A DNA stretch of 64,000 nt from Heterodontus francisci (lineage: Eukaryota). The notes below the pieces were generated by a model that was not told where the DNA came from, did not search any database, and saw only the letters and a program-made list of their open reading frames with translations. Of the stretch, positions 1 to 64,000 are shown in pieces. Each line of letters begins with the position of its first letter. Within the stretch, counting starts at the first letter, position 1. The position numbers were made by a program, and so were the translations under genes. The stretch is taken from assembly GCF_036365525.1 (NCBI RefSeq), contig NC_090399.1, positions 26,608,529 through 26,672,528 on the forward strand, read 5' to 3'.

Positions 1-445
1 TTCTTCGGGCAGCACGGCGGGGCAGAACCCGAAGAGGGGAATTAGCGCCGAGGGCGGGAGCGAGTGACTGAGGAAAGGCAGCATTGAGGTTGGGACCGAT
101 CGGCAGAGGGGGGGAAGCGGCGAGCGGGCGGAGCGGAAAGGCAGCAAGCGAACAGCCGAGGGAGAAGCAACGAGGTATGCAGCGAAGGCTGAGCGAAGGC
201 AGCGGCCAGGCGAGGAGCCAGTGGCTGAGAGAAGGCAGTGGGAAACTGAAAACGGCGATTGAAGCCGGGATGGCGGCAGACAGTGGGGTAGTGTTTGCGA
301 ATGGAGGTGGCGATCGCTGCTATTAAGGGGTGAAGATGTCATTGCGTGGTGAGTTTAGCGCGCGCATGCGCGTATTCACACTGGCAAATGTTCACGCACT
401 GATGACATCCACGATTACACTGCTCTGTGTTGCCAGGAGTCACTG
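1..445. repeat. G-rich arm and terminus of a GC-rich foldback/MITE-like interspersed repeat (truncated by window start)
   Basis: 299-440 (gaatggaggtggcgatcgc...ctggcaaatgttcacgcactgatgacatccacgat...gttgccagg) matches the reverse complement of ~24945-25085. ORF 84-326 is low-complexity and spurious. Confidence 0.7.
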
Positions 446-510
446 TGAAAAATAAGTCCTTTGGAGAGGATTTCATGCTGGTAACAGAACTTGCCTTATT
501 TTCCTGTCAG

Positions 511-528
511 TTAAGGCAGGAAAATATC
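511..528 (+). CDS. Candidate 18-nt micro-exon (D-like class), phase-1 reading xKAGKY
   Basis: ccttattttcctgtcag|TTAAGGCAGGAAAATATC|gtgagt: strong acceptor, consensus donor, length divisible by 3. Ends in KY plus gtgag like the exons at 24495 and 44826. Confidence 0.45.
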
Positions 529-1477
529 GTGAGTTCTATACTTGCGATCTATCTGCCAAGTATTCCCTTCTGTGCTCCAATCTGGCAATGCTTAACGCGC
601 AGGTCCGTGTTACTACGAAAATTACTGCAATTGTAAATGTTACTGTTCACTCCCTTGTAGCAGATTGCTCATCAAACAACCGTAACATCCCTTCGAGCCA
701 TAGAGAAAGTGTGGCAAGGGACTTTTCGACCCATTTCCACGCAGTGGTTACTACTTTATTGGAAAGTAAATTATAAGCAGGTAGAAATTTATTTGACTTT
801 ATCCGAATGTTTTTTTAACGAAATCGATGAAGTGATTGCCAATTAAACAATAGGAAGTCACACACTAGAGGTTGGTTCTGAAAGCACTTTGCACCAAATT
901 GATAAAAGCACTGCTTAGGCATGGCAAACTGTCACCTGAAATAAACGTTGGTGTCAATAATTATTTAAGTAAGGATCCTGCGCTTGTATTCGGATTTTTG
1001 GTGGGATTGTGGTGCCTGCGAGCTTTTGATTCGCTATTTTTATCGCTGCCCAGAAAGATATAGGCCGAAAACCCAGAAAGCATGGTTGAGCTGCAACATT
1101 TAGTTTAAGCCCGACCTCCGGTCAGGCAAATCTCTGTTTAGTCGTTTTGGATGATTGGAATTTTTAGAGCACATTTATGGCTGCCTCACGTGCGTTGGGG
1201 GGATATTTATACGACATAGCTCTTACACAGCCAACTGGTTGCTGCAGCTGCGCCGTTTAATTTCACTGCCTTCGACATTGAGGTCAGCCCTCTGCCTTCT
1301 TTGTTGTGCTGGGTCCTTCCATACATCATATGCTCTGCTGCTTTAACAGATCAGTTAACGACGTTGTATATTTCATTGTCGGAGGTTCCTATTTCAAAAA
1401 TGAAACGAATGAAAGAGTGAAGTGAAAAGTAGAACATGCGAACTCCCAAATCAAATGTTTCAGATTTTCACTTTCAG

Positions 1478-1513
1478 AGGTGAAAAAAGTGGATAAAGAA
1501 CTCGAAGACACCG
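1478..1513 (+). CDS. 36-nt micro-exon (class A) of coiled-coil gene, (E)VKKVDKELEDT
   Basis: ttttcactttcag|AGGTGAAAAAAGTGGATAAAGAACTCGAAGACACCG|gtaagg; open in phase 1, TGA in phase 0. Confidence 0.8.
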
Positions 1514-2547
1514 GTAAGGGAAAATATTCAAACTGTTCCATTTTGGTCTACTAAAGCGAAGTGAAAAATTCTATTGTTGTCTGTCATATATTTTGGTGAA
1601 AGAGCAGTAAAAACTTTGGTGATTCTAACAAAAGCATAACTGGAATTTTTGATGGAAAATGTCTTAACCTTATGTAAATATTGAACCTTCATTAACTTAA
1701 TCATATAATATGGCATTTACGCTTCGAATATCGTTCTCAACACCGCACACTTTAAAGTGCTAAAAGTAAAAGAATGCGATTCCTACTGATTTGTTGGCTT
1801 AATGCCTGGAACCTGAATTGGATATGGATGGGACGGATCGCAAGCAATGTCGCATTGGTCGCCTGTTACATCCTCTCCTCGACATCCAGCTCCATTGACT
1901 AGAATACAACTGAATATTCAATGTGTGGTATAGCGGTTAGGATTTCTAACTAATGGTACTTTGCCTGCTATGTGTACCATCAATGTCCAATCTCATCCTT
2001 CTTCCCCCAAAACCCCAATATTGCGATGTCCAAATGTACAAAAAATCTTCTTCACCCATTTGCTTCCAATGCTTATTTAGACCACTGCCTATCAGAAATA
2101 ATTGAGTAGTGATCTGAAAAGCGTAACATCATTTCAAATCCTACGCTACCTATAGGCAATGCCAAGGTGAACACAAAGTGGGCACTGAAACTTCCATTAT
2201 CCACTACAATTCAATTTTATCGACTCACAGATCACTTACGTGACACTGACTGGCAGATTTTCATATTTACCAGCTAGACCTTAAGTTATACCATGTGGAG
2301 AATAGGAAGGAACATCAGACATGTACTTTAAGGAACCCTTCTAATTTCGCTCCAATTGATTTCAATGAAAAGAAAATCAGGGAATACTATGCATATTTGG
2401 ACATCGCAAACTCTAGATGTTCTTTTCCGCGCTCCAAAGTGGGCATATTTATGACCTAGGAATAAAGATGAAAGACAAACACGGATGCATTTGATAGTTG
2501 GTTTCAAAGGAAACGGTTTGTTGTTTCTCGAATTATATTGAGGAAGA

Positions 2548-2885
2548 AGAACTTACATTTTACAATCCCTTTCACGGCCCCAAGGCGATTTACAGCCAAA
2601 CACTACTGTATTTAATGCAGCCAATGCATCAATGTGCCACATTGCAATCCAATCAGCTGCATTTATTCATTTGTTGATTGAAGTATAAACGTGACCAGGC
2701 ACAACTCACCTGTTCTTCTCAGAAATAATGTTATGCGATCCAGCTGTCGGGCAGACCACCTCGGTTTCACATATCAGCTCTGAAAAAGCAGCCCTCCCTC
2801 AGTGCTAGGCTTAACTGTCACACTTGATTTTATGCTCACACCTCCAGAGTGCAGCATGGTCACACTAACGTTTGAATCAAAGATG
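2548..2885 (-). mobile_element. Decayed Deu-domain SINE (SacSINE1/AmnSINE1-like)
   Basis: Reverse complement carries remnants of the recalled DeuSINE core (ctctggag...gagcataaaatcaag...gcactgagggag...gaaaccgagg...gaagaacaggtgagtt). The family name is from memory. Confidence 0.6.
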
Positions 2886-3108
2886 TGGAAACTGGGGATT
2901 GATTATAACAATTCTTTGCACTGTTAAATTATAGCAGGTTTACTGCAAGTGACTATAAAAACTGCGTCAGTCGTGGTATTCAAAGCTCGGGACAAAAGCA
3001 GATTAAACTGGATGGAAATAGATGGTGACAACACAGCATTAACATTGGCGTTTTGCTTCCTTCAGTGCTAAACCATCCATGATTCTATAACTGTTTATTT
3101 TGTAACAG

Positions 3109-3135
3109 TGCAACTTCTGAAGCTGAAGGAATCTG
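3109..3135 (+). CDS. 27-nt micro-exon (class B), VQLLKLKES
   Basis: ctgtttattttgtaacag|TGCAACTTCTGAAGCTGAAGGAATCTG|gtaagc; open in phase 1, TGA in phase 0. Confidence 0.8.
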
Positions 3136-3274
3136 GTAAGCTCATAAATAGGCACTTCTTCATGTTACTTACATTTTTATGTTATCTACAGTATTGAAAT
3201 TTCCATTGGAGGTTTTGGAAACACTGCATGGCAACAACTAATACAATCAATATTTCAATGGTTATTATTTTTAG

Positions 3275-3301
3275 AGCTTGAACGGCATAAAAAACTCGAC
3301 G
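3275..3301 (+). CDS. 27-nt micro-exon (class C), ELERHKKLD
   Basis: ttattatttttag|AGCTTGAACGGCATAAAAAACTCGACG|gtgagt; consensus donor, 139-nt intron from the previous exon. Confidence 0.8.
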
Positions 3302-3940
3302 GTGAGTAACATTAGAGAATCGATCAGTCTACAAAACCTGCCGGATTTCTTTTCTAATTAGAAATAATCACGTGAAACTTATCGATGCTGAATGGAGCAT
3401 GAGATTTTATATTATTTTCCTGCTTCTCAAATGGGCATTTATCCGACTAGAAGGAAACACGGAGCCTATCCAGTCGATCTCAAAGCTCAGCAGCTATATT
3501 ACTGGACAGCCCATAGCCCTCAGTAACATTTTCTGCCAAATAACCATTTAGAACCCTTTGTTTTTTTTTATGTATTTATTTATGCTGGCACCAAAAAGTT
3601 GCGAATGGACCCCTTTGTCTCTTGGCTTGAAGCTTTCCACCAGATTTTGATAGTGGATCAGCAGCTTTTTCTCCACGATTTGTTTTCAACAAATCTCTTA
3701 TTATTTCTTCAGATGTTTTCGGTCATATCACGTTCAATGTTTTTCTTATCAACCCTAAAATGCTTTTGCATTAAATTTCCTGTGGTTGTAGTTGTTGTTC
3801 CAGCTGCTTACCGCAGTAGATTAACTCTTCACGATCGATATCAAAGCTTGAGAGCAGTGTGAATCATAAGCTTACTAAATTTCCGTGTTCTGTTAAAAAG
3901 GGGATAACAGTGAAGGAGGAGTACTTATTTATTTATGTAG

Positions 3941-3967
3941 CTGAACAAACAAATTATAAGAACAAAT
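3941..3967 (+). CDS. Candidate 27-nt micro-exon (D-like), AEQTNYKNK, ends in T
   Basis: ttatttatttatgtag|CTGAACAAACAAATTATAAGAACAAAT|gtaaca; weaker donor, peptide resembles ETKETYKKY at 24495. Confidence 0.45.
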
Positions 3968-4847
3968 GTAACACTATCAATATTGTACGTTGGATAAACA
4001 TGTATAAAACAATTTGCAATGAGCGAAAATTAGTGATATAATGGAGGCTTAGAATAATCCATGATACTTTATGTAGTGGCAAAAGCAGTACAAAGACTCA
4101 TAATGTGTTAGGATATCGAACTGGAACTGTAGTCTATAGACCTAAATAGGTTATATGGAGGGTTAATTAAATAATTATCAGACTACACATCGAGCACTGT
4201 GTCCCAAACATACTGGAAAAGATAATTAGCTACATTATAGAGTTGAGAGAAGAGCAACGAGAAATACCTGAAATACATGCCTATCTCGGAGCATTATTTT
4301 ATGACAACAAGCCGGCGGCACAGCCAGGAATGTTTAAATAGCGCTTTTCTGTAAATCTTTACAGTAATCTCTATGATGTGCAATTCTACCTGGAACGATT
4401 TAATATTTTATCAAATCATTAGATGTGAATGGTTTATTTGCTATTTTGCTTGTTTGTCGAAAGAAAACTAAGTTTTATAAGATGACAGTGATCTGCATTG
4501 TAATGTAAGAAATAATGAACGATCCATGCCCTGCTTTCACTGTACATTTTCTGATTGAGTATATATTGGTAGATGTAGGAATCGATTATAGACTAAGGAA
4601 AGGTGGTTAACTGTAATTAAGGAAGTGCATTTCACTCTTACTGCTGCGAATTCAGAAAGCATAGAGTGTTACAAACCATAATGTGACAATTTTTGATTCC
4701 GTATGTACATTCAGAAAATAATGGACACATGCAAAACGTATAGCAAAACAATGTAAAAATATGGATGTTAACGGCAAAACAAGAGTAACGGTATCACACA
4801 TAAGGCTCGGATTACACGTTGATGTTTTTTTTTCTTTAAACATTTAG

Positions 4848-4874
4848 AGGAAATTATACTTGAAACGAAGACTG
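4848..4874 (+). CDS. 27-nt micro-exon (class F), EEIILETKT
   Basis: T-rich tract ...ctttaaacatttag|AGGAAATTATACTTGAAACGAAGACTG|gtaaac; same gtaaacca donor context as the exon at 48850. Confidence 0.7.
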
Positions 4875-6263
4875 GTAAACCACTTCCTAATACCTGTATT
4901 ACGTAAACGTTGGTAAAGACGAAGTATAAAGAAAAAATGGGGTGGTGATATAACGGCCAATCCTACATTTAAACACTTCATCACAGGTTACATTTACATA
5001 GCCAATAAACAGACAACTACTTGAGATGAAATGTATCTTTCCACAAAAAGATGGGATTTAATTTTGACAACTAGATGGTTTCTATTTAGAAGATCCTTTC
5101 AGCTTCTTTGATCACGTGCTTTGCTATCATCTTCCCATTACAACATCCAACTCTTGCTTCGATAAGATGAACTCATCATCAACTGGTTTCCACGCTTGAT
5201 CATCCTCTGTGCAAAGAAGTATTTGTGTCCGAAATCTATTGTTCATAATCTTGACCAGGGTCCCACTGTATGGATTATGGAGACGTTTTGTTTCAAGTTC
5301 ATTTTCTCCACGCTGTTAAATACATTATAGGCACAAAAACTTAAATTCAGGAAGATACATCTTAAAATCCCTCCAGTTATGCCACTATTAAATTGCTGTG
5401 GTACATAAATTCGAAAATTCCAACACAAAGAATGTTATTAACTGCAGCACTGATTTGACGATGTAGACAAAGAAATGCTTTGAAGACCATGAAGATTAAA
5501 AATCATAACTTTGACTGCGATGGAAATAAAACCAAGAAAGATGTAATTGGGCTTTCCTCGTACTATCATCCATTTTATACTATCACACAAATTCAAGATT
5601 TCCCCTTCACTGAAATTAACAAAAAGAAAAAAAAAGATTCAGAAATGCAATGACCATTGGATCATTTTACCTCATGACGATAGTGTAGAATGCGAAATAT
5701 CGGATTGACTGCCTGGTATCTATGTTTCGCGAATTTCTTTCCTCTAAAGTCAACTGAAATAAAAATCGGGCGAGGTGCACGAAGGCGATTGATGAAATCG
5801 CCTGTTTTATCGTTTACACTGATTTTTAAAGAAATTAAAAGCACAGAATGTTGGCACATGTCTTCTACAGTGTGGGAACAAAACCTGATTACAATGAGTT
5901 CCAAGGGTAACTTTACTTATCTTCGGCCACTTTAATGCAAATTCTGGGAGCCAATGGCAGCTTCATTGATCGTTTTGGAAAGGGTGAAAACATGATTTCT
6001 TTACTGCAGTTTTTGAGCACAGCTGCTCGAAAGTAGAACATTGGGAGCAGAGGAAGATAAATATCTGTTTAAAAAGGTGACAGTTAATCTGTAATGTGTT
6101 TATTGTATCACGTCAGAGCAATGGTACCAGCAGAGTATGCTTCCTCCTGCATGGGTGACAAGAACTGTCATTGGAAACTAAGCTGAATGGAATAACATTC
6201 ATTTAAACTCATAAGTTACAAACTTCAAAAAGTAAATAATCAAAATCTCATGCTTTCCTTCAG

Positions 6264-6299
6264 AACGAGATAAATTGACAAGCATTCAGGAAGATGTTG
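6264..6299 (+). CDS. 36-nt micro-exon (class A), ERDKLTSIQEDV
   Basis: tgctttccttcag|AACGAGATAAATTGACAAGCATTCAGGAAGATGTTG|gtaagc; open in phase 1, TGA in phase 0. Confidence 0.8.
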
Positions 6300-6503
6300 G
6301 TAAGCAGAGAACATTTCATTGCGTGTCATTTATTTGAACTACTTAAAGTAACCGTTTTGAACTTTAACTTATGAGAAAGGGATTGATACTTGGCTGCGGT
6401 ACCAATAGGTGGCAGCAGTTTAACATCTGTTTATACATTCCACCAGGTTCTCCACTACATTGACTTCACTTTATTTTCTTAATTATGTTTTTTTTTGCAA
6501 CAG

Positions 6504-6530
6504 CGCGACTGTTAACTATAAAAAATGAAG
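6504..6530 (+). CDS. 27-nt micro-exon (class B), ARLLTIKNE
   Basis: T-tract gcaacag|CGCGACTGTTAACTATAAAAAATGAAG|gtaaag; open in phase 1, two TAA in phase 0. The aacag acceptor is shared with 3109 and 60197. Confidence 0.75.
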
Positions 6531-7669
6531 GTAAAGAATCTCTTTGGGTTTAATTGTGCTTTCATGTTATAGATTATTATATATTAAAATTATAGATATA
6601 AAAAGGGTACAATTTGTCTTGGTGGTAGCGCAAAATGGAAGATAACCAATCGGCCTACAACCAAAATGACTTTTTGTTTCAATTGAAGCTGCAGAAAGGA
6701 GTTTAGTTTCTGGTGTAAGCCGGGCTGTGAATCAGCTATCACTCCCTTTGCATTACTGTACAAGACCAATCTAACCTGCAAAACATCCAACAGATACAAA
6801 TTATTGGTCCACTGATGCTCTTGCTGCCTACTAATCAACTGTGGTCCTGTGATGGAAAGTTCTTCTTAAGTATTTCCTAATACATCGGCATTATCAGTCC
6901 CATTTAATCCCAGTTAAACCATAAATTCGTAATATCTGAACGACATCATCCATGGAATCCAAGCATTGTTTTCTCTTTAAGAGTTTTCTTCCTTTATAAA
7001 AGGCCTTGTTGTTGCTAGGTCTACGTGGACGTGAATGAACCGTGCTGGATAAAGTGGTGCTTCGGCCACTTCTCCCAATGAACCATGATTTTTAATTAGC
7101 TTTGTTTCTGATGCTCAGTGGATGAACAACAATAAGTGTGGAACAAATAAAAAACATCAAAGTCATCAGATAGCATCTTCAACCGTCCAGATTGATGTCC
7201 AGCTCTGAAGACGTATACACTCCTCTTACATATTTGGAAAATCAATTATTCGATTAATATTTCGAAAACTTCATACCTTCTCGTTCTGAGCAGGTCAATC
7301 CAATGTAATTTTTTTAGCTATGGATTGGCCGAAAATTGCTCATTTTTCTAGAGCTCTGTATCACATATTCACAATCCTCTGTATAAACCCGAATTTTCTA
7401 ATCTCGCTGTAAATTTGGTCATTGCTGCCTTTCCTGTTGGGTAAGTATATTGGAATGGGAGCTTAAAATGCCAATCATTAACCATTAAGCCATTTCACGG
7501 CCTCACGTCTCAGTCGGGTGATTACTGGTCTTTGGACACAGTGTATAACAAATCGTGTGCTGAGCATCCTCTTGTACATTGCTCCCAGTTTTTATTCCCA
7601 TGGATAAATAGGTCCGATGTGAAATAGGTGCCGGTCCGATTTTCCCATTTCACACTCTTGACAAACGTT

Positions 7670-8362
7670 GACAAGAACATGAATTTATTGAACACCCTTG
7701 ATGTCGTAAAACATCTGATGGCATTTCTTAGAAGTGATCAGATGAATAAAAGCGTTGATCGACGAGGTAGGTTTCAATGGGCGTCTTAAAGGGGCAAAGA
7801 CAGGTCGAGAGGCGGAGAGATTTAGGGAGGCAATTCCAGAGGGTAGCAACTCGACAGCGGAAGGAACGGCCTCAAAAGTTGAAGCAATTAATATTAGGGA
7901 TGCTCAAGACGCCAAAAATAGAGGAGCACAAATATTTCAGAGGGTTGTAGGGCTGGAACTAGTTTAAAGTGATAGGCATGTGCCTGGGAATGGGGGGATT
8001 TGTAAACAAGAATTGTTGAATCTGGAGTCAGTACATGCCAGCAAGCGAGGAATGAACGGTGCAATTCAAGAGAGAGGCAGAAGTTTCAGATGAGCTTAAG
8101 TTAATGGAGGATGGAAGATGGGAGTCCGGCCAGAAGTTCTTTCAAACTTCCGAATAGCTAAATAGAGAAGTAACAAAGGCATGGATGGATGTTTCCGGGG
8201 TGGATGAGATGGGGCAATGGGTTGAATCTTGTGATGTTATGGAGTAGGAAGTAGACAGTAGATAGTCTTAGTGATGAGTCAGATATGCAGGCAGAAGCAC
8301 ATCGTGAGGTCAAATAGGATATCAGAGTTGCAAACAATCTTGTTTAGTATCGGATAGTTGCC
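7670..8362 (-). mobile_element. Decayed L2-type LINE 3' fragment
   Basis: gagaggcggagagatttagggaggcaattccagag...gaaggaacggcc resembles the antisense 3' region of L2 elements; a similar short piece is at ~55800-55990. Family assignment is from recalled similarity. Confidence 0.55.
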
Positions 8363-9174
8363 AGTGTTAAGACCGAGGTGGGAGGAGTGTACTTTTTATC
8401 TAGTTCCACTTCTCCACAGGTTACTCTATATTTTTATATATTTTTTTACCCAGTTGCTAATACGATTAATCATAGAGGCTATTTTTATTCCAGAATGCAC
8501 AAACAAAAAATCCATCGACTAGGTTTTGTAAACAAAAACAATATTATTAGTTTATTATAAAACAAGTATTAACCAGTAACGAAGCAAAGCACCAACATAC
8601 AGATTGAAATATGAAAGTTTTCTTTTTCTCTTTAGTCACTCAAACACACACGCACACGCACACATGCAGTGGTTAACTGAAAAAATAGAGATTTTCTCTT
8701 TACAGCTCTATTACAAAAAAAAACAGGCAAACAAGAATACTTTGGCCAAATACTTGCTAATTCTTGTTGAAAAGAGAGAAGCTATAGAAATATATCAGGT
8801 GTCCTTTTATTGGTTTGGCGTCCCAAATACGTGTAGACGGATGTCACTGGGAATATCCAAGTCGCAGGTTAACTTTTTCAACCAGCTGGCAGAGATTGGT
8901 TTTAAGCAGAGCAAGTTCTCCTGCGATTTTAGCTGAATAATCTGTGTTACTCCTCTCTCAAAATTATACAAAGCATCAAGCCGAATTAATTCCAAAAGAA
9001 AATAAGAAAAGCTTTTCTTTCCCAACAAATTATTGGTATTTGCTGTGTTCATCACTGAAGGGACAGTTTAATGCTAAAATAGCAGAACTCCTGAATATCA
9101 ATCTTTGAAGGACCTTGTTCCCCCATCGGACCACTGTGAAGACTTCAAGCGACCTTTGACTGTTTTTACATTAG

Positions 9175-9195
9175 AAGATTCCATTCGTCAGAAAT
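9175..9195 (+). CDS. Candidate 21-nt (one heptad) micro-exon, EDSIRQK, ends in T
   Basis: gactgtttttacattag|AAGATTCCATTCGTCAGAAAT|gtaact; same AAAT|gtaac end as 3941-3967. Confidence 0.45.
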
Positions 9196-9339
9196 GTAAC
9201 TTGCAAACAGATTTAAGTATATGTATGCAAATGTGGGAGCTATATTTTTTAAAATAAGAAGTTTTAAGGTCTTTAGACGTAGGTTTATCTCAGCTGCCTT
9301 TCAGATTTTAGGTTTTGTAATGAATAATTAATTTGTTGC

Positions 9340-10920
9340 TGTCTAAATATACCTGGTTTGGTCTGCTTCATTCGCGGGATACTAGAGTTGGCTGCTTTTT
9401 TCAATTTGGCTGCTTTTCTGATTCTCTGTAGAAGCACTTAATATTGGTGTTTAGATTTCTTGCCAGCTTTCTCTTGTACACTCTTTTCTCCCTCCTTATT
9501 AATCTTTTCGTCATGCGTTTTTTAATATATATATATTTTCTGCCCAATCTTCTGAACTGCCACCCATATTTGAGAAATTATATGCTTTTTCTTTACGTTT
9601 AAATCTATCTTCAACACTTTTAGTTTACCACGGATGGTGGATCCTCGCCTTAGAATTTTTCTTCCTCGTTGGAATATATCTATTCTGTATATTCTGAAAT
9701 ATCCTTTTAAATGTCTGCCATCTCTTTGACCAATCCCTTAACCTACTTTGCCAGTTCAATTTCGCTAGCCCTGCTTTCATTGCCCACATAAGTGCCCTTA
9801 TTTAAGTTTAAAATACTAGTCTTAGATCCACTCTTCTCTCCCTCAAACTCAATGTAATATTTACTCATATTATGATCGCTGCTGTCTAGGGCGCCTTCAC
9901 TATGAGGACATTAATTAATCCTATCTCGTTGCACAATAGCTGCTCAAGTATAGCCGGTTCACCGGTTGGGTCCAGAAAGTGCTGTTCTAAGAAACTATCC
10001 CTAAAATATTCCATTAATTCTTCATCGAGGCTACCTTTTCCCATCTGATTTTTCAAATCTATATGTAGATTAAATCTCCCATGATTATCGCCATACCTTT
10101 CTGACAAGCACCCATTACTTCTTCCTTGATATTTCTTCTTGCTGTGTGGTGACTGTTAGGGGCCCAATACACCACTCCCACAAGAGACTTCTTGACTTTA
10201 TCATTTCTCATCTCGACCCAGACCGTTTCTATATCCTGGTTTCCTGAACTTAGGTCATCCTTCTATTGTGACAATTCCATCATTAGCAGAGTCACCCAAC
10301 CACATTTTCCTAGCTTCATTTCCTTCCTAAATGTCATGTACCTTTCAATATTCAGTTCCCAATCTGTGCCACCCTGCAGCCATGTCTTTTGGTTATCAGA
10401 TCATACTTATTTATTTCTATTTGCATTATCAGTTCATTGGTCTTGATTTCAATGCGACCTGCATTCAGATAAAGAGCCTTTAGTTAAGTCATTTTACTAT
10501 TTTTGTAACGTCTTGTCTTAGATTTGTAATAATTGTCCCTTCCTGTCATGGTCTGTTTCTCTTCTCTCATATTAATACTTTCCTCTCTTGCCACTATTTG
10601 AATTACCACAAGTTCCCTAATTTGATCCATTGCCTCCTCTATTTATTTTGAAACCCTCTCAACCTCCCTAGTTATGTGACTCGCTCGAACACAGGTCCCA
10701 GCACCGTTCAGGTGTAGACCCCATTTTCCCAAATACTGGTGCCACTGCCCAACAACCCAGAACCCATTTCTACCATACCGGTCTTTGAGCCACTCATTCA
10801 TTTCACATATCGTATTTGCTTTGCTCCAATTTTCACGTGGCTCAGTTAACAATCCAGAGATTATTACTTTTGAGGTTTTGCTTCTGAATTTGGTGCCTAG
10901 CTCGTCGTACTGACAGATCC
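9340..10920 (-). mobile_element. CR1 LINE 5' part: ORF1 SGNH-esterase and ORF2 endonuclease remnants
   Basis: ORF 10643-10945 (SKVIISGLLTEPR...MNEWLK...GLHLNGAGT) is CR1 ORF1 esterase-like; ORF 9886-10107 (FRDSFLEQHFLDPTGEPAILEQLLCNE) is the APE endonuclease end. Confidence 0.85.
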
Positions 10921-11340
10921 TTGCGCCTGAAAGATAGGAGGGCACAAAGACACCAAAGGTAGAGATACAGGAGTGGGAACAGAAGACATTTCAGGTGTTT
11001 CTTTGGCGATGACTGGATAGATAGGAATGAAACCAGGTGATTGCAGACTAACCCAGTGGAATGACGGAGATCAGCCTTTGGAATAGGGTGTTCTGGTTAA
11101 CCATGTTAAAAACTGCAGACAGACCGAGAAGGCCGAGTATGAATTGTTGGCCCTGGCTCCAGGCTCCGACCATGACTCCTGAGACATTGTCAACTACCGT
11201 TTCGGTGTCATGGATTGGTAGAAAATGATTTGAATGATTCAGGCATGCAGATCTGTGAAAGATGCACACGGATGTTGGAGATACTGCACATTGAAGGAAC
11301 TTGGAGATTCACAGTTCCTTGTTAGTAGTTGAATTTCTAA
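10921..11340 (-). mobile_element. L2-type LINE reverse transcriptase fragment
   Basis: ORF 11048-11269 HDTET...LGLLGLSAVFNMVNQNTLFQRL resembles the L2 RT motif HSTET...LLDLSAAFDTVDH.ILL.RL. Confidence 0.65.
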
Positions 11341-11354
11341 GGCCTAATTACCAG

Positions 11355-13180
11355 GGACTGTTAAAATACTACGGGGAGAGGCCCGCCTCGAACCGCGACG
11401 TGGAGACGGGCCGGTCGCACTTTGCTGGCGGCGGGACCTCGGTGCACCCCCCACCTCCACCACACCGACCCCTCCCCCCCAACCACCCCGCCGCACGGCG
11501 GCGGCAACACAATTAGCATATGGTAATGTTTACTTACCAATGCTGATTGTGCAGTCTCTCCACCGACACTGCCGGACTTTTCGTTGAACGGGCGGCCGTC
11601 ATGTGCCGTCCCTATCACGGTCTGAAAAGCCCGCGGATCCTCACTCTGCATTACAGAAGGGAGGATGGAGGAGGGATACACAGGGGTCTAACTCTACACT
11701 CTGGAAGGGAGAGGGGACGGGGGTACACAGGGGTTCTACTCTGCATTATACAAGGGAGGAGGGAGGGATTAACAGGGGTCTCAGTCCGCATTCTTAAAAG
11801 GAGGAGGGAGGGGCAATACGCAGGTGTCAAACTATGCATTCTTGAAGGGAAGGGGGATATGCAGGGCTCCAACTTTTCATTCTGGAAGGCAGGCGCGAGG
11901 GGCGTATACAGGTGTCATACTCTGCATTCTGAAAGGGAGGGGGTCTGAGATTACTGGAGGGATAACTGTGCTGGCATGAAGGAAGGCACTGTATACCATC
12001 CCTCCATTAACAGTGTATGCTCTGTGTTTGTGAGGGGGCAATGGCACACTAGGCACCCTGTGTGTGGGGTGGGTGCCAGAAATGGCAGGAATATTAAGGT
12101 TTTATGGATGGTGGGGGCTATCGATTCAGCTGATAAGATCTTGATGTGGTCATACTGTGCCACTCTGAGTGTTGGCCAAGATGGGTAATGCCATGGCACG
12201 CCTCATAATTGATCCAGGAAAGCAGCTGATGTACCTGTCAACATCAATCCATGCCTTGTTAGGAACCTTTGAATAAATGCAGGGTTCAATTTATTTATCA
12301 CACGGAAGCATATATGGCTCATCCTCCACTGTGTGATCCTCTGCACGTGAGGATCTATATAGCCTGAGGCAATACCAACAAGCATGTGTGATCCACATAC
12401 AGGGTCCCCCGGTAATGAACAGCAGCCCCCAAGGGGAGCCCGCAATTATGGTTGCTGTGCAACTACAGGCCCACATGAAATGCCATCGGATGCCAGAGCA
12501 CCAGTGTCAGAGGAGATTGCACATATAGAGAGGGTGGCGACACGTCTCTGTGCCTTGCTCAAGGAGATGGGTGGACATCCCATGCCTTTGTTCCTCATAG
12601 TGGCAGTTGTTCTCAAGGGTGATGTCCTGTACTATGGTCCGAAAAGGCCAGCTCCTTTCTTTGCTGCTCTGCACAACTACGCACCCAGAGGGGCTAGGAC
12701 TGGCATGATGAGGAGCGACATCAACAGGATTCCTCCTCAGACTATGAGGACGCTGAAGACCTACAATACAAAAGATGCATGGGAGGGCAGATGGCACCCA
12801 GGCTCCGCACATAGGGCAAGAAGTGAGTTAGGGACATAGGGAAGTGGCTTAACAGACACAGGCTGTCTGCTCCATAGGAACTGACATAAGCTCTGCAAAC
12901 CACACATCACCTTCGCGGTTCTCAAGCCTGACGCATCTGCAGACTTTTAGCCGCCTACCATAGACCTGTGTGGGGTCACACAGTAAGCAGTGCATCGCTG
13001 CATCGGGGGGACACCAACTGCCATGACACCTGGGTCTTATGCCAGTCCCAGATGCCACGGCTGATCACTGAGCTGGCTCAGATGGAGGGTTTGCATCTTG
13101 GAGATAAGGGCTATCCTTTGCAGACGTGGCTCCCGACACCGGTAAGAGAGTCCATCACTGCTGCAGAGGAGCAGTCGTAC
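11355..13180 (+). mobile_element. PIF/Harbinger DNA transposon remnant (HARBI1-like DDE transposase, disrupted)
   Basis: ORF 12968+: CHDTWVLCQSQMP...LGDKGYPLQTWLPTPVRESITAAEEQ matches the Harbinger GS.HD...LGD.GY...W.MTP motifs; upstream RLCALLKEMGGHPMP resembles the N-terminal region. GC-rich 5' end at ~11360-11640. Confidence 0.8.
11643..11945. repeat. Degenerate minisatellite, ~45-bp unit, ~7 copies
   Basis: Repeated ctctgcattct-gaagggagg...ggg-atacacaggggtc-a units. Confidence 0.75.
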
Positions 13181-13910
13181 CGCCCCTACCTCCACCGACT
13201 CCAGGCACAAGTTCCCTCCACTATCCCTGATCGGCCCTACACTCACTCTGGCCATCCTCTTGTTCCTCACATAAGTATAGAACGCCTTGGGATTTTCCTT
13301 AATCCTACCCACCAAGACATTTCATGTCCCTTTCTAGCTCTCCTAAGTCCATTCTTCGGACAGTTCCTTCCTGGCTACCTTGTAACCCTCTAGAGACCTG
13401 TCTGACCCTTGCTTCCTCACCCTTAAGTAAGCTTCCTTCTTCCTCTTGGCTAGCTGTTCCACATCTCTTGTCATCCAAGGTTACTTCACCCTACCATCCC
13501 TTCCTTGCCTCATTGGGACAAACCTATCCAGCAGTCGCAGCAAGTGCTCCCTAAACAACCTCCACATTTCTGTCATGCATTCCCCTGAGAACATCTGTTC
13601 CCAATTTATGCTCCCCAGTTCCTGCCTAATAGCATTGTAATTCACCCTCCCCCAATTAAATATTTTCCCATCCCGTCTGCTCCTGTCCCTCTCCATGACT
13701 GCAGTAAAGGTCAGGGAGTTGTGATCACAATCACCGAAATGCTCTCCCATCGAGAGATCTGCCACCTGGCCTGGTTCGTTGCCAAGCACCAAGTCCAACA
13801 TAGCCTCCCCTCTGGTTGTCCTATCTTCATATTGAGTCAGGAAACCTTCCTGGACACACCTGACAAAAACTGCTCCATCCAAACTATTTGCACTAAGGAG
13901 GTTCCAATTA
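13180..13910 (-). mobile_element. CR1 LINE ORF2 fragment (endonuclease end/linker)
   Basis: ORF 13481-13882 FVRCVQEGFLTQY...RGEAMLDLVLGNEPGQV...GEHFGDCDHNSL; 13037-13315 RIKENPKAFYTYVRNKR. Confidence 0.9.
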
Positions 13911-13924
13911 TTATTAGATTATTG

Positions 13925-15045
13925 CATACGATAGGAGCTCACATTATTGGGGTAATGTATTAGCATGGATCGAGGATTGTTTAACACACAGAAGACAGAG
14001 AGTCGGGATTTATGGGTCTTTTTCAGGTTTGGAAAGACTTAACTAGTGGAGTCCCACAGGGTCAGTCCTTGGGCCTCAATTATTTACTATCTATATTAAT
14101 GACTTGGAGGTTGGGGTAGAGTGTAATATATCCAAATTTGCTGACGATACAAAAATAGGTGGGAGGGCATGTTGTGATAAGGACGTAAGGAATCTGCAAG
14201 CGGATATAGATAGGTTGAGTGAGTGGGCAACAACTTGGCAGATGGAGTTTAATGTCGGTAAGTGTGAGGTCATGCACTTTGGTAGGAAGAAATGGAGAAG
14301 GACTTCAAATAAAATACAGCACAGAGGGATCTGGGTATTCTTGTGCATAAAACACAAAATGTTAGCATGCAGGTGCAGCAAGTAATTAAGAAAGCAAATG
14401 GAATGTTGGTCTTTATTGCGAGGGGGTTAGTGTTTAAAAATAGGGAAGTCTCGTTGCAACTGTACAGGGTGTTGGTGAGGCCACAGCTGGAGTGCTGTGT
14501 TCAGTTTTGGTCCCCGTATTTAAGAAAGGATGTACTGGCATTGGGGACAGTTCAAAAGAGATTCACTAGGCTGATTCCTGGGATGAAGAGGTTGACTTAT
14601 CAAGAACGGCTAAACGTGCTTTATTCATTAGAGTTTAGAAGAATGAGGGTTGATCTTATTGAAACGTACAAGATTCTGAAGGGGGATGCTCGGGTCGAAG
14701 TTGAGAACATGTTTCCACTAGTGGGGGACTCTGGAACTATGCAATATAGTTACAGAATGAGGCGACACTCATTTAAAACTTAGATGCAAAGAAATTTCTT
14801 CTCTCAGAGAATAGTGAATGCGTGGAATTCTTTACCCCAGAGAGTTGTGGAGGCCAAATCACTTAAATTATTTAAAAAGGAGTTAGATAGATTTGTTTTA
14901 AATATATCGCTGAGTTGAGGGCTATGAGGAGTTGGCACGAAAGAGGAGTTGAGGTCCTGGGCAGATCAGCCATCATCTTATTGAATGGCAGGGCAGGCTT
15001 GAGGGGCCGAATCGCCTACTCCTGCTCCTATTCCTTACGTTCTTA
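13925..15045 (+). mobile_element. 5'-truncated CR1 LINE (RT C-terminus and 3' UTR)
   Basis: SKFADDTKIGG, LYRVLVRPQLECCVQFWSPYLRKD; 3' tail ctcctgctcctattccttacgttctta. Confidence 0.9.
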
Positions 15046-15389
15046 AGATTTGATGGCTCAAGTGACGCATTGATGCTCCCTATTTCCTATTTTTACTCTC
15101 ACTAGCAGGGAAGAAAGGAAGAAAGAAAGAAAAATACAATACTTCGGTCACATTATTGAATTAGAAGGTAGACAGAGACGATTAGTGGAAGGAAATATCA
15201 GTGGGAAACGTATTGGACGGAAGCAAGATAAGAAAATGGATGTCAGATATAATGAGACTGAATGCAGTTGACCTACGCAGAACGTGTAAGGACAGCACAG
15301 GACAGAAAGAAGTGGCGATCCATGAATGTCAACCTTTTGGGAAGGTGATGAAGGCAATGAATTAAATGAACGAAGCCGTTTCGAAATCT

Positions 15390-15705
15390 TACCCGTTAGC
15401 TTCCTCTCTAGTTCCTGAAAATCTGACCGTAGGACCTTAACTTCTGTCTTACTGCCCTGCAGAATATCCTGCAACATTTCTGTGACGCTGTTTATCCTGG
15501 CAGCAGGGAAGCAAAACACCATGCAGAACTCACGATGACGATTACTGAAATGCCTGGCTGTCCCTGACTATGTAATCTCCAATAACAACTGATTTTCTAC
15601 ACTTTGCTGCTCCCTCTTATACATTCCCCTGTGCACTGGTGCCATTGTCTGGACTGCACTTCTTCAGGGTGTCATCACGCCCAACAATCTCCACCACTGT
15701 ATATC
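15390..15705 (-). mobile_element. CR1 ORF1 esterase fragment
   Basis: MVFCFPAARINSVTEMLQDILQG matches the CR1 ORF1 motif VCCLPGARV.DV..RL..IL.G. Confidence 0.7.
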
Positions 15706-16020
15706 TGGACATGAATTCAAATTCCGCTAATGCAACTGGGAAATTTAGTTTCAGTTAATTAAACAAAATCGAGAATGTTTTTAAAAAGCTCGTATCAGTA
15801 ATGGTGACCATGAAGTAACTGGTTTTGCGAAATCCGTCTGGCTCATTAATGCCCTTCAGGGAAGTTTCGATACTGTCTTTATCTGGCCTGGGCTATATGT
15901 GACTCCAGCTGCATGGCAATGTGGTCGACTCTGAATTGCTTTCTGAGATGGCGAAGCAAGCCAATCCATCGCATCTTCTCAAGATGAGGAGATCTCACAT
16001 CACGTGAATGAATAAAAAAG
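15706..16020 (+). mobile_element. Decayed SINE sharing its 3' tail with the second CR1-like family
   Basis: gtaatggtgaccatgaa...atgtgactccag...gcaatgtggtcgactct body ending ctcacatcacgtgaatgaataaaaaa, the same tail as the LINE end at 24001-24027. Antisense pieces of an apparently similar SINE lie at ~19365-19490 and ~59270-59410. Confidence 0.55.
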
Positions 16021-17284
16021 AATGGGTCGCCGATTTCAAAAATTATAGCATCGTCGAAAGAAGTGAAAATAAATCGTATTCTATAATATGTTATCGATCT
16101 GCAATGCAAATTGGAAAACTAACCACGTATTTTCTTTACCAAGAAGGAGGCGCTGTGTCTGAAGTATGGGAGTAGATTTTCAACTTGATGCTAAGTTGTA
16201 AAACTAGCATTCAGTATTATGGCCAATTATAATTTCTGTTTATTTCATCAGACTTGAAAACCAGATAGTTTCTATATACAGTGGCATCTCTGCAATGCCA
16301 ACTTAATCCTGGTGGCAAGATAATAATCTACTTTTCATCGGCACCTAGCAATCTTGGTATTGCCTGAACATAGGTCTTAGAATTTTTTCAAGCCCATCAT
16401 ATTTTTAACTGCTTCTAGACAGACGGGCAATAGAAAGTTTACTCACAGTAGGAGAGCTAGGCATTTAATTTGATAAATTTGAAACTGTTACCTTATACTA
16501 TCTTGCAGTACAGAACACTGGGTGGCTTATTAAATATATTTGAGTTAAGCAGGTAACATTGCGTGCATTCCATTTGAGGTAGATATACTCTGCATGTATA
16601 AATTCCTTGGTACATTCAACATTGGTTCACCGTTTTGAACAAAATATATTCTGTTTCCAATTCATTGTTCTATTAAACCTCTTAGGTGGGCAGGGTGCAA
16701 TGGATTGCTACCAAAAATAAGTATAGCACGATGTAGAAACAAGGCAAAGATTTATCTATTTGGTTTAGACGGGGTTCTTTAGCTCGTCATGTCACAGAAT
16801 TCCCAGTACTGTATCGTTCTGGTCTTTCCGGTGCGGTTTTGAATCAAAGAGAAGAGAAAAATTGGTGTTAATATACAAAACCATTCAATGTGGCATTGTA
16901 AGCTGATACGTTGTTTAAAATGCAAATGTGTCACTTGGACTTATAAGTAGCGTCCAGATTATAACAGGAAAGAGTGAAGCAACAATGATGGAAATTTATT
17001 ATTCGCTGTTTTTCTCTCAGACTGAGTACTGTGGAAAATTATGGGCATCACATCGGGAAAGATGTCCAGTTCTTAGAAACGATGAATAGGATGCTTGCTG
17101 GAATCTTATCAGGGCTTCAGTTATGCCGTGAAATTTGTAAAGTCATGACTGTTTTTCCTGGAATAGTGAAGGATAAGAGGGAACCGAATAGCTGTATTTA
17201 AGATGATGACAACTTCAATTATGATAGATAGTGAAAATAGCCCTTCCCTCTGGTGAGGCATATGTTAAATTATCCTTCGATACA

Positions 17285-17640
17285 AGCATCTTGCCAGAGG
17301 ACTGGATAATTGCAAATGTTACACCCTTGTTCAAGAAAAGGGTGCAGGGTTAAGCCCAGCAACTACAGGCCTGTCAGTTTACTCCCGGTGGTAGGAAGGC
17401 TTTTAGAAACAATAATTCGCAACAACATTAACAGTCACTTGGACAAATGGAGAGTAATTAAGGAAAGCCTGCACGCATTTATTAAGGGCAAATCTTGTTC
17501 AACTAATTAGCTCAAGTTTTTGCTGAAGCAGAGTGAGTGTTGATTCGGGTCATGTGTTTGATGTGCTGGTGGACTTCGAAAAGGCACCTGATAAAGTGCC
17601 ACAGAATAGACTTATCAGCAAACTTAGAGCATATTGATTA
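17285..17640 (+). mobile_element. CR1 RT N-terminal fragment
   Basis: KPSNYRPVSLLPVVGRLLETII...HAFIKGKSCSTN. Confidence 0.85.
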
Positions 17641-17912
17641 GCTTCTGAAACCTTCTGACCCTTCTGGTTAGCTATTCTGTGACCTTGTCCTATTAACACC
17701 TTCTCTTTTGTTATCTTTTGCCCCACTCCCGCTTTACTTGCTTAAAATATTTGACATTTCTTATATTTGCCAGTTCTGAAGAAGGGTCACTGACCTTAAA
17801 TGTTAACTCTGCTTCTGTCTCCACAGATTCTGCCAGACCTGCTGAGTATTTCCAGAATTTCTCGGGTTTTTTATTTCAGATTTCCTGCATCTGCAGTATT
17901 TTCTTTTATTAT
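17641..17912 (+). mobile_element. Penelope-like element 3' end with degenerate hammerhead motif
   Basis: cagttCTGAAGAagggtcactgacctTAAAtgttaactctg...gccagacctgctgagtatttccag...tcagatttcc; same family as 36435-36652, but GAAA is mutated to TAAA. Confidence 0.65.
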
Positions 17913-19350
17913 TATGCCAAAGTTATACCTCTGTTTAAAAAGGCAGCGAGGGATAGACCGAATAATTACAGGCTGGTCAGTCTAATCTCACTAATGGACA
18001 AGTTATTGGAATCTATTCTGAGAGGCACGAGAAACTGTCACTTTGAAAGGCATGAACGAATGAAGAATAGTCAGCATGGATTTGTAAAGGGAAGATCTTG
18101 TTTGACCAACTTTATTGAATTTTTTGAAGAAGTAACAAGGAAGATAGATGATGGCAGTGCAGTTGATGTGGTCTACATGGATGTTAGCCAATATTTTGAC
18201 AAGGTCCCACATGGCAGACTGGTTACAAAAAATATCTCATGGAATCCATGGAAATGCTGCAAGGTGGATACAAAATTGGCTTAGTGGCAGGAAATAAAGG
18301 GTAATTGTTGACCGGTAATTTGGCAACTGGTGGCCTATTTCCAGTGGCTTGCCACAGGGCTCAATACTGGGCCCCTGATTTTTGTGGTATATATTAACGA
18401 TTTGGATGTAAATGCAGGAGGCATAACCAAGAGGCTTGCAGACGACACAAAGATTGGCCGTGTGGTAATTAGTGAGGAGGATAACTGTAGGCTGCAGGAA
18501 GATATTGATGGTCTGGTCAGATGGGCAGAAAAGTGGCAAATGGAATTCAACCTGGAGAAGTGTGAGGTGATGCATTTTGCAGAGTTCAAACAAGACAAAG
18601 GAAGAACGATTCATGGGAAAATACTGAGAAGTGTAAAGGAAGTGAGGGACCTTGGAGTGAATGTCTACAGATTTCTGAAGGTAGCAGGACAGGTCGATAA
18701 GTTGATTAAACAGGTGTATGGAATAGTGTCCTTTATTAGCCGTGGTATCCAATATAAGAGCAGGGAGGTTATGCTGGAACTCTGTAACGCATTGCGTATG
18801 TCACAAATTGAGTACTGTGTGCAGTTCTGATCACCTAATTACAAAAAGGATGTAATAGCACTAGAGTGGGTACAGAGGAGATTTATAACAATATTGCAAG
18901 GACTGGAAAAGGAAGCTAAGAGGAAAGTTTGGATAGGCTGGCGGTGTTCTTCTTTAAACAGAGAAGGCTGAGGGAGATCTGATTGAAATGTACAAAATGT
19001 TGATGGGCCTAGGTAGAGTGGAGGTGAAGGGTCTTTTCTCCTTAGCAGAGAGGTCAGTGACTAGGGTAATAGATTTAAAGTGCTTGGTCGAAAAACTAGA
19101 GGAGAGATGAGGGAAACTTTTTTTCACTCTGCGTCTGAAACTCACTGCCTGAAAGGATACTTGAGGCAGAAACCCTCAACTCATTCAAAAGATGCCTGGA
19201 TATGTACCTGACGTGCCGTGATCTGCAGGGCTACGGACCAAATGCTGGAAGGTGGAATTAGAATAGGTGGATCTTTTTTTTCGTCTGGCACAGACACAAT
19301 GCCAAGTGGCCTCCTTCTGTGTCTTGAACTTTCTCTGATTCTATGGTTTC
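17913..19350 (+). mobile_element. 5'-truncated CR1 LINE (RT to 3' UTR), frameshifted
   Basis: NYRLVSLISL, SQHGFVKGRSCLTNFIEFFEEVT, FDKVPHGRL, LADDTKIG, KWQMEFN; 3' tail ctctgattctatg. Confidence 0.92.
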
Positions 19351-20085
19351 ATGGTCTCCTGTGCTTTAATTCCAGAGTTATTAATTGAATTAAAATTGCA
19401 GCATTAACCATGGTGGGATACGAACTCATGTCCCCAGAGCATTAGCCTGCGATTATTACTACAGTGACATTACCAGTATGCCATCAGCTCTGAACCTTGA
19501 TGTGTGGCATTTCCAGCGTGCTAAATATGATAGATTTCGAATTGATCTAGAAACTCAAATTTTGGCATCCATGAGGCTTTGTGAGCTATCAGCAGCAGCA
19601 GAATAGTATTCAGCCATAATCTGTCACCTCATGGCCAGGCATATCCGCCAGCTAACATTACCAAAAAGCTGGAGGATCAACCCTGGTTCAATGAAGAGTG
19701 CTGGAGGGCATGCCAAGAGCAACACCGTGCTTACCTCAAAATGAGGTGTCAGCCTCGTGAAAATACAACACAGGACTACTTGCATGCCAAACTGCGGAAG
19801 CAGCATGCAATGGTCAGGGTTAAGCGATCCCACAGCCAATGGATCAGATCAAAGCTCTGCAGTCCTGTCACATGCAGTCGTGAATCGTAGTGGGCAATTA
19901 AACAACTATCAAGAGATGGAGGCTCCACAAATATCCCCATCCTCAGCAAGCACATCAGTGCAAAAGAAAGATTGAAGCATTTTTCATCCATCTTCAGTCT
20001 GAAGTCCCAATTGTATAATCAATTTCGGCCTCCTCTGAGGTCTCCAGCACCGCAACGCCAGTTTTCAACCAATCGTATTCACTCC

Positions 20086-20622
20086 AATTGTGTTCAGTTC
20101 TGGTCGCCTCATTATAGGAAGGATGTGGAAGCTTTAGAGAGGGTGCAGAGGAGATTTACCAGAATGCTGCCTGGACTGGAGGGTATGTCTTACGAAGAAA
20201 GATTGAGGGAGCTAGGGCTTTTCTCATTGGAGCGAAGAAGGATGAGAGGTGGCTTGATGAAGGGGTACAAGATTATGAGAGGCATAGATAGAGTGGATAG
20301 CCAGAGACATTTTCCCAGGGCGGAAAGGGCTATCACCAGGGGGCATAGCTTTAAGGTGATTGGAGGAAGGTTTCGGGGAGATTTCAGAGGTAGGTTCTTT
20401 ACAAAGAGAGTGGTGGGTGCGTGGAATGCGCTGCCAGCGGTGGTAGTAGAAGCAGATACATTAGGGAAATTTAAGCGACTCTAGGATAGGTACATGGACG
20501 ATAGTAGAATGAAGGGTAGGTAGTTAGTTTGACCTTCCAGTAGGTTAAAGGTTCGGCACAACATGGTGGGCCGAAGGGCCTGTACAGTGCTGTACTGTTC
20601 TATGTTCTATGTTCTATGTTCC
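20086..20622 (+). mobile_element. Young 5'-truncated CR1 LINE nested in an older LINE
   Basis: Uninterrupted CVQFWSPHYRKDVEALERVQRRFTRMLPGL...FFTKRVVGAWNALP and (TTCTATG)n tail. Confidence 0.92.
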
Positions 20623-22002
20623 ATGTGCTATCAATAAGGCACTGGATACTGCAAAGTCTATGGGCCTTGACAACATTCCGGAAATAGTACTAAAGACTTG
20701 TGCTCCAGAATTAGCTGCGCCCCTAGCCAAGCTGCTTCAGGGCAGCTACAACACTGACATCCACTTGGAAATGAAGAAAAATGCCCAGGTATGCCCTGTC
20801 CACAAAAAGCAAGACAAATTCAATCCAGCCAATTACGGCCCTAGCATTCTGCTCTAGATCATCAGCAAATTGATAGAACGGGCCGTTGACAGTGCTATCA
20901 AGTGACGTTTGCTCAGCACTCGCCTGTTCACTGATGATCAGTTTGGGTTCCCCCAAGACCACTCAGCTCCTGACCTCTTTACTGTCTTTGTCCAAATCTG
21001 GACACTGGAGATGAACGCCATCTCTTTGTGAGATGACTGCCCTTAACATCAAAGCAGCATTTGACCGAATATGGCATCAAGGAGCCCCAGCAAAACTGGA
21101 TTCAATGCGAATCTGAGGGAAATATCTCCGCTGGTTGGAGGCATACCAAGCACAAAGGGAGATGGTTGAGGTTGTTGGAGGTTAATCATCCCAGTTCCAG
21201 GACATCATTGCAGAGGTTCCTCAGGGTAGTTTCCTAGGCCCAAACATTTCCAGGTGCTTCAACAATTACCTTCCCTCCCTCTTAAGGTCAGAAGTGGTGA
21301 TGTTCGCTGATGATTGCACAATTTTCAACACCATTCACGACTCCTCAGATACTGAAACAACCTGTGTCCAGATGCAGCAAGAGATGGACAGTGCCCAGGC
21401 TTGCGCTGATATATGGCAAGTAAAATGCGCAACATACAAGTGCCAGGCCATCCCACCTCAAGCAACGGAGACTCTAGCTATCTCCCGTTGATGTTCAATG
21501 AAATTACAATCGCTGAATCCCCCACTATTAACATCCTGGTGGTTGCCATTGACCAGAAACTGAACTGGACAGTCACATAAGTGGTTTGGCTACATGAGCA
21601 GGTCATACGCTAGGAATTCTGCGGCGAGTAACTCACCTCCTCTCTCCCCAGTGCCTGTCCACAAGGCACAGGTCGGGGTGTGATGGAGTACTCTCCAGTT
21701 GCTTGGATATGTACAGCTCCAACACCACTCAAGAAGCTCAACACCATCCAGGACAATGGAGCCCACTTGATTGGCACCCCAACTACAACCTTCAACTTTC
21801 ACTTCCTTCACCACCGATGCACAGTGGCAGCAGTGCGTATCATGTACAAGATGCACTGCTGCAACTCGTCAAGTATCCTTCCACAGCACTTTCCAAACCC
21901 GCAGTTGTACCACCTAGAGGAACAAGGACAGCAGGTGCATCGGAGCTCACCACCAGTAGCATCTCCTCCAGGCCACATACCATCCTGACTTAGGAATATC
22001 GG

Positions 22003-23865
22003 GACATGGGAGCATAGGAGCAGGAATAGGCCATTTATCCCTTAGAGCCTGCTCCGCCATTCAATACGATCATGGCTGACCATCCATTTCAATATCTTAT
22101 CCCCACACTCTCCTCATATTCCCTTATGTCATTTGTATTTAGAAATATGTCAATCTCGGCTTTAAACGTACTCAATGACTGAGCATTCACTGCCTTCCGG
22201 ATTAGAGAATTACAAAGATTCACAATCGCCTAATTAAAGAAGTTTCTCCTCATCTCTGTACTAAGTGGCTGCTCCCTTATTTTTGAATGTTATCCCCTGA
22301 TTCTCGACTCCCCAAACAGGGAAATATCTTACCTGCATCTACGCTGTATTTTGCAGGTTTCAATGAGATCATCTCTCATTCTTCGAAACTCTAGAGAATA
22401 CAGGCCCTCTTGCCCCAGTCTCTCTTCATAGGACAGTCCCGCCATCCTTGGAACAAGTCTGATGAGCCTTCGTTGCACTCTATGGCAATAATATCTTTCC
22501 TCAGGTAACGGGACCAAAACAGCACACAGTACTCTATGTGCGGTATAACCAAGGTTTTATGTAATTGAAGCAAGACCTCACGACTCCAGTCATCAAATCG
22601 TCTTGCGATAATGGCTGACATTCCATTAACCTTCTTAACTGCTTGCTGCACATGCGTGTTAGCTTGCAGTGACGCATTGTCAAGGGCACCTAGGTCCCTT
22701 TGTACATCTACACTTTCCAATCAGTTACCATATAAGAAATACTCTGCGCATCTATTCCTCCTACCAAAGTGGATAACCTCACATTTTCCACATTACATTC
22801 CATCTGCCACGTTCTTTCCCATTCACTAAGTCTGTCCAAATCCCCTTGAAGCCGCTTTGCATGTTCCTCACAATACACATTCCCACCCAGTTTTGTGTCA
22901 TCTGCGAACTTGTAAATATTACATTTCGTCCCCACATCCAAATCATTGATATATATATATATTGTGAACAGCTGGGGCCCAAGCAGTGATCCCAGCAGTA
23001 CCCCAGAAGTTACAGCCTGCTATTACGAGAATGACCCGTTTATTCCTACTACTCTCTTTTTTCTGGATGTTAACCAATCCTTAATCCATGCCAGTATATT
23101 GCTTCCTACCCCATGTGCTTTATTGTTGCTCATCGACCTCCTGTGGGGGCTTTATGAAAAGGCCTTCTGAAAATCCAGGTCTACCATGTCCACCGATTCC
23201 CCTTTATCATTTCTGTTAGTAACATCCTCAAAAAAAATCCAACAGGTTCGTCAAACATGATTTCCCGATCATGCATCCATGTTGGCTGTGCCCATCAGAT
23301 CATTATTATCGAAGTGTCCAGTTGTCACATATTTAGAATAGATCGTAGCATTTTCCCAACAACTGATGTAAGGCTAACAGGTCTGTAATTCCTTTCTTTT
23401 CTCTCTTCCTCCCTTCTTAAATAGGGAGGTGACATTGACTGCATTCCAGTCTGCAGGGACCTCTCCAGAATCTATAGAATTTTGGAAGATTGTCACCTAT
23501 GCATTCACTATCTCCATAGATACGGCTTTCAACACTCTGGGATGTAGAATATCGGATCACTTGGACTTACGAACCTTCAGCCCCATTAATTTCTCCAATG
23601 CACCATTCTTACTAATGCTAATTTCCTTCAATTCCTCATTCCCCATAATCCCATAGATCTTTAATTTTTGGAGATTTCTTGTGAAGACAGACATAAAGTA
23701 ATCATTTAGCTTCTCTGTCATTTCTCTACTCAACTTTATAAATTCTTCTGACTCTGCCTGCAATGGATCCAGATTTGTCTTAGCCAAACGTTTCCTTTTT
23801 ACGTAATTATAGAAGCTATTGAAGTCCGTTTTTACATTTTTGTGCCAGCTTGCATTCATATTCTA
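22003..23865 (-). mobile_element. CR1 LINE (linker-RT-3' UTR, internally deleted), nested antisense
   Basis: KFADDTKLGG, PHIEYCVLFWSRYLRKD, FYNYVKRKRLAK; 3' end at 22003. Confidence 0.9.
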
Positions 23866-24494
23866 TGCTGGACTCCCTTCCTAGCAGTACTGTTGTTGTA
23901 CCTACACCCCAAGGACTGCAGCAGTTCAAGCAGGCAGCTCACTACCATCTTCCCAAGGGTAATTAGGCAGAGGCAATAAATCTTGGCCTAGCGAGTGACG
24001 CTCACATCACACGAATGAATAAAAAATCCTTTCACCACATAGAAAATACTAATTTGATTTGCATAATGTGAAAAATTAAGATGAAAGAAAAATAAGCCCC
24101 ACTGCATCGAAATTACCCTTAATGCGTTGTCGATTCAACTCTAACATTGGAGTCAGTGGCTCTGCTGTCATCTCTGCAATGGTGTAGAGTGTGGGAGGCT
24201 GGAATGAAAAGCTTCAATGCTCCAATCATTGTCCATCTGTTTCCACTGGTCACTTTAGGCCGCAGTGGAGTGTTTTATAAATCTTGGAGTAAGTTTGGGG
24301 ACATCAGATCTTGGATAAGCTGATAATGGCAGGTATGCAAAGCAGATACAGATCGTATATCACCATTTTTATTTGTGGTGATTCATGTTCTACTGTATAG
24401 ACTTACAATTGGTGCTTTTGTCAATATTATACTCTATTATTGCAAATCAAATATAGCAATAATCACAACTGTTAACCTTTTATTATTTTGTCAG

Positions 24495-24521
24495 AAACAA
24501 AAGAAACCTATAAGAAATACG
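24495..24521 (+). CDS. 27-nt micro-exon (class D), ETKETYKKY
   Basis: tttattattttgtcag|AAACAAAAGAAACCTATAAGAAATACG|gtgagc; paralog with homologous flanks at 44826. Confidence 0.8.
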
Positions 24522-24648
24522 GTGAGCAGTAATAGCGCATTTTTACCATCAAACTTTAGACCTTTGTTTAAATTAATGAATCTGTTTTAGTCTTGGGTAA
24601 TAGGAAAATACACAATTCCAAATATCTGCTTCTGTCTTTCAATTACAG

Positions 24649-24680
24649 AACTACACAACAAAACTACAGCTCTAAAATGA
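24649..24680 (+). CDS. Stop-carrying exon (class E), ELHNKTTALK*; candidate alternative last coding exon
   Basis: tctgtctttcaattacag|AACTACACAACAAAACTACAGCTCTAAAATGA; 127-nt intron after the D exon; the paralog at 44986 has its stop at the same offset. Confidence 0.55.
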
Positions 24681-24939
24681 CTGTGATATGAACATGACAA
24701 AATATCCTCTGCCTGCTTTCTTAACACAGGTTTAAACCCATTTAGTAGACCAAGGAGGGGAATTGCAATGCTAAATATTTCTGGGCTCGTATTGCAATTA
24801 GTAAATTCTTTCCTGATGTATTTTTGTTCTCAGTCCCTGTCGGTGACTACCTGGGGGTGAAATACAATTTCAGTGGACTTGAACGCCGTCCAAATGGACG
24901 GATGGCCTCAGCAGACACCGTCTGATATTACAACGGAGT

Positions 24940-25922
24940 GGCACCTGGCAACGCCGTGCATGCGCAGAACGATCGTGGACGTCATCAGTCCATGCGAACA
25001 TTTGCCAGCGTGCATCCGCATGCTGATTTTACCATGCAATGACGTCCTCAACTCTCAATATCTGCGATTGCCACCTCCATTCCTCCGAACAGTGCCGCGC
25101 TCCCTCCTGTCATCCCCGCTTCAATCGTCACTTTCATTTTCTCGCTCCCGACTATTCAGCACTCCATGCCGCCGCGCCACTTCCCCACCACCACCAGCCC
25201 CCCAACCCCCACCCGACCCATCCATCCCTGCCCCACCTCCAGCGTCTGCTCACTTCCCGTCTCGCCGGTTCCCCACCACCCCCTGACCCCACCGCAGCTG
25301 CTCACTCCCGACCGTGCGATGCCTTCGCACAGTTATACACTCCCGCCCTCGCTGCTTTCCCCGCACCTGGGTCGAATGCTCCCTGCCGCACCACCCGAAG
25401 AAGCAGCGGGGATTGGGTGACGGGAAGCCTGTGGCCCAAGTGTGACAGGCCGAAACGGCTGCGAGTGTCCGACAGCAGGGAAGCGGCGATGCCTGGAGCA
25501 AGCGACCGGGTTTGGGGGGGGGGGGGTGGCTGTGTGTGGGAGGTGACGAAGTGAGGTGCGAGTCACGAAAGTAGCAGGTCGGGGAGTCAGCAGCCGAGGC
25601 GAGGAAGCGGCGACGGCGGGAGCGAATGGCTGAGTGAAGGCAGTGACCAGGCGGTGAGTGAACAGCAAGCAGATGAGCGCGGGAGGTAGAGGCGTGGAGA
25701 AGCACATGACAGGAGAGAGTGGAGTACTGTTGGGGCCGGGATGGAGGTGGCCATCTCAACCATTGATTGGGTTTGAGTTTAGATTTTTTGGGACAAATTG
25801 AGCAGCACCATCTTTATTATTGGCAGCTGCCTGACGCATCACCGAGAGTGAGTTTCAGTGCTTGAGGCTACATTTGGGCATGTGCCAGTACTGCGCCATC
25901 AAGTGATTGCGTTGTCAGCCAA
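24940..25922. mobile_element. GC-rich foldback (imperfect palindrome) non-autonomous element
   Basis: Left arm gccacctccattcctccgaacagtgccgcgctccctcctgtcat (~25070) versus reverse complement of right arm gccacctccatcccggccccaacagtactccactctctcctgtcat (~25705-25751). C-rich left half, G-rich right half. Confidence 0.7.
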
Positions 25923-26039
25923 TGCAGCCTTCTGGGAATGTAAAGGTAAAGAAGAATTAGCATGGGAAGGCTCGTCAATTGGACACCACTCATTTTGCAC
26001 ACCGGTCAAAACTGACTTTTACCCATGCCACTTTCTCTC

Positions 26040-28600
26040 ATAGAATCATAGAAGGTTTAAGGCTTAGAAAGAGGTTACTTGACATGTCTGTGCAGACCGA
26101 AAAACAATCCACCTATTCTAATCCCACTTTACAGCATTTGGTCCATAGCCCTGCAGTTTATGGCACTTGTGGTGCATATCCAGACTCCTTTTGAATGAGT
26201 TGAGGGTTTCTGCCTCAACTACCCTTTCAGGCAGTGAGTTCCAGACCGCCATCACCCTCTGGGGGAAAAATGTTTTCCTCATCTCCACTCACATTTTCAT
26301 ACCAATCACTTTAATCTATGCACCCACGTCACTGCCCTCTCTGCTAAGGTGACTGGACTCTTCACCTCCACTCAATCCAGGTCCCTCATAATTGTTCGCA
26401 TTTCAATCAGGTCCCTCCCCCCCTACTCCCCCCCCACCCCACCCCCCGCACCCCGCTCAGCCTTCTCTGTTCCAAGGAGAACAACCCCAGCCGATCCAAT
26501 CTTTTCGCATACCAGCACTTTTGCAGTCCTGGCAACAGCCTCATAAATCTCCTCTGTACCCTCTCTAATGCAATTACATCCTTTCTGTAACGAGGTGACA
26601 AGAACTTCACACTGTACTCAAGTGGTGGCCTAACCAATGTGTTATACAGGTCCAGCATAACCACTCTGCTCGTATATACTATATCTCGGCTAATAAAGGA
26701 CAGGATTACATATGCCTTCTTAACCACCTTATCGACCTCTCCTGCTACCTTCAAGGTTTTGTGCACATTCAATCCGGGTCCCTCACTTCCTCTACACTTC
26801 TCAGTATTTTCCCATTAATGTGTATTCCTTTTCCTTGTTTGAACTCCCCAAAATGCATCACTTCACACTTCTCCAAGTTTAATTCCATTTGCCACTTCTC
26901 TGACCAGACCATCACTACCCTCCTGCAGACTCCAGCTACCCTCCTCGCTATCTACCACACGGCCAATCTTTATGTCATCTGCAAACTTCTTGATCATGCC
27001 CTCTACATTTACTTTCAGACCATTAATGTATGCTGCAAAAATCAGGGACCCAGTACTGAGCCCTGGAGAACGCCACTGCAAACAGTCCTCCAGTCGCTAA
27101 AACAGCTGTCAACCCTTTGTTTCCAGCCACTGAGCCAATTTTGTATCCACTTTGCTGTTTTTCCCTAGATCCGGTGGGATTTTATTTTTTTAGCCAGTCT
27201 GCCATTGGAACCTTGTCAAAAGCCTTGCTAAAAATCTATGTAGACCACATCAACTGCACTACCCTCATTTATCTTCCTTGTTACTTCTTCAAAAAATTCG
27301 ATCAAGTTGGTCAAACAAGATCTTCCCTTAGCAAATCCATGCTGACTATCCTTGATTAACCTGTACCTTTGGTTGGGACAGTTTATCCTGTCTCTCAGAA
27401 TAGATTCCAATAACTTGCCCACTACTGAGCTTAGACTGGTCTTTAATTATTTGTATATCCTTTGCCCCCTTTTTAAACAGAGTTACAATGTTGGCACTCC
27501 TCCGGCATCAACCTATATACAGTGAAGAATGTAAAATGATGGTCAGACCCTCTGCTACTTCCTTTCTTGTTTCCTTTAACAGCCTAGGATACATTTCATC
27601 TGGCTTTGGTGTTTTATCAACTTTCAAGAATGCTAATCCCATTAATGCTTCCTCTCTCCCTATGTTTATCGCATCCAATACTTCACATATTTTCTCCTTA
27701 ATTAAAATATCTGCATCGTCCCCCTACTTGTGAAAACAGACACAAAGTATTCATTAAGAATCATACCAATATCTTCCACTCCTATGCATAGGTTACCTTT
27801 TTGTCTTTTATGGACCCTACTCTCTCCTTCGTTATTCTCTTACTCTTTATGTATTGATAAAACATCTTTGGGTTCACCTTGATTTTGCTTGTAAATGTTC
27901 TTTCATGGCCTCTCTTTGCTTTCCTAATTTCCTTTTTGATTTCACCCCTCCACGTTCTATACTCCTCTCGGCTTTCTGCAGTCTTGTGTTATTGGTGTCA
28001 GACATAAGCTTTCCTTTTCTGCCCTATCTTACCCTGTAGGCACCTTGACATCCATGGGTCTTCAGATTTGGCTGTCTCACCGTTTTTCTTTGTGGGAACA
28101 TGTTTACTCTGAACCCCTTGAATCTCCCCTTTGAATGCCTACTACTGTTCTGACACTGATCTTCAAGTAGCTGTTTCCAGTCCATCTTTGCCAGATCACT
28201 CCTCAGTTTAGTAAAACTGGCCTTGCCCCAATTGAGAACTGTAACTCCTGTTCTATCTTTGTACTTTTTCATAATTATGTTAAAAGTGACTGAATTATGA
28301 TCACTACCACCAAAGTGCACCCCCCCCCCCACCCCGCCCCACTGCCACTTCTTTCATCTGCCCATCTTCATTTCCTAAAACTACGTCTAAAGCTGCACCC
28401 TCTCTTGTTGGAGTTGCTGCATACTGGGTGAAAATGTTCTCGTGAATGCACCTCAAGAATTCTGTTCCTTCAATTCTTTTCACGCTAAAACTATCCCAGT
28501 TAATACTGGGGTCGTTATAATCCCCCATAGTACTGCCCTATTGTTCTTGCACTCTGAGATTTTCCTACAGGTCTGCTCATCTGCCTCCTTCTGACTACTG
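26040..28600 (-). mobile_element. CR1 LINE ORF2 (endonuclease end to 3' UTR), disrupted
   Basis: MGDYNDPSINW...LDVVLGNE, SQHGFAKGRSCLTNLIEFFEEVT, KFADDIKIG, LVRPPLEYSV; tail catagaatcatagaa at 26040. Confidence 0.92.
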
Positions 28601-29329
28601 CGGGGCGAGTGAATAGATGTTACATTATTGTTCTCTCACGGTTAATTGCAATTGAAGGTACTTTCCATCGTGTTTTAGATTGATAGATATAAGTTCTAAT
28701 TGCAAAGGCAGTAGTGACAGCGAAACTGTGAACGTTTGCGTTCATTACTCCTCTGATATTGACAGCAAATTCTGTAGTATGTGCACGCGCAGTGAAATCC
28801 AGAAATCCAGAAGTTGCTGTCAGTGAAACTTGCATTTGCAAAGGGTATGCGCTTGATGTCCTTGTCCAATGCAATGAAAATAAAAATCATGGAACTGCCA
28901 AGAGCTTGTCATTTTACACTATTTGTATCGCTGTAAAAAAAAACTTGATAAATCTATACCTTGTTAAATGATGTGTAATTAGATCTTTAACGGCGCACTA
29001 AATTTCTAATTACCGTTGCAAACCCTTCTGAGCCTGATAAACTAATCTCATATTTGTGGAATGTCAAATTTCTCCGTTATGAGTTAAAACAAAATCTTAA
29101 TTTATGTTTAACGTAACATGTTGTTTATGACAGTTCATCATCTGCATTAATCCCATGAGTATGTGACAACAATTTTTTTCCACCAATGTGAGGTTACCGA
29201 GGACTGTTGGGGAGTTTTAAAAGCATTGGCTGCAGGAAGAAAAGTAAAAAAAAAAAGCAGCGCTAAGTAGAAATGAGACAAGCAGATGGCAGGAAAATTA
29301 AAAACATTCCCTAATTTCAGGCACCAGAT

Positions 29330-31378
29330 TGAGGAAAATAGCAGAAATGATGAAGGAGGGAGTAAATTTTATCTACATCAATATCTATAGTGTAAATGAT
29401 ATAATTGGTGAGTTGTAGGCACTAATTACTATGCGGGATTATTATGTGTTGCAATAAAAGAGCCATGGTTCAAACAAGGCCTGAAATGCATTAATTTTCC
29501 TGATTGCAAAGTATTCAGGAGGAGAACGGGTGGCAGTATTATTTATGGATGATGTTACAGTTCTAAGTAGGCAAGAGTTACTAGACAGAATCTATTTTGC
29601 ATAAGTTACATTGTTTATATACATATAGAGAGAGAGAGCTCCAAACAATGTTTAGGATATAAATGAACAACATTGCCAGCAAATTTCAAAGGCGTGTTAC
29701 AAAAGTACAGCAATAATAGAAGAAGAAGCCAGCATGCTGGAATATCCTAGGGAATCTGATACTGAATCAAGGACATAAGCTCACCAAAATAAACAAGGCA
29801 AAATATCAGTAACGAAGAAAATAAAGTCATGGAAGAGTGACAAATGCCCAAGATAAGATAGTTGTCATCTCAAGGTTTTAAAGGAAGTATATAAGAACAC
29901 GACAGATGCCCTAATCTAATGTTCCAAAGTTGTCTTGATTTGTAAAGCATTTCTTCAAATTGGAAAAATTGTGTATGCCACTCCATTACTTAAGAAAGCT
30001 GAGGATGGGAAACCAGGGAATTATGTACCAGTGAGCCGCACATCTCATGTTTGACAGTTACTCGAGTTTATAATTAGAATAACTGAACACCTTGAAATTT
30101 TTCACTTCATCAGAAAGGTCTCGCCTGGGTTTGTAAAGGGTAGCTTTTGCCCGACTAAACTGACTGAATATTTTGCAGAGGTGACTTAAAAAGTGGGCGG
30201 GGTAATATCTATGGATGTTATTTATATTGACAGCCAGAAGGTTTGCTAATATTTCTCATAACAGACTGTTAGCTAAAGTTGTAGTCCATGCAATTGAAGG
30301 AGAATGTTAATCAGGTTAGGAAATTGGCTGAGCTGCAGGATCGAGAGAGAGATTAAGAATAAGGGGCACGTACTCTAATTGGCAGGATGCCACTAGTGCT
30401 GCCCTGCAAGTATCAATATTGGTCATCGACTGCTGTTCGTATTCATTAAAGACTTAACTGGTGGTTTACAAAGCTACGCTTCAAAATACGCTGAAGTCGC
30501 AAAGATAAGCAGCATGGTCAGCAGTGTCAATGAAAGAATAAATTACAAGCAGATGTTGATTGAGTTAGTGACAGGGCAACACTGTGGCAAATGGATTTCA
30601 ATATAGGCTAATGTCAGGTGATCCAGTTTGAACACAAAAAGGAAAGACTGGGGAATTTATAAATGGCAGAAAGCTAGAGACAAGAGTGGTAGAAAGAGCT
30701 TTCGAGGTCCAGGTACATAGATCATGAAAACGTCATGAACCGTACAGGAAATCATCGTAAAGGCTAGTGGAACGCTGGCCTTTCTATCCAAAGGAATAGA
30801 GTAGAAGCTGGTAGAATCTAGCTTCAGCTATACAAAAATCCTGTTTCGACCGCACCTGCAAAAGTGTCAGAAGTTCAATTGTCGGCATTGCATTTTAAGC
30901 AGGTTAAATCGGCTTTGGAGGAAGTGCAGCGTAGATTTGACAGAATGATGTCTGGAGTCCAAGTGTTAACTTACCGTTACACAAACCACCATTTTATTCC
31001 CGGGAATTTAAAAGGTAAAACGGCGATTCGATCGATGTTTTCAAAATATTGTGAACATAAAGAGTAGATAAAACATTTTCTGGTCTTTGAGGAGTCTAGG
31101 ACGGCAGGGCATAGTCTTAAAGTTAGAGGAGTGAAATTAGGAAACCCTGCTCTGCATAATAGTGGCAGAAGTTTGGAATTCTCTTCTGCAAATTGATACT
31201 TATGCTCCATCATTTGTTAACTTTCTATGTGAGATTGATAGATTTTTTGTTATGCAAAGGTTGAAGCGATATGGAGAAAGGGGGGGTGGGGTATGTAGTC
31301 GCACATTATGTACGAGCACATTGAATGGTGGAACTGGCTCCACTGGCTAAATGGTCGACTCCTATTCCTATGTTCCTA
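29330..31378 (+). mobile_element. Old, heavily decayed CR1 LINE
   Basis: Residual RT-region similarity (ccagggaattatgtaccagtgagcc, gggtttgtaaagggtag, ALEEVQRRFDRMMSG) and 3' tail actcctattcctatgttccta. Confidence 0.75.
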
Positions 31379-32979
31379 AAATGTAATGCTATGTGTAGCG
31401 AAGGAATTTTGTCTCGACCAATATGACTCCAGTCTAACAAAGACGGGACCAGTGTTGGAAAGGCCTCTGGGAAGTGAAATAGGGCAAGTGGAATGTGCTA
31501 CAGTAGGAGACCAGTTGACGGACAAGACTAAACAGTATTCAACTCAAATTATGGAAAGCGACCAAAAAACATTGAAGCTAAAAATCCTCATCTGGAGAAG
31601 TAATTATGGAAAGAGGCTAGAAAATACCGAAAATAAAAAGTCTACTGCACAAGAACTAATTTCCATGATTTAAGAAGGAAACGGCAATTCCAGGGAAAAG
31701 CAGAAAGGAGAAATAGAAGGTAGTTCAGGTACAAAATAGGAATTTTCCTTTGACATGAAACAGTCGACTATCCAAAGCTAATGCACCCTAGATAACAAAA
31801 GGAATACAAGTTGAAATACAACAGAAAACGGAACAAATGACAGGAGGATTCAATTAATAACCAGGATGTGGAAAGTGCAGGAAAGATTTGATAAACGTTA
31901 AGACGGGAAAAAGAATAGCATACACAATTAAATTGAACCCTAAACCGTTTTAGAGGCATACAAAGTATAAGCAGTTAACTAGGGACAAAACACAGGGCCG
32001 TTTAAGAACCGAGACGGATTTCTTTACGTAGACGCAGAACACACAGCAAAAGCTTTATATTGTTATGATTCCCGAGGACCATCAACAAACGAAAATAATC
32101 GAATCCCACCAGCTGATCGAAATTTAGGAATCCAAATACCAAACTGAAAAGATTTCGCTTTTATAAATTTTACGTCAACACTCAAACCAAAATTAATATA
32201 CATTATACATGAACTAACAGTTAAGTCACGATCGATGTTTATATCTGCACGCTAATTAGCAGATGCATCATGGAACATTATTACAGTTTGCTGGTCAGTC
32301 TCATATCGCAAAGAAACCATAATCTTTCTCAGGTAGCTTTCAAGACGCGACATCCAGGATGTGCATATGGAAATACTGATATCCAGTCCTTAGCGAGCAA
32401 TACAATCTCTTTAACAGTTCGGTTTTTACTATTACCATCGTGATGCTGTGGCGCCCCGATAACTTTCAGTCAGAGAAGCTACTCTTAGTTTTCAGAGATC
32501 ATCTACCAAGAAACAGGTTCCAATTCAAAGAGTCTGTCCTTTTAAAACCTTTTAAAAGCTCCCAGCTTTTTTCCAGTTCAGTAGTTCTGGAAGACTACCC
32601 TAGAACCAACCAAGATCAAACTCTGAAAAAAATGTTATTTTTTATCAGTCAGAAGACTGTTTGTTTACCTAACCTGGATGTAACTTGGAAATCTCCAGTT
32701 TCCAATGAGGGACAATCGTTCAATCACAAACGCAAATAGCTGAATTGTATTAGCGCGCCGCACATTGCGGCAGCACCGCTGAGCCCCCACAATATTTCGC
32801 ACTGGGGGTCAGTTAAACGGAGGGGGCGAAGCGGCCGCCCCCGATGACGTCCCCGGCAATGGCGTCGGGCACCACCGCGCAGGCGCCGGAGCCATTCTTC
32901 AAGGGCTTCGGACTCATTAAAATGTTCAAAGGGAAAGAATGCTGAAAAATAACGATTGACATTTCCTCTCATGTTCAAT

Positions 32980-33282
32980 TCCCTCCCTAGGGGACACAGA
33001 TTAAAGGTTTTGGGCAAGAGATGCATGGAGACTTTGTTGAAGAACTTTTATACGTAGTGAGGGGAATGACCTGGAACATGCTGCTCATGAGGGCAATGGA
33101 AGCAGAGACAATCAATGATTTCAAAAGAAAGCTGGATGATTACTTGAAGCAAATGAATTTGCAGGGATCTAGGAATTGCGCAGCGGACTGGGGCTGACTG
33201 CATTGCTCCACAGAGAGCTGTCATGGATTCTATGGACCGAATGGGCTCCTTCAATGCTATAGATTATTCTATGACTATATGA
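32980..33282 (+). mobile_element. CR1 LINE 3' end
   Basis: ctaggggacacagattaaaggttttgggcaagag...gaccgaatgggctccttc...attctatgactatatga. Confidence 0.75.
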
Positions 33283-33831
33283 CAAGTTGTGCAGAACTCA
33301 GTTTACAGATGAAGACACCATAATAATATTAGTACTGCGAATCTCGCCTCAAAAAGGAAGATGGTTTATGCTAAAAGAGGAGAGAGAGCTTATGGACAGG
33401 ATAGATATTGATGGAGATGTATTAAAAATATTGGTACTTAAGTTTGTTAAGTCACCTGAACCGAATAAAATGCCGCCTGAATTCCAGAAACAAGCAGCAA
33501 AAGAAAAAGTAACAGAGGCATTGGTCGCAAGCTTTCAATACTTCACTTTGGAGTAGAAGAAGTAAATGACTTGCTGCAGATTTCCCAGCTAACGGGCTGT
33601 TCCTGTAGCCACAGTTTAAAGTGGTTGTCCAGTTAAATTGCACGTCCAAGGATATAAATGGTGGGGGATTCAACGATTAAAATGGCAGTGAATGTGAAGG
33701 GTAGATGACGATATTCTCCTGTTGGAGTTGGTCATTGTCTGGCAGTTGTGGGGCTTGAATGTTAATTGCCACTTATCATGCCAAGCCTGAATGCGAGACA
33801 GACTTTGCTGCGTGCATGCAAGGACTACTTA

Positions 33832-35815
33832 ATAGAGTCACAGAGTAATAGAGTCATACAGCAGAGCAGCAGGCCCTTATGTCCATCGTGCCTGTGCCGG
33901 CCATCAAGCACCTAACTATTCTAATCCCATTGTCCAGCATTTGACCCATAGCCTTGTATGCTATGGCGTTTCAAGTGCTCATCTAAATACTTCTTAAATG
34001 TTGTGAGGGTTCCTGCCTCTACCGCCTCTTCAGGCAGTGCTTTCCAGATTCCAACCACCCTCTGGGTGAAAATGTTTTTCCTCAAATACCCTCCAAACCT
34101 CCTGCCCCTTACCTTAAATCAATGCCCCCTCGTTATTGATGCTCCCGCTAAGAGAAAAGTTTCTTCCTATCTAACCTATAAATGCCCCTCATAATTTTGT
34201 ATACCTCATTCATGTCCCCCCTCAGTCTTCTCTGCTCTAAGGAAAGCAACCCTCGCCTTTTCAGTCTCTCTTCATAGCTGAAACGCTCCAGCCCAGGCAA
34301 TATCCTGGTGAATCTCCTCTCCACCCTCTCCAGTGCAATCACATCCTTCCTATATTGTGGAGCCCAGAACAGTACACAGTACTCCAGCTGTGGCCTAACT
34401 AGTGTTTTATACAGCTCCATCATAACCTCCCTGCTCTTATATTCTATGCCTCGGCTAATAAAGGCAAGTATCCCATATGCCTTCCTAACCACCTTATCTA
34501 CCTGTGCTGCTGCCTTCAGTGATCTATGGTCAAGGACACCAAGATCCCTCTGACCTTCTGTAATTCCTAGGGTCCATCCATTGTATATTCCCTTGCCTTG
34601 TTAGTCCTCCCAAAATGCATCACCTCACACTTTTCAGGATTAAATTCCATTTGCCACTGTTCCACCCATTCTACCAGCCCATCTATATCGTCCTGTAAAC
34701 TAAAGCTTTCCTCCTCCCTACTTACAACAGCACCAATTTTGATGTCATCTGCGAACTTACTGATCATACCTCCTATATTCACGTCTAAATCATTAATATA
34801 CACTACAAACAGCAATGGTCCCAGCACCGATCCCTGTGGTACACCACTGGTGGCAGGCTTCCACTCGCAAAAACAACCCTCGACCATCACCTTCTGCCTC
34901 CTGCCACTAAGCCAATTTTGGATCCACTTTGCCAAATTACCCTGGATCCCATGGGCTCTTACCTTCTTAACCAATCTCCCATGTGGGACCTTATCAAAAG
35001 CCTTGCTGAAGTCCATGTAGACTACAGCAACTGCTTTAGCCTCAGCTACACATCTAGTCACCTCCTCGAAAAATTCAATCACGTCAGTTAGACACGATCT
35101 TCCCCTGACAAAGCCATGCTGACTATCCCTGATTACTCCTTGCCTCTGCAATTGGAGATCAATTCTCTCCCTCAGATCTTTCCAATATTTTCACAACCAC
35201 TGATATTAGACTCACTGGCCTGTAATTACATGGTTTATCCCTGCAACCCTTCTTGAATAATGGCACCACATTCGCAGTGCTCCAGTCCTCTGGTACCTGT
35301 TCTGTGGCCAGAGACGATTTGAAAGTTTGTGTCAGAGCCCCTGCTATCTCCTCTCTTGCCTCATATAACAGCCTGGGATACATCTCATCTGGGCCAGTGG
35401 ATTTATCCACTTTTAAGCCCGCTCAAACAAATAACACTTCCTTCCTTTCAATGCTAATATATTCAAGTATTTCACAGTCCCTCTCCCTGGTCTCTTCACC
35501 TACACAGTCCTTCTCCATTGTGAGCACAAATGCAAAGTAATCATTTAAAACCTCAACTACGTCCTCCGTCTCCACATGCAGATTGCCACTTTGTTCCCTA
35601 ATGGGCTTCACTCTTTCCCTGGTTATCCTTTTTCCCTTAATATACTCATAAAAAACCTTAGGATTTTCCTTTATCTTGTCCGCCAGTGTTTGTTCATGTC
35701 CCCTCTTCGCTCTCTTTTGTTTAGTAACATCCCCCCCACGCCCCCTACACATTCTGTACTCCTTTAGTGCCTCCGTTGTTTTCAGCGTTGCGAATCTGCC
35801 ATAAGTTTCCTTCAT
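33832..35815 (-). mobile_element. Relatively young CR1 LINE (linker-RT-3' UTR) nested in the second CR1-like family
   Basis: ORF 34567-35151 has intact SQHGFVRGRSCLT, YMDFSKAFDKVPHGRL, GVPQGSVLGPLLF, KFADDIKIG; ORF 34148-34492 is the C-terminus. Confidence 0.95.
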
Positions 35816-36420
35816 TTCCTCAGAAGTTACGAATCGGAATGAATAACGTACAGTCAGCAGCAAACATCTTCATTTCTGATTTTAGTATGCAGTATTGATT
35901 GAGCAGATGAAAATGGCCGAGCCTCGGACAGCACCCTGAGGAACTCCTATAGCAATGCCCCCAGGGCTGAGATGATCGGTTTTCAACAACCACACCCAAC
36001 TTAATTTGTGCTACGTATGATCCTAGCCAGTGGAGAATTTCCCCCGTGATTCCTATCATCTTCAATTTCCTTATGTTACAATCGGTCAAATGCTGCCTTG
36101 CAGTCACTCTCACTAGGACAGTCACTCTCACAACACATCTGGCATTCAGTTATTTTGTGTATGTTTGCAGCAAGAATGTAATGACGCTTGGAGCAAAATG
36201 GTATTGGTCTCAGTAGCAACAGTGAGCAGATTACTTCTGAATGAGTGCCAGTTGATAGTACGGTCGATTTTGTCGCTTTGCTGATGTTTGAGAGTAGACG
36301 GATGGGCTGGTCATTGGTGGGATTTGATTCGTTCTTGTGCACAGGATAAACCTTCGCAACTTTTCATATTGTGGAGTAAATCCCAGTGTCCTAGCTGCAC
36401 TGGACCAGCTTGGCTAAGGG
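35816..36420 (-). mobile_element. Second CR1-like family RT fragment (continues at ~33620-33830)
   Basis: KSEMKMFAADCT; KNESNPTNDQPIRLLSNISK. Confidence 0.8.
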
Positions 36421-36434
36421 GCACCTAGTTCTTG

Positions 36435-36652
36435 AATAAAAATAAGAAATGCTGGAATCACTCAGCAGGTCTGGCAGCATCTGTGAAAAGAGAAGCAGAG
36501 TTAACGTTTCGGGTCAGTGACCCTTCTTCAGAATCACTGACCCGAAACGTTAACTCTGCTTCTCTTTTCACAGATGCTGCCAGACCTGCTGAGTGATTCC
36601 AGCATTTCTTGTTTTTATTTCAGATTTCCAGCATCCGCAGTATTTTGCTTTT
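36435..36652. mobile_element. Young palindromic Penelope-like insertion with 13-bp target-site duplication
   Basis: 86-bp inverted arms 36435-36520 and 36534-36619 (one mismatch seen), 13-nt spacer; direct repeat acctagttcttga at 36423-36435 and 36653-36665. Confidence 0.85.
36495..36533 (-). ncRNA. Minimal type-I hammerhead ribozyme-like motif (Penelope-associated)
   Basis: Minus strand reads ttCTGAAGA-a-GGGTC-act-GACCC-GAAA-cgtta-actc: CUGANGA and GAAA cores, 5-bp stem II, palindromic AACGTT minimal stem III. The 5' strand of stem I is truncated by the inversion. Confidence 0.6.
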
Positions 36653-37318
36653 ACCTAGTTCTTGAGTTCGATTCTTTAGCAGTACAGCTGAATTGCGCCT
36701 GGTTTACACTAATGGTTATTTCAATTAATATTCAAATGAGTTGAACCATGCTTATGTACCCCTCCAACTAACATTTTCTATTGGTATAAGATCAGTGCAA
36801 CTTACCACAGTAAAATCTATAAGTCATGACAACTGTGCTGGAAAGGATTTGTTTCAGTCACTATGTGAAAAATATGAGTTATTTACTGCAAAGTGTTTGA
36901 GGCAGTTTCTGCAGTTACTGCACCTTGTGCCATGATACCGTTAGGAAAGCTAAACGAGTAAAGTTTTGAATGTTGAACGCTTAAGTGAAAATTTCAAACA
37001 TGTACTCAGAAATATAGCTCATTGAAAAAGAAACATTTATGGGGCTATTGGGAACTAGAAAGGGTATAAGACTAATTAGAGATCTCTGTCAAGGAGGAAG
37101 CACAGGAACTATGGGCCAACTGACTTCCTTCTGTGCTCTAATACTCTATCATTCACAGCGTTCTTTCTGAAACAAGTGCAAAAAAAGCATATTTTGGAAA
37201 AATCTGCACGAGCTCGTATGCAGTAGAATGATGAAGTTAACAAATACAAAAACATACACTTTAAAGACACTGCAGTATTCGCTTAGCTATATATATATTT
37301 TTACTTTCTATCTTGCAG

Positions 37319-37345
37319 AACAACAACTGCAAGAAAGGGAAACAG
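37319..37345 (+). CDS. 27-nt micro-exon (class F), EQQLQERET
   Basis: ttactttctatcttgcag|AACAACAACTGCAAGAAAGGGAAACAG|gtaacc; paralog with similar flank at 48850. Confidence 0.8.
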
Positions 37346-37959
37346 GTAACCAGAAATCCCCGGTACAAGTATGAATGCACAAGCTTACTGCATGACTGAG
37401 ACAAGAAGCAACGTGTTTCACTTTCAGTAAGTTTCTGACTGGGCTGGATCAGTCTTGTTTCTGTATGTAGAATAAGTCGTAGATTGATTCTACCTCTGAA
37501 ACACTACAACCGAATAAATTCACCTGTGACGTTTATTTAATCCAATCCCTGAACAATCAGCCTCTCTTTCCCCTACTAGCAATCTGATACAATGCAAAAG
37601 ATGCACTCTTCTGAATAAAAGAGCTGGTTATATCTGGAATCAGTTGGCTACAGACTCCCGCACGACAGAGTTAACATGGTATTAAGTTATATATGTTTCA
37701 AAGTAGTTAGGTACATAATGTTAACACAAGTAAGAAGAATTTTAAATTTTACTGATACTATTACACAGATGGTACTGTTTCAGTTGTACATTATGCACCT
37801 TACCCGATTTTGGCGATTTCAGAGTATGCCCACATTGGGTCGTTAGCGTTATACTGGCTTAAAATAATCGTATTATGTAACCAAATGTTGCACTATGAGC
37901 TACATTCATAGGATACGAAAACTGCTAGACCTAGAGTTGGCTTTAGGCAGTTGAGACCA

Positions 37960-38310
37960 TGGCACTAATTGACAAGGGACCACAGAGGAGGGAACAGCAA
38001 ACAGTAGAAATACAATTGTGACAGGAAATTCCATCGCTGGGAGAACAGACGGTCATTTCTGTAACGGTCATCGCACGGTGTATCGCCTCCCTAGTGCCAG
38101 GGTAAAGGACATCATGAAGAGGAGGCAGAATATTCAAGAAGCAGAAGGGAGTGAGTCAGAAGTTGTGGCACATGTCAGTATCAACGACCTGGAGAGGCCA
38201 GGTATTGACGGTCTATTTTCAGCTTTTCAGGAGCAAGGAAGAAATTTAAATGAGTAGAACCACGAAGGTAGTAGTCTCTGGCTAACTCCCAGTGTTGCAC
38301 ACATTGTTGG
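37960..38310 (+). mobile_element. CR1 ORF1 SGNH-esterase fragment
   Basis: TGNSIAGRTDGHFC...LPSARVKDI...EVVAHVSINDL. Confidence 0.8.
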
Positions 38311-38744
38311 AACTGGTGGTGGAGAATGAGAGGTTAAAGTTAATGGGCCCCTGGAAACAGATTAGGAGGAGGGGATGCCATAGAATTGCGACGAGAGGTC
38401 ATAGGTGGAGGGCCCATCGCCTTCCCGTCGCTCCACAACTTAGTCTGTGGCGGGATTGGCCTATTATTCGCTACTTAAGGGCCTATTCCTTCCACGGTGG
38501 GGCGGTTGGCCTCCACCACGCGAGGAGGCGGCCCAATAAAACGAAATGGCATCCCTGCGGGCTTGAGGGGGTGGCGTTGCATTCTATAGCCATGAAGCCC
38601 CCCCCTCCACCACCCGCCAGCAAACAAGCCACCTCCTGCATTAACCACAAATCCCCCCCCCCCGCACCCTACAAAACTCAACGCCCACCCTCAATCCCCA
38701 CATCACCAGAGACTGTGACAGGGAACTTAAGCAAACACCAGGGA

Positions 38745-39640
38745 ATCACAGAATTGTTACAGTGCAGAAGAAGGCCGTTCGACCCATCGACTCTGTACCA
38801 GCTCTAAAAATGAGCAAATTACCTATTGCCATTTGCCTGCTTTCTCCCTGTAACCCTTCACATTTTTCCTTTTCAGATAACATTCTAATGCCTTTTGAAT
38901 GCTTCAATTTAACTTGCCTCCACCACATTCTCAGGCAGTGCATTCCAGACCATAATCACTCGTTGCATGAAAAACAAATTCCTCTTGTTGCTTTTGTTTT
39001 TTTGATCAATTGTTTTAAATCTATGCCCTCTCGTTTTCGATCCTTTCACGAGTGGAAACCGTTTCTTACTACCTTTTCTGTTCAGAGCCCTCATGATTTT
39101 GAATACCTCAATAAAATCTCCTCAGCCTTCGTTTCTCCAGGGAAAACAGTCCTAAACTTTTTCAATCTAGCTTTATAACTGAAGTTCGTCACACCTGGAA
39201 CCATTCTCGTGCATCTTTTCTATTTTCTCTCTATGATCTTTCTACCAAAATGAATCACATCACCTTTATCTTCATTGAACTTCATCTGCCACTTGTCTGT
39301 CCATTTCACCAACTAGTCGATGTCCTTTTGAAGTTCTACACTAGCCCCATCACAGTTCACAATACTTCCAGTTTCGTATGCCCCGCTAACTTTGAAATTG
39401 TGCCCAGTATACCAGAGTCTATATCATTAATATATAGATGAGGAAGAACAAGGGTCTCAACATTGGCTCCTGGGGAACTCCACTTCAAACCATCCTCTAG
39501 CACGAAGAACATACATTAACTACTACTCTTCGTTTCTTGTCACTCAGCCAATTTCGTATCCATGTTGCTACTGTCCAGTTTTTCATGATCTATAATATTG
39601 CTCACAAGTCTGTTATGTGGCAGTGCACCAAACTCCTTTT
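38745..39640 (-). mobile_element. CR1 LINE 3' fragment
   Basis: FPLVKGSKTRGHRFK...FFMQRVIMVWNALPE. Confidence 0.8.
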
Positions 39641-39754
39641 GGCGTTTCAGAACATTATTTTTTGAAAATGTCAGCTATATGAAAATAATACAGAAGCAAA
39701 AACTCGTTTCGTCTCATATATGCTAAATGAACAATATTCAATGTTTTGTTGCAG

Positions 39755-39790
39755 AACTAAAAACATTGAAAAGTCTTCTATTTGATGACG
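39755..39790 (+). CDS. 36-nt micro-exon (class A), ELKTLKSLLFDD
   Basis: atgttttgttgcag|AACTAAAAACATTGAAAAGTCTTCTATTTGATGACG|gtcaga; open in phase 1, TAA and TGA in phase 0; donor is moderate. Confidence 0.7.
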
Positions 39791-40578
39791 GTCAGAACAA
39801 CATTATGCTATGCATATTCGTTTAAGAGCATTATCTGCGGGGAATATGATAAATTGGTGAAACAAATATATTTTATATATTTATGTTTATGCAACAATTA
39901 ATGCGTTTCAATATTCAGTGCAATAGAAGGTTTACATGGATGCATCTAGGTTTTATTTTGGTATTACCGTAGTTTGTTGCATGCAGCATGGACCAGGCAG
40001 TTGAAGCAATCAATTTTGTTTCGGTTTCTGTGAATCAGTTAGGCCAGAGTCTTGATGAACCTACGTTTTCTTAAATGGGGAAATGCTAGATTATACTTTC
40101 CTCGATATATATTCTTCGTTTTTAATTTGAAACAAACCATATTCTATAGCAAGGAAGATCTATATTCCAGCCCTGCAGCGGCGTTTTCAACTGTCAAGTT
40201 GTTTTGTGTTGGTTGTTGGACCAAGCTGCACTGAAAGCCCTCGTTGACGTCCACTGAGCCATCCCAGCATTCGCAAACTGATTCTTGGTCAGTGCCATCA
40301 TAAACTAGACCAGCAGACTTAAATACCTTATTTAGGAGCTGATCCGCAGCTCATGGTCATTTTCAAAATAAACAAAATAACATTTTGGAAAATGTAAATC
40401 AAATTGAGGCAATTAAATGCTTTAGTGCAGTTTTGGCTTTGATTGCATTTTGAAAATTTTGAATCTGGAAATCGGGAAATTGCACTGTGGCTGATGCCTC
40501 ACTTCACACGTTGGCATCAGATTTCGACTGTCAAAATTTTAATATACCTGTTAGTCTCTTTAAAATAACTGGATAAAT

Positions 40579-42810
40579 CTTCTTTGGCCTCCTTATCTCG
40601 AGAGACAATGGGAAAGCGCCTGGACGTGGTCAGTGGTGTGTGGAGCAGCGCCTGGAGTGGCCATAAAGGCCATTTCTAGAGTGACCGGCTCTTCCACAGG
40701 TGCTGCAGATAAAATTGGTTGTCGGGGCTGTTACACAGTTGGCTCTCCCCTTGCGCTTCTGTCGTTTTTCCTGCCAACTGCTAAGTCTCTTCGACTTGCC
40801 TCACTTTAGCTCCGCCTTTATGGCTGCCCGCCAGCTCTGGCGAACGCTGACAACTGACTCCCACGACTTGTGATCAATGTCACAGGACTTCATGTCGCGT
40901 TTGCAGATGTCTTTAAAGCGGAGACATGGACGGCCGGCGGGTCTGATACCAGTGGCGAGCTCGCTGTACAATGTGTCCTTGGGGATCCTGCCATCTTCCA
41001 TGTGGCTCACATGGCCAAGCCATCTCAAGCGCCGCTGACTCAGTAGGGTGTATAAGCTGGGGATGTTGGCCACCTCGAGGATTCTGCGTTGGAGATACGG
41101 TCCTGCCACCTGATGCCAAGGATTCTCTGGAGGCAGCAAACGTGGAATGAATTGAGACATCGCTCTTGGCTGGCATACGTTGCCCAGGCCTCGCTGCCAA
41201 AGAGCAAGATACTGAGGACACAGGCTTGATACACTCGGACTTTTGTGTTCCGTGTCAGTGCCCCATTTTCCCATGCTCTCTTGGCCATTCTGGACATAGC
41301 AGTGGAAGCCTTTCCCATGTGCTTGTTGATTTCTGCATCTAGAGATAGGTTACTGGTGATAGTTGAGTCAAGGTATGTGAACTCTTGAACCACTTCCAGA
41401 GCGTGGTCGCCAATATTGATGGATGGAGCATTTCTGATGTCCTATCCCATGATGTTCGTTTTCTTGAGGCTGATGGTTAGGCCAAGTTCGTTGCAGGCAG
41501 CCGCAGACCTGTCGATGAGACTCTGCAGACACTTTTCAGTGTGAGATGTTAAAGCAGCATCGTCAGCAAAGAGGAGTTCCCTGATGAGTGCTTTCCGTAC
41601 TTTGGACTTCGCTCTTAGACGGGCAAGGTTGAACAACCTGCCCCCTGATCTTGTGTGGAGGAAAATTCCTTCTTCTGAAGACTTGAACACATGTGAGAGC
41701 AGCAGGGAGAAAAAAATCCCAAGAAGTGTGGGTGCAAGAACACAGCCCTGTTTCACGCCACTCAGGATAGGAAATGGGTCTGATGAGTTGCCGCGATGTT
41801 GAATTGTGCCTTTCATATTGTCATGGAATGAGGTGATGATACTTAGTAGCTTTGGTGGACATCCAATCTTTTCTAGTAGTCTGAAGAGACCATGTCTCTT
41901 GACGAGGTCAAAGGCTTTGGGGAGATCAAAGCGATGTAGAGGGGCTCTGTTGTTCGCAGCATTTCTCCTGTATCTGACGAAGGGAGAACAGCATGTCAAC
42001 GGTCGATCTCTCAGCATGAAAGCCACTCTGCGCCTCAGGGTAGACGTGCTCGGCCAGCTTCTGGAGCCTGTTTAAAGCGACTCGAGCAAAGACTTTCCCC
42101 ACTATGCTGAGCAGGGAGATTCCACGTACGTTGTTGCAGTCACCGTGGTCACCTTTGTTTTTATAGAGGGTGATGATATTGGCATCGCGCATGTCCTGAG
42201 GTACTGCTCCCTCGTCCCAGCACAGGCAAAGCTGTTCATGTAGTGCTGAGAGTATAGCAGGCGTGGCACTCTTGATTATTTCAGGGGTAATGCCGTCCTT
42301 CCCAGGGGCTTTTCCGCTGGCTAGAGAATCACTGGCCCCACTTAGATCCGATTTGGTTGGCTGTACGTCCAGCTCATCCATGAATGGTAGAGGCTGGGCT
42401 GCATTGAGGGCAGTCTCCGTGACAACATTCTCCCTTGAGTACAGTTCTAGGTAGTGCTCAACCCAGCGGTCCATTTGCCTGCGTTGGTCAGTGATTATGT
42501 CCCCTGATTACGATTTGAGGGGGTAATCTTCTTGATGTTTGGCCCAAAAGCTCTCTTAATGCCATCATACATTCCTCTGATGTTTCTGGTGTCTGAGGCC
42601 AGCTGAATATGACAGCATAGATGTTGCCAGTAGCCATTTGCGCAGTGCCTGGCTGTTCTTTGTTCAGTGCTTCTGGCTGCTTTAAGTGCTACGGATGTTA
42701 ACTCACTGGGGGCTTTCTTGTAGTTCAACAGTGCAATGCGCTTAGCGGCTATGACAGGTTCCAGCTCTTCAATATGAGATTGAAACCAGTCTGCATTCCT
42801 CTTCGCACGA
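40579..42810 (-). mobile_element. RTE-clade LINE, 5'-truncated, frameshifted RT
   Basis: GKAPGKDGITPEIIK, RGISLLSIVGKVFARV, GVKQGCVLAPTL, RELLFADDAAL, TKVRVYQACVLSILLFGSEAW, RRLRWLGHV..MEDGRIPK..LYSEL: RTE/BovB-type signatures. Confidence 0.92.
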
Positions 42811-44237
42811 ATAAATCACTCCCCTAAAATTGAAATAGTATTCTGCAGTGTGCTTATCTTCTTTTCTTTTGCAGAAATTATTTTTTGGCATAACATTGTT
42901 GGGATCCTCTTATGGTTTGTGATATTAATCTTCTGGATTCGTTGTAGAGGAGGGATACTGGTTTAACGCAGAGGTTAAGATATTTTAGTTGCACAGGTAG
43001 GCCCAAAGAGTTGCGTCTCGAAACTTTAGAGAAGAGTACACCTGGGTGATATGAACTAGTTTTCTGAAATAGTGAAGAGACTAGAATATATTGATTTGGC
43101 GAAACATTTCATTCAAATAGGTCGGGATGGGCCAGAGATCATGTTTACAAGTTCAATACTATCAAAAATAAATTATATCTAAGGTAGAGAATAGTAGACC
43201 AGCGGAACAGACAAATGTTGGTTCGCTAAATTCCATCAAGTGCGAGCGAAAACTGTTCTAATATGGGGCGGTGATCTGCTCGAAAAGGTGTCACGTCTAT
43301 GATATCTCGTAATGTTAAGGTAATGTGATATCCTCGACCAATTTCGATCGCTTCAAGCATAATTTTCCAATTTATTTTCCCGTATTTGGCCTGTTTTTTC
43401 TTCCCAAAAAAACTTGTTCCCCTTTCCTCGGACATTATGTGGCTACCGTAGGAGGAGAATGCGTGTATTGTAATCCAAGAGCAGGACACTGGATGGACAG
43501 GTAGGTTTTTAACTGTCTTCAATTTTCATATAATGTTATATACTTTTATCTGTCTTAACAGAAGGAAACGACTATTATGTAAAATTGTGGAAATGTTAGT
43601 TCAGTTTAGACTGAATTCCCAATGCACAACTGAACGCGTATTCATTCATACAGCGACAAAAGTCGTACATGTTTTTTGGTTATCATCAACATGTCTTATG
43701 AGATGCAAAGTTTATTTTTACTCCATTGAAATTAGTTGATTTACCATTAAGGGAAAACGAATTTGTAAACAAATATTATTGCAAATGATTCGTTTGTTGA
43801 CACACTCAATGTCTCAAACAATCGTCATACAGGGAAATAAATAATACTACCTCGTTTATCCTCTGGATACAGAGTTCACCAATCGTTGTTCGATTTGTTC
43901 TCGCCTCTCCCTTTCTCCACAATTTATGAAAGAAAGTTTAAGATATTTGTCATTCTCCAGTCACGCAATGCCTTTGATGATTTATTATGGTGTGGCAAGA
44001 GTAATTACGAGCAAGTTCCCCAGAAATGATGTTCATCCTGGCAAAGCACCAGATGTCCAACTTGTTTATCATCTTGGCGGAATTTTACGGTCTTCACCAA
44101 AATGAACTTTTGCATTCTTTCTAGATATGATGCCAGATGCATCCTACGAATGATCAATTCTCTATCTTTTCTGCAGCAAAAATCGAAACGCTATTTGTAA
44201 GTCAAAAGAAAGAAAAAAACTTTAACCATAAAGAATC

Positions 44238-44525
44238 CTCCCACAACACCTACCAATCCCACGACCTCTGTCACTTAGAAGGACAAGGGCAGCGGATGAA
44301 TGGGAACAATGCCAGCTGCAATTTCCCCTCCAAGCCAAACATCAACTTGACTTGAACTATATCATCCTTTCTTCACTGTCGCTGCGTCAAAACCTGAAAC
44401 GTGATGACTGACAGCATTGTGGACATACCTACACAAGACAGATGGTAGCTGTTCAAGAAAGGGCTCACCACCGCCTTCCCATGCTTATCAAGGCCAATTA
44501 GCAATGTGCAACGCTCACGTCCTAC
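44238..44525 (+). mobile_element. 3' end of the second CR1-like family
   Basis: tagaaggacaagggcagcggatg...ttcccctccaagcca...gttcaagaaagggctcaccaccgcctt; homologous to 21900-21995 and 23870-24027. Confidence 0.75.
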
Positions 44526-44825
44526 ACATTATATGCACATATACAGATACACAAAAATCGGGTATGTTATGGAATAAATGAAATGACAGCTAGGTCAAAG
44601 GCTGATGGAGTAGTTATGGGAAATTTGAATTTTTTAAAGCAAAAAACAGTAATGAAAGCTAATGACCCAGATAAGCATTACACCATTGCGAATTTTGATG
44701 TGTGGCGATTGATTTTCCTTGCATCCAGCGAAATCAGTTGCATTCAGTTTTGGCAAAACAGTACTTTCGCTTGAAATTGTAATATAACAATAACCACAGC
44801 TGTTATTATGTTATTATTTGGTTAG

Positions 44826-44852
44826 ATAAGAAAGTAACTTGTGAGAAATATG
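44826..44852 (+). CDS. 27-nt micro-exon (class D), DKKVTCEKY
   Basis: ttattatttggttag|ATAAGAAAGTAACTTGTGAGAAATATG|gtgagc; paralog of 24495. Confidence 0.75.
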
Positions 44853-44985
44853 GTGAGCAACAAAATTCAGCTCCATTTACATCAGCAACTTACTGAAACT
44901 GTGCTCAAATTACTGAATCTGTTATAATGATTGTCAGTGGGAAATTTATAATTTCAAACACCACTATCTGTCTTTCATATTCTAG

Positions 44986-45017
44986 AACTAATCACCGAAC
45001 GCAAAGTCTTAAAATGA
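44986..45017 (+). CDS. Stop-carrying exon (class E), ELITERKVLK*; candidate alternative last coding exon
   Basis: tctgtctttcatattctag|AACTAATCACCGAACGCAAAGTCTTAAAATGA; 133-nt intron after the D exon. Confidence 0.55.
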
Positions 45018-45069
45018 CTTTTTCCGACACTGGAATAACAATAGAGTGTCATTAAATTCCTCTCGCCAT

Positions 45070-45326
45070 AAACAAAGGAGAGGAATGGGGGGGTGGATGG
45101 TGGAGCGAGCGTCTGGAGGTTGGGGGGGGCGGGGAGGAGCGGGCGGCAGCGGGTGGGGTGAAGCGAGGAACGAGCAACCTGAAGTGAGTGGGAGGGGTGG
45201 GGTAGAGTATTTCTGCGCATATGCTGGATGACAGTGTGCTGAGCATGCATCTCAGAGCGCAGCAGACCGTTCTCGCATGTGCGCAGTTTGCAGTGCTCTG
45301 ATGACGTCAGTGGGCCACTACGTTGT
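45070..45326. repeat. G-rich arm fragment related to the foldback family
   Basis: G-rich run followed by gcatgtgcgca...ctgatgacgtcag...cgttgtca, echoing motifs at 360-415, 24955-25000 and 25885-25920. Confidence 0.45.
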
Positions 45327-46780
45327 CATAGAGTCATACGATCATACAGCACAGACACAGGCCCTTCGGCCCATCGTGTCTGTGCCAGCCATCAATCAAT
45401 TACCGATACTAATCCCATTTTCCAGCACTTGGCTTGTAGCCTTGCATGCTATGGCGTTTCAAGTGCTCATCTAAATGCTTCTTAAATGTTGTGAGGGTTC
45501 CTGCCTTTACCACCTCTTCAGACAGTGCGTTCCAGATTCCAACCACACTCTGGGTAAATAAACATTTTCTCAAATGCCGTCTAAACCTCCTGCCCCTTAC
45601 CTTCAATGTATGTGCCTTGGTTATTGACCCCTTCGCCAAGGGAAAACGTCCCTTCCTATCTTATCTATCAATGCAACTCAGAATTTTGTATACCTCAATC
45701 ATGCCCCCCTCAGCCTTCTCTGCTCTAAGGAAAACAACCCTAGCCTATTCAGTCTCTCTTCAGAGCTGAACCGCTCCAGCCCTGGCAACATCCTGGTGAA
45801 TGCCCTCTTCAACCTCTGCAGTGCAATCACATCCTTCCTATATTGCGGTACCCAGAACTGTATATTGAACTCCAGTTGTGGCCTAACTAGCGTTTTTGTC
45901 AGCTCCATCATAACCACCCTGCTCTTCTATTCTATGCCTCGGCTAATACAGGCAAGTATCCCATATGCCTTCCTAACCAGTTTATCAAGCTGTGTTGCTG
46001 CCTTCAATAATCTATGGACAAGTACACCAAGGTCCCTCTGACCCTCTGTACTTTCTAGCGTCCTACCATCCATTGTATATTCCCTTGCCGTGTTAGTCCT
46101 CCCAAAATGCATCACTTCACACTTCTCAGGATTAAATTCCATTGACCACTGCTCCGCCCATCCGACCAGCCCATCTATATCATCCTGTAATCTAAAGCTT
46201 TCCTCTTCACTATTTACGAGACCACCAATTTTCATGTCATCTGCAGACTTACTGATCATACCTCCTATATCACGTCTAAATCATTAATGTACACGACAAA
46301 CAGCAAGGGTCCCAGCACCGATCCCTGTGGTGCACCACTGGCCACAAGCATCCACATGCAAAGACAATCCTCAATCATCACCCTCTGCCTCTTGCCACTA
46401 AGCCAATTTTAGACCCAATTTGCCAAATTGCTTTTGATCCCATGGGCTCTTACCTTCTTAACCAATCTCCCATGTCGGACCATATCAAAAGCCTTACTGG
46501 AATCCATGTCGGCTACATCAACTGCTTTCCACTCATCTACACATCTAGTCACCTACTCTAAAAATTCAATCAAGATAGTTATACACGATCTTCCCCTGAC
46601 AAAGTCATGCTGATTATCCCTGATTAATTCCTGCCTCTCCAAGTGGAGATTAATCCTGTCCCTCAGATTTCTTTTCCAGTAGTTTCCCAACCACTGATGT
46701 TAGACCCGCCGGCCTGTAATTACCTGGTTTATCCTTGCTACACTTCTTGAATAATGGCAGCATATTGGCTGCCCTCCAGG
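45327..46780 (-). mobile_element. CR1 LINE RT to 3' UTR
   Basis: SKSADDMKIGG, LVRPQLEFNIQFWVPQYRKD; same subfamily as 33832-35815. Confidence 0.92.
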
Positions 46781-48342
46781 CTCGAATGAGGTCAGGAACT
46801 GATTGGTCTTAGTGAAACCCAAACGGAGCGTCACTTTCAAGGGGAGATGCTTAGATTACCTCTTGTTTCAGATATTAATTGCCTGGCACTTGTGCGGCGT
46901 GAATGTTACTTGCCATTTATCAGCCCAAGCCTGGATATTGTCCAGGTCTTGTTCCATTTCTACATGGACTGCTTCAGTATCTGAGGAGTCATGAATGGTG
47001 CTGAACATTGTGCAATCATCAGCAACCATCCCCACTTCTGACTTTATGATTGAAAGAAGGTGATTGATGAAGCAGCTGAAGATGGTTGGGCCTAGGACAC
47101 TACCCTGAGGAACTTTTGCAGTGATGTCCTGGAGCTCATATGATTGACCTCCAACCACCAGAACCATCTTCCTTTGTGCTAGGTACGACTCCAAACAGCG
47201 GAGGGTTTTCCCTCAGATTCCTGTTGACTCCAGTTTTGCTCAGTTCCTTGATGCCATACTCTGTCAAATGCCTTGATGCCAAGGAAAGTCACTCTCACCT
47301 TATCTATGTACTTCAGCTTCTTTGTTTAAACCAAGGCTGTATTGAGGTCAGGAGTTGATTGGTCTTGGTGGAACCCAAACGGACCATCACTGAGCAGGTT
47401 ATGGCTAAGCAAGTACTTCTTGATAACACTGTCGACAACACCTTCCACCACGTTACTGATGATGGAGAGTAGGCTGATGAGGTGGTAATTGGTTGGATTT
47501 GTCCTGATTTTTCCGTACCGGACATACTTCTGCCATTTTCTACAATGTCGGATAGATGCTGTTGTTGTAGTAGTATTGGAACAGCCTGTCCAGGGGTGCG
47601 ACAAGTTCTAGAGCACAGGTCTTCAGCACTATTGCTGGAATGTTGTCACGGCCCATAGCCTTTGCAGTAACCAATGCCTTCAGTCTTTTCTTGATATCAA
47701 GCGGAGTGAATCGAATTGGCTGAAGACTGTCATCTGTGATGCTGGGTCGTCAGGAGGAGGCCGATATGGATCATCCACTGGGCACTTCTGGCTGAAGATT
47801 GTTGCAAATGCTTCAGCCTTGTCTTTTTTCACTGATGTTCCGTGCTTCCCCATCACTGAATATGGGAATATTTGTGCAGCCACCTCCTTCAGTTAATTGA
47901 TTAATTGTCTACCACCATTCAAGACTGGATGTGGTAGGAGTGCAGAGCTCAGATCTGATCCATTGGTTGTGGGATCACTTAGCTCTGTCTATCACATGCT
48001 GCTTATGCTATTTGGTACGCAGGTATTCCTATTTAGTTGCTTCAGCAGGTTGACATCTCATTTTGAGGTATGCCTGATGCTGTTTCTGGCATGCCCTCCT
48101 GCACTCTTCATTGAACCAGGGTTGATTCCCCACTAGATAGTAATGGTAGAGTCTGGTATATGTTGGGCCATGAGGTTACAGATTGTGGTTTTGGACAATT
48201 CTGTTGCTGCAGATGGGCTACAGTGCTTCGTGGATGCCCAGTTTTGCGTTGCGAGGTCTGTTCGAAATCTATCCCATTTAGCACGGTGGCAGTACCACAC
48301 AACACGATGGAGGGTATCTTCAATGTAAAGACGGGCCTTTGT
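46781..48342 (-). mobile_element. Second CR1-like family ORF2 fragment
   Basis: VPQGSVLGPTIFSCFIN...VADDCTMF, KDKAEAFATIFSQKC, LHRVVWYCHRAKWDRFRTDL. Confidence 0.88.
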
Positions 48343-48344
48343 CT

Positions 48345-48765
48345 CCACAAACAGCCACAGCTAATCAGAGCTTTATAAAGGTTCAGCATACGTTCCTATT
48401 TTTGTACACAGTGCCTCTATTTATGAATCCGAATATTCCATATGCTTCACCAGCCAGTCTCTCAATATGTCCTGCCACCTCCAAGGATAGCTGCACATGC
48501 ACTCACCAGTCCTTCTGTTCCTGCACACTCTTTACAACTGTGTCATTAAGTATATTTTGCTTCTCCCCATTCCTTCTACCAAAATGCATCACCTCACATT
48601 TGTCAGTATTAAATTCCATCTGCCAACTCTCTACCCATTCTGCTAATCTATCGATGCCCTGTTGCAGGCGATTCATATCATCCTCACTGTATGCCATACC
48701 TCCAAAACTGGTGTCATCTCCAAATTTTAAGCTTCTACTATGTATTTCAAGATCCAAGTCAGAAC
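48345..48765 (-). mobile_element. CR1 RT fragment
   Basis: LKFGDDTSFGG...WQMEFNTDKCEVMHFG. Confidence 0.85.
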
Positions 48766-48849
48766 AATGAAGTTAACAATCACACAATCATATACGAAGC
48801 AGGCATTGCAATATTCTCTGTAAATTCATTTGTACTTTGTGCTTTGCAG

Positions 48850-48876
48850 AGAAACAACTGAAAGAAAAAGAAGCAG
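48850..48876 (+). CDS. 27-nt micro-exon (class F), EKQLKEKEA
   Basis: tactttgtgctttgcag|AGAAACAACTGAAAGAAAAAGAAGCAG|gtaaac; open in phase 1, TGA in phase 0. Confidence 0.8.
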
Positions 48877-50004
48877 GTAAACCAGCATCCTTGGTACAGA
48901 TAAAAGTGTCCAGTCACTACTGGCCTGAGGGAGAGATCAAAGGCCTTCTCTTTCGGGGGCCCAGGCACTGATGCCTCAGGCTCTATTTTGCATGTCAAAT
49001 AAATAGAAAGATGCTCTGCCTAAAAACTCTGCTCGTGGTTCAATCCAAATCTTCAATAATCTACCAATGTTCCCGACACTCTCATTCTGCACATGTGGAG
49101 CAATTCTACTGCCCTGATGCCCGGATCTGGTTTCTCAAGATAATGAGTAGTTTTACCCTATCCCTCTTTGGAGGGAACATGGTTATTAAGAAATGTATGA
49201 CACATGACGATGCTTTAAAGCAAGCAGGCACATCAAGAGACCACGCATGGGCACTTTTTATCTTTTGTCCATAGTTTAAGTGTCAATGTCAGATTCTTCG
49301 CCTGATTTCCCCAGCCACTGATTTCAATATGAACGCAACTGGGGGGAGGTTTATAACAAAGAGCCTATCCGAAGTCATCTACTTGAATTATGGACAAAAG
49401 TTAAAATTTGTCAAACATCCCCAATTAATAGGATAACATTAACATAATACACTGCTAATTTGTAAACAGTATGTTCTAAATATAGAGAAATAAATTGATA
49501 ACAGTTAATTTAGTTCCAGTTTTATAGAAATAAAACAAGCATGAAAAAAACTTTCAATAAATTGAAAGCCCATGGAGCTGGATAACTGACCTAGCGATGG
49601 GAATTTGCTGAGGGTGGTAATTCACTGCATATATTAGAGGGATATCTGCTAAGGCACTGAGTTGTGCACAAGAGCTGGGTGAATCTGCTGAAAGAAGTAC
49701 CTTACACAATGAAGTGGAAAAGGGAGTTTTGTGAGAGTGGGACTTGGGCACATTGGGAGAAGGAGATACTGAACATTTTAAAAGAAGCGACAAGGTAAAG
49801 TGACGAAAATATTAATAAGGGTATGTAATTGGATCTGAGTGGTTAACATTAAAAATAACGAAGTACATGAATTCCATATTAAAAGGATCCCAATTTCATT
49901 ACATTAAAGTATTGCGTACATTGCTAATTGAAAATTAAATAGGAATAAGGGTATACTAAATTAAAATATATATGTAGCATAAGTAGAACGTGTTTAAGAA
50001 CAAT

Positions 50005-50310
50005 CATGGGATAACTTTGACTGCGGTACCTGTGCCCTATTGAAACTCCATAACACTTCATGTGCCCTGGATAACCGTAGGTGCAGCAAGTGCCTCCAGT
50101 TGCTCGAATTTGAGTTCAGTGTTTTGGAACTTGGGGTGCTGATGGATGCAGTGAGGAGCATATGGGAGGCTGCGAATTTCAGACGTGCTAGTTGCCAAAA
50201 GCAGAGAGTTCATCAAGATAGTAAGTGGGTGGTCATTCAGCAAGATGAGAAGAGGCAGGAAATGCAGGAAACCTCTAGGATTATGGTGGTCTCAAAACAG
50301 TTGTCAGTGT
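50005..50310 (+). mobile_element. CR1 ORF1 N-terminal (Cys/leucine-zipper) fragment
   Basis: CSKCLQLLEFEFSVLELGVLMDAVRSI; homologous to 62017-62330. Confidence 0.65.
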
Positions 50311-50869
50311 ATTTGGAAGAGATATTTGACGAACCTCTCCTTTTGACATTAACGACCATTTAAACATAATTTAGCCTCTTAATTTAGTGGGAAGTATTTC
50401 TACAGCCAGCTTGGTTCCAATTGAGCTCATATGAAAATTCTAAGAGCATTGATTTCACCGTTACCAATCCAACGGAAACAGCGTAAGCTCGAGAGCAACG
50501 ATCGGTTTATAGCCTGCCCGAGTTTGCTCTCTGGTGACCTCAATAAGTGCAATCAAATGGAATGTAAAATGGACACTTAATTCTGTGAGGACCTTGGGTT
50601 GGGATTGAGGGGGGGGGGGGCGAACAACGAGTATGACAGTTCCACTCAAGCGAACGCCCAGCAGGCTATTGGCTACAGAAGATGAGATTCAGCTGCCTCA
50701 ATAGATCTGGTGACACCCTGTACTCTGCTGCCATGAGGTGTTGTGTATTCTGATGGTCTGCTGTGCTCTATAAAATCTAGTGCTGCAGAGAGGGGAGGCT
50801 TACATAACAATGAGATGCCTGAGTGACACTCATCCGCCAATACTGTGGAGAGATAGGGGCAAGCAGCAA

Positions 50870-51110
50870 TGGATAGCAACATAGCAGCTGGAGTATGCCA
50901 TCCAGCCCTTCGATCCAGCTCCGCCATTCAATACGATCATGACTGATCATCCACTTGAATTCCTTTTTTCCCACACTATCCTCATATCCATTTATGTCAT
51001 CGTTATTTAGAAATCTTTCATATTCTGCTTTAAGCCTACTCAGTGACTGAGCTTCCACAGCTCTCTGGGGTAGAGGAATCCAAAGATTCCCAACCCTCCG
51101 AGTAACCCTT
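50870..51110 (-). mobile_element. CR1 3' end
   Basis: RRVGNLWIPLPQRAVEAQSLS; same 3' UTR as 22003-22230. Confidence 0.75.
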
Positions 51111-51499
51111 TGGGTGGTGAAAATCCTGTGCAGGCGATCAGACAGATAGAGCAATCCACAAAAGAGGCAAAAGACAACCTCATAATTATCCATTTGCAGC
51201 CACCCCGATGTCCATTGACAGAGAATCAAATAAAGGCTCAGCTTAATGTATGAACTCTACCGACCCCCTTCCATTTGTGTTCCCTGATTTGTACTGGCTG
51301 CAAGGCACATTATTGCCCAATGGGAGACCATATGTTAATGAGAGTCTGTATTACACTGACATGTTAATGAGGGCTGTGGTCACAATGACTTTCTTTAAGG
51401 GGGAAGGGGTAGTCAGCTGCTCACAATTAACGTATAATGGCACATGGCTTTCAGGTTATCGTGGCTAATGATTTGGAAAAATTAACTTTTAATTAACCA

Positions 51500-53620
51500 C
51501 TACAGCACATATTAGGTATATCCATGAGACCAGTAGTGTGGCTAGGTGGTCTGCTTAATACGTTTGCGAGTGCTCCTATGTGGTGTGATCCCTCCAACAG
51601 AAGTTGGGATGGAGGCAGGCTTTTGATCAGGATGCTCCTTGGCTTGTGATGACTTTGGCACGCTTCCTCTGGCTTTCTGAGGCTTGGATGGTCCTGGATG
51701 CCTGAGGGTGTCCTGGACTGATGCAGGAATCCCCTCAGGCATCACGACTGCTGAAGCTGGGCATTCCCTGTGCTGTCAACACCAGAAACTCATCTTCATT
51801 CTGTGGCCCAGCATGTTCCTGGTCACCCACAATCCTCCGACTATCACTGGCCTCAGCTGTCTCAGCTTCAACCAGTTGTTCGAGCGCATGTGCGGTTCTC
51901 TCACCAGCCTGTGAGCCTGATTCTACAGCTGAAAGCAATCCCACCGAAATGAAATTTTATGCGCGGGTGGAAGGTGCAGTAGAATCATGGAACAATGTAT
52001 TTGTGACTTCTGATCCTGCTCAGAGGTGGAATTTTGTCCGCTTTCCACTGGCGTCTACTGTGCATGCTGACCTCTGTGGGGTGGGATAAGAAGATCTACT
52101 AATACCAAATATGTGTAATGTCAGTCTCCAGAGTTGAACTGTATGTCGGTGTAAGTCAATCGTCATTTTCTTGTATTGACAGTCCAGTCTCACCATCCGC
52201 TATGGAGTCGGTTCCATGGGTCACTGCCAGTTCGAGTCTTTTTAACTGTGGAGATATATTTAATGTTGGAGATTTCTCCACCAGTCCATGATGTATCTTT
52301 GTGTTGTGGGTTGTCTTGCCCTGCAACTGGAAAGAGGGAAATACTTCTGCTACTGGCAGCCCGTCGTCCCTCACTGGACTTTCCCATTCAGCTCATCCTT
52401 CCATCAGCTCTCAGGGGAGTTGCTGTGGATCGAGCTGTGAAAGAAGGTGTCCTGCTGCCTAAATGTAGCAGCGCATTGGTCAGGAGAGGTGATGCGTAAC
52501 CCATTGTGCCAGTGCTTATGTGGGGCATCACTGTCCATTGTCTCCCTTCCTACTGCATAGCCTCATTAAAACTCTCAAAAGGAGAGAGTGATGTAGCTCT
52601 CACCTTGGCAGAACGAAAATAGGTTGGTAATTCACTTCCTGAAATGGATTGAGGGAATTTGGGTGGTGTGGAGCATCCTCACGGCTGCTGCAACCTCTGC
52701 AATCACCATCCAGGCTTGCTTGGTCAGCTGGAAGGACCTCTTTTTTTACTTCTTCGAGGGATGCGTATATCGCCGACTAGACCAGCATTTATTGCCCATC
52801 CCGACTGACACTTGGGAAGGTGATGGTGAGCTGCATTCTTGAACCGCTGCAGTCCTTGAGCTGGAGGTACACCTGCAGTGCTGTCAGGAAGGGAGTTCTC
52901 GGATTTTGACACAGAGGCCGTGAAGAAAAAATAATGAGTTCTATGTCAGAATGATGTGCGGCTTGGAGGGGAACTTGCAGGTGCTGGTGTTCCCATGCAT
53001 CTGCTTCCCTTGTCCTTCTAGATGATAGAAGTCGCGAGTTTGGAAGATGCTTCGATGGAGTGTTGGCGAGTTCCTGCAGTGCATTTTGCAAATGGTGCAC
53101 ACTGTGCATAGGTGGTAAAGAGAGTGTATGTTGAAGGTGGCGGTGGTGCAGTAGACCTCCCATATTTCTCCTGCATCCTGGAGGAAAATATCCAGAGGTG
53201 GCATTGCTATACTGTGGGGCCCCCTGGTGTAGAAATTATTCCATAGTCAATACAGGCTCCGTTTCTCACCTGTCAGTCTGATGCAGGGATATTGAGGCAC
53301 AAATAGCTGTTAAAGGGGCCAAGGGGCAGCAAGCGGCAATTCAAGAGCTCCTGGGTCAGTGATGGCACCTGAAGGGGTTCTATAACACCAATGACATCTG
53401 GCATAGCCCTGGGGCAGCAAGCAGCATTGTGGAAGGACACCGTCTCAAAAGTCATGAGGGAATGCAGAGCTCAAAGACCTTCAAATATGGCGCCAGAATT
53501 GATCCGGCGTCATGAGACGACGTGATGATCGTCTCGTCTCCCGCCCCCGCGGCGTGATTGGGCAGGCATCGCCTCCAGCATGTAAAATGGCCGCATTCCA
53601 TGTGAAGCTGGGACCGGCGG
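51500..53620 (-). mobile_element. Harbinger-type element remnant carrying a decayed Myb/SANT-like ORF2
   Basis: Minus strand 52600-52716 translates to AWMVIAEVAAAV...HFRK*ITNLFRSAK, similar to the Myb/SANT-like W.EVA..V...QCRKK.NDL.RSA motif. GC-rich end at ~53490-53620. Confidence 0.5.
52741..53153 (-). mobile_element. 5'-truncated second-family CR1-like LINE with 6-bp TSD
   Basis: T-run at 52741 followed by the antisense 3' UTR; gacctc duplicated at 52735-52740 and 53154-53159. Confidence 0.85.
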
Positions 53621-54087
53621 CAGGATCAAAACATTTAGCACTATGTAACATCAAGTGTTGTTCATGAGTATATATCGCAGCAAAATTTTCATAAACTTGT
53701 GTTTCTTTAACTTCTTTAATTTCGTGTTTGAATTCATTATTAATTTAAATACAGGATTGCAAAGTTAGTCCATAGAAAGAAAAATATACAGTTGTTTGTT
53801 CAATCCCTGATAGCTTGGAATCCTTATATAAATTTCTGAGACATTGGAAGATATCTCAAATTCTGACCCCCGCCCCCACCCCCACACCCTCCCCCACCCC
53901 CCACACCCCCCAAAAAAGTACTAGAATGAAGGATACCTACAATGACCCAGCACTGGAAGATTTTTTTTATCATTTCTATATTGTTCCGATTTTTTACGAT
54001 TAATAATTTTTTGCTAGTTTTTACTAATTTGTACAATTCATTCCTCAAAATTCTATGTGGAAAATAAACAGCAAAGTGCATGAAAAT

Positions 54088-54298
54088 ACGAACAGAAAGA
54101 TCCGGAAATACTCAGCAGCTCTTGCATCATTTGTGGAGACAGAATCAGAGTTAACGTTTCATGTCTGCGAATTGATGGTCACAGACCTGAAAGGTTAACT
54201 CTGTTTCTCTCGCCATGGATGCTGCCAGGCCTGCTGAGTATTTAGAGCACTTTCTGTTCCCATTTCAGAATTCCAGCATCCCGTAGTATTTTGCTGTT
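54088..54298. mobile_element. Older palindromic Penelope-like insertion
   Basis: aaatactcagcag...cagagttaacgtttc / gaaaggttaactctg...ctgctgagtattt inverted arms plus atttcagaattccagcatc...gtattttgct tail, as at 36435-36652. Confidence 0.75.
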
Positions 54299-55182
54299 AT
54301 AGTGCATCAAAAATGCTGCCGGAATAGGAATCACGTGTTTTTGCTCTTTTCATGATTTGGGATGAATGTTCGTTTCTCCCACCTGGAGGAAAAAAAGGTC
54401 GTAATAGAACGGTCGTTCGTTTTAGACACCACCTGATTTTAATTTCCAATAATGTAACAAAATGAAAAGTTACTCCTTTTGATACGTGTGAAACTGCACT
54501 TGTGTATGATGCAAAACAAATTGATTCAGATCCAGCGCTTGTTGTATACTCGACAGGGTATTCAGCTCCATTTAGTGCAATAGTATTGAACGTGGGCCAT
54601 ACCATGTAATGGTCGACAAAGCGATTCTGTCTGTTTAATATACCATCCATTTGCAATATCGCCCCTACTGTTCTGACTTTGCCATAATCTATTGAAAGTT
54701 GCTAGGAGAGGAGCAGAATATCATCTTCGATCTATCTTCCTTCTCAAAACGTATGACACTGTGTTCAATGGTAAATGAGATTTAGTGGAATGTTAAACGT
54801 ACAATCAATTCGCTATTGCCCGATTTATACTATAACCCAAGATCTCTTTCATCCCATTACTACATTTTTCAGGTAACAATGCACCTAGGTAAGGCATTTC
54901 GATGTAGTTGCATAACGTAGGAGATGTGAGACAGGAGGGCGTCATGATCAATCAATTGAATGCTTCAGGGATTAAACAGGTCCTAACAAATAATGTACTG
55001 CAGTCACAGTCGCAGAGGCTGTACATGCTGACTTCCAGTAAGGCAGGCTTGCCCCTTTGAGGACGGAAGCAACTGTCTTGAACTGTTTCAAACAGGAAAT
55101 TAGAGAAGTAGGCACATTGTAGCAAGGACATCACACTTTCACGAATGAATTATAATTACCTCATTTGTGTTTCACCTTTCAG

Positions 55183-55218
55183 AAATGGAAAAACTGAGAA
55201 AAGCTGTGCACGATATGG
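55183..55218 (+). CDS. 36-nt micro-exon (class A), EMEKLRKAVHDM
   Basis: ttgtgtttcacctttcag|AAATGGAAAAACTGAGAAAAGCTGTGCACGATATGG|gtaaga; open in phase 1, TGA in phase 0. The acceptor resembles that of 1478. Confidence 0.82.
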
Positions 55219-56009
55219 GTAAGAATGACAGCATTCAATGGCACGACGTTCAAATTAGTTTCTAAGATGCGCTTAGCCAAGTTCGCTACAGAAATGTAAT
55301 CGCACTTCTTAGTTTTTACTTCCGTCATATCAAAATATATTGAGGGTTAATGTTAATCATTGTCATTTAGCGATATTGATTCACCACCTATTAAACATCA
55401 CGCCCTCCATTCCGTTCGGTTGACGTCTATAGACCTCAGAATTCACTTGCTCCATGACACGAATTTTATTACTTCACCAAAACTTACAATTATCTCTTTG
55501 AGTTTCCTTTATTCTTTGTTAAAGCCATTTCATAATGTGAAATGGCCTAATCTGTATTTTTATCAGGATTGAAATATTTACAGAGGACATTTCAGCAAAA
55601 TCCTTTACGTAGTTTGGTCATGCATCACTTGATTCACAAAATCTTCCACTACAAAAGAGGGTTCATTTCTAACAATCCACGACCTGCAAGTTCGAAGCAG
55701 TTTAAGTTGATTCATAAGGACCATTTTGGAACAAAATGAGATGTTGTCAAGGTGTTGAAACCAGAATGGTTAGATGTTGATAGCGTTTTGCGACTGTGGA
55801 GAACTCTTTATCAGAAAAGAGGTCCATAAGCAGACACATAATTGAAGGTGTAGGCCAGCTAAAAATGAACTTGATAAAATTAGGAAGAGAAGTGGCAACG
55901 GAAATGGATTTGGGGAGAGACTTCCGGATGGCTAGACAATACCAGCTGAATGAGAAGCAATCTGCTACAAAGCGAGGAAGAGAGAGAAAACATGGCTTAT
56001 TTTATTGTT

Positions 56010-58800
56010 AGCTCTCCCTCACAGGCGAAGATGACTGTCTTTGTTGAATCTGAAGAAGACTAGTGAAGCCGATTTTGTATCTACAGATTTTATGGCCCGT
56101 AGGACATGTCTTGCCATGTGGGATGTCTGGTCGTGTATTATTAGTTTGAGTCATGTCATTTTCTTTCTGCCCATCTCGGTTTTCCTCGGATTTTGTTTCA
56201 TTGGAAATCAGAACGCTGTGATCCTACCCATAGACTCTGCCTCCATCTGATTCGGTCAGGTCAATTGTCTCCCAGGGAGTTGATGTCAATGTTGCATTTC
56301 CTCAAGATTGCTTTCAGCACATCCTTGAAGTGCTTCCTTTCGCCTCCTCTGGTATGTCTTCCCTAACTGAGCTGGGAGAAGAAGACCTGCTTTTGGAGCC
56401 TGATGTCTGATATCCGAAATATATGGCCAATCCAACGAAGCTGACGGCGGATAATCATAGCCTCGCTGCTTTTGGGGTCTGCTTGAGAGAGGACACTGAT
56501 GTTGGTGCGTCTGTCCTTGCACTTGATATATCGGATCTTCCATTGGCTGCGTTGAGGAAATGACTGCAGTGCTTTGATATTCCTTCTATATGTTGTTCAT
56601 GTTTCAATCGAGTACTGTAAGGTAGAGATCGCAACCATCTCGCAGCCCATGGGTTTGGTTTCAGTTTTGATGTCGCAATCTTCAAACATTCGCTTCCTCA
56701 GGTGGCTAAAGGCTGGACGAACAGATTTCAGGCGATCTTGGATTTCATCACAGCATTCCTGAGATCATTCAGGAATTCTTCTTCAGTCCAGATCTGGAGG
56801 ATGAGGAGGTGGAGCTGTAATGTTAGCTCCTCTCCTCTGTACTTAAAGCTTTCAGCAAGGATTCGATAACCTCCTACCATTTTGCTGTTCTTCATCTGGG
56901 TGATTGTTTTCATCACCTCCAAAGGCGTTGGTGGAGTTCCGAGCTTGTATTTAACTGGGTGTTGTGGGATGGAGTTGAAAGCAGTCCCATTAACAATAAC
57001 AAAAGATAAGCAAAATTCTCCCTCTAACAGGCGTTGACAGCTTCCCTTTCCTTGATCGGATCTCCCCCATCCTTAAGCCTCAAACGAAATGTTCCTTGAG
57101 TGTTTGGGCCATAAATGTCTTCGGAGCAATGAAGAAGCCACGATATCATTCATGTTATAGAGATGCTGAATTACCTTTCCCTTGTCTACCCACCACCTGT
57201 TCTTCAAATTCCTGGCATTCCTTTGTTCCTCTGCCTTTGTCTGTTGATGAGCCAATTTCTCTTGCTTTGAGTTTTGGTCATTCTGCCAGCCACAGAAAGT
57301 CTTGCACTGGTGATCAATCAGTTCTTTGATATTATGATTACTTTCATCAAACCAGGCCAGAAGTTTCCTGACAGAAAATTTAAGTGCATCTTTGCAAGCA
57401 TTGCTGATATTGAGCTTAAAGACGTCCCAAGCGCTGAGAACGCTCTTTTATGCTCTTGATTGACGTTTGAAAAGTTTTTACTAAGGCATTGCTGGAATCA
57501 GATCCGTCAAAGCTTTCATGTTGATCTTTCGTGGACATCTCTTCGGTTGGATCCGTCATTTGGAAGCCAGTTTGAAGGACTTGATAGAACGAATAAGTTG
57601 GTGATCAGTCCAGAAGTTATCAGCTCCTGTCATTCCTCTGGTGGTGTGAACATCTTTGCGATTCTGGCCATGACTAATGACATAATTGATCAGTGTTTGG
57701 AACGTTGGTGTTGGCATGACGTTTCTTGCTTGTTCATCTGGTGGAACAGGTATTGGTGGTTATAAGCCTATGTTCTGCACATCTGGTGAAGAGAACAATG
57801 CTGTTGGAGTTGACATTTCAAATTTGTTCAATGCCAATGGTTCTATTCCAGAGATTGGAAACTCTTCCAACTCTGGCATTGAAGTCTTCGAGAAGAATAA
57901 GTCTCTCCTCCTTCGAAACCCGACATGGCTTGATGCTTGATCAAGTTTGGCATGAAATCTTCCGTGGTTTCATCATTGGTGTCTCGAGTTGAAGCATATG
58001 CATTGATCACAGTGGCGCATTGGCTCTTGCCAGTTTGAGACAAAGAGCCATGAAGCGCCCAGTTCTTCCAAGAGGGAACTCAGGAACATGATTGACAAGT
58101 TCATTCTTGATGGCAAATCCAGCTCCATGAATTCTGCGTTCTTCTTCTGATTTTCTCTTCTCGAAGAAAGTAAAAGCACCGTGGTGTTACTTGAGCTGCC
58201 CCACTCCAGCTTTCCAGGTCTCACTCAGAGCAGTGATGACAATGTCATATCACTGGTGTTCTCAGGCAACAATTGCAGTATGACGCTTTGGACTTTCACA
58301 CGTGCTTGCGTCCATTAGGGTCCTGACGTTCCAAGTCCAAAACTTTACTACTTGTGTACTGTGTGTGGTTCTGCAGCATAAGGTGATCACTATTGTTGCA
58401 GCTATCCAGTCGGGAAAAATGAGGCAGACCATGTTTAGTGCACCTTTTCTAGCACCCTCCCCAATGAGGGGTCAGTGGAGTTGATTCTAAAGAGGGTGGC
58501 TCAGCTGCAACTACAGCCACAGAAAGGCACTCCTGCCTCATTCAAGTGGTAGATGGCCATCTTGTAACTGCTGCCTCCATGTTAGATAATGACAAGAAGC
58601 TCCCATCACCTGTTGCTGGTCGCCGAAGGACTTGAAGTATGTACTCGGAAAGGAAGACACTTGTGAATGACATCTTTTAACATGAAGAAACAGTTGCACA
58701 GCAGCTTCCACACGTATATTGGGAGAATAACACTTCTATCCAATGTCTAGGAAACCACGACAATTGGGGGCTTTTGGTCTGCTGCAACCTTCGTCTGCCA
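56010..58800 (-). mobile_element. Older RTE-clade LINE (endonuclease and partial RT, internally deleted)
   Basis: ATVINAYAST..TNDETTEDF; EVMKTITQMKNSK...AESFKY.GEELT..LH.LI..IW; RNLKNRWW. Confidence 0.8.
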
Positions 58801-59504
58801 GAACAGTTGCTGAGATATTTATGGCACATCTTCCACTACCTGTTCTACCGTTTGCCAGAGCCCCATCTGCTGAGCATTTCTAGGATTCCAACAGGCCTTC
58901 ACAGTAACCAAAGCGGCCAAAGAAATTAAAAGTCGCATCGTACTTCACCCTGTTTTGATCAACCTTTGCTTACTCATTGTCCAGGTTCTGCAGCGAGGAC
59001 GAAGGGGTAGACTTTGGAAGCCATGGGTTAGTCTGGGAAGAGTGTCTGCTAGGGGTTAGTATAGGTAATTAAGCTAAGGTTGGACAACAGCGCAGGGGGA
59101 AATGAAATGAGTCAATGAACTTGACAGGTTCTTTCACACAAGTTGATCTGGGAATTAATAGGACTTGGGAAATGCGTACAGGGTTGCTTTATTTTATTCC
59201 CAACGAGCTTTCCTAGATTTTCATGGTCATCTCTCTGGGCATACTTAGTTACATAGCATAAAAGAGATCTGTTCTTTTTCTGAAGGACATTAGTGAAATA
59301 GTTAGATTTTTTTAAATTTTACGAAAAGATTTCTTATTTTTTTATTGAACACAATTGTGCAAAATCTGGATTGTTAGGCCATTACTATGAGCATGATGTC
59401 ACTGTACCTACTTTCATTAATGGGATTGCAAATGTGAGACAACATGGATATAGCTATAACTTGCTGAGAAAGTAGTACCTTTGTATGAGCTCATAGGACT
59501 TGAG

Positions 59505-60153
59505 ATTAAAGCAAGAATTCAGGTGCAGCAAGTAAGTAAGCAGGCGAATGGTATGTTGGCCTTCATCGCAACAGGATTTGAGTACAGGTGCAGGGATGTC
59601 TTACTGTGGTTTTACAGGGCCTTGATGAGACCACATCTGGAGTATTGTGTTTTCCTTATTTGAGGAAGGATGTTCTTGCCATGGAGGCATTGCAAAGAAG
59701 ATTTAGTAGACTGATTCTTGGGATGGCGGGATTGACTATGAGGAGAGATTGGGTCGAATTGGCCTATATTCACTAGAATTTAGAAAAATAAGAGGGGGTC
59801 TCAGAGAAACCTATAAAATTCTAACAGAACTAGACAGGCTCAAGGCAGGGAGGATATTCCCGTTGGCTGGGAAGTCCAGGGGTCACAGTCTCAGGATACG
59901 GGCTATTCCGTTTATAACCGAGATGAGGAGAAATTTCTTCACTCAGAGGGAGGTGAATCTCTGGAATTCTCTACCGCAGGAGGCAGTGGAGGCCAAATCA
60001 TTAAATAGATTCACGAAGGAGATAGATGTATTTCTTAATGCCAAAGGGATCAAGGGATATGGGGTAACAGTGGGAAAAGGGTGCTGAATTAGACGACCAG
60101 CCTAGATCTTCTCTGAATGGCGTACTCCTGCTCCTATTTCCTATGTTTCTATG
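59505..60153 (+). mobile_element. 5'-truncated CR1 3' end
   Basis: LMRPHLEYCV, GLYSLEFRKIRG, FFTQREVNLWNSLP; tail ctcctgctcctatttcctatgtttctatg. Confidence 0.9.
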
Positions 60154-60196
60154 AGACGTTCCAGCTAGGTTTTACTGTTTTTATTTTTCATAACAG

Positions 60197-60223
60197 AAAC
60201 GAAACTACTCCAGAAAGAGTCAG
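60197..60223 (+). CDS. 27-nt micro-exon (class B), ETKLLQKES
   Basis: actgtttttatttttcataacag|AAACGAAACTACTCCAGAAAGAGTCAG|gtaaac; acceptor and KES end match 3109. Confidence 0.8.
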
Positions 60224-61239
60224 GTAAACTGGCAAATCCCAATATTTTCCTCAACACCACTTGAAATGTTTGATTATAATTGCATTTCATACCTTTATGG
60301 AATTCTTTGGAGCAAAAAGCTATAAACAAGAATCTAATATCATGTACCTGCCATCAATGTTATGAATTTTGAAATGGAAGAAGTAGGCAAAAACAACGTT
60401 TGTTATTTTAAACTCAGCAAATTATTTCCAATGGCTGCGTATACATTAAATGGGTAAACTATATATCATTGGTTATATGGCATTTTTAATATTTCTGAGT
60501 TAAAAACAAGTTCAGCGAAATACCTGCTAATGGTATCTAAGGATTCTAAACCTACATATTCGGAGTTAGTTATTCCCAACAAACAGATATGGAAAAAAAA
60601 ATCAGTTTTTCGACAAATATTTTTGGAGAACTTATGACTTTTAGTAAAACGAGAAGGCCATTAATTGAAGCATCCCTTTCTCTTTTTAGTAGATCAACTG
60701 CACCGAATCAATTCCTCACCACGTACTTCATCCCTTCTATCACCATAAACATACTTAATTGCGTATTAAACCCATCAGCATTGTCCCATTAAAGGTTGTG
60801 TTCTTTAACTTATGCCACAAGTCTATTATTCTTTGAGCGAACATGTCTGCCTGAAATTCGTTCTTACTCCAAAGTTCTAAGATTTTAATGCGTATCTCCT
60901 GGCATTTGTATTCTATGCCATAGTGAACAATGCCCCAAAATCAGTGTCGCCTATTTCATACATGAACTTGAACCAAACATGTCATTCAGTTTCAAATATT
61001 TTTTTGCACGGGCCTTTTCAAGCGCAGCATCAAGTAATTTAACTTTAATTTCGAAAAACTGAATGGCTCGAACATCATGCATCTTATTTTGCATTGAGGT
61101 GCAAACTAATTCCAGTAGTACTTTTTGTACATTTCGTTACCATTAAATAATTTGTCTTCCAGTTAAACCTTAATTATAACCACATTTGAGTGCACCATGT
61201 CATGGTGACCTGCAAGAAATGTTAAAGTAGTGCAACTTC

Positions 61240-61468
61240 ATAAAATCATAGGAGCATTACAGCACAGAAGGAGACCATATGGCACATCGTAGCTGTTCCA
61301 GCTCTCGACAAGAGCAAACCACCTAGCTCCATTCCCCCGCCTTTTCTCCGTGGCCCTGCAAACCTTAACTCTTCATATAATTATCCAATTTCCTTTAGAA
61401 AGCCAGGATTGAATTTGCCTCCACCAAACTCTCAACAAGAACACTCCAAATCCTAAGCACTTGTTGCA
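61240..61468 (-). mobile_element. CR1 3' end fragment
   Basis: cataaaatcatagg...acagcacagaaggagaccat... antisense CR1 tail. Confidence 0.65.
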
Positions 61469-61469
61469 A

Positions 61470-64000
61470 GACTGGCGGGTATCAGCGAGTGCAGAGGGGG
61501 GCATAAGTGACCATGAGAGAGCGAGACTTTACTGTGAGAGCGTCAGGAAACAGAGAGAGTGAGGCGAGGCCTAAGGAGCACAGGAAAAAGTACGACTTCA
61601 CTGTGAAAACTGCGGGAAGCGGAGAGAGCACAGAGGGGGCATCAACAGCCCAGGAGGGAGCCAGGTTTCACCTCGAGAGCGGCGAAAAGCAGAAAGAGTG
61701 GAGCAGGGCCAGCTGCGCCCACTGTCGGTCTATACTTCAGAGCGGTCCTTCGGAAAGAAAATCGTGGTGTGACATTACAGGGGAACAGGTAGGTGATTGG
61801 CCGGTGAGTATTTCCTGTTTATCTTATCTCAACTCGGGAATAAACTGGTGACTCCTATCTACCTTTATCCAAAAAAATATGTTTTACTACTAGTAAGGTT
61901 TATTAAATATTAATAGGGTTTATCAGTATTAATACGGTTTCTTACCATTAGTAAAATGTATTTAATAGTAAAGCAGTTCATTAGCATTATCAAGGTTTTA
62001 ATTAGCTGATAGAGGAATGGCAGGGCTGCTACAACCTCCAGGGTGCACATCCTGTGCTATGTGGGATCTCCAGGAACTTGCCATGTCCTGGATAACCATA
62101 TGTGCAGGAAGAGTGATCAGTTTCTGCTGCTGGAACAGCGGACTTTGAAACGTGAGGAATAGTTGGCATCACTGCACTCCGTGAGGATGAGGTTGGCACA
62201 TTTATAGACGTGGTCACCCTGCAACATAAGCGTTTGCAGGGAACAAGAGAATGGGTGAGCACCAGATAGTCAAGACGAAACAGGCAAGTAGTGCAGGAGA
62301 CCCCTGAGTGCATCTCACTCTCCAACGGGTATTCAGTTCTGAACACTGAGGAAAGTGATTGGTCATCAGGGGTGTGCTGCCAGAGCCAAAGCTCTGGCAC
62401 GACGGCTGGCTCAGCTGCACATGCGGGCACAAAGAATACTGGAAGAGCGATCGTGGTAGGAGATTCAATCGTCATGGGAACAGGCAGGCATTTCTGTGGA
62501 GGCAAACTTAAATCCAAGTTTGTGTGTTACCTCCCTGGTACCAGGGTCAAGGATGTCACTGAACGGCAGCAGAGCACCCAAAGGAGGGAGGGTGAGTAGT
62601 CAGCTGTCGTGGTCCATATTGGTACCGACAACATAGTAGGAAGAGGGATGTGTTCCTGCAGACAGAGTTCATTGAACTCGGTAAGAAATTAACAAGCATG
62701 ACCTCAAAAGTAGTAATCTCTGGATTACTCGCACTACCACGTGTAAGTGGGCACAGAAGTTGTAGGATAATTCAGATGAATGCGTGGCTGAAGAGATGGT
62801 GCAGGAGGACACTTGGATTAGTTCTGGAGAAGATTGAACCTGTATAGGCGGGACGGTTTGCACCTTAACAGAGCTGAGACAAATTGCCTTGTGCAGCGAT
62901 TTGCTAGTGCTATTTGGGAGGGTTTAAATGAAATTGGCAAGGATGTGTGAAATATCAAATATCAAAAATTAAAGCCAAGGACACAGAATACTGAGAGAGA
63001 TATATAGCAGTAGAAGATCGAATAATAAGTTATTAGGTGGGGTCAGAGTAATGGAGAAAGGAATAATTTAGGGTTAATGTGCATGTATGAGAATGCACAG
63101 AGTGCTGTTAATAAAATTAGCGAGTTCCAGTTGCAGATTAACTTGTGGGAATAATGCCAGCGACTGGGCTCAAAGAATGGCAGGACTGGGCGTTAAATAT
63201 TCCTGGTTACAAGGTGTTTAGGAAAGATTAAAAGGAAGAGAAGGATTAAGAGTGGAGATATTGTTAAAGGAGAGCATTGCAGTGCTGGAGAGGGGGGATA
63301 TCCCTAAGAGGTCAAGGATGAAATTTCGTTGGCTCAAGCTAAGGAACAAAAAGGTGAAATTACATTGCCTGGTGTACTTTATTGGCCACCATGGATAAGA
63401 GAAACAGATTTCCCAGGAAATTGCAGAGAGATGCAAGAATTATATGGCAATTATAATGGGGGACTTTAATTATCCAAATATTGACTGGTATAGTAGTAGT
63501 GTAAAGGGAAGAAAGGGAAAGAGTTACTAGTGCATTTTCAAGAAACTTTTCTACAGCAGTATGTTTCCAATCCAGCGAGAGGTGAGGCACTGCTGGACCT
63601 GAGTCTTGGGAATTAGATGGGCCAACTAGATCAAATATATAGGTTACAGTGATCATGTTATCATAAGGTTTAATTTAGTAATGGAAAAGGACAAATAAAA
63701 TGCAGAGTAAGGATAATTAACTGGGGGAAATCCAACTTCAATGGGATAGGATTGGATCTGGGCTGAATAAATTTCAATCAAAGGTTCAAAGAACAAACAG
63801 TAGCTGAACCTTAAAGGCTACTTTCAAAGAAGAGATAGTTCGGCCACAGTCAACATATATTCCTTGATGGGGAAAGATATGGCAAATAAATAAAGGGCTT
63901 CCTGGATGATAAAAGTGATAGAGATGAAAATGAAGAAGAACAATTGTGCTTGTGACAGATCCTAGGTTGATAATACAGTGGGGGCCATGTTGAATATGAA
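61470..64000 (+). mobile_element. CR1 LINE 5' half: repeat-containing 5' UTR, ORF1 (Cys motif and SGNH esterase), ORF2 endonuclease; disrupted, runs off window
   Basis: ATG at 62017 (MAGLLQPPGCTSCAMW), RAIVVGDSIV...LPGTRVKDV, SKVVISGLL...MNAWLKRWC, then IIMGDFNYPNIDW at ~63450. Confidence 0.9.

Follow-up and report, generated by a model that had tools for sequence, protein, structure and literature searches.

A predicted 790-kb gene of about 130 phase-1 micro-exons in Heterodontus francisci that probably encodes a cytosolic coiled-coil rod with a broken B30.2 exon

INTRODUCTION

Butyrophilins and the chicken BG proteins are the closest described systems to the locus analyzed here. In PMC12841164, butyrophilins are defined by IgV, IgC, transmembrane segment, heptads, and B30.2 domain. 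PMC4046983 describes chicken BG genes whose coiled-coil tail is built from 13 to 36 exons, each of 21 or sometimes 24 nt, and one BG form, the "zipper protein," as a regulator of actin-myosin in gut epithelium, and PMC5938342 reports that chicken BG tails are shortened by splicing.

The window, i.e., the whole stretch of 64,000 nt considered here, is C29:26,608,529-26,672,528 (C29 is contig NC_090399.1 of the 6.0-Gb assembly), and positions are given in window numbering unless preceded by C29. It was originally predicted to hide part of a gene whose symmetric micro-exons encode a heptad coiled coil resembling a butyrophilin or BG tail. We analyzed 1.454 Mb around the window, with one 4.7-kb assembly gap inside the downstream gene B. 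On balance, the 13 predicted segments are probably coding exons of a single 790-kb gene, gene A, which would encode a cytosolic protein with an acidic head and an intact rod and would end in a broken B30.2 exon. No published description of such a family was found in the literature searched (most subscription journals lay outside its coverage), nor was it found in the accessible parts of PMC7677710 and PMC8455134, on shark genomes, or of PMC11788884, on domain shuffling.

RESULTS

Thirteen micro-exons in the window

All 13 segments were found where they had been predicted, with the predicted lengths and a total of 387 nt, and their joined peptide is identical to the predicted one. Each is preceded by AG, followed by GT, and closed by a terminal G (13 of 13 for every signal). 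None contains a stop in the claimed phase, whereas 8 of 13 do in each of the two alternative frames. The features are as follows, gene B being the next gene downstream and alignment scores being given against the maximum of shuffled sequences.

About C29:25,946,600-26,734,900, plus strand: gene A, containing the whole window (1..64000)
1478..1513, plus strand: 36-nt phase-1 micro-exon, a 12-residue module; no gene B counterpart found
3109..3135, plus strand: 27-nt micro-exon; exon and flanks homologous to a gene B exon (179.5 versus 68.5)
3275..3301, plus strand: 27-nt micro-exon; exon and flanks homologous to a gene B exon (190 versus 69.5)
4848..4874, plus strand: 27-nt micro-exon; gene B partner 85% identical
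6264..6299, plus strand: 36-nt micro-exon; gene B partner 86% identical
6504..6530, plus strand: 27-nt micro-exon; gene B partner 78% identical
24495..24521, plus strand: 27-nt micro-exon; 44826 is its duplicate, flanking intron included (226 versus 75)
37319..37345, plus strand: 27-nt micro-exon; 48850 is its duplicate, flanking intron included (182.5 versus 65)
39755..39790, plus strand: 36-nt micro-exon; likely the third of a duplicated 27-27-36 block
44826..44852, plus strand: 27-nt micro-exon; duplicate of 24495
48850..48876, plus strand: 27-nt micro-exon; duplicate of 37319
55183..55218, plus strand: 36-nt micro-exon
60197..60223, plus strand: 27-nt micro-exon, the final one in the window; the next array exon is at 76,793 (window numbering extended)

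With a generic splice model, 5 of the 11 plus-strand matches in the window were exactly 27 nt long, compared with 0 of 8 on the minus strand. A second model, built from 108 exons outside the window, returned 13 plus-strand matches of 27 or 36 nt, identical to these 13; the minus strand gave none of these lengths, and each other length averaged 0.43 matches (Poisson P of about 1e-11). This test is not fully independent, because the 108 training exons had been chosen by means of an initial model that was itself based on the 13. The second model found no further 27- or 36-nt exon, so that the predicted list is complete for these lengths in the window, but the full array is about 10 times bigger than the portion that the list covers. 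Repeat sequence, all of it intronic, makes up 45% of the window, and the micro-exons lie outside it. Long open reading frames in or near the window were judged by eye to be retroelement pieces or noise and were set aside.

The pairs 24495/44826 and 37319/48850 match in their intron flanks and are absent from gene B, which indicates that the array grew by tandem duplication of exon blocks. For the 36-nt exons at 39755 and 55183, the flanks gave no match above chance (64 versus a shuffled maximum of 79).

Extent of gene A

The window lies in the last third of the predicted gene A (about 790 kb). The head exon starts at -654,581 (C29:25,953,947), the micro-exons span -650,551 to +123,042, and the last exon starts at +125,843. 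Outside the window, further array exons were found on the plus strand alone, the total amounting to about 130 phase-1 micro-exons, mostly of 27 or 36 nt, with a median intron of 3.4 kb; the hidden, modular, and expanded gene of symmetric micro-exons was therefore rightly predicted. Our exon catalogue contains 138 candidates for gene A at a score of ≥15, comprising 117 of 27 or 36 nt (78 and 39, respectively) and 6 of 21 nt, and 130 for gene B; at ≥17, the numbers are 127 and 118. The catalogue penalizes stops and a few of its low-scoring entries are false; as a control, it gave 30 minus-strand matches in the 1.454 Mb and none in the 42 kb between A and B. Candidate exons of 66 and 30 nt near the ends of A and B fell in low-copy repeats and were dropped, and a 69-nt candidate has no homolog.

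Because all exons are in phase 1 at both ends, any of them could be removed or duplicated without a frameshift. Duplication, loss, or skipping would thus keep the frame, and rod length may be adjusted by skipping or duplicating exons, 9 or 12 residues at a time.

Head exon and protein start

The gene A array begins after a short acidic, tyrosine-rich head exon of 39 residues. Three of its tyrosines are common to A, B, and the neighboring paralog C, and one stands in a Tyr-x-Asn context, a typical SH2-binding motif, in A, B, and catshark models, and not in C or the ray protein. In A, B, and C, the head exon is preceded by a 370-nt block with a conserved donor (about 70% identity), which is about 7 kb away in A and 1.4 kb away in B. 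When this block is joined to the head exon, in-frame stops precede the ATG in A and B, and in gene A a stop codon immediately precedes it. The head exon of gene B is 132 nt long, symmetric, and open from the acceptor, and that of C is likewise open from the acceptor. Translation would begin at the head ATG, giving a cytosolic rod.

The coiled-coil rod

The joined modules consist of about 45% Glu, Lys, and Leu and show a hydrophobic period of 3.47 to 3.51 (power 0.54 to 0.69, versus 0.22 to 0.24 when shuffled), in agreement with the predicted heptad coiled coil. The 12-residue module is hydrophobic at positions 2, 5, and 9 in 75 to 84% of copies, and the 9-residue module is hydrophobic at position 4 in 60% of copies. 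Together, 12 and 9 residues make three exact heptads, and we infer that the register would shift in runs such as 9-9-12. At the coiled-coil rise of 0.15 nm per residue, the gene A rod of about 1,250 to 1,350 residues is likely about 190 nm long, and its heptads would drive dimerization.

The B30.2 exon is intact in gene B and broken in gene A

A PRY-SPRY exon had been proposed as something to look for downstream, and a B30.2 exon does terminate the gene A array (+125,843), in broken form. In gene B, the last exon encodes an intact B30.2 domain of 172 residues (Pfam SPRY, E 1.2e-9), whose best solved relative is BTN3A1 (E 5.9e-23); the B30.2 of the family does not match Pfam PRY. Both genes carry 21- and 27-nt exons directly before the B30.2 exon. 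The gene A counterpart is homologous to that of B (66% DNA identity), contains several frameshifting indels and an internal stop, and as it stands reads about 80 residues before a stop. Over the first 67 residues, which are in frame, A has 12 to 25 identities to seven relatives and B has 25 to 45; against the outgroup gene D, the values are 17/59 for A and 35/66 for B. A quick tree of the B30.2 gives an end branch of 1.83 for A versus 0.14 for B, part of the A value being due to residues read out of frame. A polyadenylation hexamer was looked for and not found in the 2 kb that follow the A stop or in the 1.2 kb that follow the B stop. A single-sequence fold of the gene B B30.2 had a pLDDT of 36. 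Three sequencing runs from the same sample, only presumed to be RNA, cover repeats in the last 10 kb of gene A and neither exon there.

Comparison of gene A with gene B

In gene B, the head exon lies at +168,707 and the last at C29:27,322,313. The two genes are collinear over 86 exon pairs, chosen for more than 57% identity, with a dN/dS of 0.48 (bootstrap 0.37 to 0.61). Over 53 exon pairs, the coil of A is 51.5% identical to the ray protein and that of B is 53.5% identical. Searching gene A for 34 unpaired B exons yielded 4 intact copies, 2 without the acceptor AG, and none with a stop, while the remaining ones had no match above the 62% cutoff; about 25 B exons are left with no recognizable A partner, among which decayed copies could hide. 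Loss of the acceptor was thus seen in two A exons and convincingly in none of B. The absence of stops is partly built in, because the catalogue penalizes them; in a splice-only census, stops occur at 6 of 107 A sites and 2 of 93 B sites, and by eye, five of the six A sites look like copies of one repeat.

Search for receptor parts

The original prediction had suggested inspecting the upstream sequence for Ig and transmembrane exons, and the 1.454 Mb gave it no support: no IgV, IgC, or hydrophobic segment was found, and a stop precedes the head ATG. With local profiles, no IgV or IgC match was better than E 0.32; the IgV profile is weak (two control V exons from elsewhere on C29 scored E 0.0007 and 0.0024, 19 to 21 bits) and there was no IgC control. 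The best RING or B-box match in the region had E 0.24, compared with E 4e-12 and 4.5e-9 for a control exon from elsewhere on C29. The highest 19-residue hydropathy was 0.37 for A, 0.56 for B, and at most 1.34 for six models, and so a type II membrane protein was also rejected, there being no hydrophobic segment. No Ig domain was found in four head-bearing NCBI shark models, and a Pfam scan of three such models gave no match. As no receptor parts were found, gene A is likely not a butyrophilin receptor; of the predicted butyrophilin- or BG-like tail, the linkage of heptad micro-exons to a B30.2 exon stands and the receptor is not supported.

Relatives in other cartilaginous fishes

The nearest named relatives are shark proteins with 64 to 71% identity. 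Searching with the head returned four catshark proteins, and searching with the B30.2 returned models from bamboo shark, basking shark, whale shark, electric ray, and chimaera. These NCBI models are predictions, and NCBI isoforms rest on RNA-seq. Catshark XP_072329363.1 consists of the head and B-type modules in genomic order: 53 B exons can be chained along it, with 44 of the joins abutting (9.4 in shuffled order), as can 42 A exons, with 30 (10.6 in shuffled order). In catshark XP_038671249.1 (945 residues), which runs on into a SPRY domain, five window exons align without gaps (18/48 identical), and their genomic order ranks first of 120, narrowly (89 versus 88). Identity to the catshark models is 57% for A and 67% for B, the greater distance of A being expected if the models are B orthologs. 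A block shared only with A had suggested the ray gene as an A ortholog, which was rejected because that gene is equidistant from A and B.

Isoforms of the electric ray gene are named up to X20. When 15 of them were compared with X1, we found 11 distinct internal deletions, all of 8, 9, 12, or 18 residues, 7 of which fall at chained gene A exon borders. Isoform differences of 6, 7, and 9 residues also occur in bamboo shark, catshark, and chimaera models. The database isoforms thus vary in a modular way, often by one module.

The B30.2 domains of the family form one group with 100/100 support (23 rows), apart from 7 BTN and 9 TRIM rows, and again at 100 in a 69-row tree (quick mode); the 23-row tree has no true root, and the BTN and TRIM rows are not resolved from each other. 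A conserved head exon, collinear 27/36-nt modules, and a family-type B30.2 are all present, the features of an undescribed chondrichthyan coil-B30.2 family. The models XP_072329363.1, XP_038671248.1, XP_038671249.1, XP_043533988.1, XP_069775393.1, and XP_042191566.1 (catsharks, bamboo shark, electric ray, chimaera) are fragments of it, split and partial, unlike the predicted genes A and B, and the database matches searched contain no full-length model from head to B30.2. NCBI names them by chance similarity as CENP-E-like, myosin-like, A33-like, TRIM39-like, or butyrophilin-like; several carry TRIM names, and many PRY-SPRY TRIMs lie on the chromosome of gene A. Among chordate clusters in the ESM Atlas, long ones with a SPRY occur, for instance of 1277 aa (at 0.92) and 1579 aa (at 0.89).

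Cluster and chromosome

Head exons lie at 25.16, 25.95, and 26.78 Mb on C29, and a further family B30.2 lies at 24.24 Mb. In 10-kb samples, array exons were found at 24.0, 24.35, 24.5, 24.65, 25.08, 25.16, and 25.65 Mb, weakly at 25.4 Mb, and not at 23.8, 24.8, 24.95, 27.34, or 27.45 Mb. These data suggest that the cluster comprises five genes in tandem and spans 3.3 Mb; the part from 24.25 to 25.87 Mb was seen in samples. An intact B30.2 was seen in only two of the genes, B and D. For gene C, no B30.2 was found in the 79 kb before the start of A, and the 21-nt exons at the end of the gene are broken. On C39 there are four more B30.2 exons of the family, each near a 27-nt exon. C29 carries most of the PRY matches listed, and 57 of the 60 listed MHC class I matches are on C29 or small contigs; of those on C29, the one closest to the window is at about 32.1 Mb. 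Among the 150 of 270 PRY candidates and the 150 of 2384 V-set candidates scored genome-wide, none falls at 24 to 28 Mb.

DISCUSSION

Chance splice-like matches in repeat-rich DNA might be suspected from the repeat content of the window and from the false low-scoring catalogue entries outside it, but the strands split 13 to 0, a single frame is open, paralogous exons are conserved together with their flanks, and other sharks match; we count this reading as already refuted by the paralog and ortholog evidence and give it next to no weight. It is also highly improbable that the array is the cytoplasmic tail of a butyrophilin- or BG-type membrane receptor with its Ig and transmembrane exons farther upstream. 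Such a tail would fit the arrangement, as in butyrophilins, of 21- and 27-nt heptad exons in phase 1 immediately preceding a B30.2, the place of BTN3A1 as nearest solved structure to the B domain, the MHC class I matches on the chromosome, and the B and C heads that are open from the acceptor. However, a stop lies directly before the A ATG and another in the upstream exon of B, only about 42 kb with no Ig match separate the end of A from the B head, neither an Ig nor a transmembrane part occurs in the NCBI models that bear the head, and the family B30.2 stands apart from the sampled BTN and TRIM domains. In a third reading, in-frame splicing joins the rods of the B30.2-less genes to micro-exons farther downstream, so that they use the intact B30.2 of B as well, with alternative promoters and variable rod lengths. 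The exons of the tandem genes are all in phase 1 on one strand, the B head exon is symmetric and open, gene C has no recognizable last exon, and from 24.25 to 27.32 Mb only the remnant of A appears among the 150 of 202 candidates that were scored. We nevertheless hold this to be unlikely, since no model or read joins two genes, each gene has retained an upstream block and a head of its own, chance alone would account for an open 14-nt leader and that of A contains a stop, and the pre-mRNAs would exceed 1.3 Mb. The cluster would then be like a protocadherin locus, with several promoters and heads and megabases of in-phase micro-exons spliced to one shared intact B30.2, a likeness that we regard as unlikely; if it were true, the locus would encode a library of molecular rulers of about 200 to well over 400 nm with the same binding domain.

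More serious is the reading of gene A as a recently dead pseudogene, whose exons are real and which makes no useful protein now. Several frameshifting indels and a stop in the B30.2 exon, the two coil exons without an acceptor, and the neighboring gene C, which also has no B30.2 and has broken terminal 21-nt exons, are all consistent with it. In simulations, neutral drift of 5% introduced stops into 5.8 exons and cost 23 a splice site; with drift of 2%, the absence of stops would still have P 0.08, but about 10 lost splice sites are predicted and 2 were seen. Decay of the B30.2 far exceeds that of the coil, and the upstream block and head exon are conserved, and hence we judge a dead gene to be rather unlikely. 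Because the B30.2 has decayed far more than the coil, a long period of selection on the coil is indicated, and the gene A rod can be read, from sequence comparison, as having remained under selection long after the B30.2 died. Since the B30.2 is strongly decayed and the coil is not, gene A likely encodes a live, "headless" cytosolic rod.

Under our preferred reading, that gene A is a living gene for such a rod, the members with an intact B30.2 (B and D) would form very long parallel dimers holding the binding domain about 190 nm from the head, and this B30.2 would bind a target protein. Gene A would supply the headless version, pairing through the coil with itself or with paralogs as a spacer or decoy; by analogy, this role would likely resemble that of the chicken BG "zipper protein" tail at the cytoskeleton. 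A protein made almost wholly from about 130 micro-exons over 0.8 Mb represents an extreme gene design. It has been retained in chimaeras, rays, and sharks, but its database models are split and misnamed, and such mislabeled models can inflate shark butyrophilin and TRIM counts. The gene also offers a natural case in which to study how micro-exons are spliced outside neurons and how a coiled coil grows exon by exon; of such growth, the window records one duplication.

Like TRIM proteins (TRIM21, TRIM39, TRIM58), the family combines a cytosolic coiled coil with a C-terminal B30.2; unlike them, it has no RING or B-box, and the TRIM coil, of about 140 residues in Pfam TRIM_CC, is encoded in large exons. 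With butyrophilins (BTN3A1, BTN1A1, ERMAP) it shares heptad exons followed by a B30.2 exon, whereas it has no IgV, IgC, or transmembrane part, its rod is more than 10 times longer, and its B30.2 groups apart from the sampled BTN domains; BTN3A2 is a B30.2-less butyrophilin partner. On the MHC chromosome of the shark, the heptad-exon and B30.2 design of butyrophilin tails is found with no receptor part attached. Chicken BG genes likewise form an MHC-linked tandem multigene cluster, build a long coiled coil from many tiny symmetric exons of varying copy number, alter its length by alternative splicing (here seen as database isoforms), and have no B30.2, as gene A has no intact one. They differ in having a signal peptide, an IgV, and a transmembrane exon, which the gene A family does not have, and 13 to 36 exons of 21 or 24 nt in place of about 120 to 135, mostly of 27 or 36 nt; the sister genes B and D, moreover, keep the B30.2. 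Gene A resembles a BG or butyrophilin tail but, by the features compared, falls outside both families. The B30.2 has been lost in at least one copy of the cluster, and probably in several, which parallels the evolution of chicken BG and makes the function of such tails testable in a simpler form.

Irregular rod exons in genes A, B and C

In gene A, the predicted ~790-kb gene that contains the window, the acceptor AG is gone in two rod exons, at window coordinates -119,048 and -59,147 (negative values lie upstream of the window, and values above 64,000 downstream), whereas their partners in gene B, the collinear paralog next downstream, are intact. Because both exons are symmetric, dropping either of them would merely make the rod shorter. 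In gene B, a 36-nt and a 27-nt module adjoin without an intron at 605,248-605,310, and these 63 nt are open; the gene A counterpart consists of two separate exons, and intron loss with retention of the internal donor is a possible origin of the gene B arrangement. Gene B also holds a 4.7-kb assembly gap at 192,980-197,646, and exons could be missing from its catalogue there. The end of gene C, the paralog upstream of gene A, is formed by copies of a 21-nt exon (about -715,800 to -708,000), two of which are broken, and no B30.2 remnant of gene C was found between these terminal exons and the start of gene A.

Flanking and intronic sequence

Upstream of the three paralogs lies a non-coding block of 370 nt, ~70% conserved, which is likely the promoter plus the first exon. 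Its copies lie in these stretches of the genome:

L062:2960-3340
L085
L150:8893-9264

Repeat-like sequence makes up 45% of the window, and the ORF translations, read by eye, place reverse-transcriptase retroelement fragments in its introns:

13481-14783
17697-20484
26407-27168
34148-35869
40801-42815
59710-60087

Related loci and proteins

Four further B30.2 exons of the family type are located on another chromosome, C39, at 20.87, 22.16, 25.64 and 28.02 Mb, and they group with chimaera and catshark models. On the window's own chromosome, at C29:15,379,200-15,389,199, an exon resembling a V-set domain is 7 kb away from one for RING/B-box on the same strand, and the two probably belong to neighbouring genes. 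Two protein entries with no assigned names, P0118 and P0152, combine an N-terminal membrane segment with a coiled neck made of repeats and with PRY-SPRY. This is the layout of a type II membrane protein, unlike that of the micro-exon coil-B30.2 family of gene A.

Follow-up and report, generated by a model that had tools for sequence, protein, structure and literature searches.

Paired stop-carrying segments in a shark micro-exon array are probably broken 36-nt exons duplicated after breaking

In a 64,000-nt stretch of the Heterodontus francisci genome (NC_090399.1, positions 26,608,529 to 26,672,528, forward strand; hereafter the window, in which positions are counted from 1), two short exons, D1 and D2, are each followed at close range by a segment, E1 or E2, with a splice acceptor and an in-frame stop, and intact exons continue beyond both. 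The question raised by this locus is whether E1 and E2 terminate transcripts, as a built-in switch of tail length or as the ends of separate gene copies, or are exons that have died.

The window most likely belongs to a single gene with a coiled-coil rod that would be encoded in alternating 27-nt and 36-nt exons. These exons are of phase 1, and a pair encodes 9 + 12 aa, equal to three heptads. Thirteen exons, each of 27 or 36 nt and none of 21 nt, were counted as intact, and when joined they give 129 aa in frame without a stop. With the E segments counted as 36-nt slots, the alternation runs without exception from D1 to the exon at 60197. Left outside the intact set were the 36-nt candidates at 5871 and 57750, both outside the top 22 of the class model, and 13 plus-strand candidates of other lengths, including one at 8706. 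The intact exons are the following:

1478..1513, + strand: intact 36-nt exon, Asp at codon 11
3109..3135, + strand: intact 27-nt exon
3275..3301, + strand: intact 27-nt exon in a probable E slot, 139 nt behind 3135
4848..4874, + strand: intact 27-nt exon
6264..6299, + strand: intact 36-nt exon, Asp at codon 11
6504..6530, + strand: intact 27-nt exon
24495..24521, + strand: D1, intact 27-nt exon (ETKETYKKY) with AG/GT, 127 nt before E1
37319..37345, + strand: F1, intact 27-nt exon, likely splice partner of D1
39755..39790, + strand: intact 36-nt exon, Asp at codon 11, weak donor GTCAGA
44826..44852, + strand: D2, intact 27-nt exon (DKKVTCEKY) with AG/GT, 133 nt before E2
48850..48876, + strand: F2, intact 27-nt exon, paralog of F1 and likely splice partner of D2
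55183..55218, + strand: intact 36-nt exon, Asp at codon 11
60197..60223, + strand: intact 27-nt exon, D-related

The exon at 3275 probably arose by in-frame shortening of a 36-nt-class exon (z of about 4 against exon 1478; its protein-level fit was matched by 24 of 2017 controls). Among the 125 frames of at least 85 aa in the window, neither an Ig, B30.2 or other host-gene domain nor any other non-transposon domain exceeded the Pfam cut-off. A protein search with stacked exon peptides as queries yielded 747 candidates, none at E ≤ 10, and a profile search from exon peptides gave two matches only, both to repetitive unrelated proteins. A nucleotide look-up with 24400-24800 returned no match. 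No 27/36-nt exon array in cartilaginous fish was found in the literature searched. The candidate at 8706, tried as a relic of F, was unsupported (313 to 613 of 2017).

The two segments at issue are:

24649..24685, + strand: E1, putative decayed 36-nt-class exon, now 37 nt, acceptor intact, with an extra base in its A-run that would bring TGA in frame
44986..45022, + strand: E2, paralog of E1 with the common extra base and stop, acceptor weaker, expected donor place empty

Measurement placed the E acceptors at 24649 and 44986, beyond D-E introns of 127 and 133 nt, and the frames read ELHNKTTALK (24649-24680) and ELITERKVLK (44986-45017), each closed by a TGA at the identical offset, exon nt 30-32 (24678-24680 and 45015-45017). 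These details agree with the sequence-only reading, as do the continuing intact exons, the paralogy of the two segments, and the G at nt 21 of both followed by CT (E1) or TC (E2) and not by GT. At the former donor position E1 reads ATATGA. GC-rich repeat DNA lies behind both D-E copies. Acceptors are commonly followed by a stop within 11 codons (752 of 2017 minus-strand yAG sites). The D-E blocks are 64% identical over 423 nt (expect value 3e-32), a match beyond chance that reflects paralogy, and the common stop is one inherited event, not two.

The former length class of E was examined with a register test, in which a hydrophobic heptad column was followed across the intact exons from D1 to 60197 and 15 lengths were tried for the E slot. 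A 12-residue slot scored 8/9 with intact exons only and 12/13 when the first nine residues of E were included, the latter equalled in none of 20000 within-chain shuffles; leucines at E residues 2 and 9 fall in register. Among the 15 lengths, 8/9 was reached only with 12 or 5 residues, the 5-residue slot fitting as well, and an empty slot scored 5/10 (intact exons only). All four intact 36-nt exons carry an Asp codon, GAY, at nt 30-32 (codon 11), and both E exons carry GAC at nt 31-33, one base late behind the A-run, making TGA.

It had been proposed that E1 and E2 are former 21-nt heptad exons, and both the G at nt 21 and the 21-nt exons of chicken BG tails (PMC5938342) favour this origin. With 7 residues in the slot, though, the leucine register is lost (5/10 with intact exons only, 6/12 with E residues); nothing donor-like stands behind nt 21 (CTCTAA, TCTTAA), the array has no intact 21-nt exon, and the 36-class match of Leu codon 9 and of GAC at nt 31-33 would go unexplained. 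We give this origin hardly any credence. The G at nt 21 simply opens codon 8. Descent from a 27-nt exon, on the pattern of 3275, was also dropped, as a 9-residue slot scored 6/10 and 8/13 and the 27-nt model did not fit.

A weight matrix was built from the four 36-nt exons, with one indel freely placed and 2017 minus-strand sites as controls. For E1 it called an insertion of one base, at nt 29, with 7 controls as good when the donor was included and 42 on the body only. E2 did not fit the nucleotide model (371 of 2017 on the body only, 702 with donor). At the protein level, with one A-run base omitted, E1 and E2 fit the 36 class (33 and 26 of 2017) and not the 27 class (1781 and 994 of 2017). 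In an unanchored scan with the class models the score of E1 (11.1) fell short of the best minus-strand controls (14.0), and E2 and a segment at 60372 were both absent from the top 22. A motif test combining hydrophobic residues 2 and 9 with the Asp codon was matched by 6 of 2017 controls, a test designed post hoc after E and not independent of it.

Taken on the sequence evidence, E1 and E2 are probably broken leftovers of 36-nt exons that were duplicated together after breaking, and D-to-F splicing would skip both. E would originally have been a 36-nt exon of the rod; in the ancestor of both copies its A-run would have gained one A, shifting the class-typical Asp codon by one base and bringing TGA in frame, its donor would have decayed, and the D-E-F block would then have been duplicated. 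Both copies would thus carry the stop because one insertion preceded that duplication, and the earlier view of E as former internal exons damaged before duplication is supported to this extent. A donor-less E would not be defined as an exon, so that D would join F in frame (27 + 27 nt), with 12 residues fewer and the heptad register shifted. We infer this order of events, the skipping of E and the expression of the gene. At position 6 D1 has Y and D2 has C, and both end in Y at position 9. These two positions fall on a and d of the register of F downstream only if E is left out; in the other 27-nt-class exons a hydrophobe stands at position 9 in 0/6 and at position 6 in 2/6. These positions are suggestive of E skipping, with the qualification that D1 and D2 share one ancestor. 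Counted against the dead-exon reading are the survival of the acceptor, the frame to the stop and the stop itself in both E copies, the similarity of the E acceptor regions, the misfit of E2 to the nucleotide model, the low rank of E in the unanchored scan, and a D-E intron short enough for intron definition.

Exon decay appears to extend beyond E1 and E2. At least five further segments of the array are, as judged from their bases and positions, relic exons:

60372..60408, + strand: putative dead 36-nt-class exon, 37 nt, both splice sites gone, 148 nt behind 60223
17021..17055, + strand: putative dead 36-nt-class exon, 35 nt, donor reading GG (score 21.8; best minus-strand control 14.0)
3941..3967, + strand: putative relic 27-nt exon with AG/GT, last base T (score 15.3; best control 12.7)
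9175..9195, + strand: probable relic, 21 nt, ending in T (z about 5 to 60197)
16142..16168, + strand: possible D-like relic, EKEALCLKY, both splice sites damaged, weak (104 of 9832 for D1, 418 of 9832 for D2)

The segment at 60372 matched the 36-class model better than any of the 2017 controls on the body only and was equalled by 5 of 2017 with the donor; by its apparent position it occupies the slot equivalent to E, with a separate lesion. The death of this slot by another lesion at 60372 and its apparent shortening at 3275 count in favour of E as a dead exon, as do the other relics. The segment at 17021 precedes D1 as the exon at 39755 precedes D2. Spliced to 4848, the relic at 3941 would read TAG, and that at 9175 would read TAA if spliced to D1 or F1. 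A third D-E pair at 16142-16280 was rejected, its E-like half (16252) being unsupported (379 to 1063 of 2017) and its D-like half weakly supported.

Such numbers of relics, set against 13 intact exons, and the intron-like divergence of D1 from D2 (19/27 nt identical) would also be expected if the stretch, or the D-E-F blocks as wholes, were a decaying pseudogene segment with no functional splice choice. This seems quite improbable, given that the 13 exons join stop-free into their 129-aa frame, that none of the 8 AG/GT positions in the two D and two F exons has been lost (about 0.05 under neutrality), and that the changes between F1 and F2 are conservative.

E1 and E2 are identical at 21 of 32 nt (66%); in five intron stretches the copies agree at 57-70%, and behind the stop at 70%. 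Nine of their 11 differences fall at codon positions 1-2, a split that alone is not significant (P 0.23), and 3 of the first 9 residues are identical, with no protein-level conservation. The D copies are 70% and the F copies 78% identical, so a constraint test on E is low in power. These comparisons make it likely that E1 and E2 are diverging as introns do, with leaky use at a low level a possible exception. The acceptor region is identical at 19 of 23 positions (P about 0.10), and joint retention of acceptor, frame to the stop and stop in both copies has an estimated neutral chance of about 0.07, a figure that concerns the very features by which E was picked.

With an intact acceptor and a stop and without a donor, E1 and E2 have the anatomy of alternative terminal exons, and the broken 36-nt exon may instead have been co-opted. 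The D donor would then pair with the E acceptor by intron definition across 127-133 nt, leading either to an intronic poly(A) end, and so to short rods without the downstream domain, or, through a cryptic donor, to a transcript destroyed by nonsense-mediated decay. We consider this unlikely, while granting it some weight. In its favour, acceptor, frame and stop were kept twice, whereas the slot at 60372 lost its acceptor, and the E1 acceptor is strong (4.4 in a simple weight matrix, with 25 of 4237 control AG sites as good; E2 scored 2.0). An ATTAAA lies at 45051, 33 nt after the E2 stop, and an AGTAAA 119 nt after that of E1; spliced from a strong donor at 45184, E2 would be a stop-carrying exon of 198 nt. 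The leucines at E residues 2 and 9 would let a D-E product end the zipper cleanly. These signals are not shared, however. No poly(A) hexamer common to both copies was found, against a background of 1.5 per kb, and E1 has no equivalent of the ATTAAA, its first AATAAA being 2 kb off. Nor was a usable donor after the stop, conserved between the copies as for a poison exon, found: that at 45184 sits in a GC-rich stretch, and over the 700 nt from the E1 acceptor nothing corresponds to it, no donor there scoring above 1; E1 itself offers a GT at nt 35, which is poor (score -2.9). The next F acceptors (5.6 and 3.9) outscore those of E, and between D1 and F1 another 6 sites, between D2 and F2 another 9, equal or exceed the E acceptor. 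Large indels after the stop, the repeat DNA behind both copies and the lack of protein-level conservation also stand against co-option.

No RNA run was listed as matching 43300-45320, and in three runs (presumed RNA, one sample) next to none of its 213 words were present. Over 24300-40100 the same runs were repeat-dominated and gave repeat-derived contigs; the bin with D1 and E1 had mean depths of 0, 0 and 0.35, and among the 15 of 129 joints listed none lay at D1, E1 or F1, a result that weighs neither for nor against use of E.

It is doubtful, though conceivable from the same bases, that a zipper exon of 36 nt, once frameshifted, was put to new use as a stop cassette and that duplication installed two regulated exit points. 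If this were true, the acceptor would have been kept since the short D-E intron permits intron-defined splicing, one giant micro-exon gene would make short, medium and full-length coiled-coil rods, and the short rods could be decoys for a terminal recognition domain.

An acceptor and a stop without a donor are equally the anatomy of a true last exon, and a CpG-rich stretch follows E1 at 24931-25930, which would suit the suggestion that E1 and E2 are the 3' ends of separate tandem partial gene copies. The evidence does not support that suggestion: F belongs to the duplicated D-E-F unit and the leucine register continues across E. The CpG-rich stretch proved to be repeat DNA, present again at 1-444, and no such stretch was found between E2 and F2; the 125 frames gave no Ig, B30.2 or other non-transposon domain above the Pfam cut-off, and the poly(A) signal is not conserved. 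We regard this explanation as highly improbable.

Several known systems bear comparison. Chicken BG (B-G) genes of the butyrophilin family combine cytoplasmic heptad exons with intron read-through (PMC5938342, PMC4046983); as in the present array, a coiled coil is encoded in an expanding and contracting set of tiny exons, and for BG itself truncation by early stops is reported. In contrast, BG exons are of 21 nt (a few of 18 or 24) and this array alternates 27 and 36 nt; BG truncation is intron retention (PMC5938342) and E is a donor-less exon with its own acceptor; and BG genes have upstream Ig-V and transmembrane exons, with no Ig family seen among the 125 frames of this window, beyond which the gene extends. 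Splice-site mutations mostly cause exon skipping or use of cryptic sites, and intron definition can splice short introns with no downstream donor needed (PMC2234086). E resembles the skipped dead exons that follow splice-site loss in having lost its donor, in being short and in that in-frame skipping is possible, but its lesion is fixed and duplicated and not a disease allele, and its upstream intron suits intron definition, so that leaky acceptor use is possible. TRIM5 forms lacking PRYSPRY/B30.2 are reported to be dominant negative when overexpressed (PMC3264904), which offers a model for a D-E product, a coiled coil without a recognition domain, if the gene ends in B30.2; this window shows neither RING nor B-box nor B30.2. 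Heptad number varies in cartilaginous-fish butyrophilins (PMC12841164), in the main text of which the word 'exon' is absent.

If E1 and E2 are dead exons, they would represent ordinary exon birth and death, useful chiefly for annotating an unusual gene. The ancestral rod would then have been one continuous leucine zipper, and one slot, always behind a short intron, would have been altered in three ways (E, 60372 and 3275), every loss at such a slot breaking the register of the rod. Should the E acceptors be in use, the array would instead hold a length switch, built in and duplicated, that derives from a dead exon.

A splice-site scan returned nine phase-1 candidate exons of 27 nt and six of 36 nt on the plus strand, compared with one and zero, respectively, on the minus strand. 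The intact set comprises 13 exons, the 36-nt candidates at 5871 and 57750 having been left out because they lay outside the class model's top 22. Joined, these 13 are in frame without a stop and encode 129 aa.

Exons and stop-carrying segments of the array
1478, 6264, 39755 and 55183, plus strand: intact 36-nt exons (n = 4)
3109, 3275, 4848, 6504, 24495 (D1), 37319 (F1), 44826 (D2), 48850 (F2) and 60197, plus strand: intact 27-nt exons (n = 9)
24649-24680 (E1) and 44986-45017 (E2): acceptor followed by an in-frame TGA, behind D1 and D2, respectively

DNA across the window is of vertebrate type with numerous decayed LINE fragments, and reverse-transcriptase families alone passed the Pfam cut-off among its 125 frames of at least 85 aa. 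RVT_1 matches occur in 10 of these 125 frames, and decayed LINE reverse-transcriptase fragments fill introns in several places between 13900 and 48800. Directly after E1 (24937-25766) lies a repeat rich in GC and CpG that contains inverted arms; it has a copy at the window start (1-444) and a related piece after E2 (45101-45173). No relative emerged when stacked exon peptides were searched against proteins, and such an array is undescribed in the literature searched, whose coverage took in few subscription papers. The closest design is that of chicken BG tails, for which excerpts of two reports describe 21-nt exons and truncation via intron retention (PMC5938342, PMC4046983), but that exon size is unmatched here.

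The acceptor-plus-stop segments that the sequence-only reading had described behind the D exons are borne out. Identity between the two units is 64% over 423 nt for the D-E blocks and 64% over 252 nt for the F blocks; both being paralogous, D-E-F was copied as one unit, and the identical stop in E1 and E2 therefore represents a single inherited event. E1 and E2 are a real feature, and the best explanation is an ordinary one: they are probably duplicated dead 36-nt exons.

One 27-nt and one 36-nt exon together encode 9 + 12 residues, or three heptads, and the 27/36 alternation is unbroken from D1 to 60197 when E is counted as a 36-nt slot. Across trial slot lengths of 0-14 residues, and with the intact exons alone counted, hydrophobic residues filled 8/9 positions of the best heptad column when the slot was 12 or 5 residues long and 5/10 when it was 0 or 7. 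Inclusion of E's first nine residues gave 12/13 for a 12-residue slot (reached by none of 20000 shuffles), 8/13 for nine and 6/12 for seven. The low scores of the seven-residue slot in both comparisons count against the earlier proposal that E derives from 21-nt exons, which now appears highly improbable. All four intact 36-nt exons carry GAY (Asp) at nt 30-32, while E1 and E2 have GAC at nt 31-33 preceded by a run of four A; thus one extra A converts Asn-Asp to Lys-stop. When a weight matrix was built from these four exons, it introduced a 1-nt insertion at nt 29 of E1 of its own accord (7/2017 minus-strand control sites scored as well), and after correction of this insertion E1 ends in a terminal G followed by ATATGA, plausibly a decayed donor. 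At the protein level the two E exons fit the 36-nt class (33/2017 and 26/2017) and neither fits the 27-nt class. Two results count against this assignment: E2 has no nucleotide-level fit to the 36-nt class (371/2017), and E1 alone does not surpass the highest-scoring controls when the scan is left unanchored. The argument for the putative 36-nt origin is carried by the leucine register and the Asp codon.

The array contains several dead exons, of which E1 and E2 are two. Four times a short intron precedes this slot, and each time the slot is altered: at E1 and E2 (one common lesion), at 60372 and at 3275, with moderate homology between short-intron pairs (3-4.5 SD). The 36-nt-class segment at 60372-60408, 148 nt behind the exon at 60197, exceeds the class length by one base, inserted elsewhere than in E (0/2017), and has lost both acceptor and donor; it is a dead exon of the E slot with a lesion independent of E's. 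The intact 27-nt exon at 3275-3301, behind a 139-nt intron, resembles the 36-nt class and looks like a member minus three codons. A further dead 36-nt-class exon (17021-17055) is one base short with GG as its donor, and scores above all minus-strand controls. Relic exons at 3941-3967 and 9175-9195 retain AG and GT and have T as last base. Most intact exons begin with AA or AG (10/13), so an exon-final T gives a junction stop, and a G-to-T change at an exon end makes a latent poison exon. The segment at 16142-16168, whose acceptor and donor each lack one base and which has an acceptor 83 nt on at 16252, is perhaps a third, weakly supported D copy or relic. That this stretch, or the D-E-F blocks as a whole, is a decaying segment we regard as improbable.

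Co-option of E as a stop cassette, which we hold to be rather unlikely, draws on the survival of acceptor, frame and stop in both copies, for which the joint neutral chance is ~0.07, uncorrected for the selection of the finding on those same features. E1 and E2 are identical at 21/32 nt, compared with 57-70% in five intron stretches; 9/11 differences fall on codon positions 1-2 and protein identity is 3/9 residues. The D and F exons are themselves only 70% and 78% identical between copies, so this comparison has low power. Downstream of the stop the copies are still alignable, with large indels, and no poly(A) hexamer common to both was found there. That E1 and E2 are the ends of separate genes is very unlikely.

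The acceptor of the next F scores higher than that of E in both units. A search of sequencing runs listed none that carried RNA of the array, and contigs from three runs aligned to it consisted mostly of repeats. According to an excerpt of PMC2234086, splice-site mutations lead mainly to exon skipping or cryptic-site use, and recognition across the intron is possible for short introns. For dead 36-nt exons, D would likely be joined directly to F, in frame and with the heptad register shifted at the junction. The E acceptor may nevertheless be used leakily or under regulation, because the D-E intron is just 127-133 nt; if the gene ends in B30.2, a D-to-E product would be like the truncated TRIM5 without PRYSPRY described in part of PMC3264904. 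D1 and D2 have Tyr or Cys at position 6 and Tyr at position 9, which match the a and d positions in the F and 36-nt exons that come next solely in the E-skipped form. This residue pattern is suggestive of long-standing E skipping but represents a single ancestral event; the D exons may have been retuned after the exon loss.
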